Of a stretch of 63,074 nucleotides of DNA, positions 1 to 63,074 are shown piece by piece (positions within the stretch are counted from its first letter, which is position 1; each line of letters begins with the position of its first letter). The DNA comes from Candidatus Njordarchaeota archaeon (GTDB taxonomy: Archaea; Asgardarchaeota; Njordarchaeia; Njordarchaeales; Panguiarchaeaceae). The DNA lies in contig JAUQYS020000333.1 in NCBI GenBank assembly GCA_030587585.2, positions 1-63,074 of the forward strand. The letters run 5' to 3'. The notes beneath the pieces are model-generated. The model was not told the origin of the DNA. It saw nothing but the letters and a program-made list of their open reading frames with translations, and did not search any database. The position numbers and the translations under genes are program-made.

Positions 1-200
1 GCACGCATATATTCCGAAACATAAGGATATATGTACTAAGATCAACAACAAAAAAACTTCTTCTTATACTCAACAACAAGCTTATCCCTCACAACATCAA
101 AAACAACTACCTTCAGCTTCTCTTTTTGCGAGGGTACACCAACCACCATTATTGATTAAAAAAGCGAAAAAATAAGAAGAAAAACACAAAGAGGAGAAAA

Positions 201-644
201 CTATTTTCGCTTGACAACTTTATATTTATTCTTGAACTTTTTTATAATGTATGAATCAACTCGCTTTATTCTCAGGTACTCCTCTATTATCCTGAACCTC
301 TTTATTTCCCGCTCAATTAGAGCGGGCTTTACAAGAAAACTTAATGCCTTTGCTCTTGTACGAATATTTTTAGAAAATTTAAACAAAAATACATTGTATT
401 CGTCACGAATCCTCCTTGCTAAGGATGAGGATGGAGAAATGTTAGTATTAATTATAATTTCTCCTTGCTTTATTACTATTTCAATAGGCTTAAAGTTCCA
501 TGGCCAGTCAGGACTTTTCCTCGGCACTACGATCAAGTGCCGAAAGGTACCCACCTCATAATATCCCTTAGCAATGGGCCGTATACTACTGCCCGAGGCA
601 TCAAAAACAAGATATGGATTGAACATACTCAAATCTACTATCAT
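201..644 (-). CDS. hypothetical protein (147 aa)
   Basis: Intact ORF; ATG preceded by GAGGTGAGAGG SD and intergenic cassette at 651-674. Confidence 0.6.
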   Translation of the reverse strand: MIVDLSMFNPYLVFDASGSSIRPIAKGYYEVGTFRHLIVVPRKSPDWPWNFKPIEIVIKQGEIIINTNISPSSSLARRIRDEYNVFLFKFSKNIRTRAKALSFLVKPALIEREIKRFRIIEEYLRIKRVDSYIIKKFKNKYKVVKRK

Positions 645-650
645 TTCCTC

Positions 651-674
651 TCACCTCATGTTAGGCGAAAAAAA
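651..674 (-). promoter_or_regulatory. intergenic cassette copy (coding strand TTTTTTTCGCCTAACATGAGGTGA)
   Basis: T-run + CG + TAA box + GGTGA directly upstream of ATG at 644. Confidence 0.6.
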
Positions 675-698
675 TGTCGCCATATTGGAAGAAAAAAT

Positions 699-797
699 TT
701 AGAAGAGCGGGAACAGATGCGGATATTTATATATCAGAATAATTAAATCTGCTATCTTCTCCTCGACATCTTTATTTTCATCTTTCTCTTCATTCAT
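699..797 (-). CDS. small hypothetical protein (32 aa, MNEEKDENKD...)
   Basis: Short ORF not in track; ATG 5 nt after GGTGA of cassette copy 803-822. Confidence 0.3.
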   Translation of the reverse strand: MNEEKDENKDVEEKIADLIILIYKYPHLFPLF

Positions 798-822
798 TTT
801 TATCACCATACTAAGCGAAAAA

Positions 823-2109
823 TTATGTGGATCTGATTATGCTTTGGATGTAGTTTTGGATTTGTTGTGTGTATGTGTTGAGTAGGTATGTGTGTCTTTT
901 TGGTGGCGGTATGTTCATTATGTCTTTTCCTGATATGCGTGGTGGTGGTATTGTTGGGATTTTTTGAAAGATATTTATTACTGCCTGCCAATAATTATTA
1001 TTTATTCCTCGGCAGTAGTTGAATAGTGCTGTTAGGTATGCCATTTGTTTTGCAATGTCTGTATTGTGGTACCGATAATAGAACTTAGATATTAGTGTTG
1101 CTGCCGTTGTTATTGGATTGGGTTGTTGAATATCGGCGTATTGGATTATGCTTAGTATTGGTCTGCGGTATGCTATTGGGAATCTTAATATGTCCATTAG
1201 TTTGTTTATTGCTCGTGTTTTGTTTGGTGTATGCATGTACTCATAATAGAAGAGGAGTGCTAGTTTTATTTCGGGTGGTGCATGTATTGCGTCTGCTCTT
1301 TTCAGAGCTATGATTAGCGGCTGGCTATAATTATATATGTTGCGAAAGCCAAGAATCTTAGCGCAGTCTGTGCCGATAAGATAATAAACAAATGTACTAA
1401 AGTTCTTTTTTGCTGCCTTAACAAGCTCCACAAATATTCGTTCACGAGGAACGGTTCCCAATAGTGCTTTGTTTCGTTTTATTGCTGCAAGTGTATTGGG
1501 ATCAATGTTAAAACCATAAGCCGCAAACCTTATTGCACGTATTATTCTCGCTGGATCCTCCCGTATACGCTGGTCGGGATTTCCAACAAAACGAATTATT
1601 CTTCTCTGCAGATCTCGTTGCCCTCCAACAAAATCATAAATATTTCCATTGATATCCATAGCTAGAGCATTAATAGTAAAGTCTCTTCTCATAACATCAT
1701 TACGAAGACTTTTTTCGAAAGAAACCTGTGGCACCCCCGGCTTATCATATCGCTCTGAGCGATATGTCGCTATCTCAACCACGGTATCGCCCAAAACAAT
1801 AGGAACAACACCAAAAGCATTACCTACTGACAGAACGGGAATACCCATAGACTGAAAAAGTTGCCGAATCTGGCTTGGATGAGCATTTGTGCATATATCA
1901 TAATCATTCGGCTTTTTACCTAAAAGAAGATCTCTGACTGCTCCACCAACAATAAAAGCCTCAAACCCGTTCCTATTCAGAGTCTGCAAAACAAAAATAA
2001 TCTTCCTAGGCACACCAAACCTCCGCACTAGGACAGTTGGCTCAATCTGTGGAACAGGAGAAATACTTTCCTTTTTTGGCATAATTTTTCTTTTCGACAC
2101 AAAGGACAT
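823..2109 (-). CDS. cca: class II tRNA nucleotidyltransferase (CCA-adding enzyme / poly(A) polymerase family), 428 aa
   Basis: Motifs FIVGGAVRDLLLGKKPNDYDI, VEIATYRSERYD, RRDFTINALAMD, GGQRDL..IRFVGNPDQRIREDPARIIRAIRFAA, PRERIFVELVK; start trimmed to ATG 2107-2109 (MSFVSKRK) after GGTG SD. Confidence 0.85.
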   Translation of the reverse strand: MSFVSKRKIMPKKESISPVPQIEPTVLVRRFGVPRKIIFVLQTLNRNGFEAFIVGGAVRDLLLGKKPNDYDICTNAHPSQIRQLFQSMGIPVLSVGNAFGVVPIVLGDTVVEIATYRSERYDKPGVPQVSFEKSLRNDVMRRDFTINALAMDINGNIYDFVGGQRDLQRRIIRFVGNPDQRIREDPARIIRAIRFAAYGFNIDPNTLAAIKRNKALLGTVPRERIFVELVKAAKKNFSTFVYYLIGTDCAKILGFRNIYNYSQPLIIALKRADAIHAPPEIKLALLFYYEYMHTPNKTRAINKLMDILRFPIAYRRPILSIIQYADIQQPNPITTAATLISKFYYRYHNTDIAKQMAYLTALFNYCRGINNNYWQAVINIFQKIPTIPPPRISGKDIMNIPPPKRHTYLLNTYTQQIQNYIQSIIRST

Positions 2110-2171
2110 AAAAACGCACCACACAAGAAAAAGAATAAAAAAAATAATATAAATTTTTGTGTCTGAAAAAA

Positions 2172-2185
2172 TATGTAGGTACATA
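2172..2185. promoter_or_regulatory. 14-bp palindrome TATGTAGGTACATA (copy 1 of 8)
   Basis: Perfect TATGTA/TACATA arms around GG core, 63 nt upstream of cca start, just after stop of 2187-2507. Confidence 0.6.
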
Positions 2186-2186
2186 G

Positions 2187-2507
2187 TTATTGTTTGTGTT
2201 TCTCGGCGGCTCTTTTTGCTGTTTCTAGATTGATTTCGTGTCCGTGTCCGACTGTTCCTTCTTTTCGCCATATTATGTGTGTGTATTTTAGTTTTTTCTT
2301 TGATTGTTCTTCTATGTTTTCGAGTAATCGGGATAGCTCTGTGCGAGTATCTTGTAGTGTTTCTATTATTCTTTTTATGAGTTCTCCTATTATGTCTATG
2401 TTCAGATAATATTCCTTATCTCCTGTTAGTGCTGCATAGTCCGTGGCTTCAAGAAACTCTATTGTTTTTTTCTTGAGCTGTTTAGCATCCTCAAAGATTT
2501 CTGACAA
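2187..2507 (-). CDS. hypothetical protein (106 aa from TTG; may start at ATG 2533-2535 across an A9 tract)
   Basis: ORF; only a TTG start without SD in frame, but GGAGGG + ATG lies upstream and is one base out of frame at homopolymer 2520-2528. Confidence 0.55.
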   Translation of the reverse strand: MSEIFEDAKQLKKKTIEFLEATDYAALTGDKEYYLNIDIIGELIKRIIETLQDTRTELSRLLENIEEQSKKKLKYTHIIWRKEGTVGHGHEINLETAKRAAEKHKQ

Positions 2508-2536
2508 AATGATATAAAATTTTTTTTTCGGACATT

Positions 2537-2827
2537 CTACATCCCTCCAATTATTCGCAGCCAGATGTGATATTCATGAACGAAAAAATATAAAAACACA
2601 ACAAAAAATATTAGCATTATGATTTTTTGCGTAAATCTTAGTCGCCGCAGAAGACGAACATATTGTTTTGCTATTTCGGGAATAACAAAGAAGACAAAAA
2701 CAAATAGGAGAATAAGAACTACGCCCACCAATCCGAAAAATATGCAGATCAGAGACACTACGAACGATACTATTGCCGATATGATAATATTTATGACTGT
2801 AGTATCTTGATTTCTTTCTTCTCGCAA
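2537..2827 (-). CDS. membrane protein (96 aa, about 3 TM segments)
   Basis: Hydrophobic segments; TTG start 9 nt after GGAGG. Confidence 0.55.
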   Translation of the reverse strand: MREERNQDTTVINIIISAIVSFVVSLICIFFGLVGVVLILLFVFVFFVIPEIAKQYVRLLRRLRFTQKIIMLIFFVVFLYFFVHEYHIWLRIIGGM

Positions 2828-2828
2828 A

Positions 2829-3107
2829 CTACTCAGCCTCCATCTGTTTTATCGAGATAAAATGTTTTTGCCATCGATCCACTGCCATCGCTAGTTTTCC
2901 AGGATCAATTTCCTGGTCAAGTATCACTCCGACTAGTTCCCATTCTTCGGTTCTTTGGATCTGCTCTGAGTCAATAGTCAGCTCTACATCAAATTCTTGG
3001 ATCGGATTATGTATCCATTTTGATGCGTCACTTATATTTGCTCGCCCAGCAATATAAGAGCCGTCCGGTCTTCTCCAGATGGTGATAACTTTTTTTCTTT
3101 TATGCAT
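2829..3107 (-). CDS. hypothetical protein (92 aa)
   Basis: ORF trimmed 12 nt to ATG 5 nt after GGTGA; cassette 3113-3135. Confidence 0.6.
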   Translation of the reverse strand: MHKRKKVITIWRRPDGSYIAGRANISDASKWIHNPIQEFDVELTIDSEQIQRTEEWELVGVILDQEIDPGKLAMAVDRWQKHFISIKQMEAE

Positions 3108-3112
3108 AGACA

Positions 3113-3135
3113 TCACCATTAATTAACTAAAAAAA
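3113..3135 (-). promoter_or_regulatory. intergenic cassette copy (TTTTTTTAGTTAATTAATGGTGA)
   Basis: Variant of T-run/TAA box/GGTGA upstream of ATG 3107. Confidence 0.55.
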
Positions 3136-3341
3136 TGTTCTTGTAGAGGAACAAATCCTCCATAGCAATATGCGTAGAAAAACATAAGAAGCACCAACAT
3201 GACTAAATAGAAAAACTGTAAATCGTAGCGATACTCTCGATAAGCATCGGGATGTTCTTCGCTTAGATAGACTGTGAAAAAAAATAGAGCCAAAGCCGCA
3301 AGAATCAGACATAAAATAATCATATCACAGCTGATACTCAT
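3123..3341 (-). CDS. small membrane protein (72 aa, 2 TM)
   Basis: Hydrophobic ORF; GGGAGG SD inside end of upstream gene. Confidence 0.5.
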   Translation of the reverse strand: MSISCDMIILCLILAALALFFFTVYLSEEHPDAYREYRYDLQFFYLVMLVLLMFFYAYCYGGFVPLQEHFFS

Positions 3342-4017
3342 ACATGCTCAGCCTCCCGATAGGCTTAAGATATACGAAGTTTTGCGAAACTAAGGAAATC
3401 TCAACAAAAACAATGTTGGAGTTCTCAATAACAAAATACTTCTGGGTTCGAAGTTTTGTTGGAATTCTATTTGGATCAATCAGTAGTTTTTGCCACGCTG
3501 GCGAGTAGAAATATGTCGAGTCTTTCTTTTTTAGTGGCATAACCTCACATGTAGTTGCTGATCGAATAGTAAATAGTAAAGCATCAGCCCATGATGGTTT
3601 TAGATCTTTTTCTATCCGCTTGATTTTTTGCCTTATTTTTTCGGTTTCCTCAAAAAGAGCACCACTAGAAATCGCCCGCCGCATCGCTTCCTCTAATTTT
3701 TTTCTTTTTCTCATTGTTTCCTCCTGCAACGGCAAATATCTCTTGTCCCTATTCTGGATTACTTGCCGTATTCTGCGGATTGTTTCTGGGCTGACCAAAA
3801 TATCTGCTAATAATTTCAGAATAGAGTCTACTGATCCTCCTTTTGCTTCTATGTATGTGTCAATTATATGTCTAAATATTGTGTGAAACTCGTACCAATA
3901 TCGCAGAATAAGAAGCTTATCGCTATCTCTTGTTTCTGGAAAATCCCGAAGAATAATTGCGACTCTTTGTTTCTTGTTTTTCATATCGCCTATAAGTTCT
4001 TTTATTTCGTCGCTCAT
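3325..4017 (-). CDS. hypothetical protein (230 aa)
   Basis: ORF trimmed to MSDEIKE ATG 4015-4017 after GGTGA; cassette 4023-4044. Confidence 0.65.
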   Translation of the reverse strand: MSDEIKELIGDMKNKKQRVAIILRDFPETRDSDKLLILRYWYEFHTIFRHIIDTYIEAKGGSVDSILKLLADILVSPETIRRIRQVIQNRDKRYLPLQEETMRKRKKLEEAMRRAISSGALFEETEKIRQKIKRIEKDLKPSWADALLFTIRSATTCEVMPLKKKDSTYFYSPAWQKLLIDPNRIPTKLRTQKYFVIENSNIVFVEISLVSQNFVYLKPIGRLSMYEYQL

Positions 4018-4054
4018 CTTTTTCACCATTGTTGCCGAAAAAAAGAAAAAGAAA

Positions 4055-4342
4055 TTAGAAATCAATACCTTCTTTGAGTACTGCGACATCGACATATTGC
4101 TCAAAGAATTCGTCGATTTCATCTGTGTCTATGATCGTTATGCGTCTCCATGCTCCCTCTCTTGTTTTCTTATATATTGCGGCTTTTCTTGGATGCTGCG
4201 GGTCGATCAAAACAATGAAAAGATCTATTGCTCGGATAATATTGATTTCCTCATCGAGAACAATTTTGCTTGCTGGTATCTGGTCGCCAGCAATAGTTTC
4301 AGGAAACCAACTTTCTCTACTCCTCCTAACTCTTTGTGCCAT
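4055..4342 (-). CDS. hypothetical protein (95 aa)
   Basis: ORF trimmed to MAQRVRR ATG after GGAGG. Confidence 0.55.
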   Translation of the reverse strand: MAQRVRRSRESWFPETIAGDQIPASKIVLDEEINIIRAIDLFIVLIDPQHPRKAAIYKKTREGAWRRITIIDTDEIDEFFEQYVDVAVLKEGIDF

Positions 4343-4387
4343 ATTTTTCGCCTCCATATACACATATAAAAACTAAAACTTAAAAAT

Positions 4388-5170
4388 TTAGGCTTCACCC
4401 CTAAAATATTTTATGCTGTGCTTAACAATTTTATCTATCATCTCTTTTTTGAGGGCCATATATTCTTCGAATGGTCCTTTTTTAAGTTTTTGAAAATCAA
4501 GAACCACCCAGCCAAGAGGATAGCCCGCCGAGGAGTATAGTATCCCTATGCTTTCATACTTGCCGTTTCTTTTTTCGATGTTTACGAGCTCAAAAAGTGT
4601 CGAGCCAGCAAGATAGAGGGGCTTAGTTGTGCCCGAATATGTCACTATAACATTTGCTCGTTTGTGTCTTAGGCACCTAATCATTTCTTCGAGGACTTCT
4701 GTGGCCATGCGGAAACGTACAGAAGCGGCGTAGAGCTTAAAAATGACTGTATCGCCCTCGTTTACTGATTCTAAAATATATTTCGCCGATTTTTCGTCGG
4801 TAATCCCTGCGTATGGCCATAGAACTATTTTTATGTCGCCAGTATCTACCTTTTGTGCAAGCAATATCGAAAAAGCCATATTGTACGGCACATCGCCAAC
4901 CTCCTCGATATGTATGTACTTATATTTTGGTTCCACAATCTCCAAAAAGAAGGGAGCATCATTCAGGATATTCTCCTGGAAAACAAATGACACTTCAACA
5001 CCATTCAATAGATTCTCAGCATAGTTGTTATATTCTATCGCCGCCAAAATATCAAGGATCGTATATATGTCGGATATTCTTTCGGCTAAAAACTTTCTGA
5101 CTCTTTCTGCCTCTGCGTGATTCTCTTTATGAGGACTACCAACAAAAGAGACTTCAATACCCCTATTCAT
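4388..5170 (-). CDS. hypothetical protein (260 aa)
   Basis: ORF; GGTGG SD; preceded by boundary repeat 5190-5226. Confidence 0.65.
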   Translation of the reverse strand: MNRGIEVSFVGSPHKENHAEAERVRKFLAERISDIYTILDILAAIEYNNYAENLLNGVEVSFVFQENILNDAPFFLEIVEPKYKYIHIEEVGDVPYNMAFSILLAQKVDTGDIKIVLWPYAGITDEKSAKYILESVNEGDTVIFKLYAASVRFRMATEVLEEMIRCLRHKRANVIVTYSGTTKPLYLAGSTLFELVNIEKRNGKYESIGILYSSAGYPLGWVVLDFQKLKKGPFEEYMALKKEMIDKIVKHSIKYFRGEA

Positions 5171-5189
5171 TTTGATGCCACCACAATAA

Positions 5190-5226
5190 AAAAAGAAAAA
5201 AACATAATTTATTAATAGCGTAATAC
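5190..5226 (-). repeat. inter-operon boundary repeat, copy 1 (coding strand GTATTACGCTATTAATA + T-rich tail)
   Basis: 16-bp perfect match (5211-5226 = 15381-15396) plus similar A-rich flank, both immediately 3' of a stop codon. Confidence 0.6.
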
Positions 5227-5232
5227 GGCGTT

Positions 5233-6918
5233 CTATTCTTTTTTCTGTGTCCGTGGTTTTATTTTGTATGTGCCATCGTCATAAAAAGTAATTGTTAGGG
5301 GTGGTACTGGGTAGAGATCTATTTTTGCTTTTTTGAAATCTGCGAACCACATGGGATTAGCAAAGACAAAATAAATGTAGTCTCTGCGGTAATATCGGGC
5401 CCACGTATATTCTGGATACACATCATTTGGGATGCTGAATGTTACTCTTTTTTGGATCTTCATACTTGTTTTTAGGCTATAAATATCGAATGTTCGTGGA
5501 TGAATAAAGTCCGGTTCTTTGTTTCCCATCCTTCTTTGTGGCGGTTTGTACCCCATGTATCTATAGAAGAACCGCTCAAACATATCCCCAACAAACCCGC
5601 TCGCCATAACATTTGTAACAGCATAACTAAGTTTGCTCACATCAATCTTGAGAATATCTTTGAGATGCGTATATGGTGGAGCACGTGCATCGTCTGGAAG
5701 AGTTATCAGATATGCAACAATTTTTTTGAATATTGCCCATGAGCGGGGCATAATGCTCTTATATCTTTTCGGCGGTTCGTCTTTGTTTTTTATCAATTCT
5801 GCGAGATAGAGACGAAAATTCCTCCTCGGAGAAATCTTTCTTTTCTTTTCTGCCGCTTTTTTTGCTTCTTCCTTCTTTTTTTTGAGTGCCTCTTCAAGAT
5901 CTTTTTTTGCTTCTGACCCTATCTTTTTTGCTTCTTCCTTAAATGGAGATGGTGGCCTTATTTCGTCTATCGGCCTAGCCCCCGACAATATTTTCTGTAT
6001 TTCCTCCATAGCGTATGTCGCAAAGAACCGCCTATAATAATCTGATCCCTGTATTCCCGCAAGAAACATAAGGTACTCGACCTGACTTCTTTTCTTTATT
6101 TCTGGTGCTCCTCTCTGCTTCCAAACAAGCAGCACTTTTTTTAGATCCTCCTCCAACTGTTCTTGGGAATATGTAACACTGCTAAGACCACCCGAGCTCT
6201 GGATTTTTTCTATGTTTCTGAATTTTTCTTGGAGATACCAATTGTAGAATTCTTTGTCGTCCAATACCTCACTAACATCTATTATTGCCCAGCCAAGACA
6301 GCGGCGAAGTCTCGAATAAACAACGCATAGAGTCTGTTTTTTTTCTCTGAACTGACCAACAACCTCCAACCATAATGTTGGGCTGACGAGTTGTTCTATT
6401 GGTACAGGATAGCAGAAAATCCATGAGTTCTGTTGGGCACGCATAATTGCCTGAAGATTTTCAAGCTGATTCGCCACCGTCCTCGCATCGTACCCAGCTA
6501 ATGCGGGGGCTTCGTCTTGGATTATTATGTCCCCGGGTTTCAGTTTTTTGTATTTGTCTACTGTCTCGGAAAAACTGAAAGTGAGGTACAGATCCACATC
6601 TCTGCCATGTTTTTTCCATTCTCGCTGGATCATTCTCGCTATTTTTAGTGCTAGGGTTGATTTTCCGCCGCCCTGAATCCCAACGATCTGCATAATTAGA
6701 TGCCCCTCATTGTTGATGCCCCATGTTATTTCTTCCTTGACTATGTGGCTTACAATGCGTCCCTTTCTCAGCGGTTCTCTGCCCGGTTCATTTATGAGAA
6801 TTTTGAATAATTCCCGTTCGGTTGGACGCATATGAAGATCTGAAAAAATAGAGGAAGAAGAACCGACAACATATTTTTCTAATAATCGGTTGATGTTTCT
6901 CTTGTTTTTTATGGCCAA
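5233..6918 (-). CDS. P-loop NTPase (561 aa), possible packaging/translocating ATPase
   Basis: Walker A VGIQGGGKSTL, Walker B GDIIIQDEAP; long K/E-rich linker and unassigned C-terminal domain. Confidence 0.7.
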   Translation of the reverse strand: MAIKNKRNINRLLEKYVVGSSSSIFSDLHMRPTERELFKILINEPGREPLRKGRIVSHIVKEEITWGINNEGHLIMQIVGIQGGGKSTLALKIARMIQREWKKHGRDVDLYLTFSFSETVDKYKKLKPGDIIIQDEAPALAGYDARTVANQLENLQAIMRAQQNSWIFCYPVPIEQLVSPTLWLEVVGQFREKKQTLCVVYSRLRRCLGWAIIDVSEVLDDKEFYNWYLQEKFRNIEKIQSSGGLSSVTYSQEQLEEDLKKVLLVWKQRGAPEIKKRSQVEYLMFLAGIQGSDYYRRFFATYAMEEIQKILSGARPIDEIRPPSPFKEEAKKIGSEAKKDLEEALKKKKEEAKKAAEKKRKISPRRNFRLYLAELIKNKDEPPKRYKSIMPRSWAIFKKIVAYLITLPDDARAPPYTHLKDILKIDVSKLSYAVTNVMASGFVGDMFERFFYRYMGYKPPQRRMGNKEPDFIHPRTFDIYSLKTSMKIQKRVTFSIPNDVYPEYTWARYYRRDYIYFVFANPMWFADFKKAKIDLYPVPPLTITFYDDGTYKIKPRTQKKE

Positions 6919-6928
6919 ATGTCCTCAC

Positions 6929-7138
6929 TTATATAAGTCCTTCTTCCTGGAGAACACGATATATCACATCATCATTGAATCCCCTGTGCTTCAGCATCTG
7001 ATATATTTCTGATGCGTCTTTGCCAGAGCTTTTTTGTTCCTGGACAATTTTTTTAACTAAAAAGTATGCGTTTTGTTGTTGTTTTTGTCTTCGTATCTCT
7101 CTTGCAAACATTTTTATTCTCTGAGGAACAAGACTCAT
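6929..7138 (-). CDS. hypothetical protein (69 aa)
   Basis: ORF; ATGA overlap with upstream gene. Confidence 0.55.
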   Translation of the reverse strand: MSLVPQRIKMFAREIRRQKQQQNAYFLVKKIVQEQKSSGKDASEIYQMLKHRGFNDDVIYRVLQEEGLI

Positions 7139-7464
7139 TCCGTGATCACCTCTATATCGTTTTCACCGCCTTTGCCTTTCATCATATTTTCGAGAATAAC
7201 AACATCTCTCTGGAATAGATCTAGCATGTCCTCAAGAGAGGCGATAAGTATGTCGAGTACCTTCACTAGTTTTTTTGATCTAGCTAGTTGCCGTTTTACT
7301 TGTAGCTGAAGATATGCCTCAACAAGCGGACGAGGTGGCGGAACATTTTTGAGAAGACCAAAGAGCTGTGGATTTCGGTTTTCTCTTAGCTTAATAAACG
7401 CTTGAAGCGTCTTCATAAAGTTTTCTTTAAATTTGGCTTCTGGAGAAAGCTCGGCAATACTCAT
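7135..7464 (-). CDS. hypothetical protein (109 aa), coupled to RNAP gene
   Basis: ORF; ATGA overlap with stop of 7461-10541. Confidence 0.6.
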   Translation of the reverse strand: MSIAELSPEAKFKENFMKTLQAFIKLRENRNPQLFGLLKNVPPPRPLVEAYLQLQVKRQLARSKKLVKVLDILIASLEDMLDLFQRDVVILENMMKGKGGENDIEVITE

Positions 7465-10400
7465 TTTTTACCACCATTCTCTAATTCATTTAATTTTTTA
7501 AGAAGATGACGTTTTCTTTTACTGACCTTAAAAATAAGTTTCTTGTATACCCTTGCCTGTGCCCCTTTTACGCCGCCCTCTTTGAGAATACCTTTTATAT
7601 GAGTGAGTAGTGCATTTAGCGTTTCGAGCTCCATTTCTATTTGTTTTTTGTTGAATTTTTCTTTTTCTTTGCCCTTGAAAAGTTTCTCTCCCGCTGTTAA
7701 AGAATATAATATCATGCGGTCGAGATATCTACGATCATCAAGCTCTAGACCTATTATCTGTGCTTCGTTCTTTATTTTTTTCTGCATAAATATCCGCAAT
7801 AACTGAGACTTTTTCTTTCCGATAAGCTCCTTTTCCACTTTCTTCAATTTGCGGTATGTTTCTATATCTCTTGTTTTTGCTTTCATTACCTGTTCGATAT
7901 CGAGAGCCTCATTGATTCTTGCTATATCAATGCTATATTTTTCTGGCAGTGGAACTAGAGTAAACATTTTTTTTCTAAGAGCACCATACTTCTTTATGTC
8001 CCTGTCGTCTTGCCGCCGTGTCTCTATATTATATTCTCTCACTGCTTTTGCTAATGCTTCATCATCCTTATACATAGTCATAATATCCGCATCAGATATC
8101 TCAAACTTGACTGGCTTAAGCTTCTTAAGGTCTTCTTTAGATAATTTTGGCATAAACTCTCTTGATAATGGCGGAACAAATAATGCTACTGTATCACCAT
8201 CAAAGTCGATAGTTGCTTTCTCAGCTGTTATCGGGTGCAGGCCGATAACATATTTATATTTTCCCGAATGATCGATACGCACTTTTAGAGTCAAAATACT
8301 GCTAGAAGTTGTTACTGGTTCTTTCCTAACAGTCACCAAGTCTCCTTCCTTGACGCCAAGTGCCTTTGCTGTCTCGGCATCAAGCAACACTTCATCGGGT
8401 GCTACATCTGCTGCTACTGCGTGGCGATCAATACCAAGCATGTATCTGGGTTTGAACATAAGCTCGTATATTCTCCGCAAAATAAATTTCCGCATGGGAT
8501 GAAAAGTGGCCTTTTTTTCTGCCTCCGACATCGAAGCATCGATCCCCATTTTTCGGACTTGTCCCTGATGATCGATGTAATAAAACTTAAGAAATAGAGG
8601 GATGTATATCTTCTTGTATGTCTTTGCTTTCTTTGTACCCCATGCAACCGTATGTTCATAGTCTATCACCTCTCCATACTCGTCAGGTTTTGGTTCTTTC
8701 TCATCAAGAACAAGACGATATTTGTGCGGGTCTTTGGGATCACGAACAAGCTTGAGGTGAAGTACCTTTAGTAATTGTTGGAGTTCTTTTCCAACAAAAT
8801 AAAATTGTTTCCATAACTTTTCTGGTTTCTCTTTTTCCAATGCACCCATAAGAAATGTCCAAGACATTTTGACTCCGTTCGAGGCATAGTTAGCGGCTAT
8901 ATGTTCTGGATCGGGAAAAATAAAAACATAGCCATCACCCATTTTTTGTTCCAAGAGAAGTGCTGCTTTTCTCTTGTTTAATTTTTTCTTGTATTCACGT
9001 ATAATAAGTTTTTCTTCTTCAGTAAGTTTTTTGCCATCCGCCTGCTTCAACATAAGTTCTTTTGCCTTTTTCTCTAACTCTTCGGGAATATCAGCCCAAA
9101 CATCAGTTGGATTCACATATATAATCGGCTCTTTTCCAGGAATAATATCCGTGACTACTCCCTTTATTCCCGTTCTGCTCATAATTTTATCGCCGACTTG
9201 AAGTTCAGCTTCTCGGATAATCACATATGGTCTGGTATAATATACTAGGCCATATTGCCGCACATGCTTCTTTGGTGGACCAAGCCAATGGACTTTTCCC
9301 TCAAAGGGAGAATATACGCTTGCGATACCTGTGCCTACATCCTTTAGAGGTACTGTTACTACGGGATCTCCTCTCTTTACGTATGTACCTTCTGGAACAA
9401 ACCCGTCCTCAGTAGCTGCGTATGCTTTCTTTTTTACTGATGTGAATACATATCTGAACTTTTTGGCTGCGGCTTTGGTTATGACTACTCCACCGCCATA
9501 CGTTTTTTTGAATAGTTTTGGAGCAAGAGCAAGTTTTAGTTTAAGATTTACGCCTTCACCAGCGATATCATTTCTTATTGCTGGGACTTTTGGAAATTCT
9601 CCATATAGAAGCTTCATTCTTCCCTTATTTTTTGCTATTGCATGAGCAGCTATCTGAAGCCTTTTTGGTGGCGAATAATTGTAGAACGGAATATTATATA
9701 CTGCTGGTGAAAAATGTTTAAATTTGCCATTTTCATCTATATCACATATCATTCTTTGCATACCTCTCTGTGTTTTATCGTTGCTCGCATAGGCTGGACA
9801 AAGTCTGATCTTTTTCAATTCATCAGGAATCATTTTTTCATAGACCATATCGCCAAATTCCCTAGCGATCTTTTTTTCTTCTGGAGTCGCCTTGACCGAG
9901 AACTTCGATACATCGCCACCCAACTCCTTGTATATTTTTTTTGCTTCTTCGAGTTCTTTTGGTGTGATGCTATATGCTGTGAGTATTGCTTCGTCGGGAA
10001 CCCCCTCTTTTAGGGACTTGAATATGCGCTTATATAGACGTTTTTGTTGTTCGATTGCTTTTACGTATAGGCTTCTGAGATTTCGGCGGATTATGTCGCC
10101 AAGAAAAATATACATTCTCAAATCTCCGAAACGCTCTGTGAATGGTACGACTGGGTCCCCTTTTCTGTGCGGGAGCAAACCGAGATATTCTGGCGAAAGA
10201 AAATCATTCATACCTAAATAAAAGGGTCTGAACTCCCGCTTTATATTTTCTAATGCCTGCATAGCGGCTTGTCTTTTTTTCTTAAAATGCATTCTGAGCT
10301 CGGAGATTTCCCGTTTATCTATTCTCTCGTTCTTGAGCAACTCATTTATTTCTGTGCGGGATATTCCAAGCCACTCTGTGAGCTTATTTTTCTTCATCCA

Positions 10401-10541
10401 CGGCCTAATAAGAATATTATACCGCAACAATATATCCTTGTATTCCCTAGGACGAAGCAACATATTATCATTCCTAGCCAGATCTCCCTTCGGCTTCATA
10501 GATATTTTTTCGGTTTTGAGTTTTTGAGGCGACAAACTCAT
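7461..10541 (-). CDS. single-chain two-barrel (fused beta-like/beta-prime-like) RNA polymerase, 1026 aa
   Basis: beta DPBB motif VGDKIMSRTGIKGVV (nt 9156-9194); beta-prime DPBB motif VRKEPVTT...LHPITAEKATIDFDGDTVALFVPPLS (DFDGD nt 8193-8207); GGGTGATG SD. Confidence 0.8.
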   Translation of the reverse strand: MSLSPQKLKTEKISMKPKGDLARNDNMLLRPREYKDILLRYNILIRPWMKKNKLTEWLGISRTEINELLKNERIDKREISELRMHFKKKRQAAMQALENIKREFRPFYLGMNDFLSPEYLGLLPHRKGDPVVPFTERFGDLRMYIFLGDIIRRNLRSLYVKAIEQQKRLYKRIFKSLKEGVPDEAILTAYSITPKELEEAKKIYKELGGDVSKFSVKATPEEKKIAREFGDMVYEKMIPDELKKIRLCPAYASNDKTQRGMQRMICDIDENGKFKHFSPAVYNIPFYNYSPPKRLQIAAHAIAKNKGRMKLLYGEFPKVPAIRNDIAGEGVNLKLKLALAPKLFKKTYGGGVVITKAAAKKFRYVFTSVKKKAYAATEDGFVPEGTYVKRGDPVVTVPLKDVGTGIASVYSPFEGKVHWLGPPKKHVRQYGLVYYTRPYVIIREAELQVGDKIMSRTGIKGVVTDIIPGKEPIIYVNPTDVWADIPEELEKKAKELMLKQADGKKLTEEEKLIIREYKKKLNKRKAALLLEQKMGDGYVFIFPDPEHIAANYASNGVKMSWTFLMGALEKEKPEKLWKQFYFVGKELQQLLKVLHLKLVRDPKDPHKYRLVLDEKEPKPDEYGEVIDYEHTVAWGTKKAKTYKKIYIPLFLKFYYIDHQGQVRKMGIDASMSEAEKKATFHPMRKFILRRIYELMFKPRYMLGIDRHAVAADVAPDEVLLDAETAKALGVKEGDLVTVRKEPVTTSSSILTLKVRIDHSGKYKYVIGLHPITAEKATIDFDGDTVALFVPPLSREFMPKLSKEDLKKLKPVKFEISDADIMTMYKDDEALAKAVREYNIETRRQDDRDIKKYGALRKKMFTLVPLPEKYSIDIARINEALDIEQVMKAKTRDIETYRKLKKVEKELIGKKKSQLLRIFMQKKIKNEAQIIGLELDDRRYLDRMILYSLTAGEKLFKGKEKEKFNKKQIEMELETLNALLTHIKGILKEGGVKGAQARVYKKLIFKVSKRKRHLLKKLNELENGGKK

Positions 10542-10550
10542 AGCATCACC

Positions 10551-11801
10551 CTATAGGAAAAATATTCCCAATATACCGAATATGAAGCCAGCAATACCCA
10601 AAGCCAAAATGAAATAACCATAATCCTCGATAAATCTTTCCATCGGAGATCTTATCTGTTTTCTAACAGAATTAAACGCCATAAGCCAAATCTTCAGAAT
10701 ATCTGCGGCCCTATCCTCAGCCATAAGATCTATCTGAGCATTAAGATTCTCATACGCTTGCTTATAGAGATCTCTCTCCCTCTTCACTTCTTCTAGCTTG
10801 ACCCGCAACATCTCTGACTGGTATTTGTCTATCTTAAATGCTGCTTCGAGAATATCAGCCATCTCTGGCGGCTTTGGCAGATCTGATCCCTTGAATAAAT
10901 GATCAATATGATTAACACTAAACGCAAGATAAAACAACGGAACAGACCCCTGTGCCTCAACAGAAACAAGATAACCAACATGGACCAACCAGACTGGAGT
11001 ATATTGCGCCGAAACAAAATATCCGTTCTCGTAGAGCGTCGTAGTGAAGTAGCGTAGTTCTTCTATTGGAAACGGCGACATTATCCAGCGATATTCAGGA
11101 AGTTCGTCTTCATCACCAAGAGTACATTGAACCAGATAATAATAGTACTTTCCGAATTCGAGTACTTTTACTCCAGGAGGAAACGGCTCGGCCGGACGCA
11201 CAATGTATTCTTTTTCACCCATCTCCATCTTGATTGCTTCTTCTTGCTCCTCATCATCCTCTAAAAGTGCATGCATAGGGCTTTCAGGATTTTGATTCTC
11301 ATCTGTTTGTTCCTCAGCAACTGGAGTCCCGCCGTTTGGCTGAAATCTCTTAGGGATCTTTATTGGGACTGCTACTGCTGCTTTGTCTGAGTTTGGTTTT
11401 GCTATTGGTTTGATAGAATATAGACGGATTATTTCTCGCACATAGTCCGTACCGATCTTTGTGTATGATTCCCAATGGTTGTATGGTCTTATCGCTATTT
11501 CTGCTTTTCGTTCCAGATGATAATAAAGAGGAATCATCACGCAGTACGATACTATCAGAACCAGTATCAGTTGCGGAAAAGTAACTATGCCCATCGCTAT
11601 TAAGATGTCTGGAGCAAAAATAAGCAATGAGAAGAAAATGAAGAACGGAGCAAGGCCAAGAAAAGCAACAAAGCTTCCAGCGTATTGCATATCTTTAAGG
11701 GGTGGCATCGGAAAAACTAGCACATCTCCGACATATTTTTTCTTCTTTTTGAAAAAAAAACCGAGGATTCTTTTCTTCAGACTCTTACCCAACATGTTCA
11801 C
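10551..11801 (-). CDS. multi-pass membrane protein with acidic loop and C-terminal coiled coil + TM (416 aa)
   Basis: N-terminal TM helices, EDDEEQEE stretch, C-terminal hydrophobic anchor; 4-nt overlap with upstream gene. Confidence 0.65.
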   Translation of the reverse strand: MNMLGKSLKKRILGFFFKKKKKYVGDVLVFPMPPLKDMQYAGSFVAFLGLAPFFIFFSLLIFAPDILIAMGIVTFPQLILVLIVSYCVMIPLYYHLERKAEIAIRPYNHWESYTKIGTDYVREIIRLYSIKPIAKPNSDKAAVAVPIKIPKRFQPNGGTPVAEEQTDENQNPESPMHALLEDDEEQEEAIKMEMGEKEYIVRPAEPFPPGVKVLEFGKYYYYLVQCTLGDEDELPEYRWIMSPFPIEELRYFTTTLYENGYFVSAQYTPVWLVHVGYLVSVEAQGSVPLFYLAFSVNHIDHLFKGSDLPKPPEMADILEAAFKIDKYQSEMLRVKLEEVKRERDLYKQAYENLNAQIDLMAEDRAADILKIWLMAFNSVRKQIRSPMERFIEDYGYFILALGIAGFIFGILGIFFL

Positions 11802-14800
11802 CTTCTATATTCTTTAATAATTTTATGTTGCTTATAATCTTCTACTTGCCATTCACGAGGAATCTTAGGCAATCTTTGTTTTTGTTTCTTCTTTTTGTTG
11901 AGAACGGCATCAACATCACCAGTGAGCAGCAAGCGAAGCTCATCTTTTGATGAATTCTTCAACATTGTATATATCAGAGGTATGCCTAGAAGAACAGCCA
12001 TCCCCCCGAGCAGTATTTTGGACCAATACTGAAATTCGTCCTTAAGAGCATCTGATGTTTCTCTGGCTAGACGTGCTTCATAGGCAGTGGCCTTCACATC
12101 ATTATTCATTATCTGCATCTGGTCCTTTATTGTCGGGATCTCGTCATGTATGTAGGTATATGTCTTGTTTATGTTTGAAGAAATTATTGTTATACGATTG
12201 ATTAGCGTTGCGTTCAGCCGATCTAATGTAGAATTAACAATAAGCACAGTACTATTCAGATCGATAAGCATAGCCGAAATGTTGCTATACTGATTATTTA
12301 TGGAGATATTCATAGAGTATATCGACTCATTTATCTGCGACAGATTCTGGTATATTTTTACTGTAAGGTTATTTACCTCCCAAAACAAAGTCGAATTGAC
12401 TTGCGTTAGGTTGAAGTATATCCAGTTAATCTGCGAAGATATATTCGAATTGACCTCCCTGAGATCATATTGTATCTGAGTAAGCAAACTACCAACAGTA
12501 GTATTATTCATACCCAACATAATCGTAATATTCACCACCGTCTCGTTTATCTGCGAATTCCAAAACGAAACATTCAGATACACACTAAAAACAAGCGTAC
12601 TCAGAGACTCATTCATATCATAAGTAAAGTTATACAGATCTTCTATATTGGACAAAACATCGCCAAGAGTATTTCCCTCCAAGATCCAAAAATAGTCCCG
12701 AGAAACTGTCAGCGTAACATTAAACCAACTTCCACCAGGATAACTAACATTCAAGATATATACCCCCTCGAACAGCAAATATTCTGTGATCTCATGTGGC
12801 GCAAGCCACTCACTAAGCTCAATATCCGTATCACTCTTTTTAAGCGAAATATGTATAAAAGAGTCATCCTTGCCATTAAAGAACTTCCACGAATAAACAT
12901 CCAGAACAAAATCCTGAAAATAAGCATAATCCCTCGGCTCAAAAATCAGCCTATTACCCCAAATATCCGTAACATTAAACCACAAATATTTCCCGTAAGG
13001 ATGCCGATATACTTCATCATAAACAGGCCGCCACCGTAATCGCCCCTTCAGATACGCTATCTCCCGAAGCTCATCCAAGGATATGTATTCTTTTTTAAGC
13101 ATTAACTCATCAACATTCTTCCCTTCGATCCAAGAAAAACTCAAAGTAGCCGTACGGTTATATTGGATACTCTCCGAATTGGATGAAAAATCAATCTCAA
13201 AAATAAGTCTCGATGATGCGTTTTGAGAAATAGCTAAAAAACGAAAACCCATAGCAGAAACAACAAAACCAGAACAATTAACATAAAAATCTTCACCAAA
13301 AACAATAAGCGTAAAAATATCAGCAGAAAAAACTTTATCCGATAAAGAAAAATTACCCACCCACCCAAAAACTCCTCTTTCCCGCTCCGAAAAAGAAGAA
13401 CTCACATTAAGAGCACCAAGCCCAACGCCCGGAACATACGCAATTAATGTTCCCTCTAAAAAAGAAAAAGAAGATGCATTAAAAAGCCAACCGACCTCAG
13501 TCTCATTTAGTGTTCGGTTAAAAAACAATATGTATTTCACTTTTCCTTTGTAATATCTAATCTTCACCCAGCGATCTTCACCAATCGATAACTTGTAGTT
13601 CCCACTATCATCAAGTTGTAAAGTATAGCTCAATATCTCGGTGTCGTTCTCAAATATCTCAATAAGATCTGTTGTAGCATTATACCGCAACAAAAAACTC
13701 GTCCATGTTGTTGTGTTTCCGTAATAATTACGAACATCTTGTATATCCCCCTGATTGGTAATAACTCTTTTATGTGTGCTGTTGAACGGATTCTGATAAA
13801 CAAAAAACTGTGGTTTACAGACAAATTTTCCTTGCCCATCATCACTTACACTTGCATAATTATCCGCTTTTTCGAGAATATAGATTGTTACACCATTCTC
13901 TGTAGGAAATTCAAAAATATCGGTTTGGAATCTAGACTGCTGAAACACCGCATACCCATTTTCAAATGTAATCGGATCTCCTTGTGTAAGAGTGGCATTA
14001 TGCAAATTCAACGCCACATCGTGCAGAAAAGACCCCGTCGTGTATGGATCGTTTCCCGTCAGATCGTATGCCAGATACAGATCGTCTATCTTCACACTCG
14101 CCGTTCCCGTCGAATTAGCATCACCAAAGACCTCGCTCGGACTATTCGCCACATATATATGCAGCGACTCAAAATCCACGTGTGTCCCTCTACTTGTGTG
14201 AAAAGAGATACGACTCTCCTCCTCAACCGCATAATTCCAAGTATCCTCGCTCTTAAACCAAATCTCATACGTCCCTGGTATGGTTGCTGTGAAGATCTTG
14301 CTCGATGCGTCCCATGTTCCTTCAATGTTCGAGAAATAAAACTCCCAAGTATCAGGAATCGCAGAGAAATTCACTCTAACAGAATATTTAGGAATTTGAA
14401 CTTCAACTTTATGTAAAACTTCGGAACCATTATCGACTACTTTATGTTCAACTGACAGATATTGGAATCTATTTGTTGGCCTTATAACAACATAATCAAC
14501 ATTAATAATACGTTCCTCTTCTGAGTAATGTGATCCTTCAAAATATACATATAGCTTACCATTATAGTGATCACATTCACCAAAACTAACAGTAACTGTT
14601 TTAGAAGAATAAGATGTCCCAAATGTTACACATCCTTTCAAATCATACGAAATCATGACAGGAACTGACGAATCTGGATCATACATTGTCTTATATGACC
14701 CAACCTCCAAACTCCATTTTCCAGTATCATTCACAAAACACCCGCCAATTTCGATAATATATTCCCCGAGAAGAGGAGGTAATTCTATTACAAGCAATTT

Positions 14801-15151
14801 TTCTTCTATTACCATGTTTATAGGCCACCATTGTGAAACATTTATCCCTACAGAATCTGCAAGCATCACTATACTGCGATTTATTTCAGTCATATTGAAG
14901 TCAGTAGTTCCATAAGTATAAGTTCGTTTATAATATACACGGTATGTATGCTCAAAATTTATTGCCGGCAACTCTAAACTCACATTCAACCAGTCCACCG
15001 CATCTGTCGTGTTCACCTCCCTCGGCATCTGCCACGGCTCCTCAGGAATATGTGCTTTCCCATCGTTATAATTTGTTGTTGCCAATACGTTTGCAAACAT
15101 TAATGCTATTATTACGATTAGGAGGATTGCGTCTCGCCTCATTTTTTTCAC
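11798..15151 (-). CDS. large type I membrane glycoprotein with LamG/concanavalin-like domain and sequon-dense coiled-coil stalk (1117 aa)
   Basis: Signal/anchor ILLIVIIALMFANVLA; LamG_3-like end GKVKYILFFNRTLNETEVGWLF (about nt 13480-14050); about 19 N-x-S/T in nt 12140-12645; C-terminal TM ILLGGMAVLLGIPLIYTML. Confidence 0.75.
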   Translation of the reverse strand: MKKMRRDAILLIVIIALMFANVLATTNYNDGKAHIPEEPWQMPREVNTTDAVDWLNVSLELPAINFEHTYRVYYKRTYTYGTTDFNMTEINRSIVMLADSVGINVSQWWPINMVIEEKLLVIELPPLLGEYIIEIGGCFVNDTGKWSLEVGSYKTMYDPDSSVPVMISYDLKGCVTFGTSYSSKTVTVSFGECDHYNGKLYVYFEGSHYSEEERIINVDYVVIRPTNRFQYLSVEHKVVDNGSEVLHKVEVQIPKYSVRVNFSAIPDTWEFYFSNIEGTWDASSKIFTATIPGTYEIWFKSEDTWNYAVEEESRISFHTSRGTHVDFESLHIYVANSPSEVFGDANSTGTASVKIDDLYLAYDLTGNDPYTTGSFLHDVALNLHNATLTQGDPITFENGYAVFQQSRFQTDIFEFPTENGVTIYILEKADNYASVSDDGQGKFVCKPQFFVYQNPFNSTHKRVITNQGDIQDVRNYYGNTTTWTSFLLRYNATTDLIEIFENDTEILSYTLQLDDSGNYKLSIGEDRWVKIRYYKGKVKYILFFNRTLNETEVGWLFNASSFSFLEGTLIAYVPGVGLGALNVSSSFSERERGVFGWVGNFSLSDKVFSADIFTLIVFGEDFYVNCSGFVVSAMGFRFLAISQNASSRLIFEIDFSSNSESIQYNRTATLSFSWIEGKNVDELMLKKEYISLDELREIAYLKGRLRWRPVYDEVYRHPYGKYLWFNVTDIWGNRLIFEPRDYAYFQDFVLDVYSWKFFNGKDDSFIHISLKKSDTDIELSEWLAPHEITEYLLFEGVYILNVSYPGGSWFNVTLTVSRDYFWILEGNTLGDVLSNIEDLYNFTYDMNESLSTLVFSVYLNVSFWNSQINETVVNITIMLGMNNTTVGSLLTQIQYDLREVNSNISSQINWIYFNLTQVNSTLFWEVNNLTVKIYQNLSQINESIYSMNISINNQYSNISAMLIDLNSTVLIVNSTLDRLNATLINRITIISSNINKTYTYIHDEIPTIKDQMQIMNNDVKATAYEARLARETSDALKDEFQYWSKILLGGMAVLLGIPLIYTMLKNSSKDELRLLLTGDVDAVLNKKKKQKQRLPKIPREWQVEDYKQHKIIKEYRR

Positions 15152-15327
15152 CTCCTTTTAATACCAAAAAAAGCGAGAATTGCGAAGAGAATTATTATTA
15201 TGTCGTCTATGGACATCGCTATGAACATTACTAGGGGGTTGTTTATGTGGAAAATGCCGACTATGACTAGGCTTAATAGGAAGCCGAATATTGCGAGCGT
15301 TATGAAATCTAGTATTTTTTCGTTCAT
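15148..15327 (-). CDS. small membrane protein (59 aa, 2 TM)
   Basis: ORF trimmed to ATG after GGGTGGAG; hydrophobic. Confidence 0.5.
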   Translation of the reverse strand: MNEKILDFITLAIFGFLLSLVIVGIFHINNPLVMFIAMSIDDIIIILFAILAFFGIKRR

Positions 15328-15344
15328 TTGCTCCACCCATAAAA

Positions 15345-15358
15345 TATGTATCTACATA
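15345..15358. promoter_or_regulatory. 14-bp palindrome TATGTATCTACATA (TC core)
   Basis: 18 nt upstream of ATG 15327, downstream of boundary repeat. Confidence 0.6.
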
Positions 15359-15359
15359 C

Positions 15360-15396
15360 AAAAAGAAAAAAAGAAAATATATTAATAGCGTAATAC
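15360..15396 (-). repeat. inter-operon boundary repeat, copy 2
   Basis: Matches 5190-5226; abuts stop codon of 15396-16244. Confidence 0.6.
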
Positions 15397-16244
15397 TAAT
15401 ATCGGCTTCTCGTTGCGAACATACCTAGAAGCCCTATTCCCATCAAGACTATGCCATACAGATTAAGTACTATCACTTTCTTGCGAGTGGTCGTTGGTAC
15501 TGAGGGAACTACTAATGATTCTCCTGTGATTACTGATTCTATTTCTGTTGTTAAAACAACCGTGGTTCCGTTTATTACTGTGGTTATTGTGGCATGAATC
15601 GTTGTCGTTATGCCTGTGGTACTGTTCGCTGTTGCTTGAGTCGGTGTATATTTTTGCCATGTTGTTTCTTCCTTATTTTTTGAGAGAACCGCATAGTATA
15701 TTACTTTGGTTCCACCAGAAAACGAGGGTTTTTCCCACTTGACAAAAAAGTCTATACCGACTGCATTATTAGTTACGTTGAGTCGAAACTCAATTCTTGC
15801 GTATTTTGTTCCAAACACACTATCTGGAAATACGAAATATATGTATGAATTGTTCTGCAAATACCCTGCTGATGGAGGGTCCCATCCCGCATGATAGCCT
15901 AAGATGTACATTATTTTCGAAACATTATAATACGTAAAATTCCAGTAATAATAATTTTTTCCATTGTGGCTCTCATGCTTCCATGCTGAGCCGTCAAGCC
16001 CAAAAGGGGCGCCTATCAAAGAGAGATGATAACGAATCGAAAAAATGGGGACAACAGGCCCGTAGGTAATTAGATATGCTACATACGAGCCGTTGCTTAG
16101 ACGCTGCATTCTGAAAAAGAAAGAATCTGTAGACATCTCGGTTGGTATTTGCTCACTGATCGATATTTTCTGCAACATAGGCGAAATAGCCATAAAAAAA
16201 CCCAACAAAAAAAGAAGAAAGAAAAAAACTCTAGCTCGGCCCAT
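15396..16244 (-). CDS. membrane-anchored glycoprotein, paralog family (282 aa)
   Basis: Start trimmed to MGRARVFFF after GGAGGTAGAGG; FRMQRLSNGSYVAYLITYGPVVP shared with 17089-17991; Thr-rich stalk, C-terminal TM. Confidence 0.7.
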   Translation of the reverse strand: MGRARVFFFLLFLLGFFMAISPMLQKISISEQIPTEMSTDSFFFRMQRLSNGSYVAYLITYGPVVPIFSIRYHLSLIGAPFGLDGSAWKHESHNGKNYYYWNFTYYNVSKIMYILGYHAGWDPPSAGYLQNNSYIYFVFPDSVFGTKYARIEFRLNVTNNAVGIDFFVKWEKPSFSGGTKVIYYAVLSKNKEETTWQKYTPTQATANSTTGITTTIHATITTVINGTTVVLTTEIESVITGESLVVPSVPTTTRKKVIVLNLYGIVLMGIGLLGMFATRSRY

Positions 16245-16251
16245 GCGTCCT

Positions 16252-17079
16252 CTACCTCCTGCGAAGTAGTATGATCCCAACAAAAATGGCCAACACCAAG
16301 ATCGCAATCGGTATATAGTTCAGCTTTGTCTTTTTTGTCACAACAACATCTATATTGGTACCGATAGTCGTGGTTATTGTCGAATTGATTGATATAATTG
16401 ATGATGATGCCGAGTCTATAATTGTCGTTAAAGTTTCTTTTATGCTAGTAACTGTGATTATTTCGCTAGTAGTGGTTGTTGCTATGGCTTCAAGTGGTTG
16501 CGGTTTTATAAGCGTATCGGCACTACTGAACCTAGCGTATAGTATTTTTCTTTTGCCCCCCATTCCTTTAGAATAGTTATATGCCCAAACGAGGTGTGCA
16601 TACTTCCATATCTCAAAGACATTTTTAAAGAATCTAAAGTATAAAACTCTACCGTTTTCCGCTGGCAACAAATACTTCATTTGATCGCTTGTGTAGTCCG
16701 TAATATTATTGAATGTCCCCACGACCCACCAAGAAGTATGTTTTATCGCATATACTGTATAATACCAGGACATATTAACACGATTGTAGCCCCACCATCT
16801 TTCCCATTTCATATGACAAAAAACACCCGCATTATCTATGGGAACCAGCCGTCCAGTAGCATTTATGTAGCATACATTAAAATTTCCGTATATTATCCAA
16901 AAGGTTTCCCAGGTCCCATTCACAAACTGACGAGCAAAAAAATATATGGTATCATGATCCAAATAGTCTGGAAATTCCGTTTCTATTTTTTCAACAATGC
17001 TAAGTTGTCCCGAAAAAAAGAGCCCTCCCAACAGGATACACAACAAAAACAAAAAAATGAATATTTTTGCTCGCCTCAT
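16252..17079 (-). CDS. membrane-anchored glycoprotein, related family (275 aa)
   Basis: Signal-like N-terminus, sequons, T/S/I-rich stalk, C-terminal TM + RRR; start after AGGTGA. Confidence 0.7.
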   Translation of the reverse strand: MRRAKIFIFLFLLCILLGGLFFSGQLSIVEKIETEFPDYLDHDTIYFFARQFVNGTWETFWIIYGNFNVCYINATGRLVPIDNAGVFCHMKWERWWGYNRVNMSWYYTVYAIKHTSWWVVGTFNNITDYTSDQMKYLLPAENGRVLYFRFFKNVFEIWKYAHLVWAYNYSKGMGGKRKILYARFSSADTLIKPQPLEAIATTTTSEIITVTSIKETLTTIIDSASSSIISINSTITTTIGTNIDVVVTKKTKLNYIPIAILVLAIFVGIILLRRR

Positions 17080-17088
17080 CTGCATCAC

Positions 17089-17991
17089 CTAATATTCTAG
17101 TATTGTTTTTTTTGTTAAAAATAATCCGAGTGCGCCGATAATCGCCAATCCTACGCCCACATAATTCACTTTTATTTCTTCTGGCTCATCACTTTTAACT
17201 AAAGCCGACGCTATCAACGGAGTTTCAGTAACAACCCGAACGATCTCTGATGTTATTACTGTTGTGGTTCCATTAATTGCCGTAGTAATTTTATCGATAT
17301 AAGTAGTAGTATACACAATCCCGATATCTGTCGTTATATTAGACTCTACCGTTGTATTATCTGACATGTTTTCATTTGTTTCATTATCACTATCCGGCAC
17401 TTCCGTATTTGACGCCGCAATATATTCCTTCCATGCCGCCGAATTCGATCCTTCTATAAGAACAGTATAGTATATCGTCCGAGATCCGCCTGATAAGGAG
17501 GGGGTCTGCCAAAGTACAGTAAAATATACTGTTGCAGAATCAAAACGTATCTGTATACGAGTCTGCCCTGCTGAGAAGGAGCCATCCGAAAAAAGGAAAA
17601 CACAATGTGAATTATTATAAATCGTCCCTGAGCATCCTGTACCCAAAACATAAGAGACTGACGACGCATTATAATATGTGAAGTTCCAATAATATTGGGT
17701 AGTATCGCTAAACGAAACTCGTTTCCATGCGTATGCATCTATACCATAAAGCTTCTCTGGCTGAGAAGTCGAATATCGTAAGCCACCGTGCGGCACTACG
17801 GGACCGTATGTTACTAGATATGCAACATACGAACCATTACTAAGACGCCCCATCCTAAAAATGAAAGCATCTGTTTGCGTCTCTGACGGAACTCTTTCAC
17901 TTATTGACATCTTATGAAACATCGGCGAAAAATCCAAAAAAAGCCCGCCCACAAGCAAAACAAAGAAAAAAATTCTTATTCTACTCATCAT
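17089..17991 (-). CDS. membrane-anchored glycoprotein, paralog family (300 aa)
   Basis: FRMGRLSNGSYVAYLVTYGPVVP paralogous to 15396-16244; INGTTTVITSEI stalk; C-terminal TM. Confidence 0.7.
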   Translation of the reverse strand: MMSRIRIFFFVLLVGGLFLDFSPMFHKMSISERVPSETQTDAFIFRMGRLSNGSYVAYLVTYGPVVPHGGLRYSTSQPEKLYGIDAYAWKRVSFSDTTQYYWNFTYYNASSVSYVLGTGCSGTIYNNSHCVFLFSDGSFSAGQTRIQIRFDSATVYFTVLWQTPSLSGGSRTIYYTVLIEGSNSAAWKEYIAASNTEVPDSDNETNENMSDNTTVESNITTDIGIVYTTTYIDKITTAINGTTTVITSEIVRVVTETPLIASALVKSDEPEEIKVNYVGVGLAIIGALGLFLTKKTILEY

Positions 17992-18008
17992 ACATCACCT
18001 TTTCTTTA

Positions 18009-18329
18009 CTAAAAAATTCTAGTATTATTGATTATATATATTATCGCCTCAGATGATACCATCACATCACGAATAGATGCAAGAAGCGGACTAGCTATTT
18101 CGATATGAAAGCGAAGCCGTATTTCGTCCACTTTTTTTTCGCCAATATACCACGAACTAAGACGCTGCGGAGATACATCAATGTTCGAAGAAAAGGAAAT
18201 ATTCATCTTTAGCTGCTCGTTACTGACCTCCACGTGGTACCCCTCCTGAAAAACAAAAAACGGCAAAACAACAAAATATCCGATCAATAAAGCCACTATC
18301 ACACCTACAACTATATATACTTTTTTCAT
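18009..18329 (-). CDS. N-terminally anchored small protein (106 aa)
   Basis: Trimmed to MKKVYIVVG after GGGAGGTGA; one TM. Confidence 0.55.
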   Translation of the reverse strand: MKKVYIVVGVIVALLIGYFVVLPFFVFQEGYHVEVSNEQLKMNISFSSNIDVSPQRLSSWYIGEKKVDEIRLRFHIEIASPLLASIRDVMVSSEAIIYIINNTRIF

Positions 18330-18337
18330 CTTTTTTC

Positions 18338-19210
18338 TCACCTCCCTAAAACATGGGATATACTTTTTCTATAAAAAATAAAAATTAGGAAAAAAAAGAT
18401 AAGACAAAAAAGATAAATAAGCCTCAGGTCTCCTCTTCCTTGCCCAAAAACACTAAGCTCAATGCCATTCATATAGTCATTATACCCAATAACATAGCCG
18501 TTTTGATAGCCGACAGCATAGCCTTCCACATAGGTTCCGTAGCCAGCATACTGTTCTAGCGTTGTGTATTTTGGGTCCTTATTCTCTTTTGCGTCATTAT
18601 ATCCTTCCTCATATCCCTCTTTGTATCCTGCCCTGTATCCTTTGCCGTATTCTGATTCGCTTGCGGTCATATCGCTTGAGGATATTATAACTTCTTTTAG
18701 GATTTCGTGCTTTGCTTTTTTCTGGATAGGAATATAATATTCCGAGAACGAGGATAATGTGAATATTGCTTGCCATTCTATTTCCACAAAAAATGTTGAT
18801 ATGTTATATGTTTCTCTTAGTTTCTCTTCGAGGGAAGAAAGATTTAGGGATATTCTCATCTTCATGCTGGAAGAATTGGCGACAACTGTCTTGTTGAACA
18901 ATATGACCGATTCCGTATGTACTTGCATTTTTAGGTCTGCCGTGATTTTTGTTAATTCGTCCACCAAGATATTTTCCGGGTCAAGAACCGATACCTCGTA
19001 GTATATCGAAAAACCAACTATTTTGGTTCCGTTAGTCGTATACCACGCTAATTGTTGCTCAGTTATCCAGCCACCATCAAAAAAAATCTTTATGCGCAGA
19101 CCCTCACCATCTGGATCCGATTCATGAAGCCTCGATTTTAACCAAAGAAAACTATACCCCAATATCAAAAAAACAAAAAACAAAACAAAGAGACCACGCA
19201 GATTCATCAT
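18338..19210 (-). CDS. membrane protein with G-Y repeat region (290 aa)
   Basis: N-terminal TM, GYRAGYKEGYEEGY...GYAVGYQNGYVIGY repeats, C-terminal TM. Confidence 0.65.
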   Translation of the reverse strand: MMNLRGLFVLFFVFLILGYSFLWLKSRLHESDPDGEGLRIKIFFDGGWITEQQLAWYTTNGTKIVGFSIYYEVSVLDPENILVDELTKITADLKMQVHTESVILFNKTVVANSSSMKMRISLNLSSLEEKLRETYNISTFFVEIEWQAIFTLSSFSEYYIPIQKKAKHEILKEVIISSSDMTASESEYGKGYRAGYKEGYEEGYNDAKENKDPKYTTLEQYAGYGTYVEGYAVGYQNGYVIGYNDYMNGIELSVFGQGRGDLRLIYLFCLIFFFLIFIFYRKSISHVLGR

Positions 19211-19213
19211 CCA

Positions 19214-20167
19214 TCACCATGCCAAAAACACAAAAACTAAAATCACAACAATAACAGCTATTATCTTCTCAGCAAGAGTCATATCCTCAAACTTTTTGTT
19301 AAATGTAATGAAGTAAGTTGTACCTGATATATTAAATCCAACACTACCATTATCTCCTGGAACGACTAGTGAGCTATTTTGTGTTTTGTTTTGTGTTTCG
19401 TTATTTGGTACATAATAATCGTCTGTCTTTTTTTGCCACTCATAGAGATATTGCTTAAAGGCATCATAACCGATTACATCCCACTCCGTGATGTTGCTGC
19501 CGATCTCTGCAGTCCCAGAATATATTACACGTTTCTGCTCTTTTTGTAAATTTTTGGCCGGTTTATACGGACTTATATGAAAGAGTACTTGTAATACTGA
19601 CGCTATTTCTGTATCGCTGCTGGTTTCTTTGAAGAAAAGGAATTCAAAAATATATGTTCCCGCAAAGGGATAATCGTCTGTGGTATTAACTATTATAAAG
19701 GGCGGCCCGCCATAGTATAAAACATCTCTTCCTTTTAAGTCAATAATGTGTTTAAAAACAGCCGTGTCAAGGAAAGATTTCATTCTTAGACGCACATAAA
19801 CATCTGGAGACGAAATTTCTTTAAGAGTTATATTCCACGATAAATGTACCCTCGTAGGAAAGTGAACTTGTTCAAGATAAGTTATCTTATGTCTGCAAAG
19901 TTTGATGTGTATACTTACTTGCGTATCTGAAGGAAGATATTTTTCATAAGACGCATTGGCGGGGATTATCGGGCCATAGGACACCATAAATACGGATATG
20001 TCATTTTCTTCTGAGAATAAAACAATTTCGAACTGGCGCCCTATTCTTACCTGTTCATATTCGCTATTGATACTAAGCAGGCCCGCATATTTACCATAAA
20101 CAAAGCAGGCCAATAATAGGAGGAATACTAAAGCTAAAACACGACGTCCCTTCTTATTCAGCCTCAT
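19214..20167 (-). CDS. membrane-anchored glycoprotein (317 aa)
   Basis: Signal-like N-terminus, VSYGPIIP motif resembling paralog family, sequons, C-terminal TM; ATGA overlap upstream. Confidence 0.65.
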   Translation of the reverse strand: MRLNKKGRRVLALVFLLLLACFVYGKYAGLLSINSEYEQVRIGRQFEIVLFSEENDISVFMVSYGPIIPANASYEKYLPSDTQVSIHIKLCRHKITYLEQVHFPTRVHLSWNITLKEISSPDVYVRLRMKSFLDTAVFKHIIDLKGRDVLYYGGPPFIIVNTTDDYPFAGTYIFEFLFFKETSSDTEIASVLQVLFHISPYKPAKNLQKEQKRVIYSGTAEIGSNITEWDVIGYDAFKQYLYEWQKKTDDYYVPNNETQNKTQNSSLVVPGDNGSVGFNISGTTYFITFNKKFEDMTLAEKIIAVIVVILVFVFLAW

Positions 20168-21453
20168 CTCATGATCACCGCCGACGAACCCCCACCACCA
20201 AGAGCGAACTTAAACAAAGCCAAGACAATTATGATAATAACAATTATCGCAAAGAACGCCAAAATTAGCATCACTATCATCGCTGTGGATTTATCAACAT
20301 TGAACATCTCCGCCCACTCTTCCAGAAGATCGATAGTCTCGGAAGACGCATAATCAGTATCGATCAAAACAATGTCTGGATCACGCAATGACCCCGAAGG
20401 GTCCGAAGTCTTATCCTTCTCAGTCATTTTTCGTTCAACACCCCTAAAAACATACGCAGTCAGGGTGTATATACACCACGCATCGCCCCAAGCAGCATAA
20501 TACTGCGAATATACTGCGTCGTTCTTATGGTCATGAACCATTGCTCTGGGCGGTCTTAGCACGACAGGTATCTCAAAATACACGCCGTCGAGCTTCCACC
20601 AATACTGTGTCTCATTTACGGTTCGTGGATACTCAAGCCTCTCGCCATCCCGAAAAATGTCTGGCGATGCGCCAGTAGCCGCTGGGGCCCCAACAAAACC
20701 CATATCCTCAAACTCACTTTGAAACCACCAATCAGTTTCGCTTTCATGAAATCTTATTGATCCGTCATCGAGAATCTCAAAAACATCTTCCTTATTGGTT
20801 CCGATAAACGCCGTACTCGCATTTTTGTCGTCAAAAAATATTTGATATATGTATAGATCATTGAGCCTAGATAAGAATTCTACACGCAGATTAAACCTAA
20901 TACTCAGATCGCTATAGGATAATGTGTCGTCAGACAATATGGATTCAGGCCTCGCTAGTCTTACTGCGACACAATCAGTAACTGATGAACTCACAAAAAA
21001 TGCTACCTGTATTTTCATCTCGTAGACATATACATCAATAACCTTATTTTCCTCTGGAAACTTTAGTGATGTACTCTTATCTTCAACATAGTGTGCTGGT
21101 CCAGATGCTATCGCTATTTCTATCTGAGCTGGCATAAAATACTCTGAGCTATCAAGCTGGTGACTATAGATTACTAGGTCTGACTGAAAACTCCATTCAT
21201 CTGATTGCGGTTTTTCCTTAAAAGATGATGATTCTAATGTTATTGTACCAAAATCATGCCAGAGCTTGGTAGTATATAATCCATTATCAACTTCTTTCTG
21301 TCTGATCTTGTGATATTTTACTGTGACTGTACCTGTCAGCGATATGTCGCCAGGCTGTCCTGCTGATGATAACGCAAATTTTAGGACCGGTGCGGCATAT
21401 ACCAAATAAGCCGAGCAGATGATCAGGATTATAAATAATATGGCTTTCTTCAT
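20164..21453 (-). CDS. secreted/anchored protein (429 aa)
   Basis: Signal peptide MKKAILFIILIICSAYLVYA, C-terminal TM; GGGGAG SD. Confidence 0.7.
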   Translation of the reverse strand: MKKAILFIILIICSAYLVYAAPVLKFALSSAGQPGDISLTGTVTVKYHKIRQKEVDNGLYTTKLWHDFGTITLESSSFKEKPQSDEWSFQSDLVIYSHQLDSSEYFMPAQIEIAIASGPAHYVEDKSTSLKFPEENKVIDVYVYEMKIQVAFFVSSSVTDCVAVRLARPESILSDDTLSYSDLSIRFNLRVEFLSRLNDLYIYQIFFDDKNASTAFIGTNKEDVFEILDDGSIRFHESETDWWFQSEFEDMGFVGAPAATGASPDIFRDGERLEYPRTVNETQYWWKLDGVYFEIPVVLRPPRAMVHDHKNDAVYSQYYAAWGDAWCIYTLTAYVFRGVERKMTEKDKTSDPSGSLRDPDIVLIDTDYASSETIDLLEEWAEMFNVDKSTAMIVMLILAFFAIIVIIIIVLALFKFALGGGGSSAVIMR

Positions 21454-21569
21454 TTTGCTCCCCTCTTCAAAATAAATACACCTATCTCAACTAGGATATA
21501 AGCCAAAAAAATATAAACAAAATAATAAAACGAAGACTGCGGCGGGCTTAGTTTCTCTAGGATAGCCAT
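21450..21569 (-). CDS. small membrane protein (39 aa)
   Basis: Short ORF not in track; ATGA overlap with next gene; hydrophobic. Confidence 0.3.
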   Translation of the reverse strand: MAILEKLSPPQSSFYYFVYIFLAYILVEIGVFILKRGAK

Positions 21570-21619
21570 AACATACACCATCAACAATCCCTTTAGTAGT
21601 ATTGCGCCTATCTTTTGTT

Positions 21620-22285
21620 TCAGAATGGTACACCACCTCCCGCAGCTATTGCTAACAACAAGTCATATATTCCATGAATAATCATCACGTATGATATTTT
21701 TCCCGTTATGTCCATAACAAAACAAAAGTATAGTGCAGCTATGAATGGCCAAATCATAATCGTAGCATTCCCACCATACGCATAGGCATGATACAATGAA
21801 AAAGCAAATGCATCTAAAATGTAGGCTATTATTTTTCCGAAACCACCATACGGACTAAGCACACGGAGGATCATAAGTAATATAAACCCCCGGAAAAACA
21901 TCTCTTCGGCGACGCCTATAGATAGATTATACGCAACTGTAAGTGCAGACACATTCAGGGAGCCCGCCGCCATTACGGACCTTATGCCCATCGCTAATAA
22001 TGGCAGACCGAGAAGCACAATAAATATAATATCCAGAACAGAAAAACGATAAACTATCGACATCCCAAACATAAACGCTCCGGCACCAAGAAAACAAAAA
22101 ATAAGAAGAAAATAAAAATGACGCTGCGTTTCTGGATTTGCCTGAAAGAAAGTAACTGCAAATCCCAGCCATATTATCGTCATAATATACAACGTTAAAC
22201 CAAAAAGATCCATCTCGTATCTCGAAAATCCTTTCTCCCGCTGAGGCGCCCCCAATGTCGGAGCTTGCGGCATATTTTTCGTCAC
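21620..22285 (-). CDS. CPBP family intramembrane glutamic/metalloprotease (CAAX protease/Abi family), 221 aa
   Basis: Motifs GVAEEMFFRGF, FAFSLYHAYA, IIHGIYDLL in a polytopic protein. Confidence 0.85.
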   Translation of the reverse strand: MTKNMPQAPTLGAPQREKGFSRYEMDLFGLTLYIMTIIWLGFAVTFFQANPETQRHFYFLLIFCFLGAGAFMFGMSIVYRFSVLDIIFIVLLGLPLLAMGIRSVMAAGSLNVSALTVAYNLSIGVAEEMFFRGFILLMILRVLSPYGGFGKIIAYILDAFAFSLYHAYAYGGNATIMIWPFIAALYFCFVMDITGKISYVMIIHGIYDLLLAIAAGGGVPF

Positions 22286-22569
22286 TATTTGTTCACCTCA
22301 TTAATCCTCGTGATGAACTGTATGTCTTCTTCTATTATCGCTCGGCCAGATTCCGAGGACACAACACCATACAACATTCTAAGAATATACACTGTATTAT
22401 CAAAACCAATAGAGCGAAGAGCTCGCAACAGAGCTATTCTACGCTGAGGGCGCCTCATATTGATAGCATAGTTGAATTTTCTGCAGAACTCTCGGAGTAT
22501 ACTGCCAATCCTTGTTTCTTTTTCCTTTTTCTTGGTTGTGCTAGTGTGCTGTATGGGTGCTGCAAACAT
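22285..22569 (-). CDS. hypothetical protein (94 aa)
   Basis: Trimmed to MFAAPIQ ATG 5 nt after GGTGA. Confidence 0.5.
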   Translation of the reverse strand: MFAAPIQHTSTTKKKEKETRIGSILREFCRKFNYAINMRRPQRRIALLRALRSIGFDNTVYILRMLYGVVSSESGRAIIEEDIQFITRINEVNK

Positions 22570-22581
22570 TAGTTTATTCAC

Positions 22582-22944
22582 CTATTTTCTCTTTTTCTTT
22601 CTCCTCGACTTTCTCTTAGATTTTCTTTTTTTCGCCACCTTCTTCACCTCGCCCCAATTTTTATATTTTTCTTCCAGAATCTGATATAGTTTCTTAAACT
22701 TCTTTGTGTCTTTTCTGTTCGGAGCATTCTTTCGCCAAATAAGAAGCAAGCGTACCTGGGCAAGAGCACGCCTAATCCCGTATTTATCGATGAGCGCATC
22801 CGCAAACTTGCTTAGTCGCTTATCAGGAATATCTGATACTTTTTCATATTTCCAACCCAACTCCTTCATAACCCTAGTCATTGCTCCCCTTTGAATGGGG
22901 ATCTGAACAACAGTCTTATTTGTTTTTATAGGCTTAAGACTCAT
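22582..22944 (-). CDS. hypothetical protein with highly basic C-terminal tail (120 aa)
   Basis: ORF; KKVAKKRKSKRKSRRKKKRK tail. Confidence 0.6.
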   Translation of the reverse strand: MSLKPIKTNKTVVQIPIQRGAMTRVMKELGWKYEKVSDIPDKRLSKFADALIDKYGIRRALAQVRLLLIWRKNAPNRKDTKKFKKLYQILEEKYKNWGEVKKVAKKRKSKRKSRRKKKRK

Positions 22945-23200
22945 TTCTTTTCACCCCCTCGGCAAGATATGTAGCTACATACTTACGGATCTTATCTGCA
23001 CGCCTGTACAGATAAGACCCTCTAGGCAACATAGACAAAAAAACAGAAAAATCATCAAAAATTTTTTTGGGGTCTAATCGGCCCAAACAAACAAAAGTAT
23101 CAATTATGTCTTGCGTATCTATCCATGGGGCATCAAAAATAGATACAAAACCCCTTCTACGGGCAGCCATATTCAGCAACCGAATCGAAACACATCTCAT
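22934..23200 (-). CDS. hypothetical protein (88 aa)
   Basis: Trimmed to MRCVSIR ATG after GGTGAGG. Confidence 0.5.
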   Translation of the reverse strand: MRCVSIRLLNMAARRRGFVSIFDAPWIDTQDIIDTFVCLGRLDPKKIFDDFSVFLSMLPRGSYLYRRADKIRKYVATYLAEGVKRNES

Positions 23201-23205
23201 AGACC

Positions 23206-24327
23206 TCACCGCCTCTTTCTCTTAGACAAAATACCGGCCTCTTGAAGGACTTTTTTGAAGTCTTTGTCGCTGATGTCGCTCTGGCTGAGCCATGCTAAGG
23301 CTGACGCCATCTGAAGTATTGCATTTTCACCAATATCTCTGCTTGTAGGATCTCTGAGCTTTCTTACTTCTTGATATATTCTTTGTATATCTGGATCTCT
23401 TTGCAACCAATAGTTCATATTCCAGCTCTTACGTTCATTTTTTTTCGAAAAAGCTATTTTTGGTAAAAGCAGATATATCCGGTCAGCTCCCCTGACGCCG
23501 ATATTATCTAGATTTTCGATAGCTGTTCTGATTTGGTTTATTCTGAATGTTACTTCTGCCTTATTTTTGTCCCCCTTTATCACCTTTTTAAGTCCCGCTA
23601 ATGCTCTGTCTAATATTCCTCCTCTTTTGCTTTGCGAGCTCGGAGGCGTTATTGGAAGGTCTCCTGTGGTTACTGGGACTCCCTTCGCAAGAATTACCCT
23701 GATCTCGTCTTGTATTGCCTCTTCTTGTCGTGGTTTTATAATTTTTTTAAATATCCACCAGCCTGTTTTTTCTCTGCCCAAAACGTAGTATTCGCCTATT
23801 CTTTTGGCTGCTTCGTTTAGTTCTTTTTTCCATGGGTATTGTTCGGCTAGTTTTTGGAGAACATTGGAAATACTAACAGCGACACTTTTTTTATCGACGG
23901 CCCGCATGAGTGCATCTCTGATTTTTTCTTTCTTTTTTGGGTCGAGATCTGTTTGTCTAAGTACTGCGTTTATTGCTTGTTCATACCAATCACGTATGTT
24001 ATCGACAAGTGCAAAGACCCTCTCGACTAATGCTTCTTTGTCTATGTCTTTGGCTGACCGCAATAATAGTTCTTTTGCGAAAGCTTCTGCTTGCTGAGCG
24101 ATCTTTGTTTGAACTTCTAGAGCTGTCTCCGCCAGCATTCTTTTTCTTTCTTGTTTCTCCTTTTCTTTCAAGAACTGTGTCTCAAGTTCCCTAATTTTTT
24201 TCGCTAGTGCTTCTTGAAGCTTAGAAGGCGGAGCAATAATATCCATCATCGGTATCTGCATCATTGTCTGCTGCGGCTGCATCTGTGTTTGTTGCTTGTT
24301 CGGATTTTTACTGCTTGCATACGCCAT
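23206..24327 (-). CDS. hypothetical coiled-coil protein (373 aa)
   Basis: Long ORF, Q-rich N-terminus, heptad-like K/E region. Confidence 0.65.
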   Translation of the reverse strand: MAYASSKNPNKQQTQMQPQQTMMQIPMMDIIAPPSKLQEALAKKIRELETQFLKEKEKQERKRMLAETALEVQTKIAQQAEAFAKELLLRSAKDIDKEALVERVFALVDNIRDWYEQAINAVLRQTDLDPKKKEKIRDALMRAVDKKSVAVSISNVLQKLAEQYPWKKELNEAAKRIGEYYVLGREKTGWWIFKKIIKPRQEEAIQDEIRVILAKGVPVTTGDLPITPPSSQSKRGGILDRALAGLKKVIKGDKNKAEVTFRINQIRTAIENLDNIGVRGADRIYLLLPKIAFSKKNERKSWNMNYWLQRDPDIQRIYQEVRKLRDPTSRDIGENAILQMASALAWLSQSDISDKDFKKVLQEAGILSKRKRR

Positions 24328-24394
24328 ATTGTCTCACCAAAACTTTTTCTGAACAAAAAATGATAAAAAAAACAGAAAGAAAAATATGGGTATC

Positions 24395-24409
24395 CCGCCC
24401 AGGCTGCGG
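24395..24409 (-). terminator. short GC hairpin followed by T-rich tract after 24410-25351
   Basis: CCGC-7 nt-GCGG immediately 3' of the stop, then T runs on coding strand. Confidence 0.3.
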
Positions 24410-25351
24410 CTAGGACACTAATACACATTTGATTACTGCATTGACGATAGAATCATCAGCTGTTCCTAGGGTTACTTGGTCTATTTGCACATCCTGAGCA
24501 GTATCATAAACATATAATGACATTTTTACTCCCGCTGATTTTAGAACATCGAAATTTATCGTGAACGAGTATGTCCCATCAGTAGAGTCCCAATAGCTAT
24601 TGTCTATAGGATCTATTATGTATGCGTAATATCCAGCATAAGTGCCGGCAGACTTAGCGGCATCCCAACCCGCTAGGGGGCTTAGAGTGCTAGTATCGTT
24701 GATGTATATCACGACGATGGGTCCTTTATATGTTCGCCCCCAGCGATAATCAGTGTATGTGCCGCTTCCGAACCGAGTATTTGTTTCTATCCCTGATATC
24801 GTTATTGTTAGCGACAAAGAGTTCTGAGCTACTACCCATTCTTGTGCTGATTCGTTCATATTGTCGGACAGAGAATATGTGCCGTTTGTTGCTGAGATCG
24901 TAACGGTGGATGATATCTTATACATTTTTATTGTCGGCATTTTTACTGTTGCACCTATCGTGAAGTTTAGGGTCGATACGGTCATTGCTGTTAGTGGTGT
25001 CGTGTAGTATCCTGATGCAAAGGCCTGGACATAAACTACGGAGCCAGACATATAGTAGTCCTGTGTGGTAGCGTAGCCGTCTGAGTTCGTTGTTATTATT
25101 TCGGGGTCGTCGGATGCGTCGGGCGTTTTGTATATCCGAATTTCGGCGTTGGATATTGTTTTTGAAGAATTAAGGGCATCTTGTACATAGAATTTTAGAT
25201 AGAATGCACGTCCAGATCCTGCGGGTGGCGCTGAGGGACTTTCGGGTTTTCTAAGGTCGAAAGATAGCTGACCTGTATATACCAGATAGCCAACAAAAAT
25301 AACGAGCATGACGGTCATTCCATATATGAACATGCGGGTTTGCTTATTCAT
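24410..25351 (-). CDS. N-terminally anchored beta-rich protein, candidate major structural protein (313 aa)
   Basis: Trimmed to MNKQTRMF after GGTG; one TM; CarboxypepD_reg-like stretch AEIRIYKTPD...TNSDGYATT; own promoter-like gap and terminator-like hairpin. Confidence 0.6.
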   Translation of the reverse strand: MNKQTRMFIYGMTVMLVIFVGYLVYTGQLSFDLRKPESPSAPPAGSGRAFYLKFYVQDALNSSKTISNAEIRIYKTPDASDDPEIITTNSDGYATTQDYYMSGSVVYVQAFASGYYTTPLTAMTVSTLNFTIGATVKMPTIKMYKISSTVTISATNGTYSLSDNMNESAQEWVVAQNSLSLTITISGIETNTRFGSGTYTDYRWGRTYKGPIVVIYINDTSTLSPLAGWDAAKSAGTYAGYYAYIIDPIDNSYWDSTDGTYSFTINFDVLKSAGVKMSLYVYDTAQDVQIDQVTLGTADDSIVNAVIKCVLVS

Positions 25352-25414
25352 ATTGACACCAAACAAATTTTGCTTTTTGCATATATACTAATATGTTATT
25401 TCTTTTTTAAAAGA

Positions 25415-25428
25415 TATGTATCTACATA
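25415..25428. promoter_or_regulatory. 14-bp palindrome TATGTATCTACATA (TC core)
   Basis: 64 nt upstream of ATG 25351. Confidence 0.6.
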
Positions 25429-25485
25429 GTTTGTTTTTATTTGTACTGAAAGGACTACGAAAAAAAGAAAAAAACCTAAAAAAGA

Positions 25486-26094
25486 TTATGATTCGTGTAT
25501 TACCGTCTTCGCTATCTCTTGCATATACTCCTCGGCGATACGCCTTCGGCTGCGCCGGGACTTTTTTCTTTTTATTCCGTATAAAATATCGGCCACATAT
25601 CTTAGAGCTTTTGGTAATGTTGGTTTTGAGCCTAGCCACTCTCCGTCTTTGAATATGAGAAATTCGTTCTTTTCGACTCTCTTTACTCGGAACCGGCCTT
25701 TTTGTGTTATTGCGATCACATCTGTAACGGTTTTGTTATTGTGCTTTATTTCGACTTCTGCTCCTGTTTTTCGTATTCTATTGAGCTCGAAAGACACTCC
25801 TGGATGTGTTATATTTCCGCTTGTCCCTTTTCTATGGCGTGGTGCCCGCTTTATTATTCTTCTTTGCTCAAACAGCTGATCAATATTACCGGATATGAAC
25901 CCAAGATCCTGGAATTTTTTTAGTGCTTTTTTTATAGAGAAACGAACAAATTCCGAGAAATCGGAAAATATGCCTTTCTCTATTAGTATATGGATTCTCT
26001 CGATAAGTATTTCGGGTAGACGAAAAGTGATTACCCGGAGCGCAGTATCAAACTTATCATCAATTTCTGTTTCTTCATCCTCCAAAATTCTCAC
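25486..26094 (-). CDS. ribbon-helix-helix (CopG/Arc-like) DNA-binding protein with C-terminal extension (202 aa)
   Basis: VITFRLPEILIERIHILIEKGIFSDFSEFVRFSIKKAL matches the RHH strand-helix-helix pattern; basic tail. Confidence 0.7.
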   Translation of the reverse strand: MRILEDEETEIDDKFDTALRVITFRLPEILIERIHILIEKGIFSDFSEFVRFSIKKALKKFQDLGFISGNIDQLFEQRRIIKRAPRHRKGTSGNITHPGVSFELNRIRKTGAEVEIKHNNKTVTDVIAITQKGRFRVKRVEKNEFLIFKDGEWLGSKPTLPKALRYVADILYGIKRKKSRRSRRRIAEEYMQEIAKTVIHES

Positions 26095-26345
26095 CCAGAA
26101 ATAGACTTAATTTTTTTCCACCCGTCCACCAAAAAAATGAAGATTCCCTTTTTGTTCATCTTTAGAACTTTTCCATTCTTGAGATCAATAATTATCGGGG
26201 CTCTGGCCCTTGGACCAGCACCCCGCCAGATAGAATCTATTTCTCGAAACTCAACAATATCCATTATTGCTCTCTGAGCAAAAGGAGAAAGATCGTTCCA
26301 AGAAAGCCGTTCCGCACGAACAATCTTTCTGGATCTTCTGGCCAT
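26091..26345 (-). CDS. hypothetical protein (84 aa)
   Basis: Trimmed to MARRSRK after GAGGTG. Confidence 0.5.
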   Translation of the reverse strand: MARRSRKIVRAERLSWNDLSPFAQRAIMDIVEFREIDSIWRGAGPRARAPIIIDLKNGKVLKMNKKGIFIFLVDGWKKIKSISG

Positions 26346-26355
26346 CTCCGACACC

Positions 26356-27132
26356 TCATCCCCAATAATATTCTAGGATCTGCTTGACTACATTTAGGTA
26401 CCAACAATCATTACATGGACTCTCCTCGGCGAGTTTTTCGATCTCATCATCTATCTCTACTACTTCTTCGATACAAAAACCTTTTTCTTGCATCAATTTA
26501 CACTTCTCAATAACTTTGTCTAGTTCGTTTTCTACTTGTTCAAGCGTAAAATTATCAACCCATATTTCCACAATCTCACCGTCCTTAACCTTGATGTCTA
26601 TAGATAAAGTTATTTGATGCCCGTACCCATCATCATAATAATGCCTTTTGTGACAATACCATGCATTTTCTTCTTCGTCAAACTCAGCAGAAAAACCATC
26701 TTCCTCAACGAGAGACCTAACAACGGGGTCTTCTATCACAAGGATCTCCTTTTCACTTTTCTTGATCTTGGCGAAAAGTTCTTTTGTTAGTTCGAACTCA
26801 TATATGCCATCTAGTTCATGTGCTGTATGTGCTGTAGAATATGGATGTCTCGGACATCCGCAATGCACTATTGTCTTTCCGTTTTCCTCCTTCACAAACA
26901 GTTTTTCTCGTTTCTTGTTCTCAGGAGAAAACCACCAACTAAAACAACAACTCAGATCATGGCAAACAAGATGAAAGACTCTTCTGCCTTCCTCAAGAAA
27001 TCTCTTGATATCTTCGTACTCTTTAGGTGATATTTCCATTACATAGCCAGGCATCTCAAGAATGTATATAGGCACTTTTTCTCTTCGCATTCCCTTCGGA
27101 ACTTCATCTACTTTTCCTATTTTTTCTTCCAT
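26356..27132 (-). CDS. Cys/His-rich hypothetical protein (258 aa)
   Basis: ORF; CHDLSCC and HCGCPRHP clusters; cassette 27139-27160 upstream. Confidence 0.6.
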   Translation of the reverse strand: MEEKIGKVDEVPKGMRREKVPIYILEMPGYVMEISPKEYEDIKRFLEEGRRVFHLVCHDLSCCFSWWFSPENKKREKLFVKEENGKTIVHCGCPRHPYSTAHTAHELDGIYEFELTKELFAKIKKSEKEILVIEDPVVRSLVEEDGFSAEFDEEENAWYCHKRHYYDDGYGHQITLSIDIKVKDGEIVEIWVDNFTLEQVENELDKVIEKCKLMQEKGFCIEEVVEIDDEIEKLAEESPCNDCWYLNVVKQILEYYWG

Positions 27133-27536
27133 CGGATTTCACCATATATTAACAAAAAAATGCAACAGAAAAAAATACACCACTCATAAATAAGAATCAA
27201 TAGCCCCGCTACGCTTTTCTTTGCCACAAAAAAATAAAAAGAATCGAGCATCACATATATAAAAGCAATAAAGATACCACACAAAATGAGATCCATATGT
27301 TCTTCCTCAGGAGCAAAAAACCTGGCTACAACAACCACTAGAAACGCTACAATCTCCACCCACAACGAAAAAAACATAAGGAAATCTATACTCCTCAATA
27401 AAGATAATACATCCTTTTTCCATTCACTCATAATACAGGCCAAAACAATACCTAGCAAATACAAAGAATCAAAAAAAGCTTCAAAAATTATTTTTAATGG
27501 CGAAGTAGAATAATCCGAATCACCCAAGGATATCAC
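27117..27536 (-). CDS. polytopic membrane protein (139 aa; start GTG 27536 or TTG 27527)
   Basis: Four hydrophobic segments; GGGTGAT SD. Confidence 0.55.
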   Translation of the reverse strand: MISLGDSDYSTSPLKIIFEAFFDSLYLLGIVLACIMSEWKKDVLSLLRSIDFLMFFSLWVEIVAFLVVVVARFFAPEEEHMDLILCGIFIAFIYVMLDSFYFFVAKKSVAGLLILIYEWCIFFCCIFLLIYGEIRWKKK

Positions 27537-27654
27537 CCTTGATCAATGTAATGTAGATGTAGTGGCAACAAATACAGCCTCGAAGAAAGAAAAAAGAAAT
27601 AAAAGTCGCCGTGCGAAAAAATTTTTTCATACTTTTCACACCGCAAGAAGTGAA

Positions 27655-27873
27655 TTATTTGTTTTTCTTTTTCTCTACGAATGCATGTCGAAGAAATTTG
27701 TCTATTTCTTCGATGATCTCATCCACATCAACACTCGTATCATCGATACGGATCACGATTTTAAATTTCTTGAAAAGCCACTTCCCACTTATTAAAGAAT
27801 CTCTGCCCATCACATTGATACTGCCCCACCAAGCAGCGCAACCGCCCAGATCTTCCCATTTTTTCTTTCTCAT
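27655..27873 (-). CDS. hypothetical protein (72 aa)
   Basis: ATGA overlap with recombinase stop. Confidence 0.45.
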   Translation of the reverse strand: MRKKKWEDLGGCAAWWGSINVMGRDSLISGKWLFKKFKIVIRIDDTSVDVDEIIEEIDKFLRHAFVEKKKNK

Positions 27874-28532
27874 TTCTTCACACCCCCTCCTTGTTCGCTT
27901 TCTTTTTGTCTCAGTCCTATTGTATAGCCTAGTTTTTTTATTCTCCGTCTTAGCTGATCATAGCTAATGTCTATTCCATCACTACGCATAATTTTCCAGA
28001 TAGCTCTGATACTTAGCCCATCATATCGCTTAAGATATTTGATTATGGTGTTATTGCTCACTTTTGGCGGTCTTCCCTTTTGTTTTCCTGCTTCCCACGC
28101 AGCTAGTTGTCTTTCTCGTCTAAGCCGCAGTTCCATCTCTGCAAGCCACGAAAAAATTCGTATCAGCAAGTCTCTTATGTTCTCATCTTGTATTTGTAGC
28201 CATGTATCCTTAACAGACATTATTTTAACACCAAGCTCTTTTTCTAGTTTATCAAACAAACTAAAGATATCTCGGAGGTTATAGCCGAGCCTAGTGAAAT
28301 CAAAAACAATAACATATCTGACTATATCTTTTCCACCCGAGCTCAGAAAATTAATCATCTCCGCAGCCCCATCTCTTTTCATCCAAGAAACAACACGCCG
28401 CACGCCCTTATCAACAAAATATTTTATGACTTCTATGCCCTTCTCCTTAGCAAATTTTTCGATTGCGAGCTTCTGGACATTCTCATCTTGCTCTTTTGTC
28501 GAGACCCTTATATACGCAACTGCTCTCTCCAT
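27870..28532 (-). CDS. serine recombinase (resolvase/invertase family), 220 aa
   Basis: AVAYIRVSTKEQ catalytic-serine motif, resolvase core, C-terminal HTH-like LSIRAIWKIMRSDGIDISYDQLRRRIKKLG. Confidence 0.9.
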   Translation of the reverse strand: MERAVAYIRVSTKEQDENVQKLAIEKFAKEKGIEVIKYFVDKGVRRVVSWMKRDGAAEMINFLSSGGKDIVRYVIVFDFTRLGYNLRDIFSLFDKLEKELGVKIMSVKDTWLQIQDENIRDLLIRIFSWLAEMELRLRRERQLAAWEAGKQKGRPPKVSNNTIIKYLKRYDGLSIRAIWKIMRSDGIDISYDQLRRRIKKLGYTIGLRQKESEQGGGVKK

Positions 28533-28706
28533 ACATAGGCACCGGACAAAAACTTATGCACATTAATGTATGAAAAATAAAGATATTTAAGAATTTATAT
28601 ATTATCTCAGAGATATGAGGTCATCTACGGCTAACCAATATATACCAAACTTGATAAAGGTTACTTTTAATATCTAAATTTGAGTATTTTTTGTTGGTGC
28701 AAGAAG

Positions 28707-28994
28707 ATGTTTTGCAAAAAAGATGTGCTGGAAAAAAGCTTGGACTTTGCTAAAAAAGAACTGAAAGAAAAAGTCTATATCATAAAGGAATGGCTGGAGC
28801 TCATAAACCGCCAAGTCGAAAAAATCATAGAAAAAACCATAAAAAACAGGCCATGGCTCATAATAGGAATCGAACCACACAAAAGAAAAATCACAATGGC
28901 CCTCGTATCCATCTCGGACATACTGGATCAAATGTATTCTACAATTCTAGAAATAATAAACAACATCAAGGGCGAGGTGGAGGATGAATACTAG
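28707..28994 (+). CDS. hypothetical protein (95 aa)
   Basis: Plus-strand ORF trimmed to ATG after TTGGTG. Confidence 0.5.
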   Translation: MFCKKDVLEKSLDFAKKELKEKVYIIKEWLELINRQVEKIIEKTIKNRPWLIIGIEPHKRKITMALVSISDILDQMYSTILEIINNIKGEVEDEY

Positions 28995-29214
28995 AAAAAA
29001 ATTTTCCTATATCGCTTGTGGCGCCATCTCGATAATTCTCCTACTATGCATAATATACATCCATTGGACAATGTGGAATCTTATTGTTCTATCCCCCGCA
29101 ACATTAGTCCTCATAATACTGGCATATTGTATCTTAGCAATAATAATGATCCTCTTGGCATACCTCAGAAAGATAGAAAAACTCTTGGAGGAGAAAAAAC
29201 AATGTCCGCAATAG
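28984..29214 (+). CDS. small membrane protein (76 aa, 2 TM)
   Basis: GAGGTGGAGG SD directly upstream; hydrophobic. Confidence 0.55.
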   Translation: MNTRKKFSYIACGAISIILLLCIIYIHWTMWNLIVLSPATLVLIILAYCILAIIMILLAYLRKIEKLLEEKKQCPQ

Positions 29215-29498
29215 ACACAGCGAAGAGACTTATCGAAAAATATGCTGGAGAATGGATCTCGAAAAGAGATGGATTCGTTATGATAAAAATAACAAATAAC
29301 AACAAGGAGATTATTGTTTGGATCAGACAAACACCGATCACCCATAAGGCCATGATCCTCGCCGAAAAGATAGTCAGCAAATATCACTCAGACGAAAAAA
29401 TACTACTAAAACTCTATGAATACGCCGACTATGTCCCAAAAAAAGAACTACAAAAAAAATTCAGAATCATAACCAAACAGCAAACAAAAATAATTTAG
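29202..29498 (+). CDS. hypothetical protein (98 aa)
   Basis: ORF trimmed to MSAIDTAK ATG after GGAGGAG. Confidence 0.55.
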   Translation: MSAIDTAKRLIEKYAGEWISKRDGFVMIKITNNNKEIIVWIRQTPITHKAMILAEKIVSKYHSDEKILLKLYEYADYVPKKELQKKFRIITKQQTKII

Positions 29499-29500
29499 AT

Positions 29501-30088
29501 CTATTCAAAAATATTTTCCTGGAACCCTTGTTCCTCGACATAAATATCCGTCTCCTCGTCATAGACTTTATCTACCCTTTTCTCCTGGAACACAAGGTAG
29601 TATCTCGGAATTTTATGTGCGCCGCCCGCAGGTTTTACTCTAAAAACTACAGGATATGGTTTATAGATTAGATAAAGATGCTCATAGTATGTTCCGATTC
29701 TCCCAGCAATCCCCCATGCACCGTACGCTGTCAAAAGTTTTTCTGTCTGTTTTTCAAATCTTGAAAGAGGAAAAACATCGCCAACAGTTCCACGAGTATA
29801 TGTGCCCGCTCCTGAAAGTAGTGCACAGAAGCCTATTGGTTGTTGGTGTGGCTGGTTTGCTTTTATTATTCTGTATGATTTTCCTGAAATCGTCGGTTTT
29901 ACAAAGACAATATCATAGTTCTTTGGGTCTTTGTAGCAAGGTATTATTACTCTTTTTCTTCCTCTTCCTTTTTCTCCAAGAACAAACGCATTTATCTTAA
30001 ACGATGAGCCCTCATATACAGTTGGGTAAATGTGCTCATGAATAAAAAGATAGAACGGACCCTTCAGATTTTCATTATTTTCCGACAT
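29501..30088 (-). CDS. hypothetical protein (195 aa)
   Basis: Trimmed to MSENNEN; cassette 30094-30114. Confidence 0.6.
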   Translation of the reverse strand: MSENNENLKGPFYLFIHEHIYPTVYEGSSFKINAFVLGEKGRGRKRVIIPCYKDPKNYDIVFVKPTISGKSYRIIKANQPHQQPIGFCALLSGAGTYTRGTVGDVFPLSRFEKQTEKLLTAYGAWGIAGRIGTYYEHLYLIYKPYPVVFRVKPAGGAHKIPRYYLVFQEKRVDKVYDEETDIYVEEQGFQENIFE

Positions 30089-30123
30089 ATTTTTCACCAA
30101 TATTAAGAAAAAAATCATAAAGC

Positions 30124-30501
30124 CTATTGGATCTCTTCTTGGAGCTCTCGAACTATCTGAATCAATGTTTGAAGTTCTTCTAAAGTCATTGATATAAACC
30201 CATTAAAGTATATTTTATCTTTCAGAATCTCTATCTTCATTGACATCAATTCTGGGAAATTCAGAATATTTTTTGGATGCCCGATTATCTCTATTTTCGC
30301 TCTATCCTTATATTTCTCACCGATTATCGATACATCGTAGCCTAGATTCTCAACAAAAGATTTGAGCTTCATCAATTTTTCTATGGGAATTTTTAGACCT
30401 CCTCGCTGCTTTAAGTACTTTTCATAAAAATCGACTGCCGAACTAAAACTAATATACCACCGCTTTATTTCCCCATGTTCCTCATAGATAATCTCACTCA
30501 T
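30124..30501 (-). CDS. hypothetical protein (125 aa)
   Basis: Trimmed to MSEIIYE; cassette 30507-30529. Confidence 0.6.
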   Translation of the reverse strand: MSEIIYEEHGEIKRWYISFSSAVDFYEKYLKQRGGLKIPIEKLMKLKSFVENLGYDVSIIGEKYKDRAKIEIIGHPKNILNFPELMSMKIEILKDKIYFNGFISMTLEELQTLIQIVRELQEEIQ

Positions 30502-30539
30502 CATGATCACCAATTATAGGCGAAAAAAATGATTGATGA

Positions 30540-30761
30540 TTAATCTATCTTTTTCTTTTTGCCTTCAAGAATGTATATCGCATTCTCAATGTTTTGCAGT
30601 GCTATGTCTAAGAGCAGCAGGATACACTCGTCTTTGAACCAAAACGGACAGTCTTTTCCTTTCTCACATTGTTTGTTACACATCTTCACCAGATTATTTG
30701 CGGCATCATGAATGAACTTATGCACCCTATATAAAAGGCTTGTTGTTTTTGATACATCCAT
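30540..30761 (-). CDS. small Cys-rich protein (73 aa)
   Basis: Trimmed to MDVSKTT after GGGTGAT; CNKQCEKGKDC..C cluster. Confidence 0.5.
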   Translation of the reverse strand: MDVSKTTSLLYRVHKFIHDAANNLVKMCNKQCEKGKDCPFWFKDECILLLLDIALQNIENAIYILEGKKKKID

Positions 30762-30766
30762 CGGAA

Positions 30767-31054
30767 TCACCCGTCTAAATTGTTTTGCAAGAAATTTTTT
30801 ATTGCTTCCGCAGCTATCCGTTTTAATTTTTTTAACTCAATTTCATATTTGCCAACTTCCCTAAGGCATATATCTGCAGTATTATCATAAGAATCAAAGA
30901 CTGCTTCTAGTGATATGTTTGTTTCTTTTATTAGTTTTGCTAGCCCAGATATAAATTTCTGGACACGAATAACAAAATCCCGAAACCGTTTCATGTCCAA
31001 AAATTCTCCTAATGCTGCAAAAAACTCGGATATATCTGCTTCTTTTTCCGACAT
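30767..31054 (-). CDS. hypothetical protein (95 aa)
   Basis: Trimmed to MSEKEAD after GGTGGTGGT; cassette 31056-31080. Confidence 0.55.
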   Translation of the reverse strand: MSEKEADISEFFAALGEFLDMKRFRDFVIRVQKFISGLAKLIKETNISLEAVFDSYDNTADICLREVGKYEIELKKLKRIAAEAIKNFLQNNLDG

Positions 31055-31080
31055 ACCACCACCAATATTTAACGAAAAAA

Positions 31081-31407
31081 TTATAGTATAGACAGTATTA
31101 TGCGAAATATCTTTGGTCTTTTTGCAGATATATATGTAGCTATGGCATAATAACATACATATCTCATATTGGTCGGGATTAATATTGCTATGTTGCGTAT
31201 CTTTTCTACATCGCTGGCGGGTATTTTTATGTAATCAACAGCATATATCAACGTCCTAAGCAGATTTATTCGTGTCGGTAGATGAAAAATCTTAGCTTTC
31301 TTTGCGATAAGCTCAAAATCTTCATACCTAAACACAAAAATCTCATACCGAAATGGGGGGAGCGACTCAACTTCATCGATAATAATTTTCATTCCTTCTT
31401 CCGCCAT
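31081..31407 (-). CDS. hypothetical protein (108 aa)
   Basis: ORF; cassette 31414-31435. Confidence 0.55.
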   Translation of the reverse strand: MAEEGMKIIIDEVESLPPFRYEIFVFRYEDFELIAKKAKIFHLPTRINLLRTLIYAVDYIKIPASDVEKIRNIAILIPTNMRYVCYYAIATYISAKRPKIFRIILSIL

Positions 31408-31413
31408 TTTTCT

Positions 31414-31435
31414 TCACCATATATTAACGAAAAAA
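31414..31435 (-). promoter_or_regulatory. intergenic cassette copy (TTTTTTCGTTAATATATGGTGA)
   Basis: Near-consensus copy upstream of ATG 31407. Confidence 0.65.
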
Positions 31436-31481
31436 GAATAGATATTATGAAAACGAGGATGATCTAATGATATTTTGTGTT

Positions 31482-31955
31482 TTATAAAGTATACTCATTA
31501 CTAATCTCCCATAGTTTGTCTTGAATCCTAAACAATTGCTTCAACAATCCTTTGTATCTCCTACATAACTCGTATAATTCATCATCCATCTTTACTGTTC
31601 GTGTAACAACATTAAGTTCGTTTTGATAGCCGAAAGCCGCCACATTTATAATTATTTTTCTTTCTTCTAGGTCTATCAGTACATGATTCATTGAACGCTC
31701 CCCGATCCTGTCAAGAATTATTTTTTCTATTTTGCCGATCTCCTCCTTCAGTCTAAGGTAACTTTGTTTCAGTTTGCTGTATTCTTTGTATTTTTCTGGT
31801 ACACATTCCCGTAATATATCCTCAGCCGATGGAATTATGCCTTGGTCTAGCAAATGTCGGAATTTTGTCATAACACATTCTTCCCATCTCTTGCGTGTTC
31901 TCGCATAAACTGCTTCTCTCGCTTTTATGTTTTGCTTCTTCGAAACAAAAGACAA
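31482..31955 (-). CDS. hypothetical protein, MSFVSKK-leader family (157 aa, TTG start)
   Basis: GGTGAT + ATCA + TTG TCT TTT GTT TCG AAG AAG; shares 5' leader with five other genes. Confidence 0.6.
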   Translation of the reverse strand: MSFVSKKQNIKAREAVYARTRKRWEECVMTKFRHLLDQGIIPSAEDILRECVPEKYKEYSKLKQSYLRLKEEIGKIEKIILDRIGERSMNHVLIDLEERKIIINVAAFGYQNELNVVTRTVKMDDELYELCRRYKGLLKQLFRIQDKLWEISNEYTL

Positions 31956-32035
31956 TGATATCACCAATACATAAAAACGATAAAAAAATATAAAAAAATA
32001 TGTATGCCATTTTTCGCCTTTATCCCCGAGAAATG
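31945..32035 (-). repeat. about 90-bp promoter/leader repeat, copy A
   Basis: Near-identical to 36060-36148; contains TTTTATATT TATA-like box about 37 nt before the TTG start. Confidence 0.7.
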
Positions 32036-32392
32036 CTATCTCTCTTTTATGAGGTCTTTTATCATCTGCCAGAGTTGCTGTGGTGTTGTTTCGGAAAATA
32101 TGCTCAGATGCTCTACATAATCTTCGCAGTCTGTGGTTAGGTCATAAACAAATGTTCCATAATGATAACTATTGAAGAAAAGTAAGTTCTTATATCTGAA
32201 TGTTCCCTCATAGTTTAGTAATAGCTCCAGTAGTTCTTTTATAGTTTTTGCTTCAGTCGGCTCACCAACAAATCTTTCTGGCATATTCACAATAGCAAAA
32301 ATATCGCCATCAGCAAAATCAACCATACCGCTAAGCCACGGATTAGAATCAACAATCTTCTTAATCTTTTCCAATAGCTCTTTCTTATTCAT
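32036..32392 (-). CDS. hypothetical protein (118 aa)
   Basis: ORF; cassette 32399-32420. Confidence 0.6.
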   Translation of the reverse strand: MNKKELLEKIKKIVDSNPWLSGMVDFADGDIFAIVNMPERFVGEPTEAKTIKELLELLLNYEGTFRYKNLLFFNSYHYGTFVYDLTTDCEDYVEHLSIFSETTPQQLWQMIKDLIKER

Positions 32393-32420
32393 TTGGGTTC
32401 ACCACATATTGACGAAAAAA

Positions 32421-32690
32421 TTAGTGATTAGGACATAGATCAAGATGAAGACGGAGAAAGGACATAACTGATTTTATGCTTGAGGCTTCATGTATAAGCC
32501 TATGTTTGGGATATTGTTCTAAGATGCTACAAGAATAAATTTCGTATTTGTTTTTCTTTTTCATAATTACGATATATGCTATTATCATTCCCTGCGGTGG
32601 AATCGTCACATTTTCGTTACGAAAACCAGAACGATGAGCTTCAATGCCATATTTTCCTAATTCTTGAATTATCTTATCTTGCCACGCCAT
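32421..32690 (-). CDS. hypothetical protein (89 aa)
   Basis: Trimmed to MAWQDKI after GGTGG. Confidence 0.55.
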   Translation of the reverse strand: MAWQDKIIQELGKYGIEAHRSGFRNENVTIPPQGMIIAYIVIMKKKNKYEIYSCSILEQYPKHRLIHEASSIKSVMSFLRLHLDLCPNH

Positions 32691-32811
32691 TTTCAACCAC
32701 CATATTAACAAAATTATATTTCTGCATACTTCTATTCACTTGTTTAATTATATACTCCCTGCCCTGCTCAGAACCTAACGCAAAACCATACCTATAAAGA
32801 TTGCCTGACAT
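32674..32811 (-). CDS. small hypothetical protein (45 aa)
   Basis: ORF not in track; ATG 5 nt after GGTGA of cassette-like 32817-32837. Confidence 0.35.
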   Translation of the reverse strand: MSGNLYRYGFALGSEQGREYIIKQVNRSMQKYNFVNMVVENGVAR

Positions 32812-32845
32812 ATCAATCACCACATATTATCAGATTTTTTTTTTT

Positions 32846-33139
32846 TCACTTCGTTTTTTTTTCTGGGTCGCATATTTTGAATCCCATCTCTGTGAAGATA
32901 TTAACAAGTTCTATCAGCTCTTCTCTGGTGTATTCTTTATAGGTATAGTCCTTCACAAATTCATATAGATCATCATCACCACTCCACACAATAAATTCTG
33001 CTTTCCACTTTTTGGGAATCCTCCTAAACTCGCAGACTAACATTGCATCATCCATTTCCAAACCAAAGCAAAGACCAATATCTATCCAAAACCAAGAACT
33101 CAACATATCGATAAGTTTTTCCTTCAGATCCTCACCCAT
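32846..33139 (-). CDS. hypothetical protein (97 aa)
   Basis: Trimmed 12 nt; cassette 33145-33167. Confidence 0.55.
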   Translation of the reverse strand: MGEDLKEKLIDMLSSWFWIDIGLCFGLEMDDAMLVCEFRRIPKKWKAEFIVWSGDDDLYEFVKDYTYKEYTREELIELVNIFTEMGFKICDPEKKTK

Positions 33140-33174
33140 CAATATCACCATACATGAGTGAAAAAAAGAGAAAT

Positions 33175-33612
33175 TTACAATACTGAGTTAAACTTATTTT
33201 TAAACACTACCCTTTGAGCCGGCGGCAACCGGCTCGTCTCAGGAGTCGTTATTGGACTAACAACAGGATAACCGTACGCCTGGACGCTTATTATACTGCT
33301 TATCAGCAGTACTGGTTTAGAAAGTTCTTTGTTTAATTCTCTTATTTTTTGTACCAATTCAATCCCCTGCTCCTCAGGCACAAATTCTGTCTTTACGATC
33401 GTGACCGTATTTACAGTTTTTATTACTTTTTCTTTTGGTGCAGCTTTGAGAATCTTTGCTAGTTCTACGTTTCCAAGTAAAATGGAGCCGTCGTCAAATT
33501 TCAATTCATGAGGTGATGTGTTTATTAAGTATGCTGAATCAGTCTCAAGAACATCAACATCGAGATTAGCAAATTGCTTAAATAAATTTTTAATTTTGAT
33601 AACCTCGTTCAT
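33175..33612 (-). CDS. hypothetical protein (145 aa)
   Basis: Trimmed 12 nt; cassette 33618-33640. Confidence 0.6.
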   Translation of the reverse strand: MNEVIKIKNLFKQFANLDVDVLETDSAYLINTSPHELKFDDGSILLGNVELAKILKAAPKEKVIKTVNTVTIVKTEFVPEEQGIELVQKIRELNKELSKPVLLISSIISVQAYGYPVVSPITTPETSRLPPAQRVVFKNKFNSVL

Positions 33613-33617
33613 ATTTT

Positions 33618-33640
33618 TCACCAATATTATGCGAAAAAAA
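33618..33640 (-). promoter_or_regulatory. intergenic cassette copy (TTTTTTTCGCATAATATTGGTGA)
   Basis: Upstream of ATG 33612. Confidence 0.65.
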
Positions 33641-34669
33641 TTATGTTTTGTTTAGGAATGCTTGTAGTGCTGCGTTTAGTTCTGGGTCCTCGATTATTTG
33701 TTTTATTTTGTTTAGTGTTTTGGTTTTGTTTTCTATTTGTTGTGCTATTTGTTGTGCTATGTTTTTGGCGTCGTTTTCTGATGTTGCTGCTATTGTTCGT
33801 GCGTTTGGATGTCCGTAGGATTGTCTGCCGAACGGATTGTTTCCGATTAGTTCTTGGATTGTTCTCAGTTCTATGTCCCATCTTCTTATTGCTATAGCTA
33901 CAAATTGATTTGTTTGATTTGATAATGCATAGCCGACGGCGTAGGGAACATCGTTCTCTGTTGCTACTTTTTCTAGAACCTTGAACGCCCATGCTGATGG
34001 TAATTGTTCGTTTACAAGCACCACATTATCAAACAATCCAAAATCATTTACTGATGGGATCTCATCCGCATATATCCGCAGTTTGTCGGTATTATCGGCA
34101 TATCTTATTGCGTCCTCAATATTTTTTCTGACGAGGACATCTAGGCCTAGTGCTGCTTCATAAAGTTCTTTGTATTTTTCTTGGGGGATATACTTCAATA
34201 CGGTTGGGTCTCTATCACAAATTGCCCCAATGAAGACTAGGTCTTTGTTTGGTTCTTTCGATACGAGAAGATCTAGATGATAGGATGACGGCATAAAGTA
34301 TATATTCATAAATGCGGGAAAATTCTTGAGGAACGGTATGCTTGTTTCATGATGATCGATATAGAACATATATACTCTACTCATTGTTCTTGCTTGATGA
34401 AAGATTGTATGCAATGTGGACATCCATTTGTACGGATTCTTAACATCTACCGCAATATCAACAATATAGATATGATTATACTGATAGAACGAAAATATTT
34501 CTGGGATACCAGCAAAACCATTAGGCCCAGTCTCAGGAAACTTCGAAATAATATTGGTCCTAGGAACATCAAATAATTCGGAAAGAAGAACGCCTGCCGC
34601 AACACCATGACCATCAAAATGGCAAACAATAGCCGTTTTCTCAGGAGAAAAATACTTTTTATTTCTCAT
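33641..34669 (-). CDS. DHH family phosphoesterase (RecJ/NrnA-like), 342 aa
   Basis: VCHFDGHGVAAG, YIVDIAVD and FYIDHHETS motifs in the canonical order. Confidence 0.7.
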   Translation of the reverse strand: MRNKKYFSPEKTAIVCHFDGHGVAAGVLLSELFDVPRTNIISKFPETGPNGFAGIPEIFSFYQYNHIYIVDIAVDVKNPYKWMSTLHTIFHQARTMSRVYMFYIDHHETSIPFLKNFPAFMNIYFMPSSYHLDLLVSKEPNKDLVFIGAICDRDPTVLKYIPQEKYKELYEAALGLDVLVRKNIEDAIRYADNTDKLRIYADEIPSVNDFGLFDNVVLVNEQLPSAWAFKVLEKVATENDVPYAVGYALSNQTNQFVAIAIRRWDIELRTIQELIGNNPFGRQSYGHPNARTIAATSENDAKNIAQQIAQQIENKTKTLNKIKQIIEDPELNAALQAFLNKT

Positions 34670-34674
34670 AGTTT

Positions 34675-34697
34675 TCACCATACATTAACGAAAAAAA
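34675..34697 (-). promoter_or_regulatory. intergenic cassette copy (TTTTTTTCGTTAATGTATGGTGA)
   Basis: Upstream of ATG 34669. Confidence 0.65.
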
Positions 34698-34740
34698 GAG
34701 AATAGAGAAATATGTTGGAATATCCTTCAACATAAGAAAG

Positions 34741-34776
34741 AAAAAGGGAAGCGAAGATTTTCCCTTCGGACTTCCC
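34741..34776 (-). terminator. GC-rich 11-bp-stem hairpin followed by T5 (terminator-like or structured RNA)
   Basis: GGGAAGCGAAG-attttcc-CTTCG-ga-CTTCCC at 34746-34776, 50 nt 3' of the RHH gene stop. Confidence 0.4.
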
Positions 34777-34825
34777 TTCATTGAAAAAATAATAATTTTA
34801 CTTTATATTGTTGGAGATATATATT

Positions 34826-35044
34826 TTATATGTATGTTTCTTTTTCTTTCGGCTGGTTCCAAGATATCGGAACCGAGGATAGGATTTTCTGTGCGTCTTG
34901 GCGGATTTCTTTTCTGAATTTTTCTAGTGCAATTCGGATAGCGTAGCGAATAAATTCTGTTCTACTGACAAAATAGCCTTTCTCGCATAGCAAGTCAATC
35001 AAATGAATAATATTTTCAGGAATACGGATTGAAACAACTCTCAT
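34826..35044 (-). CDS. ribbon-helix-helix (CopG-like) transcription regulator (72 aa)
   Basis: MRVVSIRIPENIIHLIDLLCEKGYFVSRTEFIRYAIRIALEKF; trimmed 12 nt. Confidence 0.75.
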   Translation of the reverse strand: MRVVSIRIPENIIHLIDLLCEKGYFVSRTEFIRYAIRIALEKFRKEIRQDAQKILSSVPISWNQPKEKETYI

Positions 35045-35086
35045 TTTTAGCACCATGTATTACCCAAAAAAAAGAAAGAAATGTTA

Positions 35087-35422
35087 TCATCTCCAAGCTG
35101 CCGCAGTTTTTTGTTTGATGTATTCAAAGATTTCTTTCGGAAAATATTGACCAGGAACTCCGGGCAAAGATATTGTTTGTCCATTGCTTATTGCTTGGTC
35201 TACAATTTTCTTTAACATTCTTAGATTATGGCGATGTAGAACCAGTTGCAGCTTCCAATTATTGATACGGTCTTGATTTTTTTCGTTAAATTCGATTTGT
35301 TCTTCATTCAGCGGTTCTATCGGCAGAATACTAATATTATGGAAAAGAAAACTGGTAAATTCTCTGGCTCGTTTGATTTGCTCTTGAGGCGATAAAGACT
35401 TCTTTTTTGACGCAAAAGACAT
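35087..35422 (-). CDS. hypothetical protein, MSFASKKK leader, paralog of 35437-35805 (111 aa)
   Basis: LPGVPGQYFPKEIFEYI shared with neighbour; GGTGAGATAT + ATG. Confidence 0.6.
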   Translation of the reverse strand: MSFASKKKSLSPQEQIKRAREFTSFLFHNISILPIEPLNEEQIEFNEKNQDRINNWKLQLVLHRHNLRMLKKIVDQAISNGQTISLPGVPGQYFPKEIFEYIKQKTAAAWR

Positions 35423-35436
35423 ATATCTCACCACTA

Positions 35437-35805
35437 TTAGGACTTATTTTTTTGTTTCTCTATTTTATCCCAATATTCATTCCATTTTTTTCGTATATAA
35501 ACAAAAATTTCTTTTGGAAAATACTGTCCGGGCATACCCGGCAAGGTAGGCCACATACCATGACTAAAACACCAATCCACTATTTGTTTTAGTTTGTTTA
35601 TATCGTGCCTGTTTTTAACAAGCTGAATCGCCATCTGACGAAGAATAGTGTCTTCGTTCTTTATAAAAAAATTATATGCTGCTTCGTCGTCAGGATCTAT
35701 CGGACCAATGGAAGTGTGATATATCAAATAATTAGGAAATGGCTCTTTTTCTAAAGTAACACCATTTTCTTTTTTTATATTTTTCTTTTTGGACACAAAA
35801 GACAT
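35437..35805 (-). CDS. hypothetical protein, MSFVSKKK leader (122 aa)
   Basis: GGTGAGGAGG SD + ATG TCT TTT GTG TCC AAA AAG AAA; LPGMPGQYFPKEIFVYI. Confidence 0.6.
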   Translation of the reverse strand: MSFVSKKKNIKKENGVTLEKEPFPNYLIYHTSIGPIDPDDEAAYNFFIKNEDTILRQMAIQLVKNRHDINKLKQIVDWCFSHGMWPTLPGMPGQYFPKEIFVYIRKKWNEYWDKIEKQKNKS

Positions 35806-35812
35806 AACCTCC

Positions 35813-36070
35813 TCACCAGATAGATAATAGACTTCTCCTAAATGCTTGCATCATCTTCATACGGTTAAATTCCGTTAGCTCTGCTCTCGCCTCTTTTATA
35901 TCTTTACATGGTTTTTGGAAAAAAATGTGGCCAGATGCGTTCTGGATCACAAAAAAGTATTTACCATTTTTCTGTATAATCTCAGCGATCAAGCCGCCCC
36001 AAGAGGACGATCCTATTACTGTTTCATCCTTCCTTTTTTTGACGCCCTTTTTTCTAGACACAAAAGACAA
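35813..36070 (-). CDS. hypothetical protein, MSFVSRKK leader, paralog of 36526-36783 (85 aa, TTG start)
   Basis: GGTGATATCA + TTG; VIGSSSWGGLIAEIIQKNGKYFFV similar to paralog. Confidence 0.55.
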   Translation of the reverse strand: MSFVSRKKGVKKRKDETVIGSSSWGGLIAEIIQKNGKYFFVIQNASGHIFFQKPCKDIKEARAELTEFNRMKMMQAFRRSLLSIW

Positions 36071-36242
36071 TGATATCACCAATACAAAAAACGATAAAAA
36101 ATATAAAAAAATATGTATGCCATTTTTCGCCTTTATCCCCGAGAAATGATAATTCCGTTCTGTTCGCAAAGATGCCTCGTTCGCATAGACGATCGATAAT
36201 ATAAATAACTTCCCTAGGAAGACGAATCGAAACAACCTGCAT
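36054..36242 (-). pseudogene. truncated RHH gene (N-terminal strand and helix 1 only), interrupted by repeat copy B
   Basis: MQVVSIRLPREVIYIIDRLCERGIFANRTE parallels 34826-35044, then runs into the promoter/leader repeat. Confidence 0.4.
36060..36148 (-). repeat. about 90-bp promoter/leader repeat, copy B
   Basis: Near-identical to 31945-32035. Confidence 0.7.
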
Positions 36243-36283
36243 TTTTTTGCACCATATATAGCCCAAAAAAAGCATATCTACTG

Positions 36284-36436
36284 TTAGCGGCTTTCTTTAT
36301 GATCATATTTCGTATGGATATACTCATACAATATATCCCGAACTGTTCGGCATATAATATAAACCATTAGAAGATAACACACCGCCTCAAAAAAACCAGC
36401 AACAGAAGTCAAAACCGCAGCCACCAAAAGATCCAT
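36284..36436 (-). CDS. small membrane protein (50 aa)
   Basis: ORF not in track; GGTGGTGGT + ATG; hydrophobic core. Confidence 0.35.
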   Translation of the reverse strand: MDLLVAAVLTSVAGFFEAVCYLLMVYIICRTVRDILYEYIHTKYDHKESR

Positions 36437-36525
36437 ACCACCACCACAAAAAAAGATGAAACTGGCTTTTTTTATTTGCTCTTGCTACAATATTTTTTTA
36501 TTTTTTGGTCCAAAGACATCCAACT

Positions 36526-36783
36526 TCACCACATAAATAATATCCCTCTCCGCCTCGCAAGAGCCATCCTCATACGGTTGAACTCAGCTAACTCTGACCT
36601 TGCTTCCTTCAAGTTCTTACATGGTTTTTTATCATAAATAAAACCCGTTGCATCTCTAACAACAAAAAAGTACTTGCCGTTTTCTTGTATTATTTCGGCG
36701 ATCAGATTACCAAACGAAGAGGATCCTATGACTACTTCTCCTCTTTTTCTTTTTATATCCTTCCTCTTCGAAACAAAAGACAA
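36526..36783 (-). CDS. hypothetical protein, MSFVSKRK leader (85 aa, TTG start)
   Basis: GGTGATATCG + TTG; paralog of 35813-36070. Confidence 0.55.
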   Translation of the reverse strand: MSFVSKRKDIKRKRGEVVIGSSSFGNLIAEIIQENGKYFFVVRDATGFIYDKKPCKNLKEARSELAEFNRMRMALARRRGILFMW

Positions 36784-36855
36784 CGATATCACCAATACAA
36801 AAACGATAAAAAAAATATTTAAAAACAAGTATGTATGACGCTGCGCATAAGAACT

Positions 36856-37071
36856 TTATTCTTCTTTCCAGAGGAGAATCGACCTTACTAAAACGAGCAC
36901 ACCAACAAAAAACAGGACGCCCCATAATACTCCGACCGAGGCTATAATCGCAGCCATCATTGTGAACGGATCCTCCACCGCACCAACATCAGCAAAAAAA
37001 CCGAGAGCCGACAATACTAGAGTTATCCCCACAATCAGATCCAATATTTTTGCGACAAATTTTTTATTCAT
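36856..37071 (-). CDS. small membrane protein (71 aa)
   Basis: Trimmed to MNKKFVAK after GGTGG; 2 TM. Confidence 0.5.
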   Translation of the reverse strand: MNKKFVAKILDLIVGITLVLSALGFFADVGAVEDPFTMMAAIIASVGVLWGVLFFVGVLVLVRSILLWKEE

Positions 37072-37144
37072 GCGAACCACCTGCTGAAAAAAAAAGAAAA
37101 GATCTATATAAATATGCGTGCCGTATTACTAAAAACGAAAAAAA

Positions 37145-37708
37145 TTATATGGAAAGAGGAAAACGCAATATTCTTTCCTCTTCCTCATTCTCTATTTTCT
37201 TCCTTATCTTTTTCACATCTTTTGGAGGTCTTGGCGGAAATAAAGTAGTTCTATTGCCAATTTTGTAGCCTATTTCGACAATATCCCTGATCTCTTTCGT
37301 ACACACAGAGCCCCATATTTCGTCCCACCATTCACAGTCATAAGCTATTTCAGTGTACATGTAAAATTTATTACCAATCTTTGAGATAACTATGGCAACC
37401 TCGGGGTCTCTTAAATTATGTATCATCTCGGGTATAACAAACTGTTCTTTTGCTTTGTTTAAAAATGTTTCAATTACTGTATTTTCCAAGGCATCTAAAA
37501 TATCAAAAATTGATCTCAGTACAATCTGGGCCATAAAAGACCCATATTTGCTCTCAAGCTCGTTGCGTACTTTTGAGAAATCGAATAAAAATTTTCTATC
37601 ATCAATACAGACTTTGAAAATGTCTCCTCGCTCGAACATTATCTTTTTAAATTCTAGCCCCTTGATTCTTTGCACTATATATTCTATTTTTTCAAAATAC
37701 TTTATCAT
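37145..37708 (-). CDS. hypothetical protein (187 aa)
   Basis: Trimmed 12 nt; cassette 37714-37732. Confidence 0.6.
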   Translation of the reverse strand: MIKYFEKIEYIVQRIKGLEFKKIMFERGDIFKVCIDDRKFLFDFSKVRNELESKYGSFMAQIVLRSIFDILDALENTVIETFLNKAKEQFVIPEMIHNLRDPEVAIVISKIGNKFYMYTEIAYDCEWWDEIWGSVCTKEIRDIVEIGYKIGNRTTLFPPRPPKDVKKIRKKIENEEEERILRFPLSI

Positions 37709-37744
37709 ATTTTTCACCAATGTTAGGAAAAATTTTCATTCGAA

Positions 37745-38599
37745 TTATTGTTTCTGCGATATATCATTGCGATAACTAAGGTATAGACGCCATACTCTAT
37801 CTGGATGCGGTTTCTTTTTGCCATGTTTTTTTACTTCTATTCGAACCAGCTTTGCGATCAGCGGCATTGCTTTTTTTGGATTAAAAAAGTTTTCGCCAAG
37901 TTCTATGTGTGCTTTGTTTATGGCTCCGAGTATTTCGCTATTTGGTAATTGGTCTGGAGGATATTTTTCTAGTTCGGGTTTCCATTTTGCGAAGAATTGT
38001 GCTTCATAATTCTTTATTACTACTCCCTCGTGTTTACTAAATTTTTTTGCTAATGCGACAAGTTCATCAAAGCTGCGTGGTTCTCCAGTAACGAACTCAA
38101 CCGAAATATTACTGATCGGTCCAGATCGCCATTTGTCTGGCTCAACAAATCTTTTTTCGGAAACACTAAACACATCAAAGATTCTTAGGTCCCATTCGTA
38201 CATCCAGTCCTTGTGGATCCTCATAGGAGTATTTTTATATCCAAATAGTTCTGCAAAAACAATAAACTCATTTTTTTCCATCCATTCATAAAGAGAGTCT
38301 ATTGTTATGTCGGCCACCGCTGGATTATAGGAATTATTTATTGCTTCGATGAATCCTCTGATAAACTGTGGCGTGGCTACAAGTTTTCTCCGAGAAGAAA
38401 TTATTAAGTATCCCTCACGAGCAATAAGCCGAATATTAGAACCATCAAACTTAGGCTCAAAATAAAGCACACCACGAAGCCTATCATCATACTTATACTT
38501 CTCCACATAATCAATATCGGGATAAGAAACACCGATACGAGAGATAATATCCCGAATCCTCGGCGGAACCTCTTGTTCACTCATCGGAATATTAACCAT
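37745..38599 (-). CDS. ATP-dependent RNA/DNA ligase-like nucleotidyltransferase (284 aa)
   Basis: Motif I EPKFDGSNIR (KxDG), FAELFG, EGVVIKN, FAKWKP in covalent nucleotidyltransferase order. Confidence 0.7.
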   Translation of the reverse strand: MVNIPMSEQEVPPRIRDIISRIGVSYPDIDYVEKYKYDDRLRGVLYFEPKFDGSNIRLIAREGYLIISSRRKLVATPQFIRGFIEAINNSYNPAVADITIDSLYEWMEKNEFIVFAELFGYKNTPMRIHKDWMYEWDLRIFDVFSVSEKRFVEPDKWRSGPISNISVEFVTGEPRSFDELVALAKKFSKHEGVVIKNYEAQFFAKWKPELEKYPPDQLPNSEILGAINKAHIELGENFFNPKKAMPLIAKLVRIEVKKHGKKKPHPDRVWRLYLSYRNDISQKQ

Positions 38600-38707
38600 C
38601 AGACTCACCTGCATTCGCCACATTTTCTTAACATCATATCATTTTTTCTATTGAAAAAATTTTTAAAAAATGTGCAGATTCAAAAAAATTCACCAACCGA
38701 AAAAAAA

Positions 38708-38783
38708 TGGTCGCCCCGGAGGGATTTGAACCCTCGCACACCGGGTTACAGCCGGCCGCTCTACCAAACTAAGCTACGGGGCG
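38708..38783 (-). tRNA. tRNA-Tyr: tRNA-Tyr (anticodon GTA), archaeal/eukaryal type, CCA encoded
   Basis: Hand-folded cloverleaf: acceptor CGCCCCG/CGGGGCG (C1-G72), D arm GCTT/GAGC, anticodon arm GCCGG-CTGTAAC-CCGGT, 4-nt variable loop, T arm GAGGG-TTCAAAT-CCCTC, A73, CCA. Confidence 0.9.
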
Positions 38784-38798
38784 GATCCCCTTACCATA

Positions 38799-39656
38799 TT
38801 ATCCCAAAAAAAGTGTAGAAAAAGATTCCAAAATTATTTTATTCGAATCTATCTCATCATATAGGAGAAAGGCTCTAGGCTCAAAACATTTATCATCTGA
38901 AAAAGGGATTAGTGGCTCTATTTGCGCTTGACTATCAAGCTCACTCATCCACCGCAACAATTTTTCATACACCACTATGCATCCTTTTATTTTTCCTTCC
39001 ACTTTTTCGGACATTGGAGGCTCATACAGTAACTCAAAAAGCTGTGTAGAGATCTCCCAATAATTATACATTGTTCGAAAGAATGCTTCTTTATTCAGAA
39101 ACGGACAGAAAAGACAGTTGCCGCTATGTTTTATTTTGCTGTATAGCGGATTTTGGGGGAGCCTTCTTTTTTCTATGTAGGTACATATTTCTTTTTTGGA
39201 CCATTCTGCTATTGGTGCTATGGCCCAAGACCGCCACAGATCAACGTATTGGTATTCTTTTATTAATTCGTATCGTTTTTGTCTATCGCTTCTTTTTACA
39301 CCCGTTATCATCAAAGATTTGGGATATTCTCTGGCTACTTGCCGCCAGACATCATATTTATGTCTTTGAGCACACCATCTCATCCCTGTGATATATGGAA
39401 AGCCCTTTTGTCTGAAATTCACGAATAAATTTTTATCTAGCCACGCAATTAGAAGATTTAAGTCATATTGTTCACAAATATCTTTGACATATTCTGTACA
39501 TTCGGGCGCTGTGTTTCCCTTTATGGGAGTGTAGAGAACGACAAATTTGTCTTTAGGAATACTCCTCGCAACAAGGTCAAGAACAACAAGAGAATCCTTG
39601 CCGCCACTAAACAAAACAAAAATATTATTGAATTTTCTTGTGTAGTGTCGTATCAT
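38799..39656 (-). CDS. PAPS reductase / PP-loop ATP pyrophosphatase family protein (285 aa; alternative start 39701)
   Basis: VLFSGGKDSLVVLDL PP-loop, C-terminal CLFCP cysteine pair; ORF-track N-terminus overlaps the upstream gene and was trimmed. Confidence 0.8.
   Translation of the reverse strand: MIRHYTRKFNNIFVLFSGGKDSLVVLDLVARSIPKDKFVVLYTPIKGNTAPECTEYVKDICEQYDLNLLIAWLDKNLFVNFRQKGFPYITGMRWCAQRHKYDVWRQVAREYPKSLMITGVKRSDRQKRYELIKEYQYVDLWRSWAIAPIAEWSKKEICTYIEKRRLPQNPLYSKIKHSGNCLFCPFLNKEAFFRTMYNYWEISTQLFELLYEPPMSEKVEGKIKGCIVVYEKLLRWMSELDSQAQIEPLIPFSDDKCFEPRAFLLYDEIDSNKIILESFSTLFLG
39174..39187. promoter_or_regulatory. 14-bp palindrome TATGTAGGTACATA (intragenic copy)
   Basis: Exact copy inside the PAPS-reductase-like gene. 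Confidence 0.5.
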
Positions 39657-39675
39657 TCTGCATGACTGCTGAGTC

Positions 39676-40257
39676 TTACCAGAAAGCAATGAGCTCACCA
39701 TCCCATCCCTGACGCCATTCAAGCAAAATCTTAAGAAACGCATATAGCTCTATTAATGCTTTTGCATCTTCTTCATCGAAGTATTCATCGTTAAACATCT
39801 TCCCTAAGATCTCGGCATAGGTTTTCCACGAAAACTTTTTTGGTTTTTGTTGTTCCAAAAAGACATCTTCTAAAACATCCAAAACACGAATATTTGCAGG
39901 ATAAGGAATTCTGTATTGGACTTCCTCATAAATAAATGTCGCCGGTCTTTCCCCCTCTGGCGGAAAAATATTTTTCGGCAAGACCCCTTCGATATAAATA
40001 AGCAGATCCTCTAAATCCACTCTTCTAAGATTACTATAAAGAGATACATAACAACCAAATAAACTAGATACGTCTTTCACTATCCAATAGTACTTCTTTC
40101 CCCGAATGGAGCACGGTCTATGAGGCACTACCGCCCAGGTATGCCTCAACTTTTTGAATGGACAATCAATCTCGCTACACATTATTTTGTTGTTTTTTAC
40201 TTTTGCTATTTTCCACGCTATGCACGGAACAGGAGATACATAGTTATCTAAACCCAT
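39676..40257 (-). CDS. hypothetical protein (193 aa)
   Basis: Trimmed 12 nt; cassette 40263-40286. Confidence 0.6.
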   Translation of the reverse strand: MGLDNYVSPVPCIAWKIAKVKNNKIMCSEIDCPFKKLRHTWAVVPHRPCSIRGKKYYWIVKDVSSLFGCYVSLYSNLRRVDLEDLLIYIEGVLPKNIFPPEGERPATFIYEEVQYRIPYPANIRVLDVLEDVFLEQQKPKKFSWKTYAEILGKMFNDEYFDEEDAKALIELYAFLKILLEWRQGWDGELIAFW

Positions 40258-40287
40258 ATATCTCACCATTTATTGATGAAAAAAAAT

Positions 40288-41310
40288 CTATTCTGATTTT
40301 AAGATAACTTTTTCTTCATAGATATTGAACTCTGGATGTATCGGAACTGGCGGTTCTCTAACTACTTTTATTTTCTTTGCAAAAAGCAGATAACAGAAAA
40401 ACTTTAATATTTCGTCTCGCATAGGCCCGACTACTTCAGCATCGAAATCCTCGAGCGATATCTTTTTGTTTTCATTTACAGCTTGCTCCGCTATTTTTGC
40501 TATTTTCTTATGCACAAGGAAAATATTCTTCACAACTTTGGTGCCACCGGGATAAGCAGCAAAAACAGATTTAAATCTATCTAATGCCTCTCTATTAGCA
40601 CACTTTTCCTTCTGTGCCGTTAAGATCAGGCAACCAGCATACCCAACAAAAAGTGTCGTTATGGCCAATAGCATAATCCTCGTTTTTTCAAGAAAACCGA
40701 CCGTCGGTAGACATAAAGATGGTAAAGCAACTGTTAGCATATCCACAGAAATATCTGTTGGTAGCCCAATGGTTTCTAAAAGATGGGGATGCCATTTCCT
40801 TATGATAGGATCCTTTTTTCTCGCAAAGAAGGATACATATCCCAATAATGCATCCATAATCCCATTCGCAGTTACCAGATCAACGGGCAATATTACTTTC
40901 TCAACAAATAATCTTTTGTTCAATTCCTCGAATATTTTTCCCTCTAGCCAGATTGCTACTCTAACATCTCCAAAATTTTTGAACACAATATTATCCACAA
41001 CAACATGAAACAATTCATGCATCAAGTACTCAATTTCGCAGCTTGGAGGAAGCCCAATTATGACATATATCAGCTTATCTTCTTTATAGATCCTTCCAAC
41101 TACGGGTCCTATTCCAGATACAAAAAGATTTTCAAATTGTCTAAATGTCATAAAAAGAGCATCATCTCTCGGAAAGCCATACCTCTCGGCCGCATCAAGA
41201 AACTTATTTTTATATTCCACATAAGTAAATGCCGCATCTATCTCTGGAATACTTCTCGCATATCTCGCCAAAAGGATATGAAAATCATTTACTATTTGTC
41301 TAACATCCAT
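40288..41310 (-). CDS. HExxH motif protein, putative zinc metallopeptidase (340 aa)
   Basis: YLMHELFHVV; cassette 41317-41338. Confidence 0.5.
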   Translation of the reverse strand: MDVRQIVNDFHILLARYARSIPEIDAAFTYVEYKNKFLDAAERYGFPRDDALFMTFRQFENLFVSGIGPVVGRIYKEDKLIYVIIGLPPSCEIEYLMHELFHVVVDNIVFKNFGDVRVAIWLEGKIFEELNKRLFVEKVILPVDLVTANGIMDALLGYVSFFARKKDPIIRKWHPHLLETIGLPTDISVDMLTVALPSLCLPTVGFLEKTRIMLLAITTLFVGYAGCLILTAQKEKCANREALDRFKSVFAAYPGGTKVVKNIFLVHKKIAKIAEQAVNENKKISLEDFDAEVVGPMRDEILKFFCYLLFAKKIKVVREPPVPIHPEFNIYEEKVILKSE

Positions 41311-41316
41311 CACTTT

Positions 41317-41338
41317 TCACCACTACTTAACGAAAAAA
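41317..41338 (-). promoter_or_regulatory. intergenic cassette copy (TTTTTTCGTTAAGTAGTGGTGA)
   Basis: Upstream of ATG 41310. Confidence 0.65.
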
Positions 41339-42673
41339 TTATTCAAGTTGCTCAAAGACCTTCTTTTTGGCAACAATATACCTTATTGCTGAGGCTATTT
41401 CTGGGTCAATATCCTTCGTAACCATAGCAACAGCCTCTATCTTCTGTTCCTCGCTCTCAAGAGACTTTATTGCATCGAGAAGCTCTACATCTCCAACGGT
41501 TTTCGCTATGTTCTTTATTCTGGATAAAGCATCCCTTATTCTATTTTTGAGATACCGATCGGCATACTCCAACATGTCCTTTAATGTCTCTATTTCTTGT
41601 TTTATTGCTGTTCTCTGTCTTTTTAGCTCAGCCTGTAGAACTTCCTTTGAGGCCCTTCGAAGGATATCTTCCTTCTTCTTTATTATCGCCAACCACATCT
41701 CATCGAGTATTTTGAATATTTGCTCGACTTTTGGCGGCTGATCCTTGGAAGTACTCATCCTCAAGAAGATATCATAATATTTGCTTATGACCGGGAAATT
41801 TCTAAAATCTTCTAAACGATGCTTTATAAACAAAAGAAGCTCTGTCGGCAAACCATTTCGGATGGCCCAGACAACTTTTTCTAGTACTTCCACTAATTGA
41901 GAACGATACGCTTGGACAATTTTTTGCTTGCTCTCTTCAAACATCCGTAATAACTTATTTGATGCTCGTTTTCGGACTTCGGATACTGTCTTATATTTAG
42001 AACTACCAAGTAGAACCGACATCTCAAAAGAAACAGGCAAAAGAAGAAACTCAAAACGCTTTGGTATCTCTTTTGCTTTTTCGATGATTTTGTCTAGGAT
42101 TTCCCTGATTATTGCTTTGCGATTAATTTTTGCTTCACGTCCCTCTGCTTTTGCTTTTATCTGAATGTTCTTTATTATGTCGTCCACGAGTAGGTTTATT
42201 TTATGTTTAAAATCCCTAATATCGCTCCTCAGTTTTTGATAATCCACAGTCTCCTCTCCCTTCTCTTTATATGCCCTAAGAAACAAAGGATCAATGTCGC
42301 CCTTCACGATAAACATCACTATGTTGTCGGATAGCTCCTGCAGCTTTTTGGTGTACTCATCTATCAAGCTATGAAAAGCAACAATGTTCTCTTTAGGTAT
42401 AACACGGATCTTCATCTCGCTTGTAAGCCATAGAGATAGAGTAAGCTTATTATATTCCTCAAGAAAGTCATTGTACAAATTTTGAAGCTTGTTGATAAAT
42501 GGACGAGGCAACAGCTCATATATTTTCAGACCAATCCTGATCCGTTCTCCACCTATTTTCTGATACCATGTTATTCTCTTCTTCAGCAAAGCTACACTCG
42601 GAAAATTGACATCCACCATAAGAAACTTAAGCCCCGATACCTCTTCCTTGCTCCTATTTTTATTCACCCGCAA
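41339..42673 (-). CDS. hypothetical coiled-coil protein (444 aa, start uncertain)
   Basis: Long ORF; alternative start codons overlapping the upstream stop. Confidence 0.6.
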   Translation of the reverse strand: MRVNKNRSKEEVSGLKFLMVDVNFPSVALLKKRITWYQKIGGERIRIGLKIYELLPRPFINKLQNLYNDFLEEYNKLTLSLWLTSEMKIRVIPKENIVAFHSLIDEYTKKLQELSDNIVMFIVKGDIDPLFLRAYKEKGEETVDYQKLRSDIRDFKHKINLLVDDIIKNIQIKAKAEGREAKINRKAIIREILDKIIEKAKEIPKRFEFLLLPVSFEMSVLLGSSKYKTVSEVRKRASNKLLRMFEESKQKIVQAYRSQLVEVLEKVVWAIRNGLPTELLLFIKHRLEDFRNFPVISKYYDIFLRMSTSKDQPPKVEQIFKILDEMWLAIIKKKEDILRRASKEVLQAELKRQRTAIKQEIETLKDMLEYADRYLKNRIRDALSRIKNIAKTVGDVELLDAIKSLESEEQKIEAVAMVTKDIDPEIASAIRYIVAKKKVFEQLE

Positions 42674-42870
42674 AGATCTACACCTTGATCCACCAGGCGT
42701 TTATGTCTGGTATGTGGCTCTGTTTTCTCGCCAGCAAGATCGATAAACTTCTTTAGAGCATTCCGAATATTTTTACCGATATCATAACATCTTCTACCCA
42801 AAACTTCTTCCTCGGGAAAAATCACCTGTATTTTGCCGTTCTCTATTATAACCTTTACTTTTATTCTCAT
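42664..42870 (-). CDS. hypothetical protein (68 aa)
   Basis: ORF closely spaced with flanking genes. Confidence 0.5.
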   Translation of the reverse strand: MRIKVKVIIENGKIQVIFPEEEVLGRRCYDIGKNIRNALKKFIDLAGEKTEPHTRHKRLVDQGVDLCG

Positions 42871-42873
42871 CGT

Positions 42874-43284
42874 CTACACCTCCATCTCCAAAGTTAATTC
42901 TACTTTTCCGCTTTTTCCGATATCTATGCGACGCTGCATAACTGGATACTGAGAACCCGCTGCCCTCTCAAAAGAAAGAGCCACATAAACCCCCTCCAGA
43001 GCATTAACAAGTTTTTCTTGCAGATCATAATTACAATAAAAATCGCCAAGAATCTCCCCAGTCTTTAAATTTATGGCGATATTTTTCGCTTTTCCGACAA
43101 GGTCGTACTCAAAAACCACACAATCCTCACTAACCTCAGTTCTATTTCCATAGTAGTCACGAATCACTCGTTCTTGAGTTCTAGATAAACCAAATCTTTC
43201 AGCAACAATCCTAACAGCTTTCGCCATTAGTTGCGGGATAACGTTTTTAACTCTTATTCTTGCTCTATAGATATGACTCATCAT
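42874..43284 (-). CDS. hypothetical protein (136 aa)
   Basis: GAGGTGATC SD; palindrome 23 nt upstream. Confidence 0.6.
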   Translation of the reverse strand: MMSHIYRARIRVKNVIPQLMAKAVRIVAERFGLSRTQERVIRDYYGNRTEVSEDCVVFEYDLVGKAKNIAINLKTGEILGDFYCNYDLQEKLVNALEGVYVALSFERAAGSQYPVMQRRIDIGKSGKVELTLEMEV

Positions 43285-43306
43285 CGATCACCTCGATCTA
43301 ACAAAA

Positions 43307-43320
43307 TATGTAGATACATA
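43307..43320. promoter_or_regulatory. 14-bp palindrome TATGTAGATACATA (GA core)
   Basis: Between cassette 43355-43376 and ATG 43284; lies inside a 22-codon mini-ORF 43281-43349. Confidence 0.6.
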
Positions 43321-43354
43321 CTTTTTATTTGATGAACACCGTAATACATCTCTA

Positions 43355-43376
43355 TCACCACATATTAACGAAAAAA
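43355..43376 (-). promoter_or_regulatory. intergenic cassette copy (TTTTTTCGTTAATATGTGGTGA)
   Basis: Followed by mini-ORF ATG 43349. Confidence 0.6.
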
Positions 43377-43385
43377 CAAGAAAAA

Positions 43386-43709
43386 TTAGGCTTGATGCGT
43401 TGGATGCATATTCATTTCGTGTTCCATTATTTTTTCCGAGATGTAGTCACAGATCCGATTGTTGAAAGATTCTATTGCTTCCTCTATTTTCTGTGTGACT
43501 ATTTGCTTTATTTCTTGCTTTGCGTCTGAAATTTTGGTGTCTATCTCTTTGTTGATGTTCTTTATTACTTGAAACATTGTTTCCTGAAATAATGCGAGCA
43601 ATGCCTTGATATAACTACCTATCATCATTTTGCAGGCTAGACGGGCAATAATGAATACGCATAATGCAAAACCAACACCAACAAGACCCCAAAAAATGAG
43701 CTCAATCAT
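43386..43709 (-). CDS. N-terminally anchored coiled-coil protein (107 aa)
   Basis: TM IFWGLVGVGFALCVFIIARLA then helical region. Confidence 0.55.
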   Translation of the reverse strand: MIELIFWGLVGVGFALCVFIIARLACKMMIGSYIKALLALFQETMFQVIKNINKEIDTKISDAKQEIKQIVTQKIEEAIESFNNRICDYISEKIMEHEMNMHPTHQA

Positions 43710-43738
43710 ACTGCATCACCAAGATTGCTGAAAAAAAT

Positions 43739-45409
43739 TTATATTTTGATTCCGAGCCCAAGTTTCTTAGCTATTAAATCAACGATCTCGGAATCACCCG
43801 AATATTTTCTTGCAATAGACACATATTCACTAGTTAATTTCTGTCTTTCACCCCGATCTATAGTGACCCTCCGTATTGATTCCTCAAAGTGATTCATGCA
43901 TATCTGAATATTTCCGCTTGTTTCCATATCTTCTAGGGCCAAATCGAAAGCCATCTGGACCACAGCAGCTATATCTCCCCCATGATAATACTCAGTTCTT
44001 CTCGCCAATTCCTCAAAATCGACATCATCAGCAAGCGGCAATTTTCTTTTTACCATTGTGTGTACCCTAAATATTTCTTTTCTTGCTTCCTGGTCGGGAT
44101 ATAGTACTGGAATAATGGCGTCAAACCTTCCTCGTCTCAATAATGCTTGCTCAATTTGCTGTGGATAGTTGCATGTAGCTACGATAAGACTTCTTCTCTT
44201 CTCGTCCGCTAGCCAAGTGTTAAGCATACTAACAACTCTTATATCGACAATATGGCTTGACGCTCTCGTTCTTTGCGGAGCAAGACCTTCCAACTCATCG
44301 AATACCACGACTACTGGTGCTATTGCTTCTATCGCTCTTATTAATCTGCGTAGATTTCTCTCCGTCTCGCCTAACCATTTACTTCCGAACATCGAGAAAT
44401 CAATGAATATATATGGATATCCTAATTCGCCCGCTATCGCTTTACAAAAATGAGTTTTACCCGTACCCGGAGGACCAATAAACACAAATCCTCTCGGCAA
44501 TTCTACATTAAACTTCTTCAATAGATCCCTATATTTTAGCCTCAAAGTTTTTCGCTTAAAATATTCTTTTAGATAAGCATATCCACCAACATGACTAAAA
44601 TCATACTCTGGCATCTTCAGCTCCAGCCCATACGCTGAAGCAAATATATTCTTTCTTTCTCTCAGAATCGCATCATATAGAGATTTCTGAGTCTTCATAG
44701 AAGCTATAGCATTTAGAAAAACTCTGCGAAGCTGATAAGGCCAAAGACCTGAAGTAATATCTTTTAGGTATTCTATATCAATATTTTCCAATGCTTCTAC
44801 TTCGGCACCTATTTTTTGCATTGCTTCTTTCATTGTTTTTATCCAATTCATTATTAGGCTCTTTCTTTCTCGTTCTATTGCCATTGGTGCCTCTATTGTT
44901 GTCGTCATAGTTAGCAATTCCGGTTCAAAATATGCATATCTGTCGGGAGCAACAATAACAAGAAAATTCTTTTGCATTTTGATTACGTGAGAATATCTAT
45001 GCACGAAAAGAAGAAAATTTGTTGTTTTCTCCGGATTAACTAACGGTCTTTCCTTTACGGCTGGGAGAACACAAATAAACAATGTCTCTTTCATAGACTC
45101 CGTTAAGTTCTTTTCAAGCCACTCGAAAAGATCGGCAACTTCGTATAGATCGACAGTATAGGGAACTAATCGTATTGAACCATCCGTAGAATCTCGCCGA
45201 AAGATTTTCTGCGTATCAAGAAAAACAACTAAAACCTGTTTAAATACTATCTCTTTAGAGCTGGAAAGCAATTCTGGCAATACTGTGAGTATTTGTAGAT
45301 ATCGCAAAGGATCAAAACACTCAATTAGCGCAACTGACGATGAATACATAGCATGCGCCACAGGAACGAGATACTTTATAGATAGCTGATTAAGATCTGA
45401 ATGCAGCAT
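43739..45409 (-). CDS. classical AAA+ ATPase (Cdc48/FtsH/Vps4-type single AAA module) with novel N-terminal domain, 556 aa
   Basis: Walker A GPPGTGKT, Walker B VVVFDELE, second region of homology ATCNYPQQIEQALLRRGRFD. Confidence 0.9.
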   Translation of the reverse strand: MLHSDLNQLSIKYLVPVAHAMYSSSVALIECFDPLRYLQILTVLPELLSSSKEIVFKQVLVVFLDTQKIFRRDSTDGSIRLVPYTVDLYEVADLFEWLEKNLTESMKETLFICVLPAVKERPLVNPEKTTNFLLFVHRYSHVIKMQKNFLVIVAPDRYAYFEPELLTMTTTIEAPMAIERERKSLIMNWIKTMKEAMQKIGAEVEALENIDIEYLKDITSGLWPYQLRRVFLNAIASMKTQKSLYDAILRERKNIFASAYGLELKMPEYDFSHVGGYAYLKEYFKRKTLRLKYRDLLKKFNVELPRGFVFIGPPGTGKTHFCKAIAGELGYPYIFIDFSMFGSKWLGETERNLRRLIRAIEAIAPVVVVFDELEGLAPQRTRASSHIVDIRVVSMLNTWLADEKRRSLIVATCNYPQQIEQALLRRGRFDAIIPVLYPDQEARKEIFRVHTMVKRKLPLADDVDFEELARRTEYYHGGDIAAVVQMAFDLALEDMETSGNIQICMNHFEESIRRVTIDRGERQKLTSEYVSIARKYSGDSEIVDLIAKKLGLGIKI

Positions 45410-45451
45410 CTGATTTCACCACTAATTAACTGAAAAAAAGATTTTTTAGAA

Positions 45452-46315
45452 TTATTCCAAAGGAAACACAAAGGCCGATAATATTATTCCGTCAGCGTTG
45501 TGGTCAAATTCGAACATATTTTCTCGAAGATAATTCATGTGAAGATACTTTGACTGACAAAACACTTTATATATAGCATCGAAGAGAAACATATTGTACC
45601 GCAACGAGTTATTCTCATCCTCGACAGATATATTATCTGGCCTGAACATTGCTCGGTATTTTAGGTCTGAGTCCGAATCGCTATTGATATATAGATCCAC
45701 AAAAACTCTTTTCTTCTCCTCACTAGGATTAAAAGCAAGAAGTGCTGTTTGATACGCCTCATCAGGAATCAGGTCTTCTAATGCCTTATCAAGAATCTTC
45801 TTGAGAATATTTTTATCAGACATTATCACGCATTGTGCCTCGGCATCATAGGTATAATAATCAATCTCATCAATATAGCTAAGTGCACTGATTATATTAA
45901 GCTCTGGAATCTCAGGTAATGCGTCTATCTTGATTTTTCCTTTTTCTCCAAATATTATTATTTTGCCATAAATTGCTCGTCCATCGGCAGAATCTTCAAC
46001 AAGTTCGCCGACAAATTTCAGTGCTATGTGCTCGTTTTTCTTGAAGAATCGCATAAATCTGACAACATCATGCCACTGGACAAATGTATGCCAATACTCT
46101 ACATCTTTAAGTCTATTCGCTATTCTCTGATCTGTCTTTAGGTTCGATAGATCTACTGCGAATAGTATCGATGGCGTATGTGTACCGATCAGCATAATCT
46201 TTTGCTCCGTAAAATGCAGATCTAACACTTCGTCGGGCTCTAGATTCGTAACATACCTCCCGATCTTGTCCAGACTCTGACGATACTCTAAATCAAACCT
46301 AAATAGAGTTTTCAT
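45452..46315 (-). CDS. divergent PCNA-like sliding clamp paralog (287 aa)
   Basis: PCNA-like pattern: HFTEQKIMLIGTHTPSILFAVDLS, WHDVVRFMRFFKKNEHIALKF, C-terminal ILSAFVFPLE; trimmed 12 nt. Confidence 0.45.
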   Translation of the reverse strand: MKTLFRFDLEYRQSLDKIGRYVTNLEPDEVLDLHFTEQKIMLIGTHTPSILFAVDLSNLKTDQRIANRLKDVEYWHTFVQWHDVVRFMRFFKKNEHIALKFVGELVEDSADGRAIYGKIIIFGEKGKIKIDALPEIPELNIISALSYIDEIDYYTYDAEAQCVIMSDKNILKKILDKALEDLIPDEAYQTALLAFNPSEEKKRVFVDLYINSDSDSDLKYRAMFRPDNISVEDENNSLRYNMFLFDAIYKVFCQSKYLHMNYLRENMFEFDHNADGIILSAFVFPLE

Positions 46316-46320
46316 TGCTT

Positions 46321-46342
46321 TCACCATAGATTAGCGAAAAAA
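46321..46342 (-). promoter_or_regulatory. intergenic cassette copy (TTTTTTCGCTAATCTATGGTGA)
   Basis: Upstream of ATG 46315. Confidence 0.65.
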
Positions 46343-46394
46343 TGAGAAAAAACTTAAAAAGAATTTTTATGCTTTATTTTTATGGGAAATAACA

Positions 46395-46631
46395 ATGTCT
46401 CGAAAAAAAATTGTGCGAAAAACAATAGCACTACCAAGAAAAATGGCTAAAGCACTAGAAGATCTCTTTGAATCTTATGACATGTCATTCTCAGAAGGAA
46501 TACGAATGATAATAGCCCGATTCATCTCAGACCTCATCGAAACAAACATCGAAAAAACACTAATAGAAGCAAAAACCCTTGGAAAAAAAATACAGGAAAC
46601 TATTTCACCATCGGCGCAACAACCTCTCTAA
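46395..46631 (+). CDS. ribbon-helix-helix protein on plus strand (78 aa)
   Basis: KTIALPRKMAKALEDLFESYDMSFSEGIRMIIARFI; converges on and overlaps the 3' end of 46600-47481. Confidence 0.6.
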   Translation: MSRKKIVRKTIALPRKMAKALEDLFESYDMSFSEGIRMIIARFISDLIETNIEKTLIEAKTLGKKIQETISPSAQQPL

Positions 46632-47481
46632 CCTCAATATTATCGCTGAAATTCTGAATCATCATCAACGGTGCATCTTGCCCGAACTGTATTTCAACAT
46701 CTATATTCTTCTTGACATAAACCATCTCGATAAACATCGCAAAATTTATTCTTGTTGATATTTTGTCTCCCTTTCCGCCACACTCAATTATGTGTTTGTC
46801 ATTGAGCTCATATATGATTTCTTCGCCTTCTTTTTGAAATGGCGGCTCAATTTTAAATCTCAGTATGGCGTCTTTTGGATGAAACTCTATTTCGATTACT
46901 GTTGCGTTTCTGTCCTTCGGCTTTACTATTTTTGCCATCTCCTTCACAAGTTTCTGAAGAATACCTTTGTCCAGTTTTACGGTTGCTTCTACGAATTTCT
47001 TAAACTTATCCATATTGAACGCTTCAGAAACAAGAGTTAGATTATACTTAAATCGTCTCGTTCCAAGATTTGGTTTTGTGACCTGAAGCAGAATCGAGCC
47101 CACAGATATTCCCACAGTTTTATCTTTGCCTTTTTCCGGTATACCGCCTATCCCAAATATCACTGTATCTTGTGGCTTTATCACACGCAGTAATTCTCTC
47201 ATATCATGCAACGATACTCCACAGAATACCTTGTGCACCCTTTTTCCAAATCCAAGAACCTTAATATCGAAGACATTGTCCATATCGAGATCCACAATAA
47301 ATATTCTTGTTCTACTTGGACTCAAAGCACTAATCCGCATCTTTTTGATATCCTCAAAATTATAGAGCTCTATTGCGGTTTCATCATATCTTTGACTCAT
47401 AAATGCCAAAGCTTCAAATAGCGCATTATCTCTCACAAGCGCCCGTATAAACTCAACTGCTTTTGGCTTTTTCTTTGCCAT
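46600..47481 (-). CDS. PCNA-like DNA sliding clamp (293 aa)
   Basis: MRISALSPSRTRIFIVDL, GVSLHDMRELLRVIKPQDTVIF, C-terminal FAMFIEMVYV..VEIQFGQDAPLMMIQ..EVREVVAPMV resembling PCNA ...fg.d.Pl.l....l.fllAPri. Confidence 0.6.
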   Translation of the reverse strand: MAKKKPKAVEFIRALVRDNALFEALAFMSQRYDETAIELYNFEDIKKMRISALSPSRTRIFIVDLDMDNVFDIKVLGFGKRVHKVFCGVSLHDMRELLRVIKPQDTVIFGIGGIPEKGKDKTVGISVGSILLQVTKPNLGTRRFKYNLTLVSEAFNMDKFKKFVEATVKLDKGILQKLVKEMAKIVKPKDRNATVIEIEFHPKDAILRFKIEPPFQKEGEEIIYELNDKHIIECGGKGDKISTRINFAMFIEMVYVKKNIDVEIQFGQDAPLMMIQNFSDNIEVREVVAPMVK

Positions 47482-47508
47482 CTTTTTTCACCATATATTA
47501 TCGAAAAT

Positions 47509-47814
47509 TTATGCTAAGTGTTTGCCCGACAACAGCAGCGTTATTACTGACGAAACAAGAGAAATATCGGGAATTTTTTCGGAAGGAACATTTACGGCAT
47601 GAAGCAAACGCAAAATGTCATATACTTTTGGAATCGAAGGAAATCTAACAAAAGAATACAGCCTAACAAGAATAATATTCTTTTCTTGCGGATTCATCAC
47701 ATAATCAATAGCATCCCTAACAACATCAACAAACTGCCGAATCTCACGTCTCAGTCTACCAACTTCCTTATTGATCTCACCCAATAGATTTGCATTATAT
47801 TCCTCAAAATCCAT
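47509..47814 (-). CDS. hypothetical protein (101 aa)
   Basis: ORF; cassette 47821-47843. Confidence 0.55.
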   Translation of the reverse strand: MDFEEYNANLLGEINKEVGRLRREIRQFVDVVRDAIDYVMNPQEKNIILVRLYSFVRFPSIPKVYDILRLLHAVNVPSEKIPDISLVSSVITLLLSGKHLA

Positions 47815-47861
47815 TTTCCTTCACCACTACTTAGCGAAAAAAATAGAATAATTCCAAAAAA

Positions 47862-48104
47862 TTATGCCTCGATACCAAGACCCCGATTCGCTTGATCGAT
47901 TAGAGCTTCAAGAGCTGCTAAAGCCTCATCCTCTCTGTCATATTCTCCAACGATCTCAAGTTCCCATGTTTCGTACCCCGTATCACTGAGAACAAAGTAC
48001 TTGCCCGCATATCTAAAAACAGCATAACGAAGAACATAGCCAAACCCAATATCATACCATCCCGAAATATTTTCACCATTGAGAAAAACCTCTTCAGGCC
48101 TCAT
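47862..48104 (-). CDS. hypothetical protein (80 aa)
   Basis: ORF; cassette 48111-48132. Confidence 0.55.
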   Translation of the reverse strand: MRPEEVFLNGENISGWYDIGFGYVLRYAVFRYAGKYFVLSDTGYETWELEIVGEYDREDEALAALEALIDQANRGLGIEA

Positions 48105-48145
48105 AGTTTTTCACCATATATTATCAAAAAAATCAGTGAAAAAAA

Positions 48146-48361
48146 TTATTTTTTACGCCAATAAACCACAAAGATCTGTCCTCGTTTTTTAGGAATAACT
48201 TTTATTGCTAGACCATAACCGTACCGCAACGCACTTTCAATCATTTGAATATCTTCTCGGTATAACTCGTTGGGGATATATACTCTACTTTTACCACTCC
48301 TGTGTGTATCCACGATTCTCCATATAACCTTTTGCAGATGCATTAGCCTAAAATTAGGCAT
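48146..48361 (-). CDS. hypothetical protein, paralog of 48910-49128 (71 aa)
   Basis: Trimmed to MPNFRLM; ALRYGYGLAIKVIPKKRGQ vs VLWHDHGIALKAVPTKKGG. Confidence 0.5.
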   Translation of the reverse strand: MPNFRLMHLQKVIWRIVDTHRSGKSRVYIPNELYREDIQMIESALRYGYGLAIKVIPKKRGQIFVVYWRKK

Positions 48362-48423
48362 TCTTTTCACCAATGTTAAGAAAAAAGTTGGAAATATTCC
48401 CAAAAATATTTTTTTGGAATTAT

Positions 48424-48723
48424 TCAAGAGAACAGTATTTTTTGGAATAATGCTAAAGATTGGAGCAGTTCTTGTTCACGCATTTTTGCTAAGACCCGCA
48501 TCTGGATTATGTGTTCCTTTATTTTCTGGATTATTCTCATAATTATTTCTTTTTCTTTCGGTTCAATAAGGCCATTCTCAACAAATATGTCTAATACTTC
48601 CTCACATTTTGAATCGAAATTCTCGGCCAAAACATCAATATTATACTGATTAGCGACCTTATCCACTACAAGAAAACCAATAACAATCAACATAAAATTC
48701 CTTCTCAAACCTGGCATATTCAT
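48424..48723 (-). CDS. hypothetical protein (99 aa)
   Basis: GGTGATG SD; cassette 48729-48751. Confidence 0.55.
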   Translation of the reverse strand: MNMPGLRRNFMLIVIGFLVVDKVANQYNIDVLAENFDSKCEEVLDIFVENGLIEPKEKEIIMRIIQKIKEHIIQMRVLAKMREQELLQSLALFQKILFS

Positions 48724-48828
48724 TTACATCACCATACATTGGTGAAAAAAATTATAGGGCGTGTAATATGAAGGCATAAAAGGTTTCTGGATGTTCTCTC
48801 TTTTGGTCTTAAAATTTATTTCAAACAT
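48724..48828 (-). CDS. small hypothetical protein (34 aa)
   Basis: ORF not in track; cassette 48834-48855 + ATG; TAAATG junction with next gene. Confidence 0.3.
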   Translation of the reverse strand: MFEINFKTKRENIQKPFMPSYYTPYNFFHQCMVM

Positions 48829-48909
48829 ACTTTTCACCAATATTAAGCAAAAAAATCACGCCATATACGCATCGAAAAAAAACGAAAAAAATAGAAAATT
48901 TTTATTTTT

Positions 48910-49128
48910 TCAGCAGCGAGGGTAGAGCTTCACACTCCACCCTCCCTTCTTTGTTGGGACCGCCTTTAAGGCGATCCCATGGTCGTGCCATAGTACGCTT
49001 TCAATGGCTTGAAGCGTCTCTCTAGAGAATTTCTTGAATATAAACTCCCTTTTTCCTCGCTGGTATTGCTGCAACATTAATTTAACTATGATTTTTATAC
49101 AATCGCTTTTATTTTTTTCTTTCACCAT
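48910..49128 (-). CDS. hypothetical protein (72 aa)
   Basis: ATG after GAGGTGAT; cassette 49131-49153. Confidence 0.5.
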   Translation of the reverse strand: MVKEKNKSDCIKIIVKLMLQQYQRGKREFIFKKFSRETLQAIESVLWHDHGIALKAVPTKKGGWSVKLYPRC

Positions 49129-49166
49129 TATCACCTCATGTTAGGTGAAAAAAGAAGAATGATTTT

Positions 49167-49643
49167 CTATTTTTTGTTGTGGTTTGGTTCTCTGACTATT
49201 TTTATCCAGAGTGTTGCTTTTGTGATTATCATTTTTTTGTCTTTGTGATCGATTTCTTTGTTGTTTGTTTCTGCGACTGTTTGTTTTATTTCGTTGATGA
49301 ATTCTTCTGGTGTTCTTTCTTTTGTTTCTAGGTCTATTCGTATTATTTTTTCGACTGTCCGTACTAGTTTTACTATGACTATGAGGCGTGGCCATTTTTT
49401 GTGGAGTTTTTTTGCTTCTTGGATCCATTCGTCCACAGAATCAAAACCGCTAATACTTAGATATTTTTCTCTGTTTTCCTGATTGTTTTTTACTACTTCC
49501 TGAACAACAGCATGAATATTAGAACGATGATAACGAGACTTAATTACAATTTTTTGGCCAGGATAATAATCGTAGTTCCTCATAGTAGCAACAACACCAT
49601 GCTCAATAAGCTGTTTATATGGTTTGAGACTGTCAAACCGCAT
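49167..49643 (-). CDS. hypothetical protein, possible ASCH/PUA-like N-terminus (158 aa)
   Basis: LKPYKQLIEHGVVATMRNYDYYPGQKIVIK loosely resembles ASCH; K/N-rich tail. Confidence 0.55.
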   Translation of the reverse strand: MRFDSLKPYKQLIEHGVVATMRNYDYYPGQKIVIKSRYHRSNIHAVVQEVVKNNQENREKYLSISGFDSVDEWIQEAKKLHKKWPRLIVIVKLVRTVEKIIRIDLETKERTPEEFINEIKQTVAETNNKEIDHKDKKMIITKATLWIKIVREPNHNKK

Positions 49644-49678
49644 CTGCAGTCACCAACAAAAACGAAAAAAATAGAAAA

Positions 49679-49924
49679 TTAATCATCCTTCAACTCATCA
49701 CCTAATTGCTTCTTTATTTCACTATATAATTCTTTTAGGTCTTCTTTGGTTAGCGGCTCAAAATTAAATACTCCTCCATCATAAGTATCGATACTAAGCA
49801 TAAATGTTCCATCCCGATTTTGCCAAAGACTTATCTCAAGATCCTTGCATTTCACAGTTGCAGAAAACTCAAAAGATAACTTAAGTATACGCTCAGATTT
49901 TTTCTCATTCTCTATATCGCTCAT
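49679..49924 (-). CDS. hypothetical protein (81 aa)
   Basis: Trimmed to MSDIENE after GGGTGGG. Confidence 0.55.
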   Translation of the reverse strand: MSDIENEKKSERILKLSFEFSATVKCKDLEISLWQNRDGTFMLSIDTYDGGVFNFEPLTKEDLKELYSEIKKQLGDELKDD

Positions 49925-49961
49925 TTTTTCCCACCCGCCTATCAAAAAAAGCCAAAAAAAA

Positions 49962-50642
49962 TTATATTTTTTCCCTTAGTATTTTTGGTATCACGACTGT
50001 GAATTTTTCTAGTTCCTTTATTAGTGTCTTAGTTTTTTCTAGTGGCGGCTCTGGTAATCTGACTTTTTTTGGCCTCGAGTTATAACCAATATATACTGCT
50101 TCTGGCTTGATTTGTTTTATCCAGTCCACAAGAATATCGAGATCAAAATCCATTATTGGTTCTATGGTAACTATCTTTTTCGGATATGGGGTCTCAAGAA
50201 AATATTTGAATCTGTCTGATGGTTTTGGTGCTTTGGATATTTTTTCGTAGCCAGTATCTCTATTTGTTTCTAATGTCGTCAATATATATGCGTTCGGAGG
50301 GAGCAAACCAACAATCTTATCGAAGACTCTTGGGTCCTTGCTCTGGAAATAGAACTTTTTGCTCTTCTTCGCATATATGTTATGCTGCTTTATTGCTGCA
50401 ATAACCCTAACAAGAAAATCAGTAGGACAAAAAGCTATGTCGCCATCACCACAAACAAAAATAATATCCGCAGACGGAATCCTCCGAAGCCGCTCAGGAT
50501 GAGTATGCGGAACATAATTATAGCACAACTCACAATTATTCTTAGCCCAACGTTTCAACTGCTGCTGAAAACTCGGACGACAATAAATACAGCCAAAACG
50601 ACAACCAACAAACGGATTCCAAGTCTTAGTCTCAGGATACAT
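49962..50642 (-). CDS. phage Gp37/Gp68 (DUF5131)-like, radical-SAM-related Cys-cluster protein (226 aa)
   Basis: TKTWNPFVGCRFGCIYC (CxxxCxxC after a WNP motif), typical N-terminus of this family. Confidence 0.65.
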   Translation of the reverse strand: MYPETKTWNPFVGCRFGCIYCRPSFQQQLKRWAKNNCELCYNYVPHTHPERLRRIPSADIIFVCGDGDIAFCPTDFLVRVIAAIKQHNIYAKKSKKFYFQSKDPRVFDKIVGLLPPNAYILTTLETNRDTGYEKISKAPKPSDRFKYFLETPYPKKIVTIEPIMDFDLDILVDWIKQIKPEAVYIGYNSRPKKVRLPEPPLEKTKTLIKELEKFTVVIPKILREKI

Positions 50643-50691
50643 ATTAGTCAAACTCCTCACCACTGAAAAAAGAAAAAAAGAGTCATTTAAA

Positions 50692-50844
50692 TTAATCGGT
50701 TGCTTGTCTACTTCTGCTTTTTATTTCTTCTTTCGTTATTATTATTTCGAGATTGTCTTTTTCTGCAATTTCTTCTATTGGCTTAATCTCGATCTTAGAT
50801 GCTTTTGGCTTCTGCTTTTGGATCTGAACCTGAACTTGCCTCAT
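50692..50844 (-). CDS. small K/Q/E-rich protein (50 aa)
   Basis: ORF not in track; ATG 6 nt after GGTGAGG; cassette embedded in the end of the upstream gene. Confidence 0.35.
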   Translation of the reverse strand: MRQVQVQIQKQKPKASKIEIKPIEEIAEKDNLEIIITKEEIKSRSRQATD

Positions 50845-50850
50845 AGGGCC

Positions 50851-52536
50851 TCACCATATATTACCAAGAAATTGTTTAGTTTGTTTTGGGTGAAGTCCTT
50901 GTGCTCTATGCGTGTCGAGAAGCCATATTCGACATAACGATACTCCTGGAACATGCAGAGATCTTGTTCTATGCTCATTATGACTAAAAACAATGTCTTG
51001 ATCACGCAACACAATAAAATAGATACCATGCTGGCGTTCATACATGCTGGAAAGACGAAACATTTGCCAGATGTCAAAATCATCAATAGTAACAGAATTA
51101 CGATCATTATGCATTATTTTGAGAAACGTCTCAAGATCAATTGGGGAGTTGCTCGTAGGATCTAGATAGGCGTAACCGATATTGAGATAATCAACAGTGT
51201 ATCTCATAGCTTTTTCATCGCTGGGTTTGGGCAATTGAATACCGACGGTTCTTAGAACCTCTGATATCTTTTCTCCCGTCCATGTTTCCGCCAAACTGGA
51301 CAAATGCCAATCCAAAAACATATTATTTTTATCTGGAAACAAAGCTTGTTCATTTCGTGCCGTCAAATTTGCTGGTATTCCGATATAAGACACATAGTGG
51401 TCCCCTATCGTAACTTCGATTCGTTGTTCTATATTGATTAATTTTTTCCATAGGTTATTACCAGAATCCGACGACACATTTCGGAGTTTCCTATTTTTCC
51501 GTAAAACTATTTTAGCTATATTGCAGAACAGATCCATAACATCTCCTAAATAATATCTCACTCTATGACACTCTTCTGTGCCAAGATAATTACATGCAAC
51601 AAATAGATTTTTGATACGATGCCGCATTAAAATCTGCCAAAAATCTTTAAGCCCAAAAATTATGCTACGTGCTCCTTTGGGGTTATAGCTTTCTTCCTTC
51701 ATTCCCAAAAAGGCAGACACAAACTCTTCGAAAGAGACCTCATCTCTAAGACCTACATACCTATATAGGTCCTTTATTCGCTTCCGAAAATTCTTTCTTG
51801 CAAAGTATGCTTTCCTAAACAGCCATACTCCCCGATAAACCGCAAACTTGGGGGCATAAGCCGCAAAGTAGAAAGCACCAAGAAAATTCGCAATTATATG
51901 AATCAAATAGTCATAATATTTGCTGAGTACACGTTGATAAAACTGATCTAAACTTATCGTATCCACAAGCGTAAATATTATGTCGCCTTGCACTCTGATA
52001 TTCTTGTGGAACGGTATTTTCCCATCGATCTGGTACCAATGCATATCGAAACCCATCCAGTTTTTAATGTGCCAATACGTTATTGGCCAGTCTTCCTTCC
52101 AAATTCTGAAGTCAAGCCGCCAAGGAATTCTATGGCAGAAAAATCGATACTCGTCATCCAACCCAACAACAAAGAAGACGTTATAAAAGTTTGCTACTTT
52201 TTGTTCCAAATACCATTCACCGTTCTCCCCCCTAACTCTCGTATAATACGCAAAGCGTGCATATTCGGGGGGAACAAAATATACGGCCTTAAGCACTATA
52301 TATCTCTCATCTATTTTTTCTTGCTTCATGATATCGTCAGTTTTTGGCGAAAGAAACCATGCCTTTGTATATCTGGATGTTGGTCTCGCCTGCCTAAAAG
52401 TATTTCTGTGATTCTCAGCCGCAAACATATCAAAAAGCCTAAAACACAGCCTATTTCTGTTCTTGATGAGATTATATAATTCTTCTATGCGCTCTTCGGG
52501 AGATAAAAACCTATATTGCTCCAATTCTTTTTGCAT
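50851..52536 (-). CDS. hypothetical protein (561 aa)
   Basis: Long ORF trimmed 12 nt; cassette 52542-52565. Confidence 0.65.
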   Translation of the reverse strand: MQKELEQYRFLSPEERIEELYNLIKNRNRLCFRLFDMFAAENHRNTFRQARPTSRYTKAWFLSPKTDDIMKQEKIDERYIVLKAVYFVPPEYARFAYYTRVRGENGEWYLEQKVANFYNVFFVVGLDDEYRFFCHRIPWRLDFRIWKEDWPITYWHIKNWMGFDMHWYQIDGKIPFHKNIRVQGDIIFTLVDTISLDQFYQRVLSKYYDYLIHIIANFLGAFYFAAYAPKFAVYRGVWLFRKAYFARKNFRKRIKDLYRYVGLRDEVSFEEFVSAFLGMKEESYNPKGARSIIFGLKDFWQILMRHRIKNLFVACNYLGTEECHRVRYYLGDVMDLFCNIAKIVLRKNRKLRNVSSDSGNNLWKKLINIEQRIEVTIGDHYVSYIGIPANLTARNEQALFPDKNNMFLDWHLSSLAETWTGEKISEVLRTVGIQLPKPSDEKAMRYTVDYLNIGYAYLDPTSNSPIDLETFLKIMHNDRNSVTIDDFDIWQMFRLSSMYERQHGIYFIVLRDQDIVFSHNEHRTRSLHVPGVSLCRIWLLDTHRAQGLHPKQTKQFLGNIW

Positions 52537-52541
52537 CACTT

Positions 52542-52565
52542 TCACCACTACTTAACGAAAAAAAA
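52542..52565 (-). promoter_or_regulatory. intergenic cassette copy (TTTTTTTTCGTTAAGTAGTGGTGA)
   Basis: Upstream of ATG 52536. Confidence 0.65.
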
Positions 52566-52580
52566 TAGTCAGTCGCTCGC

Positions 52581-53006
52581 TTATGCATTTTTCTTTATCT
52601 CTGCGACGGACACGCCATAAGCTTCTAATTCTTTCTGGAAACACCTAAGATGCAAATCCAGAATAGAATACCAGCCCCACATAAAATATATGTTTGATAG
52701 ACATGCATCAACAGCATAGCGAGAATTAAGCTCTCTCTCAGAAATAATCCCGCTATCATACTTTATTCTCGTCCAAATCACCTTATCTCCTGCTTTGAAT
52801 CGAAAGAGAGTATATGCCCTAACGGACCAGCCTAAGCTATGCTTCTTCACAGCATAAACCTCCAACGCCATAATAATAGAATTCGAATTCTCTTCTTTCT
52901 CAACAAAACGCCAGACCAATGCTCCTTCTGGTTTCTCTCCAAGAACAACAACAGATTTATCTTCTTCAAGACGAGAAGGCTTAAACATATATTTGCCTTT
53001 AAACAT
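52581..53006 (-). CDS. hypothetical protein (141 aa)
   Basis: ORF; cassette 53014-53037. Confidence 0.6.
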   Translation of the reverse strand: MFKGKYMFKPSRLEEDKSVVVLGEKPEGALVWRFVEKEENSNSIIMALEVYAVKKHSLGWSVRAYTLFRFKAGDKVIWTRIKYDSGIISERELNSRYAVDACLSNIYFMWGWYSILDLHLRCFQKELEAYGVSVAEIKKNA

Positions 53007-53037
53007 AGGCTTTTCACCACCTCTTAACGAAAAAAAA

Positions 53038-53301
53038 TTATGATTGCAAAATTTTTCTTATTTTTCTGATCTCAACAAAAATCGCCACAAGCAGAGCTAG
53101 TAGTGGAATCACAATTATCAAAAAGACAAGAGAAGCAATAAATGGAGCAACAACAAGAAACTCATAGAAAGACTCAATGTTCCATGAAATCTTTATCGAC
53201 CCTGAAATCAGAATAAATATCAAGACTATAACTATAGCGACCAGAACCCGCTCAGCAATTGTTAGAATTCTTATTATTTTGGGATCCTCCATTTTTTCCA
53301 T
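53038..53301 (-). CDS. small membrane protein (87 aa, 2-3 TM)
   Basis: Trimmed 12 nt; hydrophobic. Confidence 0.55.
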   Translation of the reverse strand: MEKMEDPKIIRILTIAERVLVAIVIVLIFILISGSIKISWNIESFYEFLVVAPFIASLVFLIIVIPLLALLVAIFVEIRKIRKILQS

Positions 53302-53313
53302 TTTCACCACCAT

Positions 53314-53327
53314 TATGTAGGTACATA
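53314..53327. promoter_or_regulatory. 14-bp palindrome TATGTAGGTACATA
   Basis: Replaces the TAA box of the cassette, 13 nt upstream of ATG 53301. Confidence 0.6.
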
Positions 53328-53340
53328 TTTTTGTTTTTTG

Positions 53341-53997
53341 CTATTCTTGCCACACCAAAAAGACAAAAACCCTCGTTTTAGATATCTCGTTTCTATATTT
53401 ATTTTCAAGTTCTTCTATCTTGTTGATGATTCTGCGGCATAGAGATTCTTCAGAAGTGAAGCCAAAGCAGATGTAGGCCTCATCATAGTCATAATAGGCA
53501 GAAATATACCATCTACCACAAAAAGACCGTACATCATAGCTCCAGTATAAAGAGTACTCAGGAATTCCATAACCCGGCTCATTGCTGATTTGCGCTTCTG
53601 GGATCCTTAAACCTAAAGAAGATTCTATCCTCGCCTTGGCGTGATGCAATACTAACTCAACTACTTTTTCGCCAAGACTTGTACGCCAAAGATCGCTCAA
53701 TATCTCGTCCCAAACTTCTCGAGCCTCAGCAGTCAGGATATCTTCTGGGTCTTCAAGAGCGGTAAATTCAAAAGCTTTTATTGCCAGCAGTATTGTTCTC
53801 TTTATCTCCAACCTACATGCGTCAAAATCTACTGAATCCTCAAAAATATCTAGCAATCCTCTGGCTATTTCTTTTCTCGCCTCTTTCTCATATTTTGCTC
53901 TCGCATTAGGCATATCGACAAGAAATGCAGCATATCTAAGCTCGCAGATTTTTCCTTCCTCAAGAAAATATAATATATCTTTAACTATTTCTCTCAT
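53341..53997 (-). CDS. hypothetical protein (218 aa)
   Basis: Trimmed to MREIVKD; cassette 54003-54024. Confidence 0.6.
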   Translation of the reverse strand: MREIVKDILYFLEEGKICELRYAAFLVDMPNARAKYEKEARKEIARGLLDIFEDSVDFDACRLEIKRTILLAIKAFEFTALEDPEDILTAEAREVWDEILSDLWRTSLGEKVVELVLHHAKARIESSLGLRIPEAQISNEPGYGIPEYSLYWSYDVRSFCGRWYISAYYDYDEAYICFGFTSEESLCRRIINKIEELENKYRNEISKTRVFVFLVWQE

Positions 53998-54037
53998 CCG
54001 TGTCACCGTATATAGCGAAAAAAAGTAAAACAAAAAA

Positions 54038-54619
54038 TCAGAACACGAGAACCTTCGTATATATCTGCGAGGAGAAATCTATAACACATATCATATACTT
54101 TGGGGCCGCTTTCTCAACTATATCTCGAACAAAAACAATTCCTCTTGTTGGTGTCCCCTCAAGAACAAAAATATGCATGTCTTTTGGCTTCATAGTATAA
54201 CTATCCTGATACGATATCTTTAGATCAGTCTTCTTTATCCGCTCCAAGAAATCTCTCCGATTACTAAAAAGCAAAACATGAATCAAAACACCCAAATATG
54301 CCAGTCTCTCAACAGGAATAGTCTCTTTTTTCGAAACAAACGCCACACGAGGAACTGGACACTTCTTAGACTTAAATATTTCTATCGAAGAGATTTCATA
54401 CTCATCAATTATCGTCTTTAGTTCTTCGAGAACACCAGAAAGAAGAATATTCTCATCCTCTCTGCCGCTATATTGTAACAACTTATTAAATAACACAACA
54501 GCCATATCTCCGGCCGATTTAGTTTCATAAACCTCTGATCCTGATGCACCTTCTTCATCCAAAACTACATATTTAACAGTACGGGACACAACACCAGCAA
54601 TTTCATTCTCCTTTTCCAT
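54038..54619 (-). CDS. hypothetical protein (193 aa)
   Basis: Trimmed to MEKENEI after GGTGA, removing the overlap with 54654-55019. Confidence 0.6.
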   Translation of the reverse strand: MEKENEIAGVVSRTVKYVVLDEEGASGSEVYETKSAGDMAVVLFNKLLQYSGREDENILLSGVLEELKTIIDEYEISSIEIFKSKKCPVPRVAFVSKKETIPVERLAYLGVLIHVLLFSNRRDFLERIKKTDLKISYQDSYTMKPKDMHIFVLEGTPTRGIVFVRDIVEKAAPKYMICVIDFSSQIYTKVLVF

Positions 54620-54653
54620 CCGACTCACCATAAAAACCCAAAAAAATAGAATT

Positions 54654-55019
54654 TTATTTCCCAGAAAATTTACTATTTTTATCCCAAAATACAGATAGAG
54701 GCAATAAGCCATCAGTTGTTTCGCCCCAAGCTTTATATTCGTTTTCTCGGGCCTCTTCTTCGCAACAACCAGCCACTTCGCCAAGTATCTCCCTAACTTT
54801 TTCTAGGGGCCTGATATATTTGTTAAATATTATGCAATTCTCGCAATCATAGTCCCAAAATTCACCTCTAGCCTCCATTGCTTCTTGTATTTCCCCACAA
54901 TGACAAAAATCCTTGCTTATATCGCTCAATAGCTTATCTATTGCATCTATGATACTGTCCAAGAGCTTAGCTCTATCTCTCCATTTTCTAGCCCTCTTGA
55001 TATATATATGTTCACTCAT
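54654..55019 (-). CDS. small Cys-rich protein (121 aa)
   Basis: FCHCGE...DCENCIIF cluster. Confidence 0.55.
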   Translation of the reverse strand: MSEHIYIKRARKWRDRAKLLDSIIDAIDKLLSDISKDFCHCGEIQEAMEARGEFWDYDCENCIIFNKYIRPLEKVREILGEVAGCCEEEARENEYKAWGETTDGLLPLSVFWDKNSKFSGK

Positions 55020-55305
55020 CTTCGCTCACCTCTTTTAACATTTTTATAAACCATTCTGTGTCTAGTCCTACAATAAAGTCATCATCAACTCTATGCAATG
55101 TACCCAGAAATTTTATGTTATGATTCTTCTCTGATAACTTCCGCAATAAATTTTTAGCTGCCTCGTAATCAATACCTATCTTTTCCGCTACCCTGAATAA
55201 TGGATAATAACCAACAATATGACGGCCTGAGATTACATATTCAAAAAGTCCGTCTTCCTTGAGCAACTCTGCAAATGCTAAAACTACTTTTTTCTCCTCA
55301 CCCAT
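55012..55305 (-). CDS. hypothetical protein (97 aa)
   Basis: ORF overlapping neighbours by 8 nt. Confidence 0.55.
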   Translation of the reverse strand: MGEEKKVVLAFAELLKEDGLFEYVISGRHIVGYYPLFRVAEKIGIDYEAAKNLLRKLSEKNHNIKFLGTLHRVDDDFIVGLDTEWFIKMLKEVSEDE

Positions 55306-55660
55306 CTCCGTTCACCTCTGACTCATCCGAAAATTGTGGAATCTTCATTAGTGCGTCTGAGAATAGACGTATTAATCTTAGTAGCTGTTCCTCGTCGGGA
55401 TATTCTGTCAGATCATCCCAAAAAGAAAAATCAGATATTACAATTTCCGCAATGTTGATGTGGTAGTTTATATCGGGATTATCAAAAAACAGCAACAATC
55501 TAATATCGCAATTCTTTAGTACCTCGGCAACAACAAAAAACTTATTATCCCTACTGTCAATCATATACATATCAACATTATACATCTTCCTAATCCAAAA
55601 ACAAGTTTTAAAGTGTTTCGCCAATATGGCCCTAACCTTATCACATTCATTGTCATCCAT
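55298..55660 (-). CDS. hypothetical protein (120 aa)
   Basis: Trimmed to MDDNECD after GGTGGGTGA. Confidence 0.55.
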   Translation of the reverse strand: MDDNECDKVRAILAKHFKTCFWIRKMYNVDMYMIDSRDNKFFVVAEVLKNCDIRLLLFFDNPDINYHINIAEIVISDFSFWDDLTEYPDEEQLLRLIRLFSDALMKIPQFSDESEVNGDG

Positions 55661-55691
55661 ATTCACCCACCACAGATATATCTGAAAAAAA

Positions 55692-55892
55692 TTATATTTC
55701 AGCAAGCTTAGACTCAATGCACTCCTTGATAAACTCCAATTCTTCTTTTACCCAGTCTTCAGATTCTTCAGTCAATAACTCTTCTACCTCATCTAATAAA
55801 TCCAAAAGTAAAGATCTTCTCTCGAACTTATATCCCTTCCCAATGTCTTCGAGCCTTCTTTTTAAGGAATTAATCATCTCGATCTTTTTCAT
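55692..55892 (-). CDS. acidic helical protein (66 aa)
   Basis: ATGA overlap with the upstream stop. Confidence 0.5.
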   Translation of the reverse strand: MKKIEMINSLKRRLEDIGKGYKFERRSLLLDLLDEVEELLTEESEDWVKEELEFIKECIESKLAEI

Positions 55893-56482
55893 TTTGTCCA
55901 CCCAAATTCTTTTGGAATATTCTTTATTTTCTTGCTTTTTGACTTATTGGCAAGAGTTTTGAAAATTTCTATAAAATGTTCTTTCAAAGCTGGGTGTACC
56001 TTCTCTGCAAGACTTAAAACCTTAGATATACACTCTTTGAGTGTTTCAATACTGGTAACATAGGCAAAATAGTCAAAGTCCTTAAAAAGCCAAGACGAAC
56101 GAACTATCCAGTCGCCCGCAAGCATGCAATAAGCCTCTAGCTTTGGTGAAAGATCCATACCCGTGCCTCCAAGCGCTAAATAGAAATCATCGCCATACCA
56201 GAAAGGTATCAGGCCACATTTAATGGCTATAATTTTATCTGGCACATGTGGCTGAAACCATGTACAATGCAACATAATCCCCTTAAGCGCCTCTTCTCTT
56301 GCATCATCCATATCTCCATCTTCCTCATCAGCAAAACTGTTCAGAACACATTCTGGAATCTCGATACTGTCAATATCTATTTCTTCCAGACAAATATTTT
56401 TCTTCTCAAAGAATCCATCAATATTATTGGTAATATATTTTATGGCCCTAAAAATAGCATCAACAATTTCCTTTTTCTCCAT
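55889..56482 (-). CDS. hypothetical protein (197 aa)
   Basis: ORF; cassette 56489-56510. Confidence 0.6.
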   Translation of the reverse strand: MEKKEIVDAIFRAIKYITNNIDGFFEKKNICLEEIDIDSIEIPECVLNSFADEEDGDMDDAREEALKGIMLHCTWFQPHVPDKIIAIKCGLIPFWYGDDFYLALGGTGMDLSPKLEAYCMLAGDWIVRSSWLFKDFDYFAYVTSIETLKECISKVLSLAEKVHPALKEHFIEIFKTLANKSKSKKIKNIPKEFGWTK

Positions 56483-56488
56483 TTGGAT

Positions 56489-56510
56489 TCACCACTTATT
56501 AGCGAAAAAA
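56489..56510 (-). promoter_or_regulatory. intergenic cassette copy (TTTTTTCGCTAATAAGTGGTGA)
   Basis: Upstream of ATG 56482. Confidence 0.65.
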
Positions 56511-56512
56511 TT

Positions 56513-56866
56513 TTACCACGTATACACAACAATAAATCCACAGGATACCCATACCAACAATTGCCATAACCAGCCCTCCATAATCCTCCATTCATGTTTG
56601 CTCAGTTCTTCTTGGGACTCTTCTAATGAGATATCCATCCTCGAAGCAACAATAAGTGGTTTAATCAGCGGCACCAGTATGTGTTTAATCAAGTTCTGTT
56701 TCTGATTCATAACTTTATCATAAGGAATCCCTTCCTCAGCGGCGTCTTCAATGGACTCAACAACGGGGATATACTCATTTATATCCTTTCCAAGAACACG
56801 ATTAATTATTTCAGCATAGCGACTAAATGAATTGAATAAGCCATCATTATCACCATGTAGGTACAT
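56513..56866 (-). CDS. hypothetical protein (117 aa), start codon inside the palindrome
   Basis: Trimmed to MYLHGDND; ATG 56864-56866 lies within CATGTAGGTACATA; no SD. Confidence 0.5.
   Translation of the reverse strand: MYLHGDNDGLFNSFSRYAEIINRVLGKDINEYIPVVESIEDAAEEGIPYDKVMNQKQNLIKHILVPLIKPLIVASRMDISLEESQEELSKHEWRIMEGWLWQLLVWVSCGFIVVYTW
56853..56866. promoter_or_regulatory. 14-bp palindrome variant CATGTAGGTACATA
   Basis: 13 of 14 match to the consensus, 5 nt after the stop of 56871-57239. Confidence 0.5.
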
Positions 56867-56870
56867 AGTT

Positions 56871-57239
56871 CTATTCGTTCGCATTCTGCATCATCAAAAT
56901 TGTCCATTTGAGCGAATCAACCGTTTCGGCTATTTCCTCTAGAAGCCTTTTTATTTCTTCTGCTTTTCCAATTATTCCGTCTATTGCTTCTTTTTCTGCC
57001 GATTTGTTTTTCAGTCCAGCTACTAGGTCAAGTATGCTTACTGATTGTTGGCCGAATAGATCATTATGTAGTTCTTTTGGAATAACTAAGATACGGCCAC
57101 CGACATAGATTCTTATGATCGAATCATCAAATTTTTTGAGAAAATCGTTCAATGCTTTGTCGGGATCTTGATCTTCCTCAAGAACAAGTTTTTCTCTTTT
57201 CACAACACCCAATATTTCTACGATTATTTCCCTTTTCAT
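56871..57239 (-). CDS. hypothetical protein (122 aa)
   Basis: Trimmed 12 nt; cassette-like 57245-57268. Confidence 0.55.
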   Translation of the reverse strand: MKREIIVEILGVVKREKLVLEEDQDPDKALNDFLKKFDDSIIRIYVGGRILVIPKELHNDLFGQQSVSILDLVAGLKNKSAEKEAIDGIIGKAEEIKRLLEEIAETVDSLKWTILMMQNANE

Positions 57240-57272
57240 ACGGACCACCAAAAATAAACTGAAAAAAATGAA

Positions 57273-58403
57273 TTATAGTAATATGTTTTCTTGTCTTAGT
57301 GTTTCCCTAAATTCGTAGAAGAATTCCGACAAAAATTTCTTTCTCTTCGATTGTCTGCGTATCCATCTGTACAGGAAAGAATATTTTTGAAGATGCCTAT
57401 TCAAAGCTACTGCGATCCTATGGGGCTGTCTCCCGAGAAAAAGTCCAGCTTCGTAAAGCGTTCTTGTTCTAAGAAAAGTTAAAAGCATCAATGTATCAGG
57501 ATTCTTTGCTATATGCTCAATATTTACTTCTGATAGCGAGTACTGCAGAAAATATTTCACAAAATTTGCGAATATTTTTTTTCGTACATCAAGAACTTTT
57601 TCTTTAACACTACTGAGATCCGATAATGTAATGGGCATATATGCTCGGCCATTTCTTCTTGTTAAAGCCGGTAGTGATAGTGTCCAGCCAAGAAAGCGTC
57701 TGATAATAGGTATATACGACTGCTGTAATGGCTTCTTATTTTTAGCATCATATATCATCTCGATTATTTCTGTAATTCTAACAAAGATATCCAGGGAAAC
57801 ACTGTCTATTAGCGGACACTTCATCCTACTTTGAGGAAATGCTTTGCTGAAAGCCATAAATAGCTCAGAGAAAAGCGTAGCCAAGCGCCAGAGATCTGCA
57901 CTTTTTTTCGCCGCCAAGTTTTTATAAATAAAAACCCTGAAAACATCATCCATACATAAAAATAAGTGCCTATAACCAAGCATAGATGTTATTCCGTCTT
58001 GGATCATCTCATAAAGAGAACGACAACCGATTATTTTTTTATAGCCCCATCGCTTTCTAACAAACCCAACAGCCCGCATATACAGCAAAGCAATAAAAAT
58101 AGCCTGAAGAAGAGGAACTGATACGTAACATTCTTTGGCAAACCCTCGTAATTCTAATATCTGAACAGGAGAAAAACATATCGCATATCTATTTTTCTCA
58201 TAGGCGTTATTAAGAATTTTACCTAACGGTTCCCAAACACCCTTCTCTCTAAATACAAGATATTCACTCATAAACTGTGCTACATGCCAAGCATATCTCT
58301 CAAACGGAAACGGAGCACGTGCAGCTATATCCAATAACCGTCCTTCAGAATCAGGAGAATTTTTTCGCCAGAAAGAAAAATATTTGCCAAAACGATACAT
58401 CAT
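57273..58403 (-). CDS. hypothetical protein (376 aa)
   Basis: Long ORF; cassette 58407-58430. Confidence 0.65.
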   Translation of the reverse strand: MMYRFGKYFSFWRKNSPDSEGRLLDIAARAPFPFERYAWHVAQFMSEYLVFREKGVWEPLGKILNNAYEKNRYAICFSPVQILELRGFAKECYVSVPLLQAIFIALLYMRAVGFVRKRWGYKKIIGCRSLYEMIQDGITSMLGYRHLFLCMDDVFRVFIYKNLAAKKSADLWRLATLFSELFMAFSKAFPQSRMKCPLIDSVSLDIFVRITEIIEMIYDAKNKKPLQQSYIPIIRRFLGWTLSLPALTRRNGRAYMPITLSDLSSVKEKVLDVRKKIFANFVKYFLQYSLSEVNIEHIAKNPDTLMLLTFLRTRTLYEAGLFLGRQPHRIAVALNRHLQKYSFLYRWIRRQSKRKKFLSEFFYEFRETLRQENILL

Positions 58404-58406
58404 TTC

Positions 58407-58430
58407 TCACCACCTATTGACGAAAAAAAA
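58407..58430 (-). promoter_or_regulatory. intergenic cassette copy (TTTTTTTTCGTCAATAGGTGGTGA), last copy before the 58.4-62.9 kb operon
   Basis: Upstream of ATG 58403. Confidence 0.65.
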
Positions 58431-58438
58431 GGATTATT

Positions 58439-58756
58439 TTATCTAATTTTTTTCAAAATCTTCACAAAAACCGATCGGTAAACATCCCAACAACATTTTT
58501 CTCTTTCCTCTACCTCATCAAACAGTCTATGAATCTTTTCCCAGATCTCGTATGGCAAAGATTCGACACCAAGTATGCTCGCTACTTTCTTTCTCAAATC
58601 ATAATCATCATTAGCCAAAACCATAAGAACAACCACAATAGATCTGTATACCTCGGCAAGAAACTCTTTTAACTCCCGATTATTGTATGAAGACCCCAAT
58701 ATTGCGAGCCAGGTAATAAAGAAGAAAAAATAAAGCACACTATCCTCCACATTCAT
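58439..58756 (-). CDS. hypothetical protein (105 aa)
   Basis: ORF at the distal end of the coupled operon. Confidence 0.55.
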   Translation of the reverse strand: MNVEDSVLYFFFFITWLAILGSSYNNRELKEFLAEVYRSIVVVLMVLANDDYDLRKKVASILGVESLPYEIWEKIHRLFDEVEEREKCCWDVYRSVFVKILKKIR

Positions 58757-58761
58757 CGCCT

Positions 58762-58956
58762 CTAAGATGATTCTAAATCACGCATAAGCCATTCATAATC
58801 ATCCAATGGTTCTTCGTATTCTTCATCGTTCTCAAATATGCATTCTTGACAATCCATCGCTGCACAATGGCAAACAGGACAAACAAAATCACATTCAATT
58901 GGGCACCAAACCAACTGTGCCCCACATTTCTTGCATCTAAATTTGTCCATCTTCAT
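58762..58956 (-). CDS. zinc-ribbon protein (64 aa)
   Basis: CKKCG...CPVCHC...CQEC cysteine pairs, acidic tail. Confidence 0.6.
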   Translation of the reverse strand: MKMDKFRCKKCGAQLVWCPIECDFVCPVCHCAAMDCQECIFENDEEYEEPLDDYEWLMRDLESS

Positions 58957-58957
58957 C

Positions 58958-59140
58958 CTACTCACTACTTTTTATTATTTCTCCAATAATCACAAGCAGA
59001 TAAGCAAGCCAGAAAATGGACCCAATTAGTTGTGCATCTTCGACAGATACTTTTTGCTGCAGTATCACCATTGCTAGGACAAACACAATGCAAGAAGCCA
59101 TAATCAACATACCACCCATCAATCTTTTGGAATCACTCAT
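58958..59140 (-). CDS. small membrane protein (60 aa)
   Basis: Trimmed to MSDSKRL after GGTGATGAGG; 2 TM. Confidence 0.45.
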   Translation of the reverse strand: MSDSKRLMGGMLIMASCIVFVLAMVILQQKVSVEDAQLIGSIFWLAYLLVIIGEIIKSSE

Positions 59141-59354
59141 CCTCATCACCAACATATAAAATAACCAGAGACCTATACAAAAGTGCAGCAAAATCTATTG
59201 AATTAAGCAACAGATCTATTATTTTTCTTAGAACCTCTCTCGCCTTTATCGAATCATCCTCAGAAATTGTCTTACTGAACTCCCGTTTGCTTTTCTCTAA
59301 CTCCTCAATTATATGGTCTAAATGCTTGACATATTTTTGAATAATTTCATGCAT
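59133..59354 (-). CDS. hypothetical protein (73 aa)
   Basis: Overlapping starts and stops with neighbours. Confidence 0.5.
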   Translation of the reverse strand: MHEIIQKYVKHLDHIIEELEKSKREFSKTISEDDSIKAREVLRKIIDLLLNSIDFAALLYRSLVILYVGDEDE

Positions 59355-59601
59355 GTTGCTTCACCTTCACCTCAAAATAATTATTTTTTACTGTCTCTCT
59401 CGCATTTTCTATTTTTGAGACTGCCGTGCGAATATCTGGTTCTATTCTCTTAAAAATACAGCAGTCCGAACAGAAAACGTTGCAGTAGTAACTAAAATTT
59501 CTTTTTGTGCATGTTACGCATCTCTCAGCTATGTCAAGCAAAATACTTTGCAGAAGATTAATACATTGCTCCATTTTCTCCAAAAGTTCTTTCTTATTCA
59601 T
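59347..59601 (-). CDS. small Cys-rich protein (84 aa)
   Basis: Trimmed to MNKKELLEK after GAGGTG; CVTC...CNVFCSDCCIF. Confidence 0.5.
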   Translation of the reverse strand: MNKKELLEKMEQCINLLQSILLDIAERCVTCTKRNFSYYCNVFCSDCCIFKRIEPDIRTAVSKIENARETVKNNYFEVKVKQHA

Positions 59602-60133
59602 TTTTCTGCACCTCAAACTGAAGAAAAACCTCAACAAAAGCCGTCGCTTTATTGTCCTCTACCTCAATAATAGGACCAGCCTCCATACAGACAAGAAGAA
59701 AACCCGTCTGTCTATACAACAAATCCAGATGATATATCAACTTGATCAAATCCACGGGGCTTTCGCTTCTGAACAACACTACTAGCTCGTCGGGATCTAC
59801 TGACTCTATCTCGACATAGTCATACAACTTCTTTATTACATTCACAACCATATCCAAAAATTTTTTATCTGTCGGTTTCTTTTCGGCCCTCATATTCTCA
59901 CCATGCTTACCAAAAAAAGCACAATTTTGCATGAAAAAAGTATACGCACCAACAAACACTTTTGCGATCTCTTTTAGCTTCTTTCGGTCATTATCATCAA
60001 TAAACCAACCGTCCTCAATCCCAACGTAGCTCCGAATAATTCGATCTAAATCACATAATGCCTTGCCAAGACGAGAAAGCAAATCTATGTAGGTACATAC
60101 TTCTTTTCTATATTTCGGATTATTGACCATCAT
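59594..60133 (-). CDS. hypothetical protein (179 aa)
   Basis: ATGA overlap upstream; contains palindrome 60086-60099. Confidence 0.6.
   Translation of the reverse strand: MMVNNPKYRKEVCTYIDLLSRLGKALCDLDRIIRSYVGIEDGWFIDDNDRKKLKEIAKVFVGAYTFFMQNCAFFGKHGENMRAEKKPTDKKFLDMVVNVIKKLYDYVEIESVDPDELVVLFRSESPVDLIKLIYHLDLLYRQTGFLLVCMEAGPIIEVEDNKATAFVEVFLQFEVQKNE
60086..60099. promoter_or_regulatory. 14-bp palindrome TATGTAGGTACATA (intragenic)
   Basis: Exact copy near the 5' end of 59594-60133. Confidence 0.5.
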
Positions 60134-60837
60134 CTCAATCTCACCTTCAAAATCGCCTTCGGCCTCTTCTTTTTTGTTTTTGGATCGTCACGAAAAGGAA
60201 ACTCCAAAAAATATGAATCTATACGCATGTATTCTCGCTCCTTGAATATTTTTATCTCCTCTCTTATGCTGTCAATAAATCTGCTTGGCGATAAAAAATC
60301 ATGCAAAAACGCCGTGCCATCACCCATTCCGAACTTGAAATTCACAGAAAAATGACAAAAATACATCTCGCTTAAGAACAGCCTATTGAGCCATCTTCTT
60401 GTTCCTTTCGTATAGTCTATGCCTCCCTCCGTCAGCTCCAGCCAAAACCTCAGCTTTTCGACTATTTCCTCTAAGTATCTGATTGTTCTCTCTTTTGCTT
60501 GAATTATAGCTGTTCGGATCTGTTCAATATTGGACTCAGGCGAAAAAAGATTTATTGTTCCTATTATTTGCTCGATATCTTTTATCGTACGTTTGAATTC
60601 TCGATCGTACGTCGGATTAGTATATATGTATGACCGCAAGATATTCTGAGCGAGACGAAGAGCTTTTCTATACAGAAACAGAATAAGGCCAAGCCGCTGA
60701 AGATCCCAATACACCGCACCTCTTCGTTCATATTCATAAACAATATACCTCGCCGCATGCCGATCCTCCTTTTTCGATAAATCAAAAACAATATCAAGCC
60801 AATCATGATCAAAATCAGGCCCATACACATCTATCAC
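60130..60837 (-). CDS. hypothetical protein (235 aa, GTG start)
   Basis: GTGA overlap with the upstream stop. Confidence 0.6.
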   Translation of the reverse strand: MIDVYGPDFDHDWLDIVFDLSKKEDRHAARYIVYEYERRGAVYWDLQRLGLILFLYRKALRLAQNILRSYIYTNPTYDREFKRTIKDIEQIIGTINLFSPESNIEQIRTAIIQAKERTIRYLEEIVEKLRFWLELTEGGIDYTKGTRRWLNRLFLSEMYFCHFSVNFKFGMGDGTAFLHDFLSPSRFIDSIREEIKIFKEREYMRIDSYFLEFPFRDDPKTKKKRPKAILKVRLR

Positions 60838-61058
60838 CCAACAACTTCTACTTCTACTCCCTTGTCCCGCAATTTTTTTACAAGATCATCAACCTTGCTC
60901 TTTTCGATAATTATTGTACCCATATCATACATCTCACCATCCCTATCCATTACGACGACAACAGCATTAAACAACAAAACTTTTTTTGCGGATGCTTCTT
61001 TTTGTGAAAAAAGAATAGTCTCAACGGCAAGATCAACAAGATCACTACCCTTCGCCAC
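60834..61058 (-). CDS. hypothetical protein (74 aa, GTG start)
   Basis: GGGTGAT SD 5 nt before the GTG. Confidence 0.5.
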   Translation of the reverse strand: MAKGSDLVDLAVETILFSQKEASAKKVLLFNAVVVVMDRDGEMYDMGTIIIEKSKVDDLVKKLRDKGVEVEVVG

Positions 61059-61276
61059 TATTCATCACCCTTCTTTTTTCTGAATTTTACGGCCGAATTC
61101 CTAAACTTTGTGTACTGCATAACAAAAAAACGAACAGCAAACCTCACACACTCAGACCTATTCATAAATTCCCCTTTCTCAACAAGACCATCAATAGTCT
61201 CTATGAGAAAATCCGGCAAATATATCGCTACTTTCCTCATGTGCCAAAAATTATTATTCTCATCCCCCACATCCAT
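61058..61276 (-). CDS. ribbon-helix-helix regulator (72 aa)
   Basis: RKVAIYLPDFLIETIDGLVEKGEFMNRSECVRFAVRFFV; TGATG coupling to the upstream gene. Confidence 0.7.
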   Translation of the reverse strand: MDVGDENNNFWHMRKVAIYLPDFLIETIDGLVEKGEFMNRSECVRFAVRFFVMQYTKFRNSAVKFRKKKGDE

Positions 61277-61581
61277 CACCTCCTCGACATCGAGAAATAT
61301 ATTGCAAAACCATTCGTAGTCCACGCAATATGCTCTATCTTGAAGCCATACCGCTGTATAATCTCCTTCGCTGTAGACATAGACTCCTCACTACAATACA
61401 AAAACCTAACCGAATAAAGAACGCAGTTCTCCTCAACACCAAGTATCTTTTTTACTGCACTCGAACCAACAAGCTTAATCCGCAGATAGCACGGAATCTT
61501 CCTCTCTAATTCCTCCCCCAGCTTATCAATGAGATTACTAACAAACCAATAAAAAGACGGCGAAACACTATCCACCTCCAT
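61276..61581 (-). CDS. hypothetical protein (101 aa)
   Basis: Trimmed to MEVDSVS after AGGTGA. Confidence 0.5.
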   Translation of the reverse strand: MEVDSVSPSFYWFVSNLIDKLGEELERKIPCYLRIKLVGSSAVKKILGVEENCVLYSVRFLYCSEESMSTAKEIIQRYGFKIEHIAWTTNGFAIYFSMSRR

Positions 61582-61592
61582 ACACATCACCT

Positions 61593-62864
61593 CTATATTA
61601 TACCAATATCATCAAAACTTTCGAATTTTTCCTCAACAACAGCACCCTTCTCCTCCTTCTTTTCTCCACCAAGCAAATCGCCGAACAACCTACCAAGAAT
61701 ATCCGCAATCCTCTCCTGAGCCTCAGCAAGCTTCTTCTGACTAAACGCAAGAGCATTAACCTTCCTATGCAACTCCTCAATACCCTCAGTATTCCAAGCA
61801 ATACGCAAAGGCATCTCCAAAAAAAGCTCAGCCAAAACAAAATCATTAGTCTCCCACTCCACCTCACCAAAACTCCTATCAAACCAATCCCTAGCACTCC
61901 TCCTCAACTCACCAATAGGACTAACAGCACGCCTAGGCAACTCAACACCCATCCTCATCCTCTTCGGCAACTTCTCATCCCAAAACCCACCCAAAGGAAC
62001 AGCATACTCAATACTAATAGGCTCAACACGCACAACACGCAACGGAGTACGCTCAACAATAAACTGCACAACAAAAGCAACAACACTAAACACATAACCA
62101 CGAATCCTCTCAACAACATCCAAACCAAAATCAAAATCCCTAGCCCTAAAATGCAAAACAACACTCCTCGTAGTAGCCTCCAAAGTCACATCAACACCCT
62201 CCAAAGGAACACTAAAATAAAACGCCTCCCAATAACGCTTAACAACACTCCTAACAACCCTACCATCACCAAGACAACGCCTCAAAACCTCACCAACATC
62301 CAAACCAACAGCCCAAGGAAACAAACGAGACAAACTATCCGTATCCAACAAATCAACAACCAACTTCACCTTAAAATCATGCACCCTAACACGCCGAGGA
62401 ACAAACCTCCCCCCAAAAACACCCCCGACCGACCCACCACTCACACCTAGTGATACTTCTTCTTGTTTTTTTGGAATAGGTTTTGGTTTTTGTGGCTGTT
62501 CTTGTTTTGGTTTTTGTGTTTGTTTTTGTTTTTTTGGAATAGTTTTTTTCTTTTTTGTGGTTTTTTGTTGTTGTAGTTGTTGTTCTGGTTGCTTGGTTTG
62601 TTTTTTGTGTTGCTCTTCATAGTGTCTTATGAAGTCTTCACCTTTATATGTTATTCGGAGAAAGCTTGTTCTACCAATAGTTTTTTTTAGTATTAGGCCG
62701 TCTTGCGCCATAGTATTAATAGTATAACTAGTTGTTTTTATGGATTTTTTCAGATATTCGGCAACAGTCTTAACCGTAATATCGGGCCTATCTTTGTTTT
62801 TCTGCAAAAACTTCAGAATACGATACCGCTCCTCATTGTTTCTCTTCCTAGCCAAGATCATCAC
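61593..62864 (-). CDS. winged-helix (MarR/ArsR-like) N-terminal domain protein with K/Q linker and compositionally aberrant C-terminal domain; candidate Rep/regulator (about 420 aa)
   Basis: YRILKFLQKNKDRPDITVKTVAEYLKKSIKTTSYTINTMAQDGLILKK; first gene of the operon; iterons upstream and in the linker. Confidence 0.6.
   Translation of the reverse strand: MMILARKRNNEERYRILKFLQKNKDRPDITVKTVAEYLKKSIKTTSYTINTMAQDGLILKKTIGRTSFLRITYKGEDFIRHYEEQHKKQTKQPEQQLQQQKTTKKKKTIPKKQKQTQKPKQEQPQKPKPIPKKQEEVSLGVSGGSVGGVFGGRFVPRRVRVHDFKVKLVVDLLDTDSLSRLFPWAVGLDVGEVLRRCLGDGRVVRSVVKRYWEAFYFSVPLEGVDVTLEATTRSVVLHFRARDFDFGLDVVERIRGYVFSVVAFVVQFIVERTPLRVVRVEPISIEYAVPLGGFWDEKLPKRMRMGVELPRRAVSPIGELRRSARDWFDRSFGEVEWETNDFVLAELFLEMPLRIAWNTEGIEELHRKVNALAFSQKKLAEAQERIADILGRLFGDLLGGEKKEEKGAVVEEKFESFDDIGII
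62465..62542 (-). repeat. two intragenic iteron copies in inverted orientation (plus strand TTTTTTTGGAATAG at 62465-62478 and 62529-62542)
   Basis: Reverse complement of the upstream CTATTCCAAAAAA repeat; both encode IPKKQ in the linker. Confidence 0.6.
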
Positions 62865-62874
62865 CCCGCATCAG

Positions 62875-62895
62875 AAAAAAACGGGCATAGGCCCG
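62875..62895 (-). terminator. GC hairpin CGGGC-CTAT-GCCCG followed by T7 on the minus strand
   Basis: Hairpin at 62882-62895 flanked by A7 runs; lies between the iterons and the wHTH gene SD. Confidence 0.35.
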
Positions 62896-62923
62896 CCGAT
62901 CCAAAAAAACGGAGTAATAGTCG

Positions 62924-63052
62924 TATTCCAAAAAATCTATTCCAAAAAATTTTCTATTCCAAAAAATACCAAGACGCATAAAAACACACAAAACTGCTCT
63001 CTGCGTCCGACCCATACAAAACACCATTTTTCAGAATTCTATTCCAAAAAAT
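62924..63052 (+). repeat. four perfect direct copies of TATTCCAAAAAAT (iteron-like)
   Basis: 62924-62936, 62938-62950, 62955-62967, 63040-63052; the last copy forms a near-palindrome with ATTTTTTAGAAT at 63052-63063. Confidence 0.7.
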
Positions 63053-63074
63053 ATTTTTTAGAATAAAACCTACG

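What the first reader, a model, noticed from the sequence alone, without database searches (positions are those of the whole stretch)
27139..58430. About 40 copies of a 22-24 nt cassette punctuating nearly every gene between 27 and 58 kb
On the coding (minus) strand almost every start in 27.1-58.4 kb (and in 0.1-4.1 kb) is preceded by T(6-8)-CG-yTAA-nnnn-(T/G)GGTGA-N4-6-ATG. Examples:
- TTTTTTCGTTAATATATGGTGA (31414-31435)
- TTTTTTTCGCATAATATTGGTGA (33618-33640)
- TTTTTTCGTTAAGTAGTGGTGA (41317-41338)
- TTTTTTTTCGTCAATAGGTGGTGA (58407-58430)
I located 42 copies, including variants, by manual scan. The 3' GGTGA is a Shine-Dalgarno site; translating it produces the spurious 'MVxxM' N-termini in the ORF track. 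The T-run resembles an archaeal oligo-T terminator. However, the invariant CG (rare in this AT-rich DNA) and the TAA-centred box are conserved beyond what either role needs. The AT box ends only about 10-12 nt from the start codon. That is too close for a canonical archaeal TATA box (centred about 26 nt upstream of the TSS) if the SD is to be transcribed. The main alternatives are a per-gene promoter read by the element-encoded minimal RNAP (compare the upstream conserved sequence before each pGKL killer-plasmid gene, or poxvirus and mimivirus per-gene promoters) or an RNA processing or re-initiation signal.
Basis: seen in the sequence. Interest (0 to 1): 0.85.

Follow-up and report, generated by a model that had tools for sequence, protein, structure and literature searches.

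The report
Per-gene terminator-promoter-ribosome-site cassette
About 45 copies of a 22-30 nt signal (a run of T, then CG, an AT-rich box and a ribosome-binding site) fill the short gaps between genes of an archaeal virus-like element that encodes its own small RNA polymerase. They most likely end one transcript and start the next, but no transcript ends have been mapped.

Summary
The motif T(5-8)-C-G/A-yTAA-tatrT-GGTGA-N5-6-ATG occurs only on the coding (minus) strand. A search with the 22-mer consensus, allowing 3 mismatches, found 18 copies against 0 expected. 43 gene starts carry a T-run 8-14 nt before GGTG. That is 34 of 43 spacers of 25 nt or more in 27-58 kb, so "nearly every gene" is overstated.

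GGTGA is the general Shine-Dalgarno site. The CG/TAA/T(-1) box carries about 7 bits that appear only next to a T-run.

New evidence:
- Sense-strand T>=6 runs are purged from ORFs of the cassette region (6 observed, 21 expected). They are enriched in the 10.5-27 kb membrane/secreted-protein (putative virion) module.
- A tRNA-Tyr gene is flanked by the same elements.
- There is no RNA structure.
- The box is too close to the start codon for canonical TATA geometry, and no downstream Met rescues it.
- The exact cassette is repeated in no other public genome searched.
- ORF 7461-10541 is a fused beta-beta' two-barrel RNA polymerase with the DFDGD motif.

Best reading (about 0.5): an oligo-T terminator fused to a compact non-canonical promoter, with the transcription start at or near the G of GGTGA, probably read by the element's own polymerase. 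Host-polymerase and RNA-level alternatives remain open.

The parts
58401..58430 (-). full cassette TTTTTTTTCGTCAATAGGTGGTGAgaaATG (376-aa gene)
   Evidence: box 7.8 bits
57237..57268 (-). cassette, CA variant, GGTGG SD
   Evidence: 5.3 bits
56480..56510 (-). full cassette TTTTTTCGCTAATAAGTGGTGA
   Evidence: 9.0
55658..55691 (-). cassette, CA variant, 13-nt spacer
54617..54646 (-). T-run-GGG variant, degenerate box
53995..54024 (-). cassette TTTTTTTCGCTATATACGGTGA (box shifted 1 nt)
53004..53037 (-). full cassette TTTTTTTTCGTTAAGAGGTGGTGA
52534..52565 (-). full cassette TTTTTTTTCGTTAAGTAGTGGTGA (561-aa ORFan)
50649..50679 (-). T-run + SD, weak box, TTG start
49922..49950 (-). T-run + GGTGG, no box
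49641..49671 (-). T-run-CG + SD, box replaced by T-rich
49123..49153 (-). CA variant CACCTAACATGAGGTGA
48826..48855 (-). cassette TTTTTTTGCTTAATATTGGTGA before a 34-aa mini-ORF
48721..48751 (-). full cassette, CA variant
   Evidence: 7.0
48359..48386 (-). short variant TTTTTTCTTAACATTGGTGA
48102..48132 (-). cassette TTTTTTTGATAATATATGGTGA
47812..47843 (-). full cassette TTTTTTTCGCTAAGTAGTGGTGA
47479..47507 (-). T4 variant TTTTCGATAATATATGGTGA
46313..46342 (-). full cassette TTTTTTCGCTAATCTATGGTGA, 284-nt spacer
45407..45439 (-). full cassette, CA variant (AAA ATPase gene)
   Evidence: 8.8
43707..43737 (-). CA variant, shifted box
43347..43376 (-). full cassette before a 22-aa mini-ORF
41308..41338 (-). 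full cassette TTTTTTCGTTAAGTAGTGGTGA
40255..40286 (-). full cassette, CA variant
   Evidence: 8.5
38784..38812 (-). cassette-like TTTTTTT-GG-GATAATAT-GGTAA-GGGGATC directly upstream of tRNA-Tyr; T-run end to tRNA 5' end is 22 nt
38708..38783 (-). tRNA-Tyr (GTA), C1-G72, short variable arm, encoded CCA
38698..38707 (-). T8-CG directly after the tRNA 3' CCA (terminator without box)
37706..37732 (-). short variant TTTTTCCTAACATTGGTGA
36240..36271 (-). GGG variant TTTTTTTGGGCTATATATGGTGC (gene for a small protein with an N-terminus resembling ribbon-helix-helix proteins, judged by eye only)
35042..35073 (-). GGG variant TTTTTTTTGGGTAATACATGGTGC (paralogue of the 36242 gene)
34667..34697 (-). full cassette TTTTTTTCGTTAATGTATGGTGA, 156-nt spacer
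33610..33640 (-). cassette TTTTTTTCGCATAATATTGGTGA
33137..33167 (-). CA variant
32390..32420 (-). full cassette TTTTTTCGTCAATATGTGGTGA
31405..31435 (-). full cassette, exact consensus TTTTTTCGTTAATATATGGTGA
31052..31080 (-). cassette TTTTTTCGTTAAATATTGGTGG
30499..30529 (-). cassette TTTTTTTCGCCTATAATTGGTGA
30086..30114 (-). short variant TTTTTTTCTTAATATTGGTGA
27130..27160 (-). full cassette TTTTTTTGTTAATATATGGTGA (last of the main block)
   Evidence: 8.4
4015..4044 (-). T-run-CG + SD, shifted box
3105..3135 (-). cassette TTTTTTTAGTTAATTAATGGTGA
   Evidence: 8.2
795..822 (-). T5-CG variant before a 32-aa mini-ORF
642..674 (-). cassette TTTTTTTCGCCTAACATGAGGTGA
7461..10541 (-). 1026-aa fused beta-beta' two-barrel RNA polymerase (GDKxxSRxGxKG at 450-460, DFDGD at 779-783); candidate reader of the cassette

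Best explanation
The cassette is a compact intergenic expression module made of three abutting parts.

1. An oligo-T run (T6-8, usually followed by C-G/A) terminates the transcript of the upstream gene. It does so in the archaeal / Pol III / ASFV manner, without a hairpin.
2. The 9-11 nt box (C-G-y-T-A-A-t-a-t-r-T), together with the T-run, forms a short non-canonical promoter. It abuts the transcription start, most likely the first G of GGTGA (a T(-1)/G(+1) initiator).
3. GGTGA-N5-6-ATG is the Shine-Dalgarno site and start codon, on a leader of about 10 nt.

The result is about 40 one- to three-gene transcription units in 27-58 kb and 0.6-4.1 kb.

Shown: the anatomy of the motif, its strand and position specificity, T-run avoidance inside cassette-region genes, the absence of RNA structure, the incompatibility with canonical geometry, and the presence of the polymerase gene.
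Inferred: termination at the T-run, initiation at GGTGA, and which polymerase reads it.
For: - The motif is strand-specific and far above chance.
- It fills whole 26-47 nt spacers, with the T-run starting at or just after the stop codon.
- Box information exists only next to T-runs.
- T(-1) occurs in 35/43 cassette genes against 21/54 other SD genes (p = 3e-5).
- T>=6 on the sense strand of cassette-region ORFs: 6 observed against 21.3+-4.3 in codon shuffles (z = -3.6). T>=5 and A-runs are not depleted. The 10.55-27.1 kb module has 34 against 15.7 (z = +5.4).
- About 40 successive same-strand terminators require re-initiation after each.
- The tRNA-Tyr gene is preceded by T7-GG-GATAATAT-GGTAA and followed by T8-CG. 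The unit therefore also serves a gene that is not translated.
- Canonical TATA at about -25 from GGTG is seen at six other genes of the same element (36793, 36080, 31965, 25360, 24338, 5182). Only 11/43 cassette genes have a TATA-like 8-mer there.
- The box used as a TATA would start transcripts inside ORFs that lack a downstream Met.
- There is no conserved RNA fold, and no excess of sigma-70 promoters or hairpin terminators.
- The exact cassette is not repeated in any GTDB genome, IMG/VR contig or metagenome contig.
- The RNAP has both catalytic signatures.
- Precedents: ASFV has a 19-nt early promoter motif about 10 bp upstream of the TSS and ~7-U terminators enriched in early genes (PMC7163114). 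Phage P23-45 single-chain two-barrel RNAPs have their own promoter motifs (PMC10770324).
Against: - No transcript 5' or 3' ends are available.
- The box looks like an ordinary archaeal TATA. With CG in front, it occurs at canonical distance from SD-less starts in relatives L159 and L160 and at window genes 5170 and 15327. Host TBP could bind it.
- The T-run centre lies about 25 nt from the ATG and from the tRNA 5' end. That is also what a host promoter for leaderless RNAs would give.
- The RNAP gene has at most a degenerate cassette and lies in a tight operon after T-run-rich genes.
- Relatives at 41-45% RNAP identity do not share the full cassette. L001 and L003 have ACAAAAATTTTTGG instead. 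Co-variation of motif and polymerase therefore cannot be demonstrated.
- T-run depletion in relatives is weak or inconclusive.
Confidence: 0.5

Rival explanations
1. Host-polymerase cassette. The T-run, with the AT-rich 3' end of the upstream gene, doubles as a TATA-like TBP site about 25 nt upstream of the ATG. Host RNAP then makes leaderless or very short-leader mRNAs. The box is a promoter-proximal AT-rich element. The SD serves only read-through transcripts. The T-run also terminates the upstream gene.
For: - T-run end to ATG is 21-22 nt in 25/43 cassettes, and 22 nt to the tRNA 5' end.
- The 14 nt upstream of T-runs are 76% A+T, against 63.5% at other gene ends.
- Oligo-T termination is the established behaviour of archaeal RNAP (PMC7163114 discussion).
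- The RNAP operon (4.4-10.5 kb) is itself T-run-poor, as expected if a T-sensitive host enzyme must express it first.
- ATG is used in 39/43 cassette genes against 40/54 others (p = 0.06).
Against: - GGTGA is at least as conserved in cassette genes as elsewhere, yet it would not be transcribed.
- T7CG is a poor TATA, and no purine-rich BRE lies upstream.
- The distances T-run->GGTG and GGTG->ATG vary independently (r = +0.12). Nothing holds T-run->ATG constant.
- There is no pyrimidine/purine initiator at the ATG, whereas T(-1)G(+1) at GGTGA is conserved.
- Genes most likely to be host-transcribed (recombinase, wHTH regulator, genes with canonical TATA) are T-run-rich.
Confidence: 0.2
2. RNA-level signal on polycistronic transcripts. 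The U-run and box mark sites of endonucleolytic processing (for example by aCPSF1-type RNases), or act as an unstructured A/U-rich ribosome-loading or translation-enhancing leader. Promoters lie only in the few long spacers.
For: - All genes are on one strand with very short spacers.
- About eight longer spacers could hold promoters.
- U-run avoidance inside ORFs would also be expected for a U-run-specific cleavage signal.
Against: - The same unit precedes a tRNA gene, so it is not a translation signal.
- There is no conserved secondary structure.
- The T-run stays fixed next to the box even when the upstream stop codon is 74-284 nt away and has its own T-runs.
- Positional conservation of C, G, TAA and T(-1) exceeds what an unstructured leader needs.
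Confidence: 0.12
3. Nothing beyond terminator plus SD. T-runs terminate and GGTGA is the SD. The box is only AT-rich filler, shaped by composition or by copying of spacers, with no function of its own.
For: - The box alone occurs at background rates elsewhere: 33 minus against 27 plus hits at >=8 bits.
- About 18 of 48 T-run/SD sites have a weak or shifted box.
Against: - About 7 bits at fixed positions, including C and G in an AT-rich context.
- Zero information at the same positions in 54 other SD genes.
- Flanks of the cassettes are unrelated, so recent copying is excluded.
- Downstream genes would be silent after about 40 terminators without re-initiation.
Confidence: 0.08
4. The box is a canonical BRE/TATA promoter used at normal geometry, giving transcripts that start about 10 nt inside the annotated ORFs, or antisense transcripts.
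For: Sequence likeness of CG+TTAATATAT to the TATA elements at 15327 and 5170 and in L159 and L160.
Against: - 20/43 genes have no Met within 30 codons, and there is no peak of downstream Met.
- There are no plus-strand genes or motifs.
- The BRE position is occupied by a T-run.
Confidence: 0.03

Closest known systems
Early transcription units of nucleocytoplasmic large DNA viruses (ASFV early promoter motif plus poly-T terminators; vaccinia early promoter plus T5NT)
   Same: - A short virus-specific promoter motif close to the TSS before individual genes.
- Termination at a bare run of about 7 T without a hairpin.
- Terminators concentrated in one gene class and under-represented in late genes (PMC7163114). 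The window shows the same split.
- The element carries its own RNA polymerase.
   Different: - Here the polymerase is a single ~1000-aa fused chain, not a multisubunit enzyme with dedicated factors.
- The mRNAs carry an SD rather than a cap.
- Terminator and promoter are fused into about 18 nt.
- The host is archaeal.
- No TSS or transcript 3' ends have been mapped.
Upstream conserved sequence of yeast cytoplasmic linear plasmids (pGKL / virus-like elements) read by an Rpb2::Rpb1 fusion polymerase
   Same: - A fused beta-beta' polymerase of about 1000 aa (PMC2919709).
- A short conserved motif before each gene.
- The ASFV early promoter motif is reported as related to these promoters.
   Different: - The UCS is ATNTGA (from my own knowledge, not checked here), which is not the cassette sequence.
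- No oligo-T partner is known to me.
- The host is eukaryotic and cytoplasmic, and replication is protein-primed.
Promoters of phage single-chain or non-canonical two-barrel RNAPs (P23-45 gp64/gp96, YonO, crAss-like gp66, AR9/phiKZ nvRNAP)
   Same: - A divergent two-barrel RNAP encoded by a prokaryotic virus.
- Its own promoter motifs within -30..+1, and a dedicated terminator motif for one enzyme (PMC10770324).
- The PDB profile search hits the P23-45 enzyme's beta' barrel.
   Different: - Bacterial hosts and different motifs.
- Those promoters head operons rather than almost every gene.
- Homology to the window's RNAP is limited to the two barrels (E about 1e-3).
Canonical archaeal gene boundary: oligo-T terminator, BRE/TATA about 23-26 bp upstream of the TSS, short leader with GGTGA-type SD
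   Same: - T-run, an AT-rich TATA-like octamer and a GGTGA SD are all present.
- The same element has six genes with exactly this canonical layout.
   Different: - In the cassette the TATA-like box ends 1 nt from the SD and its centre is about 16 nt from the ATG.
- A T-run occupies the BRE position.
- The whole unit is compressed into about 30 nt.
T7-type promoter (-17..+6)
   Same: An ~18-bp specificity region, an AT-rich -4..-1 segment, and initiation on G (TATA|GGGAGA compared with TATAT|GGTGA). This is an analogy from my own knowledge.
   Different: T7 uses an unrelated single-subunit polymerase family and has no fused terminator.

Membership tests
Shine-Dalgarno ribosome-binding site | Purine-rich match to the 16S rRNA 3' end, 4-9 nt upstream of start codons, including operon-internal genes | tested here: met
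   GGTG(A) lies 4-7 nt before about 95 gene starts, including overlapping genes. Complementarity to ...AUCACCUCC-3' is from general knowledge.
Archaeal / Pol III-type oligo-T terminator | Run of at least 5-6 T on the non-template strand just downstream of a gene, with no hairpin needed | tested here: met
   The T-run starts 0-20 nt after stop codons and directly after the tRNA CCA. There is no structure.
Archaeal / Pol III-type oligo-T terminator | The signal works alone and is therefore avoided inside genes on the sense strand | tested here: met
   T>=6: 6 observed against 21.3 expected in cassette-region ORFs (z = -3.6). T>=5 and A-runs are not depleted.
Archaeal / Pol III-type oligo-T terminator | RNA 3' ends map within the T-run | not testable with these tools
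   No transcript data are available.
Canonical archaeal BRE/TATA promoter | AT-rich TATA octamer | tested here: met
   The box consensus TTAATATA(T) resembles the TATA elements at 15327 and 5170 and in L159 and L160.
Canonical archaeal BRE/TATA promoter | Purine/A-rich BRE directly upstream of the TATA | tested here: not met
   The upstream positions are T6-8 followed by CG.
Canonical archaeal BRE/TATA promoter | TATA about 23-26 bp upstream of a TSS that precedes the start codon | tested here: not met
   The box centre is about 16 nt from the ATG, so the predicted TSS is 8-13 nt inside the ORF with no rescuing Met. Only 11/43 cassette genes have a TATA-like 8-mer at -29..-22 from GGTG.
Bacterial intrinsic terminator / sigma-70 promoter | GC-rich hairpin plus T-run; -35/-10 hexamers | tested here: not met
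   13 hairpin terminators against 11.0 expected, and 54 promoter-like sites against 63.7 expected.
Virus-specific promoter read by a virus-encoded RNAP (NCLDV / VLE / phage nvRNAP type) | Element encodes an RNAP with catalytic motifs | tested here: met
   Invariant DFDGD and GDKxxSRxGxKG. Rpb2_6 is hit by 4/5 family members and Rpb1_2 by 3/5. PDB beta and beta' barrels are hit in the correct order. The AlphaFold model was too poor to use (pLDDT 51.5).
Virus-specific promoter read by a virus-encoded RNAP (NCLDV / VLE / phage nvRNAP type) | Conserved motif at a fixed short distance from mapped TSSs, absent from host promoters | tested here: inconclusive
   The fixed distance to the SD/ATG is shown. 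The exact motif is not repeated in any of 185,579 species genomes. TSSs are unmapped and the host genome was not examined.
Virus-specific promoter read by a virus-encoded RNAP (NCLDV / VLE / phage nvRNAP type) | The polymerase initiates on the motif in vitro or in vivo | not testable with these tools
   Needs biochemistry.
pGKL upstream conserved sequence | ATNTGA hexamer before each ORF | not tested
   I did not search the window for ATNTGA. The cassette consensus (...TATRTGGTGA) does not contain it. This UCS consensus comes from my own knowledge.

The most novel reading that the evidence does not exclude
This contig, binned with an Asgard (Njordarchaeota) MAG, and its rare relatives are archaeal virus-like elements with an autonomous transcription system. 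The system consists of a minimal fused beta-beta' RNA polymerase that recognises an ~18-nt T-run/CG/TAAT promoter abutting the start site and stops at bare T6-8 runs. Most early or accessory genes would then be their own transcription unit, as in poxviruses, ASFV and yeast killer plasmids. Papers in the searched library dated 2017-2021 state that no known archaeal virus encodes an RNA polymerase.
Probability: 0.35. Interest if true: 0.85.

Novelty: new variant of a known kind. Interest (0 to 1): 0.7.

Why it matters
Reviews and the Asgard-virus study in the searched library state that no known archaeal virus encodes its own RNA polymerase (PMC5569661; 10.1101/2021.07.29.453957). I found nothing later in that library, but I cannot exclude a more recent report.

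This element has such a polymerase. It also has a sharply defined, highly repeated candidate promoter/terminator that can be synthesised and tested directly. That gives a minimal two-barrel transcription system with about 40 natural promoter variants and a simple T-run stop signal.

If the polymerase does read the cassette, this would be a prokaryotic counterpart of the per-gene early transcription units of nucleocytoplasmic large DNA viruses, in an element associated with the archaeal lineage closest to eukaryotes.

Two observations are useful whichever enzyme is responsible. One is the fusion of terminator, start signal and SD into about 30 nt. The other is the split of the genome into T-run-free and T-run-tolerant gene sets. 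Both help with annotating such elements and with predicting temporal gene classes from sequence alone.

Tried and rejected
- Exact-pattern scans of IMG/VR, GTDB genomes and metagenome contigs found only scattered single chance hits and no second carrier.
- tblastn of the RNAP against phage records found nothing.
- A search for RNAP relatives in IMG/VR found nothing.
- PHROGs and Pfam scans of most module and cassette-region proteins returned nothing useful.
- Homologue searches with the 313-aa and 561-aa ORFs returned only the query itself. No phylogenetic footprinting was therefore possible, and no alignment was available to test whether the module is a virion module.
- AlphaFold on the RNAP with 5 sequences gave pLDDT 51.5, so I ran no fold search.
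- I looked for compensation between the T-run->SD and SD->ATG spacings and found none.
- I looked for a conserved downstream Met that would rescue canonical TATA geometry and found none.
- I looked for conserved RNA structure and found none.
- I looked for a fixed TATA upstream of the T-run. There is only modest AT enrichment, and 26% of cassettes have a TATA-like 8-mer there.
- I looked for terminal repeats or circular overlap of the contig and found none.
- T-run depletion in relatives is in the same direction but weak.
- A bacterial host was rejected. The tRNA-Tyr has C1-G72 and a short variable arm (that these are archaeal/eukaryotic traits is from my own knowledge). Relatives carry the archaeo-eukaryotic primase large subunit and PolB.

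Full report
CONTEXT

The window is a whole 63,074-bp contig deposited in a 'Candidatus Njordarchaeota archaeon' MAG. The 1026-aa ORF is identical to NCBI MEX0569039.1, locus Q6363_007785.
- All convincing genes lie on the minus strand, and G+C is about 37%.
- About 95 gene starts have GGTG(A) 4-7 nt upstream, including genes that overlap their neighbour. GGTGA is therefore the general Shine-Dalgarno site of the system.
- The host is archaeal. The encoded tRNA-Tyr has a C1-G72 first pair and a short variable arm. That these are archaeal/eukaryotic traits is from my own knowledge.
- Relatives carry the archaeo-eukaryotic primase large subunit and PolB.
- Sigma-70 promoters and hairpin terminators are not above chance.

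Yes.
- The 22-mer consensus TTTTTTCGYTAATATRTGGTGA with up to 3 mismatches has 18 matches, all on the minus strand, against 0.00 expected.
- A loose definition (T>=5 ending 8-14 nt before GGTG) gives 58 minus and 0 plus.
- 43 of these precede called genes.
- 48 precede an SD plus start codon with at least 20 codons, which includes three mini-ORFs.
- In the 24 copies with the modal 11-nt spacer: C(-11) 19/24, G(-10) 19/24, Y(-9) 21/24, Y(-8) 21/24, A(-7) 18/24, A(-6) 21/24, T(-5) 17/24, R(-2) 20/24, T(-1) 22/24.
- The 54 SD genes without a T-run carry no information at all upstream of GGTG.
- The box scores at least 4 bits at 22/48 T-run sites against 1/74 other SD sites.

The box is real.

Three statements need trimming:
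- The cassette precedes 34 of about 60 genes in 27.1-58.4 kb. That is 34 of 43 spacers of 25 nt or more; the rest are operon-internal or have other motifs.
- CG is the commonest dinucleotide after the T-run, not an invariant one: CG 27, CA 14, CT 10, GG 7 of 77.
- CpG is not depleted in this DNA (observed/expected 0.97).

ANATOMY

The cassette is the spacer. Typical distances from the upstream stop codon to the next ATG are 26-47 nt. The T-run often starts on the base after TAA.

The parts are modular:
- T-run+CG occurs alone after stop codons. Examples are directly after the tRNA's CCA, after the 25486 stop, and at 37144 and 48891/48882.
- The box occurs without a full T-run at 50855, 47492 and 32821.
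- In long spacers (74-284 nt) one T-run follows the stop and a second sits immediately before the box. The T-run therefore belongs both to the 3' end of one unit and to the 5' element of the next.
- The spacings T-run->GGTG (mode 11) and GGTG->ATG (10-11) vary independently (r = +0.12).
- No secondary structure is conserved (alifold energy 0).
- The box alone occurs elsewhere at background rate on both strands. Specificity comes from the combination with the T-run and/or GGTGA.

NEW EVIDENCE ON FUNCTION

(1) T-run avoidance. I compared observed runs with codon-order shuffles.
- ORFs of the cassette region contain 6 sense-strand T>=6 runs against 21.3+-4.3 expected (z = -3.6; 0 of 300 shuffles as low).
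- T>=5 runs (74 against 63) and A-runs are not depleted.
- By segment, T>=6 observed against expected is 0/1.8 (0.2-4.4 kb), 1/2.2 (4.4-10.55 kb, the RNAP operon), 1/3.9 (29.5-35.4 kb) and 5/17.5 (37.1-58.4 kb).
- The other segments give 34/15.7 (10.55-27.1 kb, signal-peptide/membrane proteins and the recombinase side), 10/3.0 (35.4-37.1 kb) and 13/6.2 (58.4-63 kb).

The constraint is strand-specific and has a sharp threshold at six T. That is the behaviour expected of a signal that works on its own during transcription, namely an oligo-T terminator. It parallels ASFV, where poly-T terminators are over-represented in early genes and under-represented in late genes, and vaccinia early genes (PMC7163114).

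(2) About forty such signals in series on one strand would silence everything downstream unless transcription restarts after each. The box is the only conserved candidate for that restart.

(3) The tRNA-Tyr gene is preceded by TTTTTTT-GG-GATAATAT-GGTAA-GGGGATC and followed by CCA-TTTTTTTT-CG.
- The distance from the T-run end to the tRNA 5' end is 22 nt, the same as to the ATG of mRNA cassettes.
- A unit that serves a gene which is not translated argues against a purely translational role.

(4) Geometry.
- Six other genes of the same element have a clear TATA octamer centred 24-27 nt upstream of GGTG. These are three paralogues at 36793, 36080 and 31965, plus 25360, 24338 and 5182.
- In this system the normal TSS therefore lies at or just before the SD. 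This matches the short leaders (median 16 nt) and the 23-bp TATA-TSS distance of Thermococcus kodakarensis (PMC4247193).
- Cassette genes lack this. Only 11/43 have a TATA-like 8-mer there, and the 14 nt upstream of the T-run are merely AT-enriched (76% against 63.5%).
- If the box itself were the TATA, transcripts would begin 8-13 nt inside the ORF. 20/43 genes have no Met in the next 30 codons, and there is no preferred position for one.

(5) T(-1) before GGTGA occurs in 35/43 cassette genes against 21/54 others (p = 3e-5).
- The pair T/G is a pyrimidine/purine initiator.
- T at -1 also breaks the extended SD complementarity (..GAGGTGA) often seen in operon-internal genes. That fits if the bases upstream of GGTGA are not in the mRNA.

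THE POLYMERASE

ORF 7461-10541 and its five closest relatives share two invariant motifs: GDKxxSRxGxKG (450-460, the beta / Rpb2 domain-6 signature) and DFDGD (779-783, the beta' metal-binding loop).
- Pfam Rpb2_6 is hit by 4/5 members and Rpb1_2 by 3/5, in that order along the chain.
- A family profile hits the beta' barrels of Pol V, the phage P23-45 tape-measure-fused RNAP and bacterial beta', and also the beta barrel.
- The family is rare. Among 1.84 billion representative proteins, 15 match at E<=1e-30.
- It occurs on 30-83 kb contigs next to PolB, PriL, RecA-like ATPase, ERCC4 and RNase H genes.
- The structure model was too poor to use.

RELATIVES

None carries the window's cassette.
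- At 41-45% RNAP identity, L001 and L003 (55% G+C) have a different recurrent spacer motif, ACAAAAATTTTTGG, at variable distance from the SD.
- L161 has TTTTTTCG in both of its spacers. L004 and L001 have TTTTTCGG after stop codons.
- L163 has TTTTTT-ATTG-CG-TAATTGA-GGTGA.
- L159 and L160 have CG-(A/T)ATAATAT(AT) about 25 nt upstream of SD-less starts, which is an ordinary leaderless TATA layout.

The oligo-T (+C/G) element is therefore family-wide. The box is TATA-like in sequence. Only the window fuses them to the SD.

CG and TAAT recur in some relatives, but not in the cassette arrangement. It also keeps the host-polymerase alternative alive.

VERDICT ON MECHANISM

Most likely (about 0.5): terminator + compact non-canonical promoter + SD, with the TSS at or next to the G of GGTGA, read by the element's own RNAP.

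The assignment to the viral enzyme rests on four points, all inferential:
- the non-canonical geometry;
- the contrast with the element's own canonical promoters;
- the uniqueness of the motif;
- the fact that the genes most likely to be host-transcribed (serine recombinase 27870-28532, wHTH regulator 61593-62855, and the genes with canonical TATA) tolerate T-runs, while cassette genes do not.

Alternatives:
- Main rival (about 0.2): host RNAP using the T-run region as a TATA-like site for leaderless RNAs.
- RNA processing or translation signals on polycistronic RNAs (about 0.12).
- A functionless box (about 0.08).

Whichever enzyme is involved, the T-run as a stand-alone stop signal and the existence of two transcription regimes in the element are the best-supported inferences.

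NOVELTY

Per-gene promoter/terminator systems tied to a virus-encoded two-barrel RNAP are known from poxviruses, ASFV, yeast killer plasmids and some phages.

What is new here is the archaeal setting. Papers in the searched library state that no known archaeal virus encodes an RNAP. Also new are the fusion of terminator, promoter-like box and SD into about 30 nt, and the particular motif. I rate it a new variant of a known kind. It is of clear interest but has no experimental support yet.

Noticed in passing
window 2172-2185, 4909-4922, 15345-15358, 22968-22981, 25415-25428, 39174-39187, 43307-43320, 53314-53327, 56854-56867, 60086-60099: A second dispersed motif: the palindrome TATGTA-NN-TACATA. 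There are 10 copies with up to 1 mismatch, against 0.24 expected. Several lie in spacers of genes that lack the T-run cassette (starts 53301, 43281, 25351, 15327, 2109). Two abut the SD directly (56854, 53314). It is a candidate operator or a second promoter class.
   Followed up: partly
window 10546-29499, 35431-37100, 58431-63074 versus 1-10545, 29500-35430, 37101-58430: The element splits into T-run-tolerant gene sets (T>=6 enriched, z +3 to +5) and T-run-free gene sets (7 observed against about 25 expected). The RNAP operon belongs to the T-run-free set. This suggests two transcription regimes.
   Followed up: yes
window 38708-38783 (tRNA-Tyr), 37745-38599 (RNA ligase), 823-2271 (PolyA_pol-type nucleotidyltransferase), 38799-39689 (PAPS-reductase-like): An archaeal-type tRNA-Tyr sits next to an RNA ligase. 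A class-II (bacterial/eukaryotic-type) CCA-adding/poly(A) polymerase-family enzyme lies elsewhere on the contig. Together they look like a tRNA repair or replacement kit, as used by phages against anticodon nucleases.
   Followed up: no
window 62933-63059 (also 47859, and inverted copies at 62540, 62477, 48448, 48420): TTTTTTGGAATA is repeated four times within 130 nt at the sense-strand start of the contig. Inverted copies (ATTCCAAAA) occur nearby and around 48.4 kb. This could be an origin or a regulator-binding array. The contig has no terminal repeat or end overlap.
   Followed up: partly
window 36781-36830, 36070-36125, 31955-32010: Three near-identical upstream regions (catacatatttttttatatttttttatcgtttttgtattGGTGAtatcaTTG) head paralogous TTG-start genes. 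Each has a strong canonical TATA (TTTATATT) centred about 25 nt before GGTGA. These are the clearest host-type promoters in the element.
   Followed up: partly
window 15370-15396 and 5205-5233: A shared 19-nt sequence, TATTACGCTATTAATAWAT (CG + TATA-like box), lies after the stops of two module genes. It is about 28 nt (5170 gene) and about 41 nt (15327 gene) upstream of the SD.
   Followed up: no
window 27870-28532 and 28533-29500: A serine recombinase (Resolvase domain, E = 1e-27) follows a 474-nt spacer. The adjacent 28.6-29.5 kb is T-rich on the minus strand and has plus-strand ORFs (28680-28994, 29016-29498). This may be the only divergently transcribed unit.
   Followed up: no
window about 34738-34783: The only good hairpin-plus-T-run in a spacer: GGGAAGTCCGAAGGGAAAATCTTCGCTTCCCTTTTT, upstream of the 34669 cassette.
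   Followed up: no
L161 1660-6045 (protein P0003): One RNAP relative is 1461 aa long and carries faint intein/LAGLIDADG Pfam hits. This suggests an intein inserted in the polymerase gene.
   Followed up: no
L001 3495, 9961, 13171, 13803, 14631, 18311, 22698; L003 equivalents: The 55% G+C relative has its own recurrent 12-14 nt palindromic spacer motif, (A)CAAAAATTTTTG(G). It puts a T5 run on both strands and lies 6-28 nt upstream of SDs.
   Followed up: partly
window 36242/35044 and 59601/32392 gene starts: There are two pairs of paralogous small genes. One pair has N-termini MQVVSIRLPREV.. and MRVVSIRIPENI.., which resemble ribbon-helix-helix proteins by eye only (no domain search was run). 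The other pair both start MNKKELLEK... The first pair uses the T-run-GGG variant of the cassette.
   Followed up: no
window cassettes at 41-58 kb versus 27-35 and 43-48 kb: The 3' half of the box falls into two flavours. ...TAAGTAGT/AGGT/AAGT occurs at 41321, 47825, 52546, 53018, 56493 and 58411. ...TAATATAT/ATGT/GTAT occurs in most of the others. These may be temporal classes or the result of local spread.
   Followed up: no

What the first reader, a model, noticed from the sequence alone, without database searches (positions are those of the whole stretch)
31932..36783. Six unrelated genes share the same first eight codons, M-S-F-(V/A)-S-K-(K/R)-K
The sequence (A/T)TG TCY TTT GYG TCN ARR ARR AAR opens six genes: the CCA-adding enzyme (2086-2109), 31482-31955, 35087-35422, 35437-35805, 35813-36070 and 36526-36783. 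Three use TTG after GGTGATATC(A/G) and three use ATG. The downstream proteins fall into at least four unrelated families. A degenerate stub (ATG TCT TTG GAC CAA AAA ATA AAA AAA followed by an early stop) follows 36526. Conservation across non-homologous bodies points to a portable 5' module. Candidate roles are an initially transcribed or translated enhancer, a target for a regulator or small RNA, or an N-terminal tag such as a virion-incorporation or degradation signal.
Basis: seen in the sequence. Interest (0 to 1): 0.65.

Follow-up and report, generated by a model that had tools for sequence, protein, structure and literature searches.

The report
Shared N-terminal tag on unrelated viral proteins
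In an uncultured, probably archaeal virus, six proteins from four unrelated families (one a captured tRNA CCA-adding enzyme) all begin with the peptide MSFVSKKK, which is conserved as a peptide rather than as DNA and so looks like an address label whose reader is still unknown.

Summary
Six minus-strand genes start with (A/T)TG TCY TTT GYN TCN ARR ARR MAR, encoding M-S-F-(V/A)-S-(K/R)-(K/R)-(K/Q); none is expected by chance. Every site sits 5-7 nt after a GGTG(A) Shine-Dalgarno, and NCBI and JGI gene calls use the same starts. With the first 16 residues removed, only two paralogous pairs remain similar, giving four families. CCA-enzyme homologues lack the tag.

Two layers exist:
- **DNA layer.** A 94-nt promoter-RBS-start cassette is copied at 97% identity in front of two unrelated genes. 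A third copy is diverged. A truncated RHH gene and a decayed gene stub mark the rearrangements.
- **Peptide layer.** Conservation is confined to +1..+24. Variation falls on third codon positions (6/7 versus 4/14). The tag also persists on operon-internal genes that lack the cassette. AlphaFold2 models place it on disordered tails.

The four promoter-proximal tagged genes share a promoter architecture found nowhere else in the genome. A second tag, MSLxPx(K/R), marks the virus's own single-chain RNA polymerase and two small proteins, and it recurs in related viruses.

My best reading is a protein-level sorting or recognition tag spread by a mobile 5' cassette, like the T4 capsid-targeting sequence. 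What reads the tag is inferred, not shown.

The parts
2086..2109 (-). Tag codons (MSFVSKRK) opening the class II CCA-adding enzyme gene 823-2109.
   Evidence: locate the site. Pfam PF01743 and PF12627 hit the protein. Homologues lack the tag, and the viral protein has an 18-33 aa N-terminal extension.
31932..31955 (-). Tag codons (TTG start; MSFVSKKQ) opening the 157-aa ORFan gene 31482-31955.
   Evidence: locate the site. No Pfam or PDB relative was found.
35399..35422 (-). Tag codons (MSFASKKK) opening the 111-aa gene 35087-35422. The gene is operon-internal.
   Evidence: locate the site. It is a 45%-identical paralog of the 122-aa gene.
35782..35805 (-). Tag codons (MSFVSKKK) opening the 122-aa gene 35437-35805. 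The start lies 8 nt after the stop of the 85-aa gene.
   Evidence: locate the site. The family has no homologue outside this genome among 1.84 billion representative proteins. Residues 1-37 are predicted disordered.
36047..36070 (-). Tag codons (TTG start; MSFVSRKK) opening the 85-aa gene B, 35813-36070.
   Evidence: locate the site. It is a 62%-identical paralog of gene A.
36760..36783 (-). Tag codons (TTG start; MSFVSKRK) opening the 85-aa gene A, 36526-36783.
   Evidence: locate the site. In the AF2 model residues 1-9 have pLDDT below 50, followed by a four-strand meander and a helix.
31942..32035 (-). Copy 1 of the promoter-RBS-start cassette, CATTTCTCGGGG...GGTGATATCATTGTCTTTTGT. It begins directly after the stop codon of gene 32036-32392.
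   Evidence: Alignment. blastn gives 94 nt at 96.8% identity to copy 2. Family D6.
36057..36148 (-). Copy 2 of the cassette, fused in frame behind a truncated RHH gene copy.
36770..36835 (-). Diverged third copy of the cassette: CATACATA box, TTTAAAT, T-run, GGTGATATCG, TTG.
2110..2189 (-). Promoter region of the CCA gene. It has the same order of elements (TATGTACCTACATA, TTTATAT at -44, T-run, GGTG) and is possibly homologous to the cassette.
   Evidence: Local alignment to the cassette copies gives z of about 2, rank 3-4 of 80 upstream regions.
36472..36519 (-). Decayed stub, ATG TCT TTG GAC CAA AAA ATA AAA AAA ... TAA. It is the remnant of a 122-aa-family gene start after 85-aa gene A.
   Evidence: It has the same 'W-stop, 6-8 nt, ATGTCTTT' junction as the 35813/35805 pair.
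36056..36242 (-). Truncated RHH gene copy (MQVVSIRLPREVIYIIDRLCERGIFANRTE...) that runs into cassette copy 2.
   Evidence: Compare with the intact RHH gene.
34826..35044 (-). Intact ribbon-helix-helix regulator gene. It closes the operon 85B-122-111-RHH driven by cassette copy 2.
   Evidence: Pfam RHH_1 and RHH_8 hits. Gene order.
10521..10541 (-). Second tag class, MSLSPQK, opening the 1026-aa single-chain RNA polymerase gene 7461-10541.
   Evidence: The motif is conserved in orthologues on L124-L131.
7118..7138 (-). Second tag class, MSLVPQR, opening the 69-aa gene 6929-7138.
   Evidence: Its similarity to the RNA polymerase is limited to 9 residues.
22924..22944 (-). Second tag class, MSLKPIK, opening the 120-aa gene 22582-22944. 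The protein has a polybasic C-terminus.
43739..45409 (-). Cdc48/PAN-like AAA+ ATPase with a novel 260-aa N-terminal domain. It is a candidate reader of N-terminal tags by inference only.

Best explanation
MSF(V/A)SK(K/R)K is a short linear peptide tag at the extreme N-terminus of six accessory proteins. It is selected and read at the protein level.

The tag was distributed to unrelated gene bodies by a duplicating and recombining 5' cassette. The cassette consists of an ACATA box, an A/T-rich TATA-like box at about -40, a T-run, a GGTGA Shine-Dalgarno, the start codon and the first codons. After distribution, purifying selection kept the peptide, including on genes that no longer carry the promoter part of the cassette.

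The tag marks one co-regulated set of proteins for a common fate. The set contains a tRNA CCA-adding enzyme and three ORFan families, transcribed from four promoters of a single architecture. One of these promoters drives an operon that ends in an RHH regulator.

The fate I consider most likely is recognition by one viral partner that sorts these proteins, probably into the virion or another virus-made compartment so that they travel with the genome. This is how the capsid-targeting sequence of phage T4 loads diverse internal proteins.

Shown here: the tag, its codon-phased conservation, the cassette copies, the shared promoter class, the disordered location, and a second tag class in the lineage.

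For: 1. Six sites against 0 expected. All six are genuine starts.
2. Four unrelated bodies. CCA-enzyme homologues lack the tag, and the viral enzyme carries an extra N-terminal tail.
3. Nucleotide identity between families is 0.84 and 0.69 in +1..+12 and +13..+24. It falls to 0.31-0.46 immediately upstream and downstream. Six of 7 third positions vary against 4 of 14 others (p = 0.024). There are 35 synonymous and 20 mostly K/R codon differences. Codon 5 uses all four TCN codons.
4. Genes 35805 and 35422 keep the tag although their upstream DNA is unrelated and they are operon-internal.
5. Cassette copy: 94 nt at 96.8% identity with abrupt edges, one edge inside a truncated RHH gene. The stub shows segmental duplication. 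A third shared 5' end, MNKKELLEK, on two dissimilar genes shows that 5'-end swapping is general in this genome.
6. Only the four promoter-proximal tagged genes combine an ACATA box at -49..-76, TTTATAT or TTTAAAT at about -40, a T-run and GGTG.
7. The tag lies on low-confidence, disordered N-terminal tails in AF2 models.
8. Precedent within the lineage: a second tag, M-S-L-x-P-x-(K/R), heads the viral RNA polymerase, a 65-89 aa protein and a polybasic 120-aa protein. It is encoded by different codons in genomes of 39-55% GC. It changes together in one genome, L128, where the two proteins begin TARP and TASP.
9. [quoted passage not shown]
Against: - No reader has been identified. No virion proteome or expression data exist, and the host is unknown.
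- No prohead protease, HK97 capsid, portal or terminase was detected, so a T4-like scaffolding core cannot be assumed.
- The tagged genes lie in an accessory region with an RHH regulator, which would also suit early, non-structural proteins.
- Three of the six copies are related by recent DNA duplication. Independent observations are therefore about four, and the codon-position statistic is modest.
- The MSFVSKKK tag was not seen in the roughly 20-kb pieces available from related viruses. No long-term conservation of this particular tag is demonstrated.
- TTG start codons suggest low protein output, unlike the abundant T4 internal proteins.
Confidence: 0.45

Rival explanations
1. The tag is an N-terminal degron or unfoldase handle. 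A Cdc48/PAN-type AAA+ machine grips it so that this set of accessory, possibly early proteins is remodelled or destroyed on schedule. The machine could be the virus's own 556-aa ATPase or the host's.
For: - The selection is at the peptide level and the tag sits at the tip of a disordered tail, as in the best explanation.
- The genome encodes a classical-clade AAA+ ATPase whose best matches are CDC48 and proteasome-activating nucleotidase, preceded by a 260-aa domain of unknown function.
- The tagged genes share one promoter class and an RHH-terminated operon, typical of a transient regulatory class.
- From my own knowledge, not tested here: mixed hydrophobic and basic N-terminal motifs are a known class of ClpX recognition signals.
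Against: - No link between the ATPase and the tag has been shown.
- The second tag class sits on the viral RNA polymerase and on a DNA-condensing-like protein. Programmed destruction is not an obvious benefit for those.
- No protease partner was identified.
Confidence: 0.2
2. The tag acts during translation. The nascent octapeptide or its codons boost initiation or early elongation, as the MSKIK/SKIK peptide does in E. coli, and perhaps compensates for the weak TTG starts.
For: - The position immediately after the start codon and the Ser + Lys-rich composition fit this idea.
- SKIK-type effects are peptide-dependent rather than codon-dependent (PMC10192921), so peptide-level conservation is compatible.
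- Half of the tagged genes use TTG.
Against: - Predicted structure at -15..+36 is not weaker than in other genes. It is if anything stronger: -7.5 against -5.7 kcal/mol, p = 0.09.
- About 85 other genes manage without the tag.
- Conservation of F-V-S, and of an 8-12 residue pattern, is more than known translation-enhancing tetrapeptides need.
- A lineage-wide second tag on the polymerase, which changes together with the tag of a neighbouring small protein in one genome, is hard to explain by ribosome effects.
Confidence: 0.12
3. The peptide has no function of its own. The functional, mobile unit is the promoter-RBS-start cassette, and the first codons are carried along whenever the cassette is fused in frame to a new gene.
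For: - The 94-nt near-identical cassette copy ends inside codon 5.
- The CCA promoter has the same element order.
- A truncated RHH gene, a stub, and another shared 5' end (MNKKELLEK) show frequent 5'-end recombination in this genome.
- This parallels the PeSL cassettes of T4-type phages (PMC2839356).
Against: - The tag outlasts the cassette. Between the CCA copy and the others, and on the two operon-internal genes, upstream identity is at background (0.31-0.40) while the 24 coding bases stay at 0.70-0.82.
- Changes are concentrated at synonymous sites.
- In the 111/122 paralog pair, 45% identical overall, 7 of 8 tag residues are kept while residues 9-30 have diverged.
Confidence: 0.12
4. The conserved 24 bases are a nucleic-acid operator. 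They would be a DNA site for a repressor such as the RHH protein, or an RNA site for a translational repressor or small RNA of the T4 RegA type, overlapping the start of co-regulated genes.
For: - The tagged genes form one promoter class, and the operon encodes an RHH regulator.
- A motif of 14 invariant bases out of 24 could serve as a binding site.
Against: - Conservation starts exactly at the start codon and is phased with codons.
- No complementary sequence to the tag core stands out elsewhere in the genome; the other loose matches are scattered T-rich stretches.
- The consensus RNA fold is negligible.
- The two operon-internal genes would not need a promoter-proximal operator.
Confidence: 0.06

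Closest known systems
Capsid targeting sequence (CTS) of phage T4 internal proteins (IPI, IPII, IPIII, Alt)
   Same: A short N-terminal peptide is the only thing shared by a diverse, fast-evolving set of accessory proteins of one virus. In T4 it gives them a common destination, the prohead core, and they are delivered with the DNA (PMC3012670). Here too the tagged set is made of ORFans plus an enzyme, in a plastic accessory region.
   Different: - There is no sequence similarity to the T4 CTS.
- No HK97-type capsid, scaffold or prohead protease was detected in this genome.
- The host is probably archaeal.
- Cleavage and packaging are untested.
- A second, different tag marks the viral RNA polymerase.
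PeSL mobile regulatory cassettes of T4-type phages (promoter-early stem-loops)
   Same: Repeated intergenic cassettes run from the stop codon of one gene through a promoter and Shine-Dalgarno to the start codon of the next. They are concentrated in ORFan-rich hyperplastic regions and mediate modular shuffling (PMC2839356; PMC4122927). The 94-nt cassette here has the same extent and context, and it is flanked by rearrangement scars.
   Different: - The cassette here extends into the coding region, and the encoded peptide is itself under selection.
- No sigma-70 promoter or G+C-rich stem-loop lies in the cassette.
- Promoter activity is not tested.
Translation-enhancing N-terminal peptides (MSKIK/SKIK tag)
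   Same: A few residues directly after the initiator Met, rich in Ser and Lys, act at the peptide level rather than through codon usage (PMC10192921).
   Different: SKIK is an engineered tool in E. coli, with no natural regulon known. The tag here is longer, has an invariant S-F-V/A-S core, and is restricted to 6 of about 91 genes.
Cargo-loading and encapsulation peptides of encapsulins and bacterial microcompartments (own knowledge)
   Same: Short terminal peptides on flexible linkers direct unrelated enzymes into one protein shell.
   Different: The sequences and positions differ, and no shell protein was recognised here. This comparison was not tested.

Membership tests
T4-type capsid targeting sequence | A short N-terminal peptide shared by otherwise unrelated proteins of one virus. 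| tested here: met
   Six proteins in four families share residues 1-8 (up to 16) only.
T4-type capsid targeting sequence | Sequence resemblance to the T4 CTS, and removal by a prohead protease at a (L/I)-x-E site (own knowledge of the family). | tested here: not met
   By inspection, MSFVSKKK has no resemblance to the T4 leader. No prohead protease, scaffold, portal or HK97 capsid family was hit by Pfam, PHROGs or NCBIfam in about 50 proteins scanned. Cleavage itself cannot be tested here.
T4-type capsid targeting sequence | Tagged proteins are physically present inside virions. | not testable with these tools
   This needs particle proteomics. The virus is known only from metagenomes.
PeSL-type mobile regulatory cassette | A repeated cassette spanning upstream stop codon, promoter, SD and start codon, lying in an ORFan-rich plastic region with insertion and deletion scars. 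| tested here: met
   94 nt at 96.8% identity at 31942-32035 and 36057-36148, plus a diverged copy. Scars are a truncated RHH gene and a gene stub. The tagged families look like ORFans: the 122/111-aa family has no homologue outside this genome, and the 157-aa and 85-aa proteins have no family or solved-structure match.
PeSL-type mobile regulatory cassette | A sigma-70-like early promoter plus a stable stem-loop terminator within the cassette. | tested here: not met
   The consensus scan finds no sigma-70-like site or terminator-like hairpin inside the cassette copies. The cassette instead carries an A/T-rich TATA-like box and T-runs.
Sec, Tat or lipoprotein signal peptide | A positively charged n-region followed by a hydrophobic core of about 7-15 residues (own knowledge). 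| tested here: not met
   Only two hydrophobic residues (F-V) precede a long basic and polar stretch. True signal-peptide-like N-termini in this genome look different.
RegA-type translational operator (RNA site shared by many mRNAs) | A conserved RNA motif spanning the ribosome-binding region and start codon, independent of reading frame. | tested here: not met
   Conservation begins at the start codon, upstream identity is at background, and variation is codon-phased. There is no meaningful shared fold.
Translation-enhancing nascent peptide (SKIK-like) | Raises protein output when placed directly after the initiator Met, independently of codon choice. | not testable with these tools
   Only indirect evidence is available: the start regions are not less structured than in other genes.

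The most novel reading that the evidence does not exclude
This lineage of uncultured archaeal viruses uses at least two N-terminal 'zip codes' to sort its proteins. The viruses carry an archaeal-type tRNA-Tyr, and relatives encode PriL and PolB. One related contig is binned with an Asgard 'Njordarchaeota' genome.

- MSLxPx(K/R) marks the virus's own single-chain two-barrel RNA polymerase and DNA-associated small proteins, and is conserved across the lineage.
- MSFVSKKK marks a plastic cargo set of accessory or counter-defence proteins, including a captured CCA-adding enzyme.

New cargo would be recruited simply by fusing it to a mobile promoter-RBS-tag cassette. This would be the first protein-sorting code described for an archaeal virus, and a natural plug-and-play system for loading proteins.
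Probability: 0.3. Interest if true: 0.8.

Novelty: new variant of a known kind. Interest (0 to 1): 0.6.

Why it matters
If the tag is an address label, it gives a handle on an unknown step of archaeal virus biology: how accessory enzymes and the viral RNA polymerase are routed during infection.

It would also define a cargo list of ORFans likely to act together, for instance as co-delivered counter-defence or tRNA-repair factors. Those ORFans are otherwise impossible to annotate.

It would show how a virus recruits a newly captured gene into a functional class in one recombination step, by fusing it to a cassette that supplies promoter, ribosome-binding site and tag.

A minimal eight-residue tag would be a useful tool for loading proteins in archaeal systems.

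If the peptide turns out to be a passenger, the locus is still a clear non-T4 example of modular shuffling by regulatory cassettes.

Tried and rejected
**Searches for relatives carrying the tag**
- megablast against phage records found nothing.
- Two IMG/VR pattern hits were chance matches inside an unrelated conserved gene.
- An SD+tag pattern in IMG/VR gave 0 hits.
- Related-locus scans with the RNA ligase, the 346-aa protein and the RNA polymerase in IMG/VR found nothing.

**Function of the tagged proteins**
- Pfam, PHROGs and PDB sequence searches found nothing significant.
- The word-index search for the 122-aa protein returned only itself.
- The exhaustive profile search of 1.84 billion representatives returned only the two paralogs.
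- AF2 models followed by Foldseek against the PDB gave no match below E = 0.1.

**Ideas tested and rejected**
- Wrong start codons: rejected.
- An mRNA-unfolding 'ramp': rejected.
- A conserved RNA structure: rejected.
- A complementary partner sequence in the genome: none stands out.
- The CPBP/Rce1-like protease as the tag processor: set aside. The structural-module proteins carry C-terminal membrane anchors, which are that family's more usual substrates.
- An NLS-like reading of the basic stretch: considered but not pursued, because nothing supports a compartment with import machinery.

Full report
**1. The observation**

A degenerate 24-mer search finds exactly six matches, all on the minus strand. 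The start codons are at 2109, 31955, 35422, 35805, 36070 and 36783. No match occurred in 100 shuffles, and a six-frame peptide scan finds no further copy.

The encoded N-termini are:
- MSFVSKRK (gene 2109)
- MSFVSKKQ (gene 31955)
- MSFASKKK (gene 35422)
- MSFVSKKK (gene 35805)
- MSFVSRKK (gene 36070)
- MSFVSKRK (gene 36783)

A looser basic continuation, x-I/V-K-K/R, follows in four of them.

All six codons are credible starts. Each lies 5-7 nt after GGTG(A/C), which is the spacing used by about 70 other genes of this genome. Two independent annotation pipelines, JGI and NCBI, call products of 428, 157, 111, 122, 85 and 85 aa from exactly these codons. The longer ORF for the CCA enzyme (start 2271) is an artefact, because another gene in a different frame occupies that DNA and ends at about 2190.

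**2. Unrelated bodies**

The two 85-aa proteins are 62% identical and the 111-aa and 122-aa proteins are 45% identical. All other pairs are similar only in residues 1-16. With those residues removed, no cross-family similarity remains.

Gene 823-2109 is a class II CCA-adding enzyme (PF01743, PF12627). None of its 120 best homologues, at most 46% identical, carries the tag. The viral enzyme has an extra 18-33 residue N-terminal tail that begins with the tag.

The 122/111 family has no homologue outside this genome among 1.84 billion representative proteins. The 157-aa and 85-aa proteins have no family or structure match.

**3. Two layers of sharing**

DNA level. A cassette, CATTTCTCGGGGATAAAGGCGAAAAATGGCATACATA-T7-ATA-T6/7-ATCG-T5-(A)TGTATTGGTGATATCA-TTGTCTTTTGT, is present at 31942-32035 and 36057-36148. 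The two copies are 94 nt long and 96.8% identical, far closer than the genes around them.
- The left edge is abrupt. In one copy it follows the stop codon of gene 32036-32392. In the other it interrupts a truncated copy of an RHH gene.
- The right edge lies in codon 5 of the tag.
- A diverged third copy precedes gene 36783.
- After 85-aa gene A there is a decayed stub (36519-36472). It reproduces the junction 'stop, 6-8 nt, ATGTCTTT' seen between 85-aa gene B and the 122-aa gene, so the block [cassette-85-122] was duplicated and one copy decayed.
- Another pair of dissimilar genes (starts 32392 and 59601) shares MNKKELLEK and the DNA around it. Recombination at gene 5' ends is therefore a general habit of this genome.

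Peptide level. Between families, ungapped nucleotide identity is 0.84 in +1..+12 and 0.69 in +13..+24. It is 0.31-0.46 in the flanking windows.
- Six of 7 third codon positions vary against 4 of 14 first and second positions (Fisher p = 0.024).
- Across families there are 35 synonymous and 20 non-synonymous codon differences, the latter mostly K/R.
- Codon 5 uses all four TCN codons.
- Genes 35805 and 35422 keep the tag although they are operon-internal and have unrelated upstream DNA.
- In the 111/122 pair, 7 of 8 tag residues are identical while residues 9-30 have diverged.

This pattern is what purifying selection on a peptide produces. It is not what a nucleic-acid site or a neutral passenger would produce. 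The caveat is that only about four of the six copies are independent.

**4. Context**

The four tagged genes that have their own promoter (2109, 31955, 36070, 36783) are the only genes in the genome that combine all of the following:
- a (C/T)(A/T)ACATA box at -49..-76;
- TTTATAT or TTTAAAT at about -40;
- a T-run and GGTG.

The CCA upstream region aligns with the cassette at z of about 2. The other two tagged genes lie downstream of 36070, in an operon that ends with an intact RHH regulator. The tagged proteins are therefore one co-regulated set.

AlphaFold2 places the tag on low-confidence, presumably disordered tails. These are residues 1-9 of the 85-aa protein (model pLDDT 75) and residues 1-37 of the 122-aa protein (model pLDDT 64).

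**5. Tests of RNA-level ideas**

Predicted folding energy of -15..+36 is not weaker for tagged genes: -7.5 against -5.7 kcal/mol, p = 0.09. The only shared RNA fold is a 6-bp A-U hairpin worth -2.4 kcal/mol. No complementary partner sequence stands out in the genome.

**6. What the element is**

The window is a complete metagenomic contig (JGI 3300005099, also in NCBI). About 91 of 100 ORFs lie on one strand, and there is no match in phage records.

It encodes a tRNA-Tyr with a short variable arm, a C1:G72 pair, A73 and an encoded CCA. These are the archaeal/eukaryal features (identity rules from my own knowledge).

It also encodes a 1026-aa protein carrying, in order:
- a beta-like motif, GDKIMSRTGIKGVV;
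- a beta-prime catalytic motif, IDFDGD.

Weak Pfam and PDB hits to Rpb2 domain 6 and Rpb1 domain 2 support this. The protein is a single-chain two-barrel RNA polymerase.

Its only relatives, 35-45% identical, lie on metagenomic contigs that also carry PriL and family B DNA polymerase genes. One further relative lies on a 4-kb contig binned in a 'Candidatus Njordarchaeota' genome.

**7. A second tag in the lineage**

In the window, three proteins begin MSLSPQK, MSLVPQR and MSLKPIK and share nothing else:
- the RNA polymerase;
- a 69-aa protein two genes downstream of it;
- a 120-aa protein with a polybasic C-terminus.

In four related viruses (five contigs; L124 and L126 are two copies of one), the polymerase and the small downstream protein again share this N-terminus. 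A fifth relative, L131, begins its polymerase with the same motif, but the contig stops before the small gene. The shared N-terminus uses different codons (Ser AGT/AGC/TCT; Leu TTG/CTT/CTC/CTG; Pro CCN) in genomes of 39-55% GC. In one genome both proteins have changed together, to TARP and TASP.

So short N-terminal peptides shared by unrelated proteins are a conserved, protein-level feature of this virus group. MSFVSKKK itself was not seen in the roughly 20-kb pieces available from relatives.

**8. Interpretation**

The best-supported reading is a protein-level N-terminal tag that was attached to unrelated genes by a mobile promoter-RBS-start cassette and then kept by selection. It labels one regulon of accessory proteins for recognition by a common partner.

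I favour sorting, into the particle or another virus-made structure. Three reasons:
- The closest precedent for this exact pattern is the T4 capsid-targeting sequence on diverse internal defence proteins (PMC3012670).
- The sister tag marks the viral polymerase and a DNA-condensing-like protein, both plausible virion-core cargo.
- The tagged set consists of fast-evolving ORFans plus an RNA-repair enzyme, next to an RNA ligase and the tRNA gene.

This last step is inference. My confidence in the whole statement is 0.45, and about 0.7 for 'peptide-level tag' alone.

Rivals, in order:
- an unfoldase or degron handle, given that the genome encodes a Cdc48/PAN-like AAA+ ATPase;
- a nascent-peptide translation effect (PMC10192921);
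- a functionless passenger of the cassette, PeSL-like (PMC2839356);
- a DNA or RNA operator.

**9. Novelty**

The kinds are known: shared targeting leaders, and mobile regulatory cassettes. This tag, its combination with a cassette that reaches into the coding region, and its occurrence in an archaeal-type virus are not described in anything I could find. I classify it as a new variant of a known kind, with interest 0.6.

Noticed in passing
window 7461-10541 (-): A 1026-aa protein carries a beta-like GDKIMSRTGIKGVV motif and then a beta-prime IDFDGD catalytic motif. Weak Pfam and PDB hits to Rpb2 domain 6 and Rpb1 domain 2 support this. It is a single-chain two-barrel RNA polymerase in a probably archaeal virus. 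Only six relatives were found: five in a 5.8-billion-protein database and one on a 'Njordarchaeota' MAG contig. No annotated phage record has one. To my knowledge no archaeal virus RNA polymerase has been described.
   Followed up: partly
window 10521-10541, 7118-7138, 22924-22944 (-); L124, L126, L128, L129, L130, L131: A second shared N-terminal motif, M-S-L-x-P-x-(K/R), occurs on the RNA polymerase, a 65-89 aa protein two genes downstream and a 120-aa polybasic protein. It is conserved across related viruses with different codons. In L128 it changes in both proteins together, to TARP and TASP.
   Followed up: partly
window 38708-38783 (-): The tRNA-Tyr(GTA) has a short variable arm, a C1:G72 pair, A73 and an encoded CCA, and is followed by T8. 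This is the archaeal/eukaryal type. It sits next to an RNA ligase (37745-38599) and a PAPS-reductase-like gene. Together with the CCA enzyme this suggests a tRNA-repair or counter-defence kit. The CCA enzyme is class II (the bacterial/eukaryal type) and lacks the HD domain.
   Followed up: partly
about 35-45 gene starts on the minus strand, e.g. 34670-34700, 46316-46346, 31408-31440: A generic gene-start cassette, T6-8-CG-TTAATATA-TGGTGA-N5-ATG, precedes about half of the genes. It could combine an oligo-T terminator, a promoter for the viral polymerase with its transcription start at GGTGA, and the Shine-Dalgarno. Relatives have their own version (AAATTTTTG... in L124).
   Followed up: no
window 2162-2196, 22965-22985, 25405-25439, 43297-43331, 53304-53338, 39164-39207, 56844-56887, 60076-60110: The palindrome TATGTA-NN-TACATA recurs 20-75 nt upstream of several genes, including the CCA gene. 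Half-sites (CATACATA) lie in the tag cassettes. It may be an operator for the RHH regulators (34826-35044 and 22934-23200).
   Followed up: no
window 32364-32419 and 59573-59628 (-): Genes starting at 32392 and 59601 share MNKKELLEK and about 56 nt of DNA at 79% identity, but their protein bodies are otherwise dissimilar. This is a third case of a shared 5' end.
   Followed up: partly
window 15396-22285 (-): A run of proteins carries N-terminal signal-like segments and C-terminal membrane anchors with short basic tails. Next to them lies a CPBP/Rce1-like (myxosortase-like) intramembrane protease at 21620-22285. This suggests a membrane-containing virion and processing of C-terminal anchors.
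   Followed up: no
window ~2190-2533 (-): The gene upstream of the CCA enzyme appears split by a frame change at an A9 run just after its ATG (2533). This could be a sequencing error, a pseudogene or programmed slippage.
   Followed up: no
L128 1660-6045: The RNA polymerase orthologue P0124 is 1461 aa long and carries faint intein and LAGLIDADG hits. An intein appears to be inserted in the viral polymerase.
   Followed up: no
window 43739-45409 (-): A Cdc48/PAN-like single-domain AAA+ ATPase has a 260-aa N-terminal region of unknown function.
   Followed up: partly
window 62457-62610 (+ strand as listed): An imperfect 18-28 nt periodic T/G-rich repeat lies inside the first gene of the contig (61593-62855) (family D5).
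   Followed up: no
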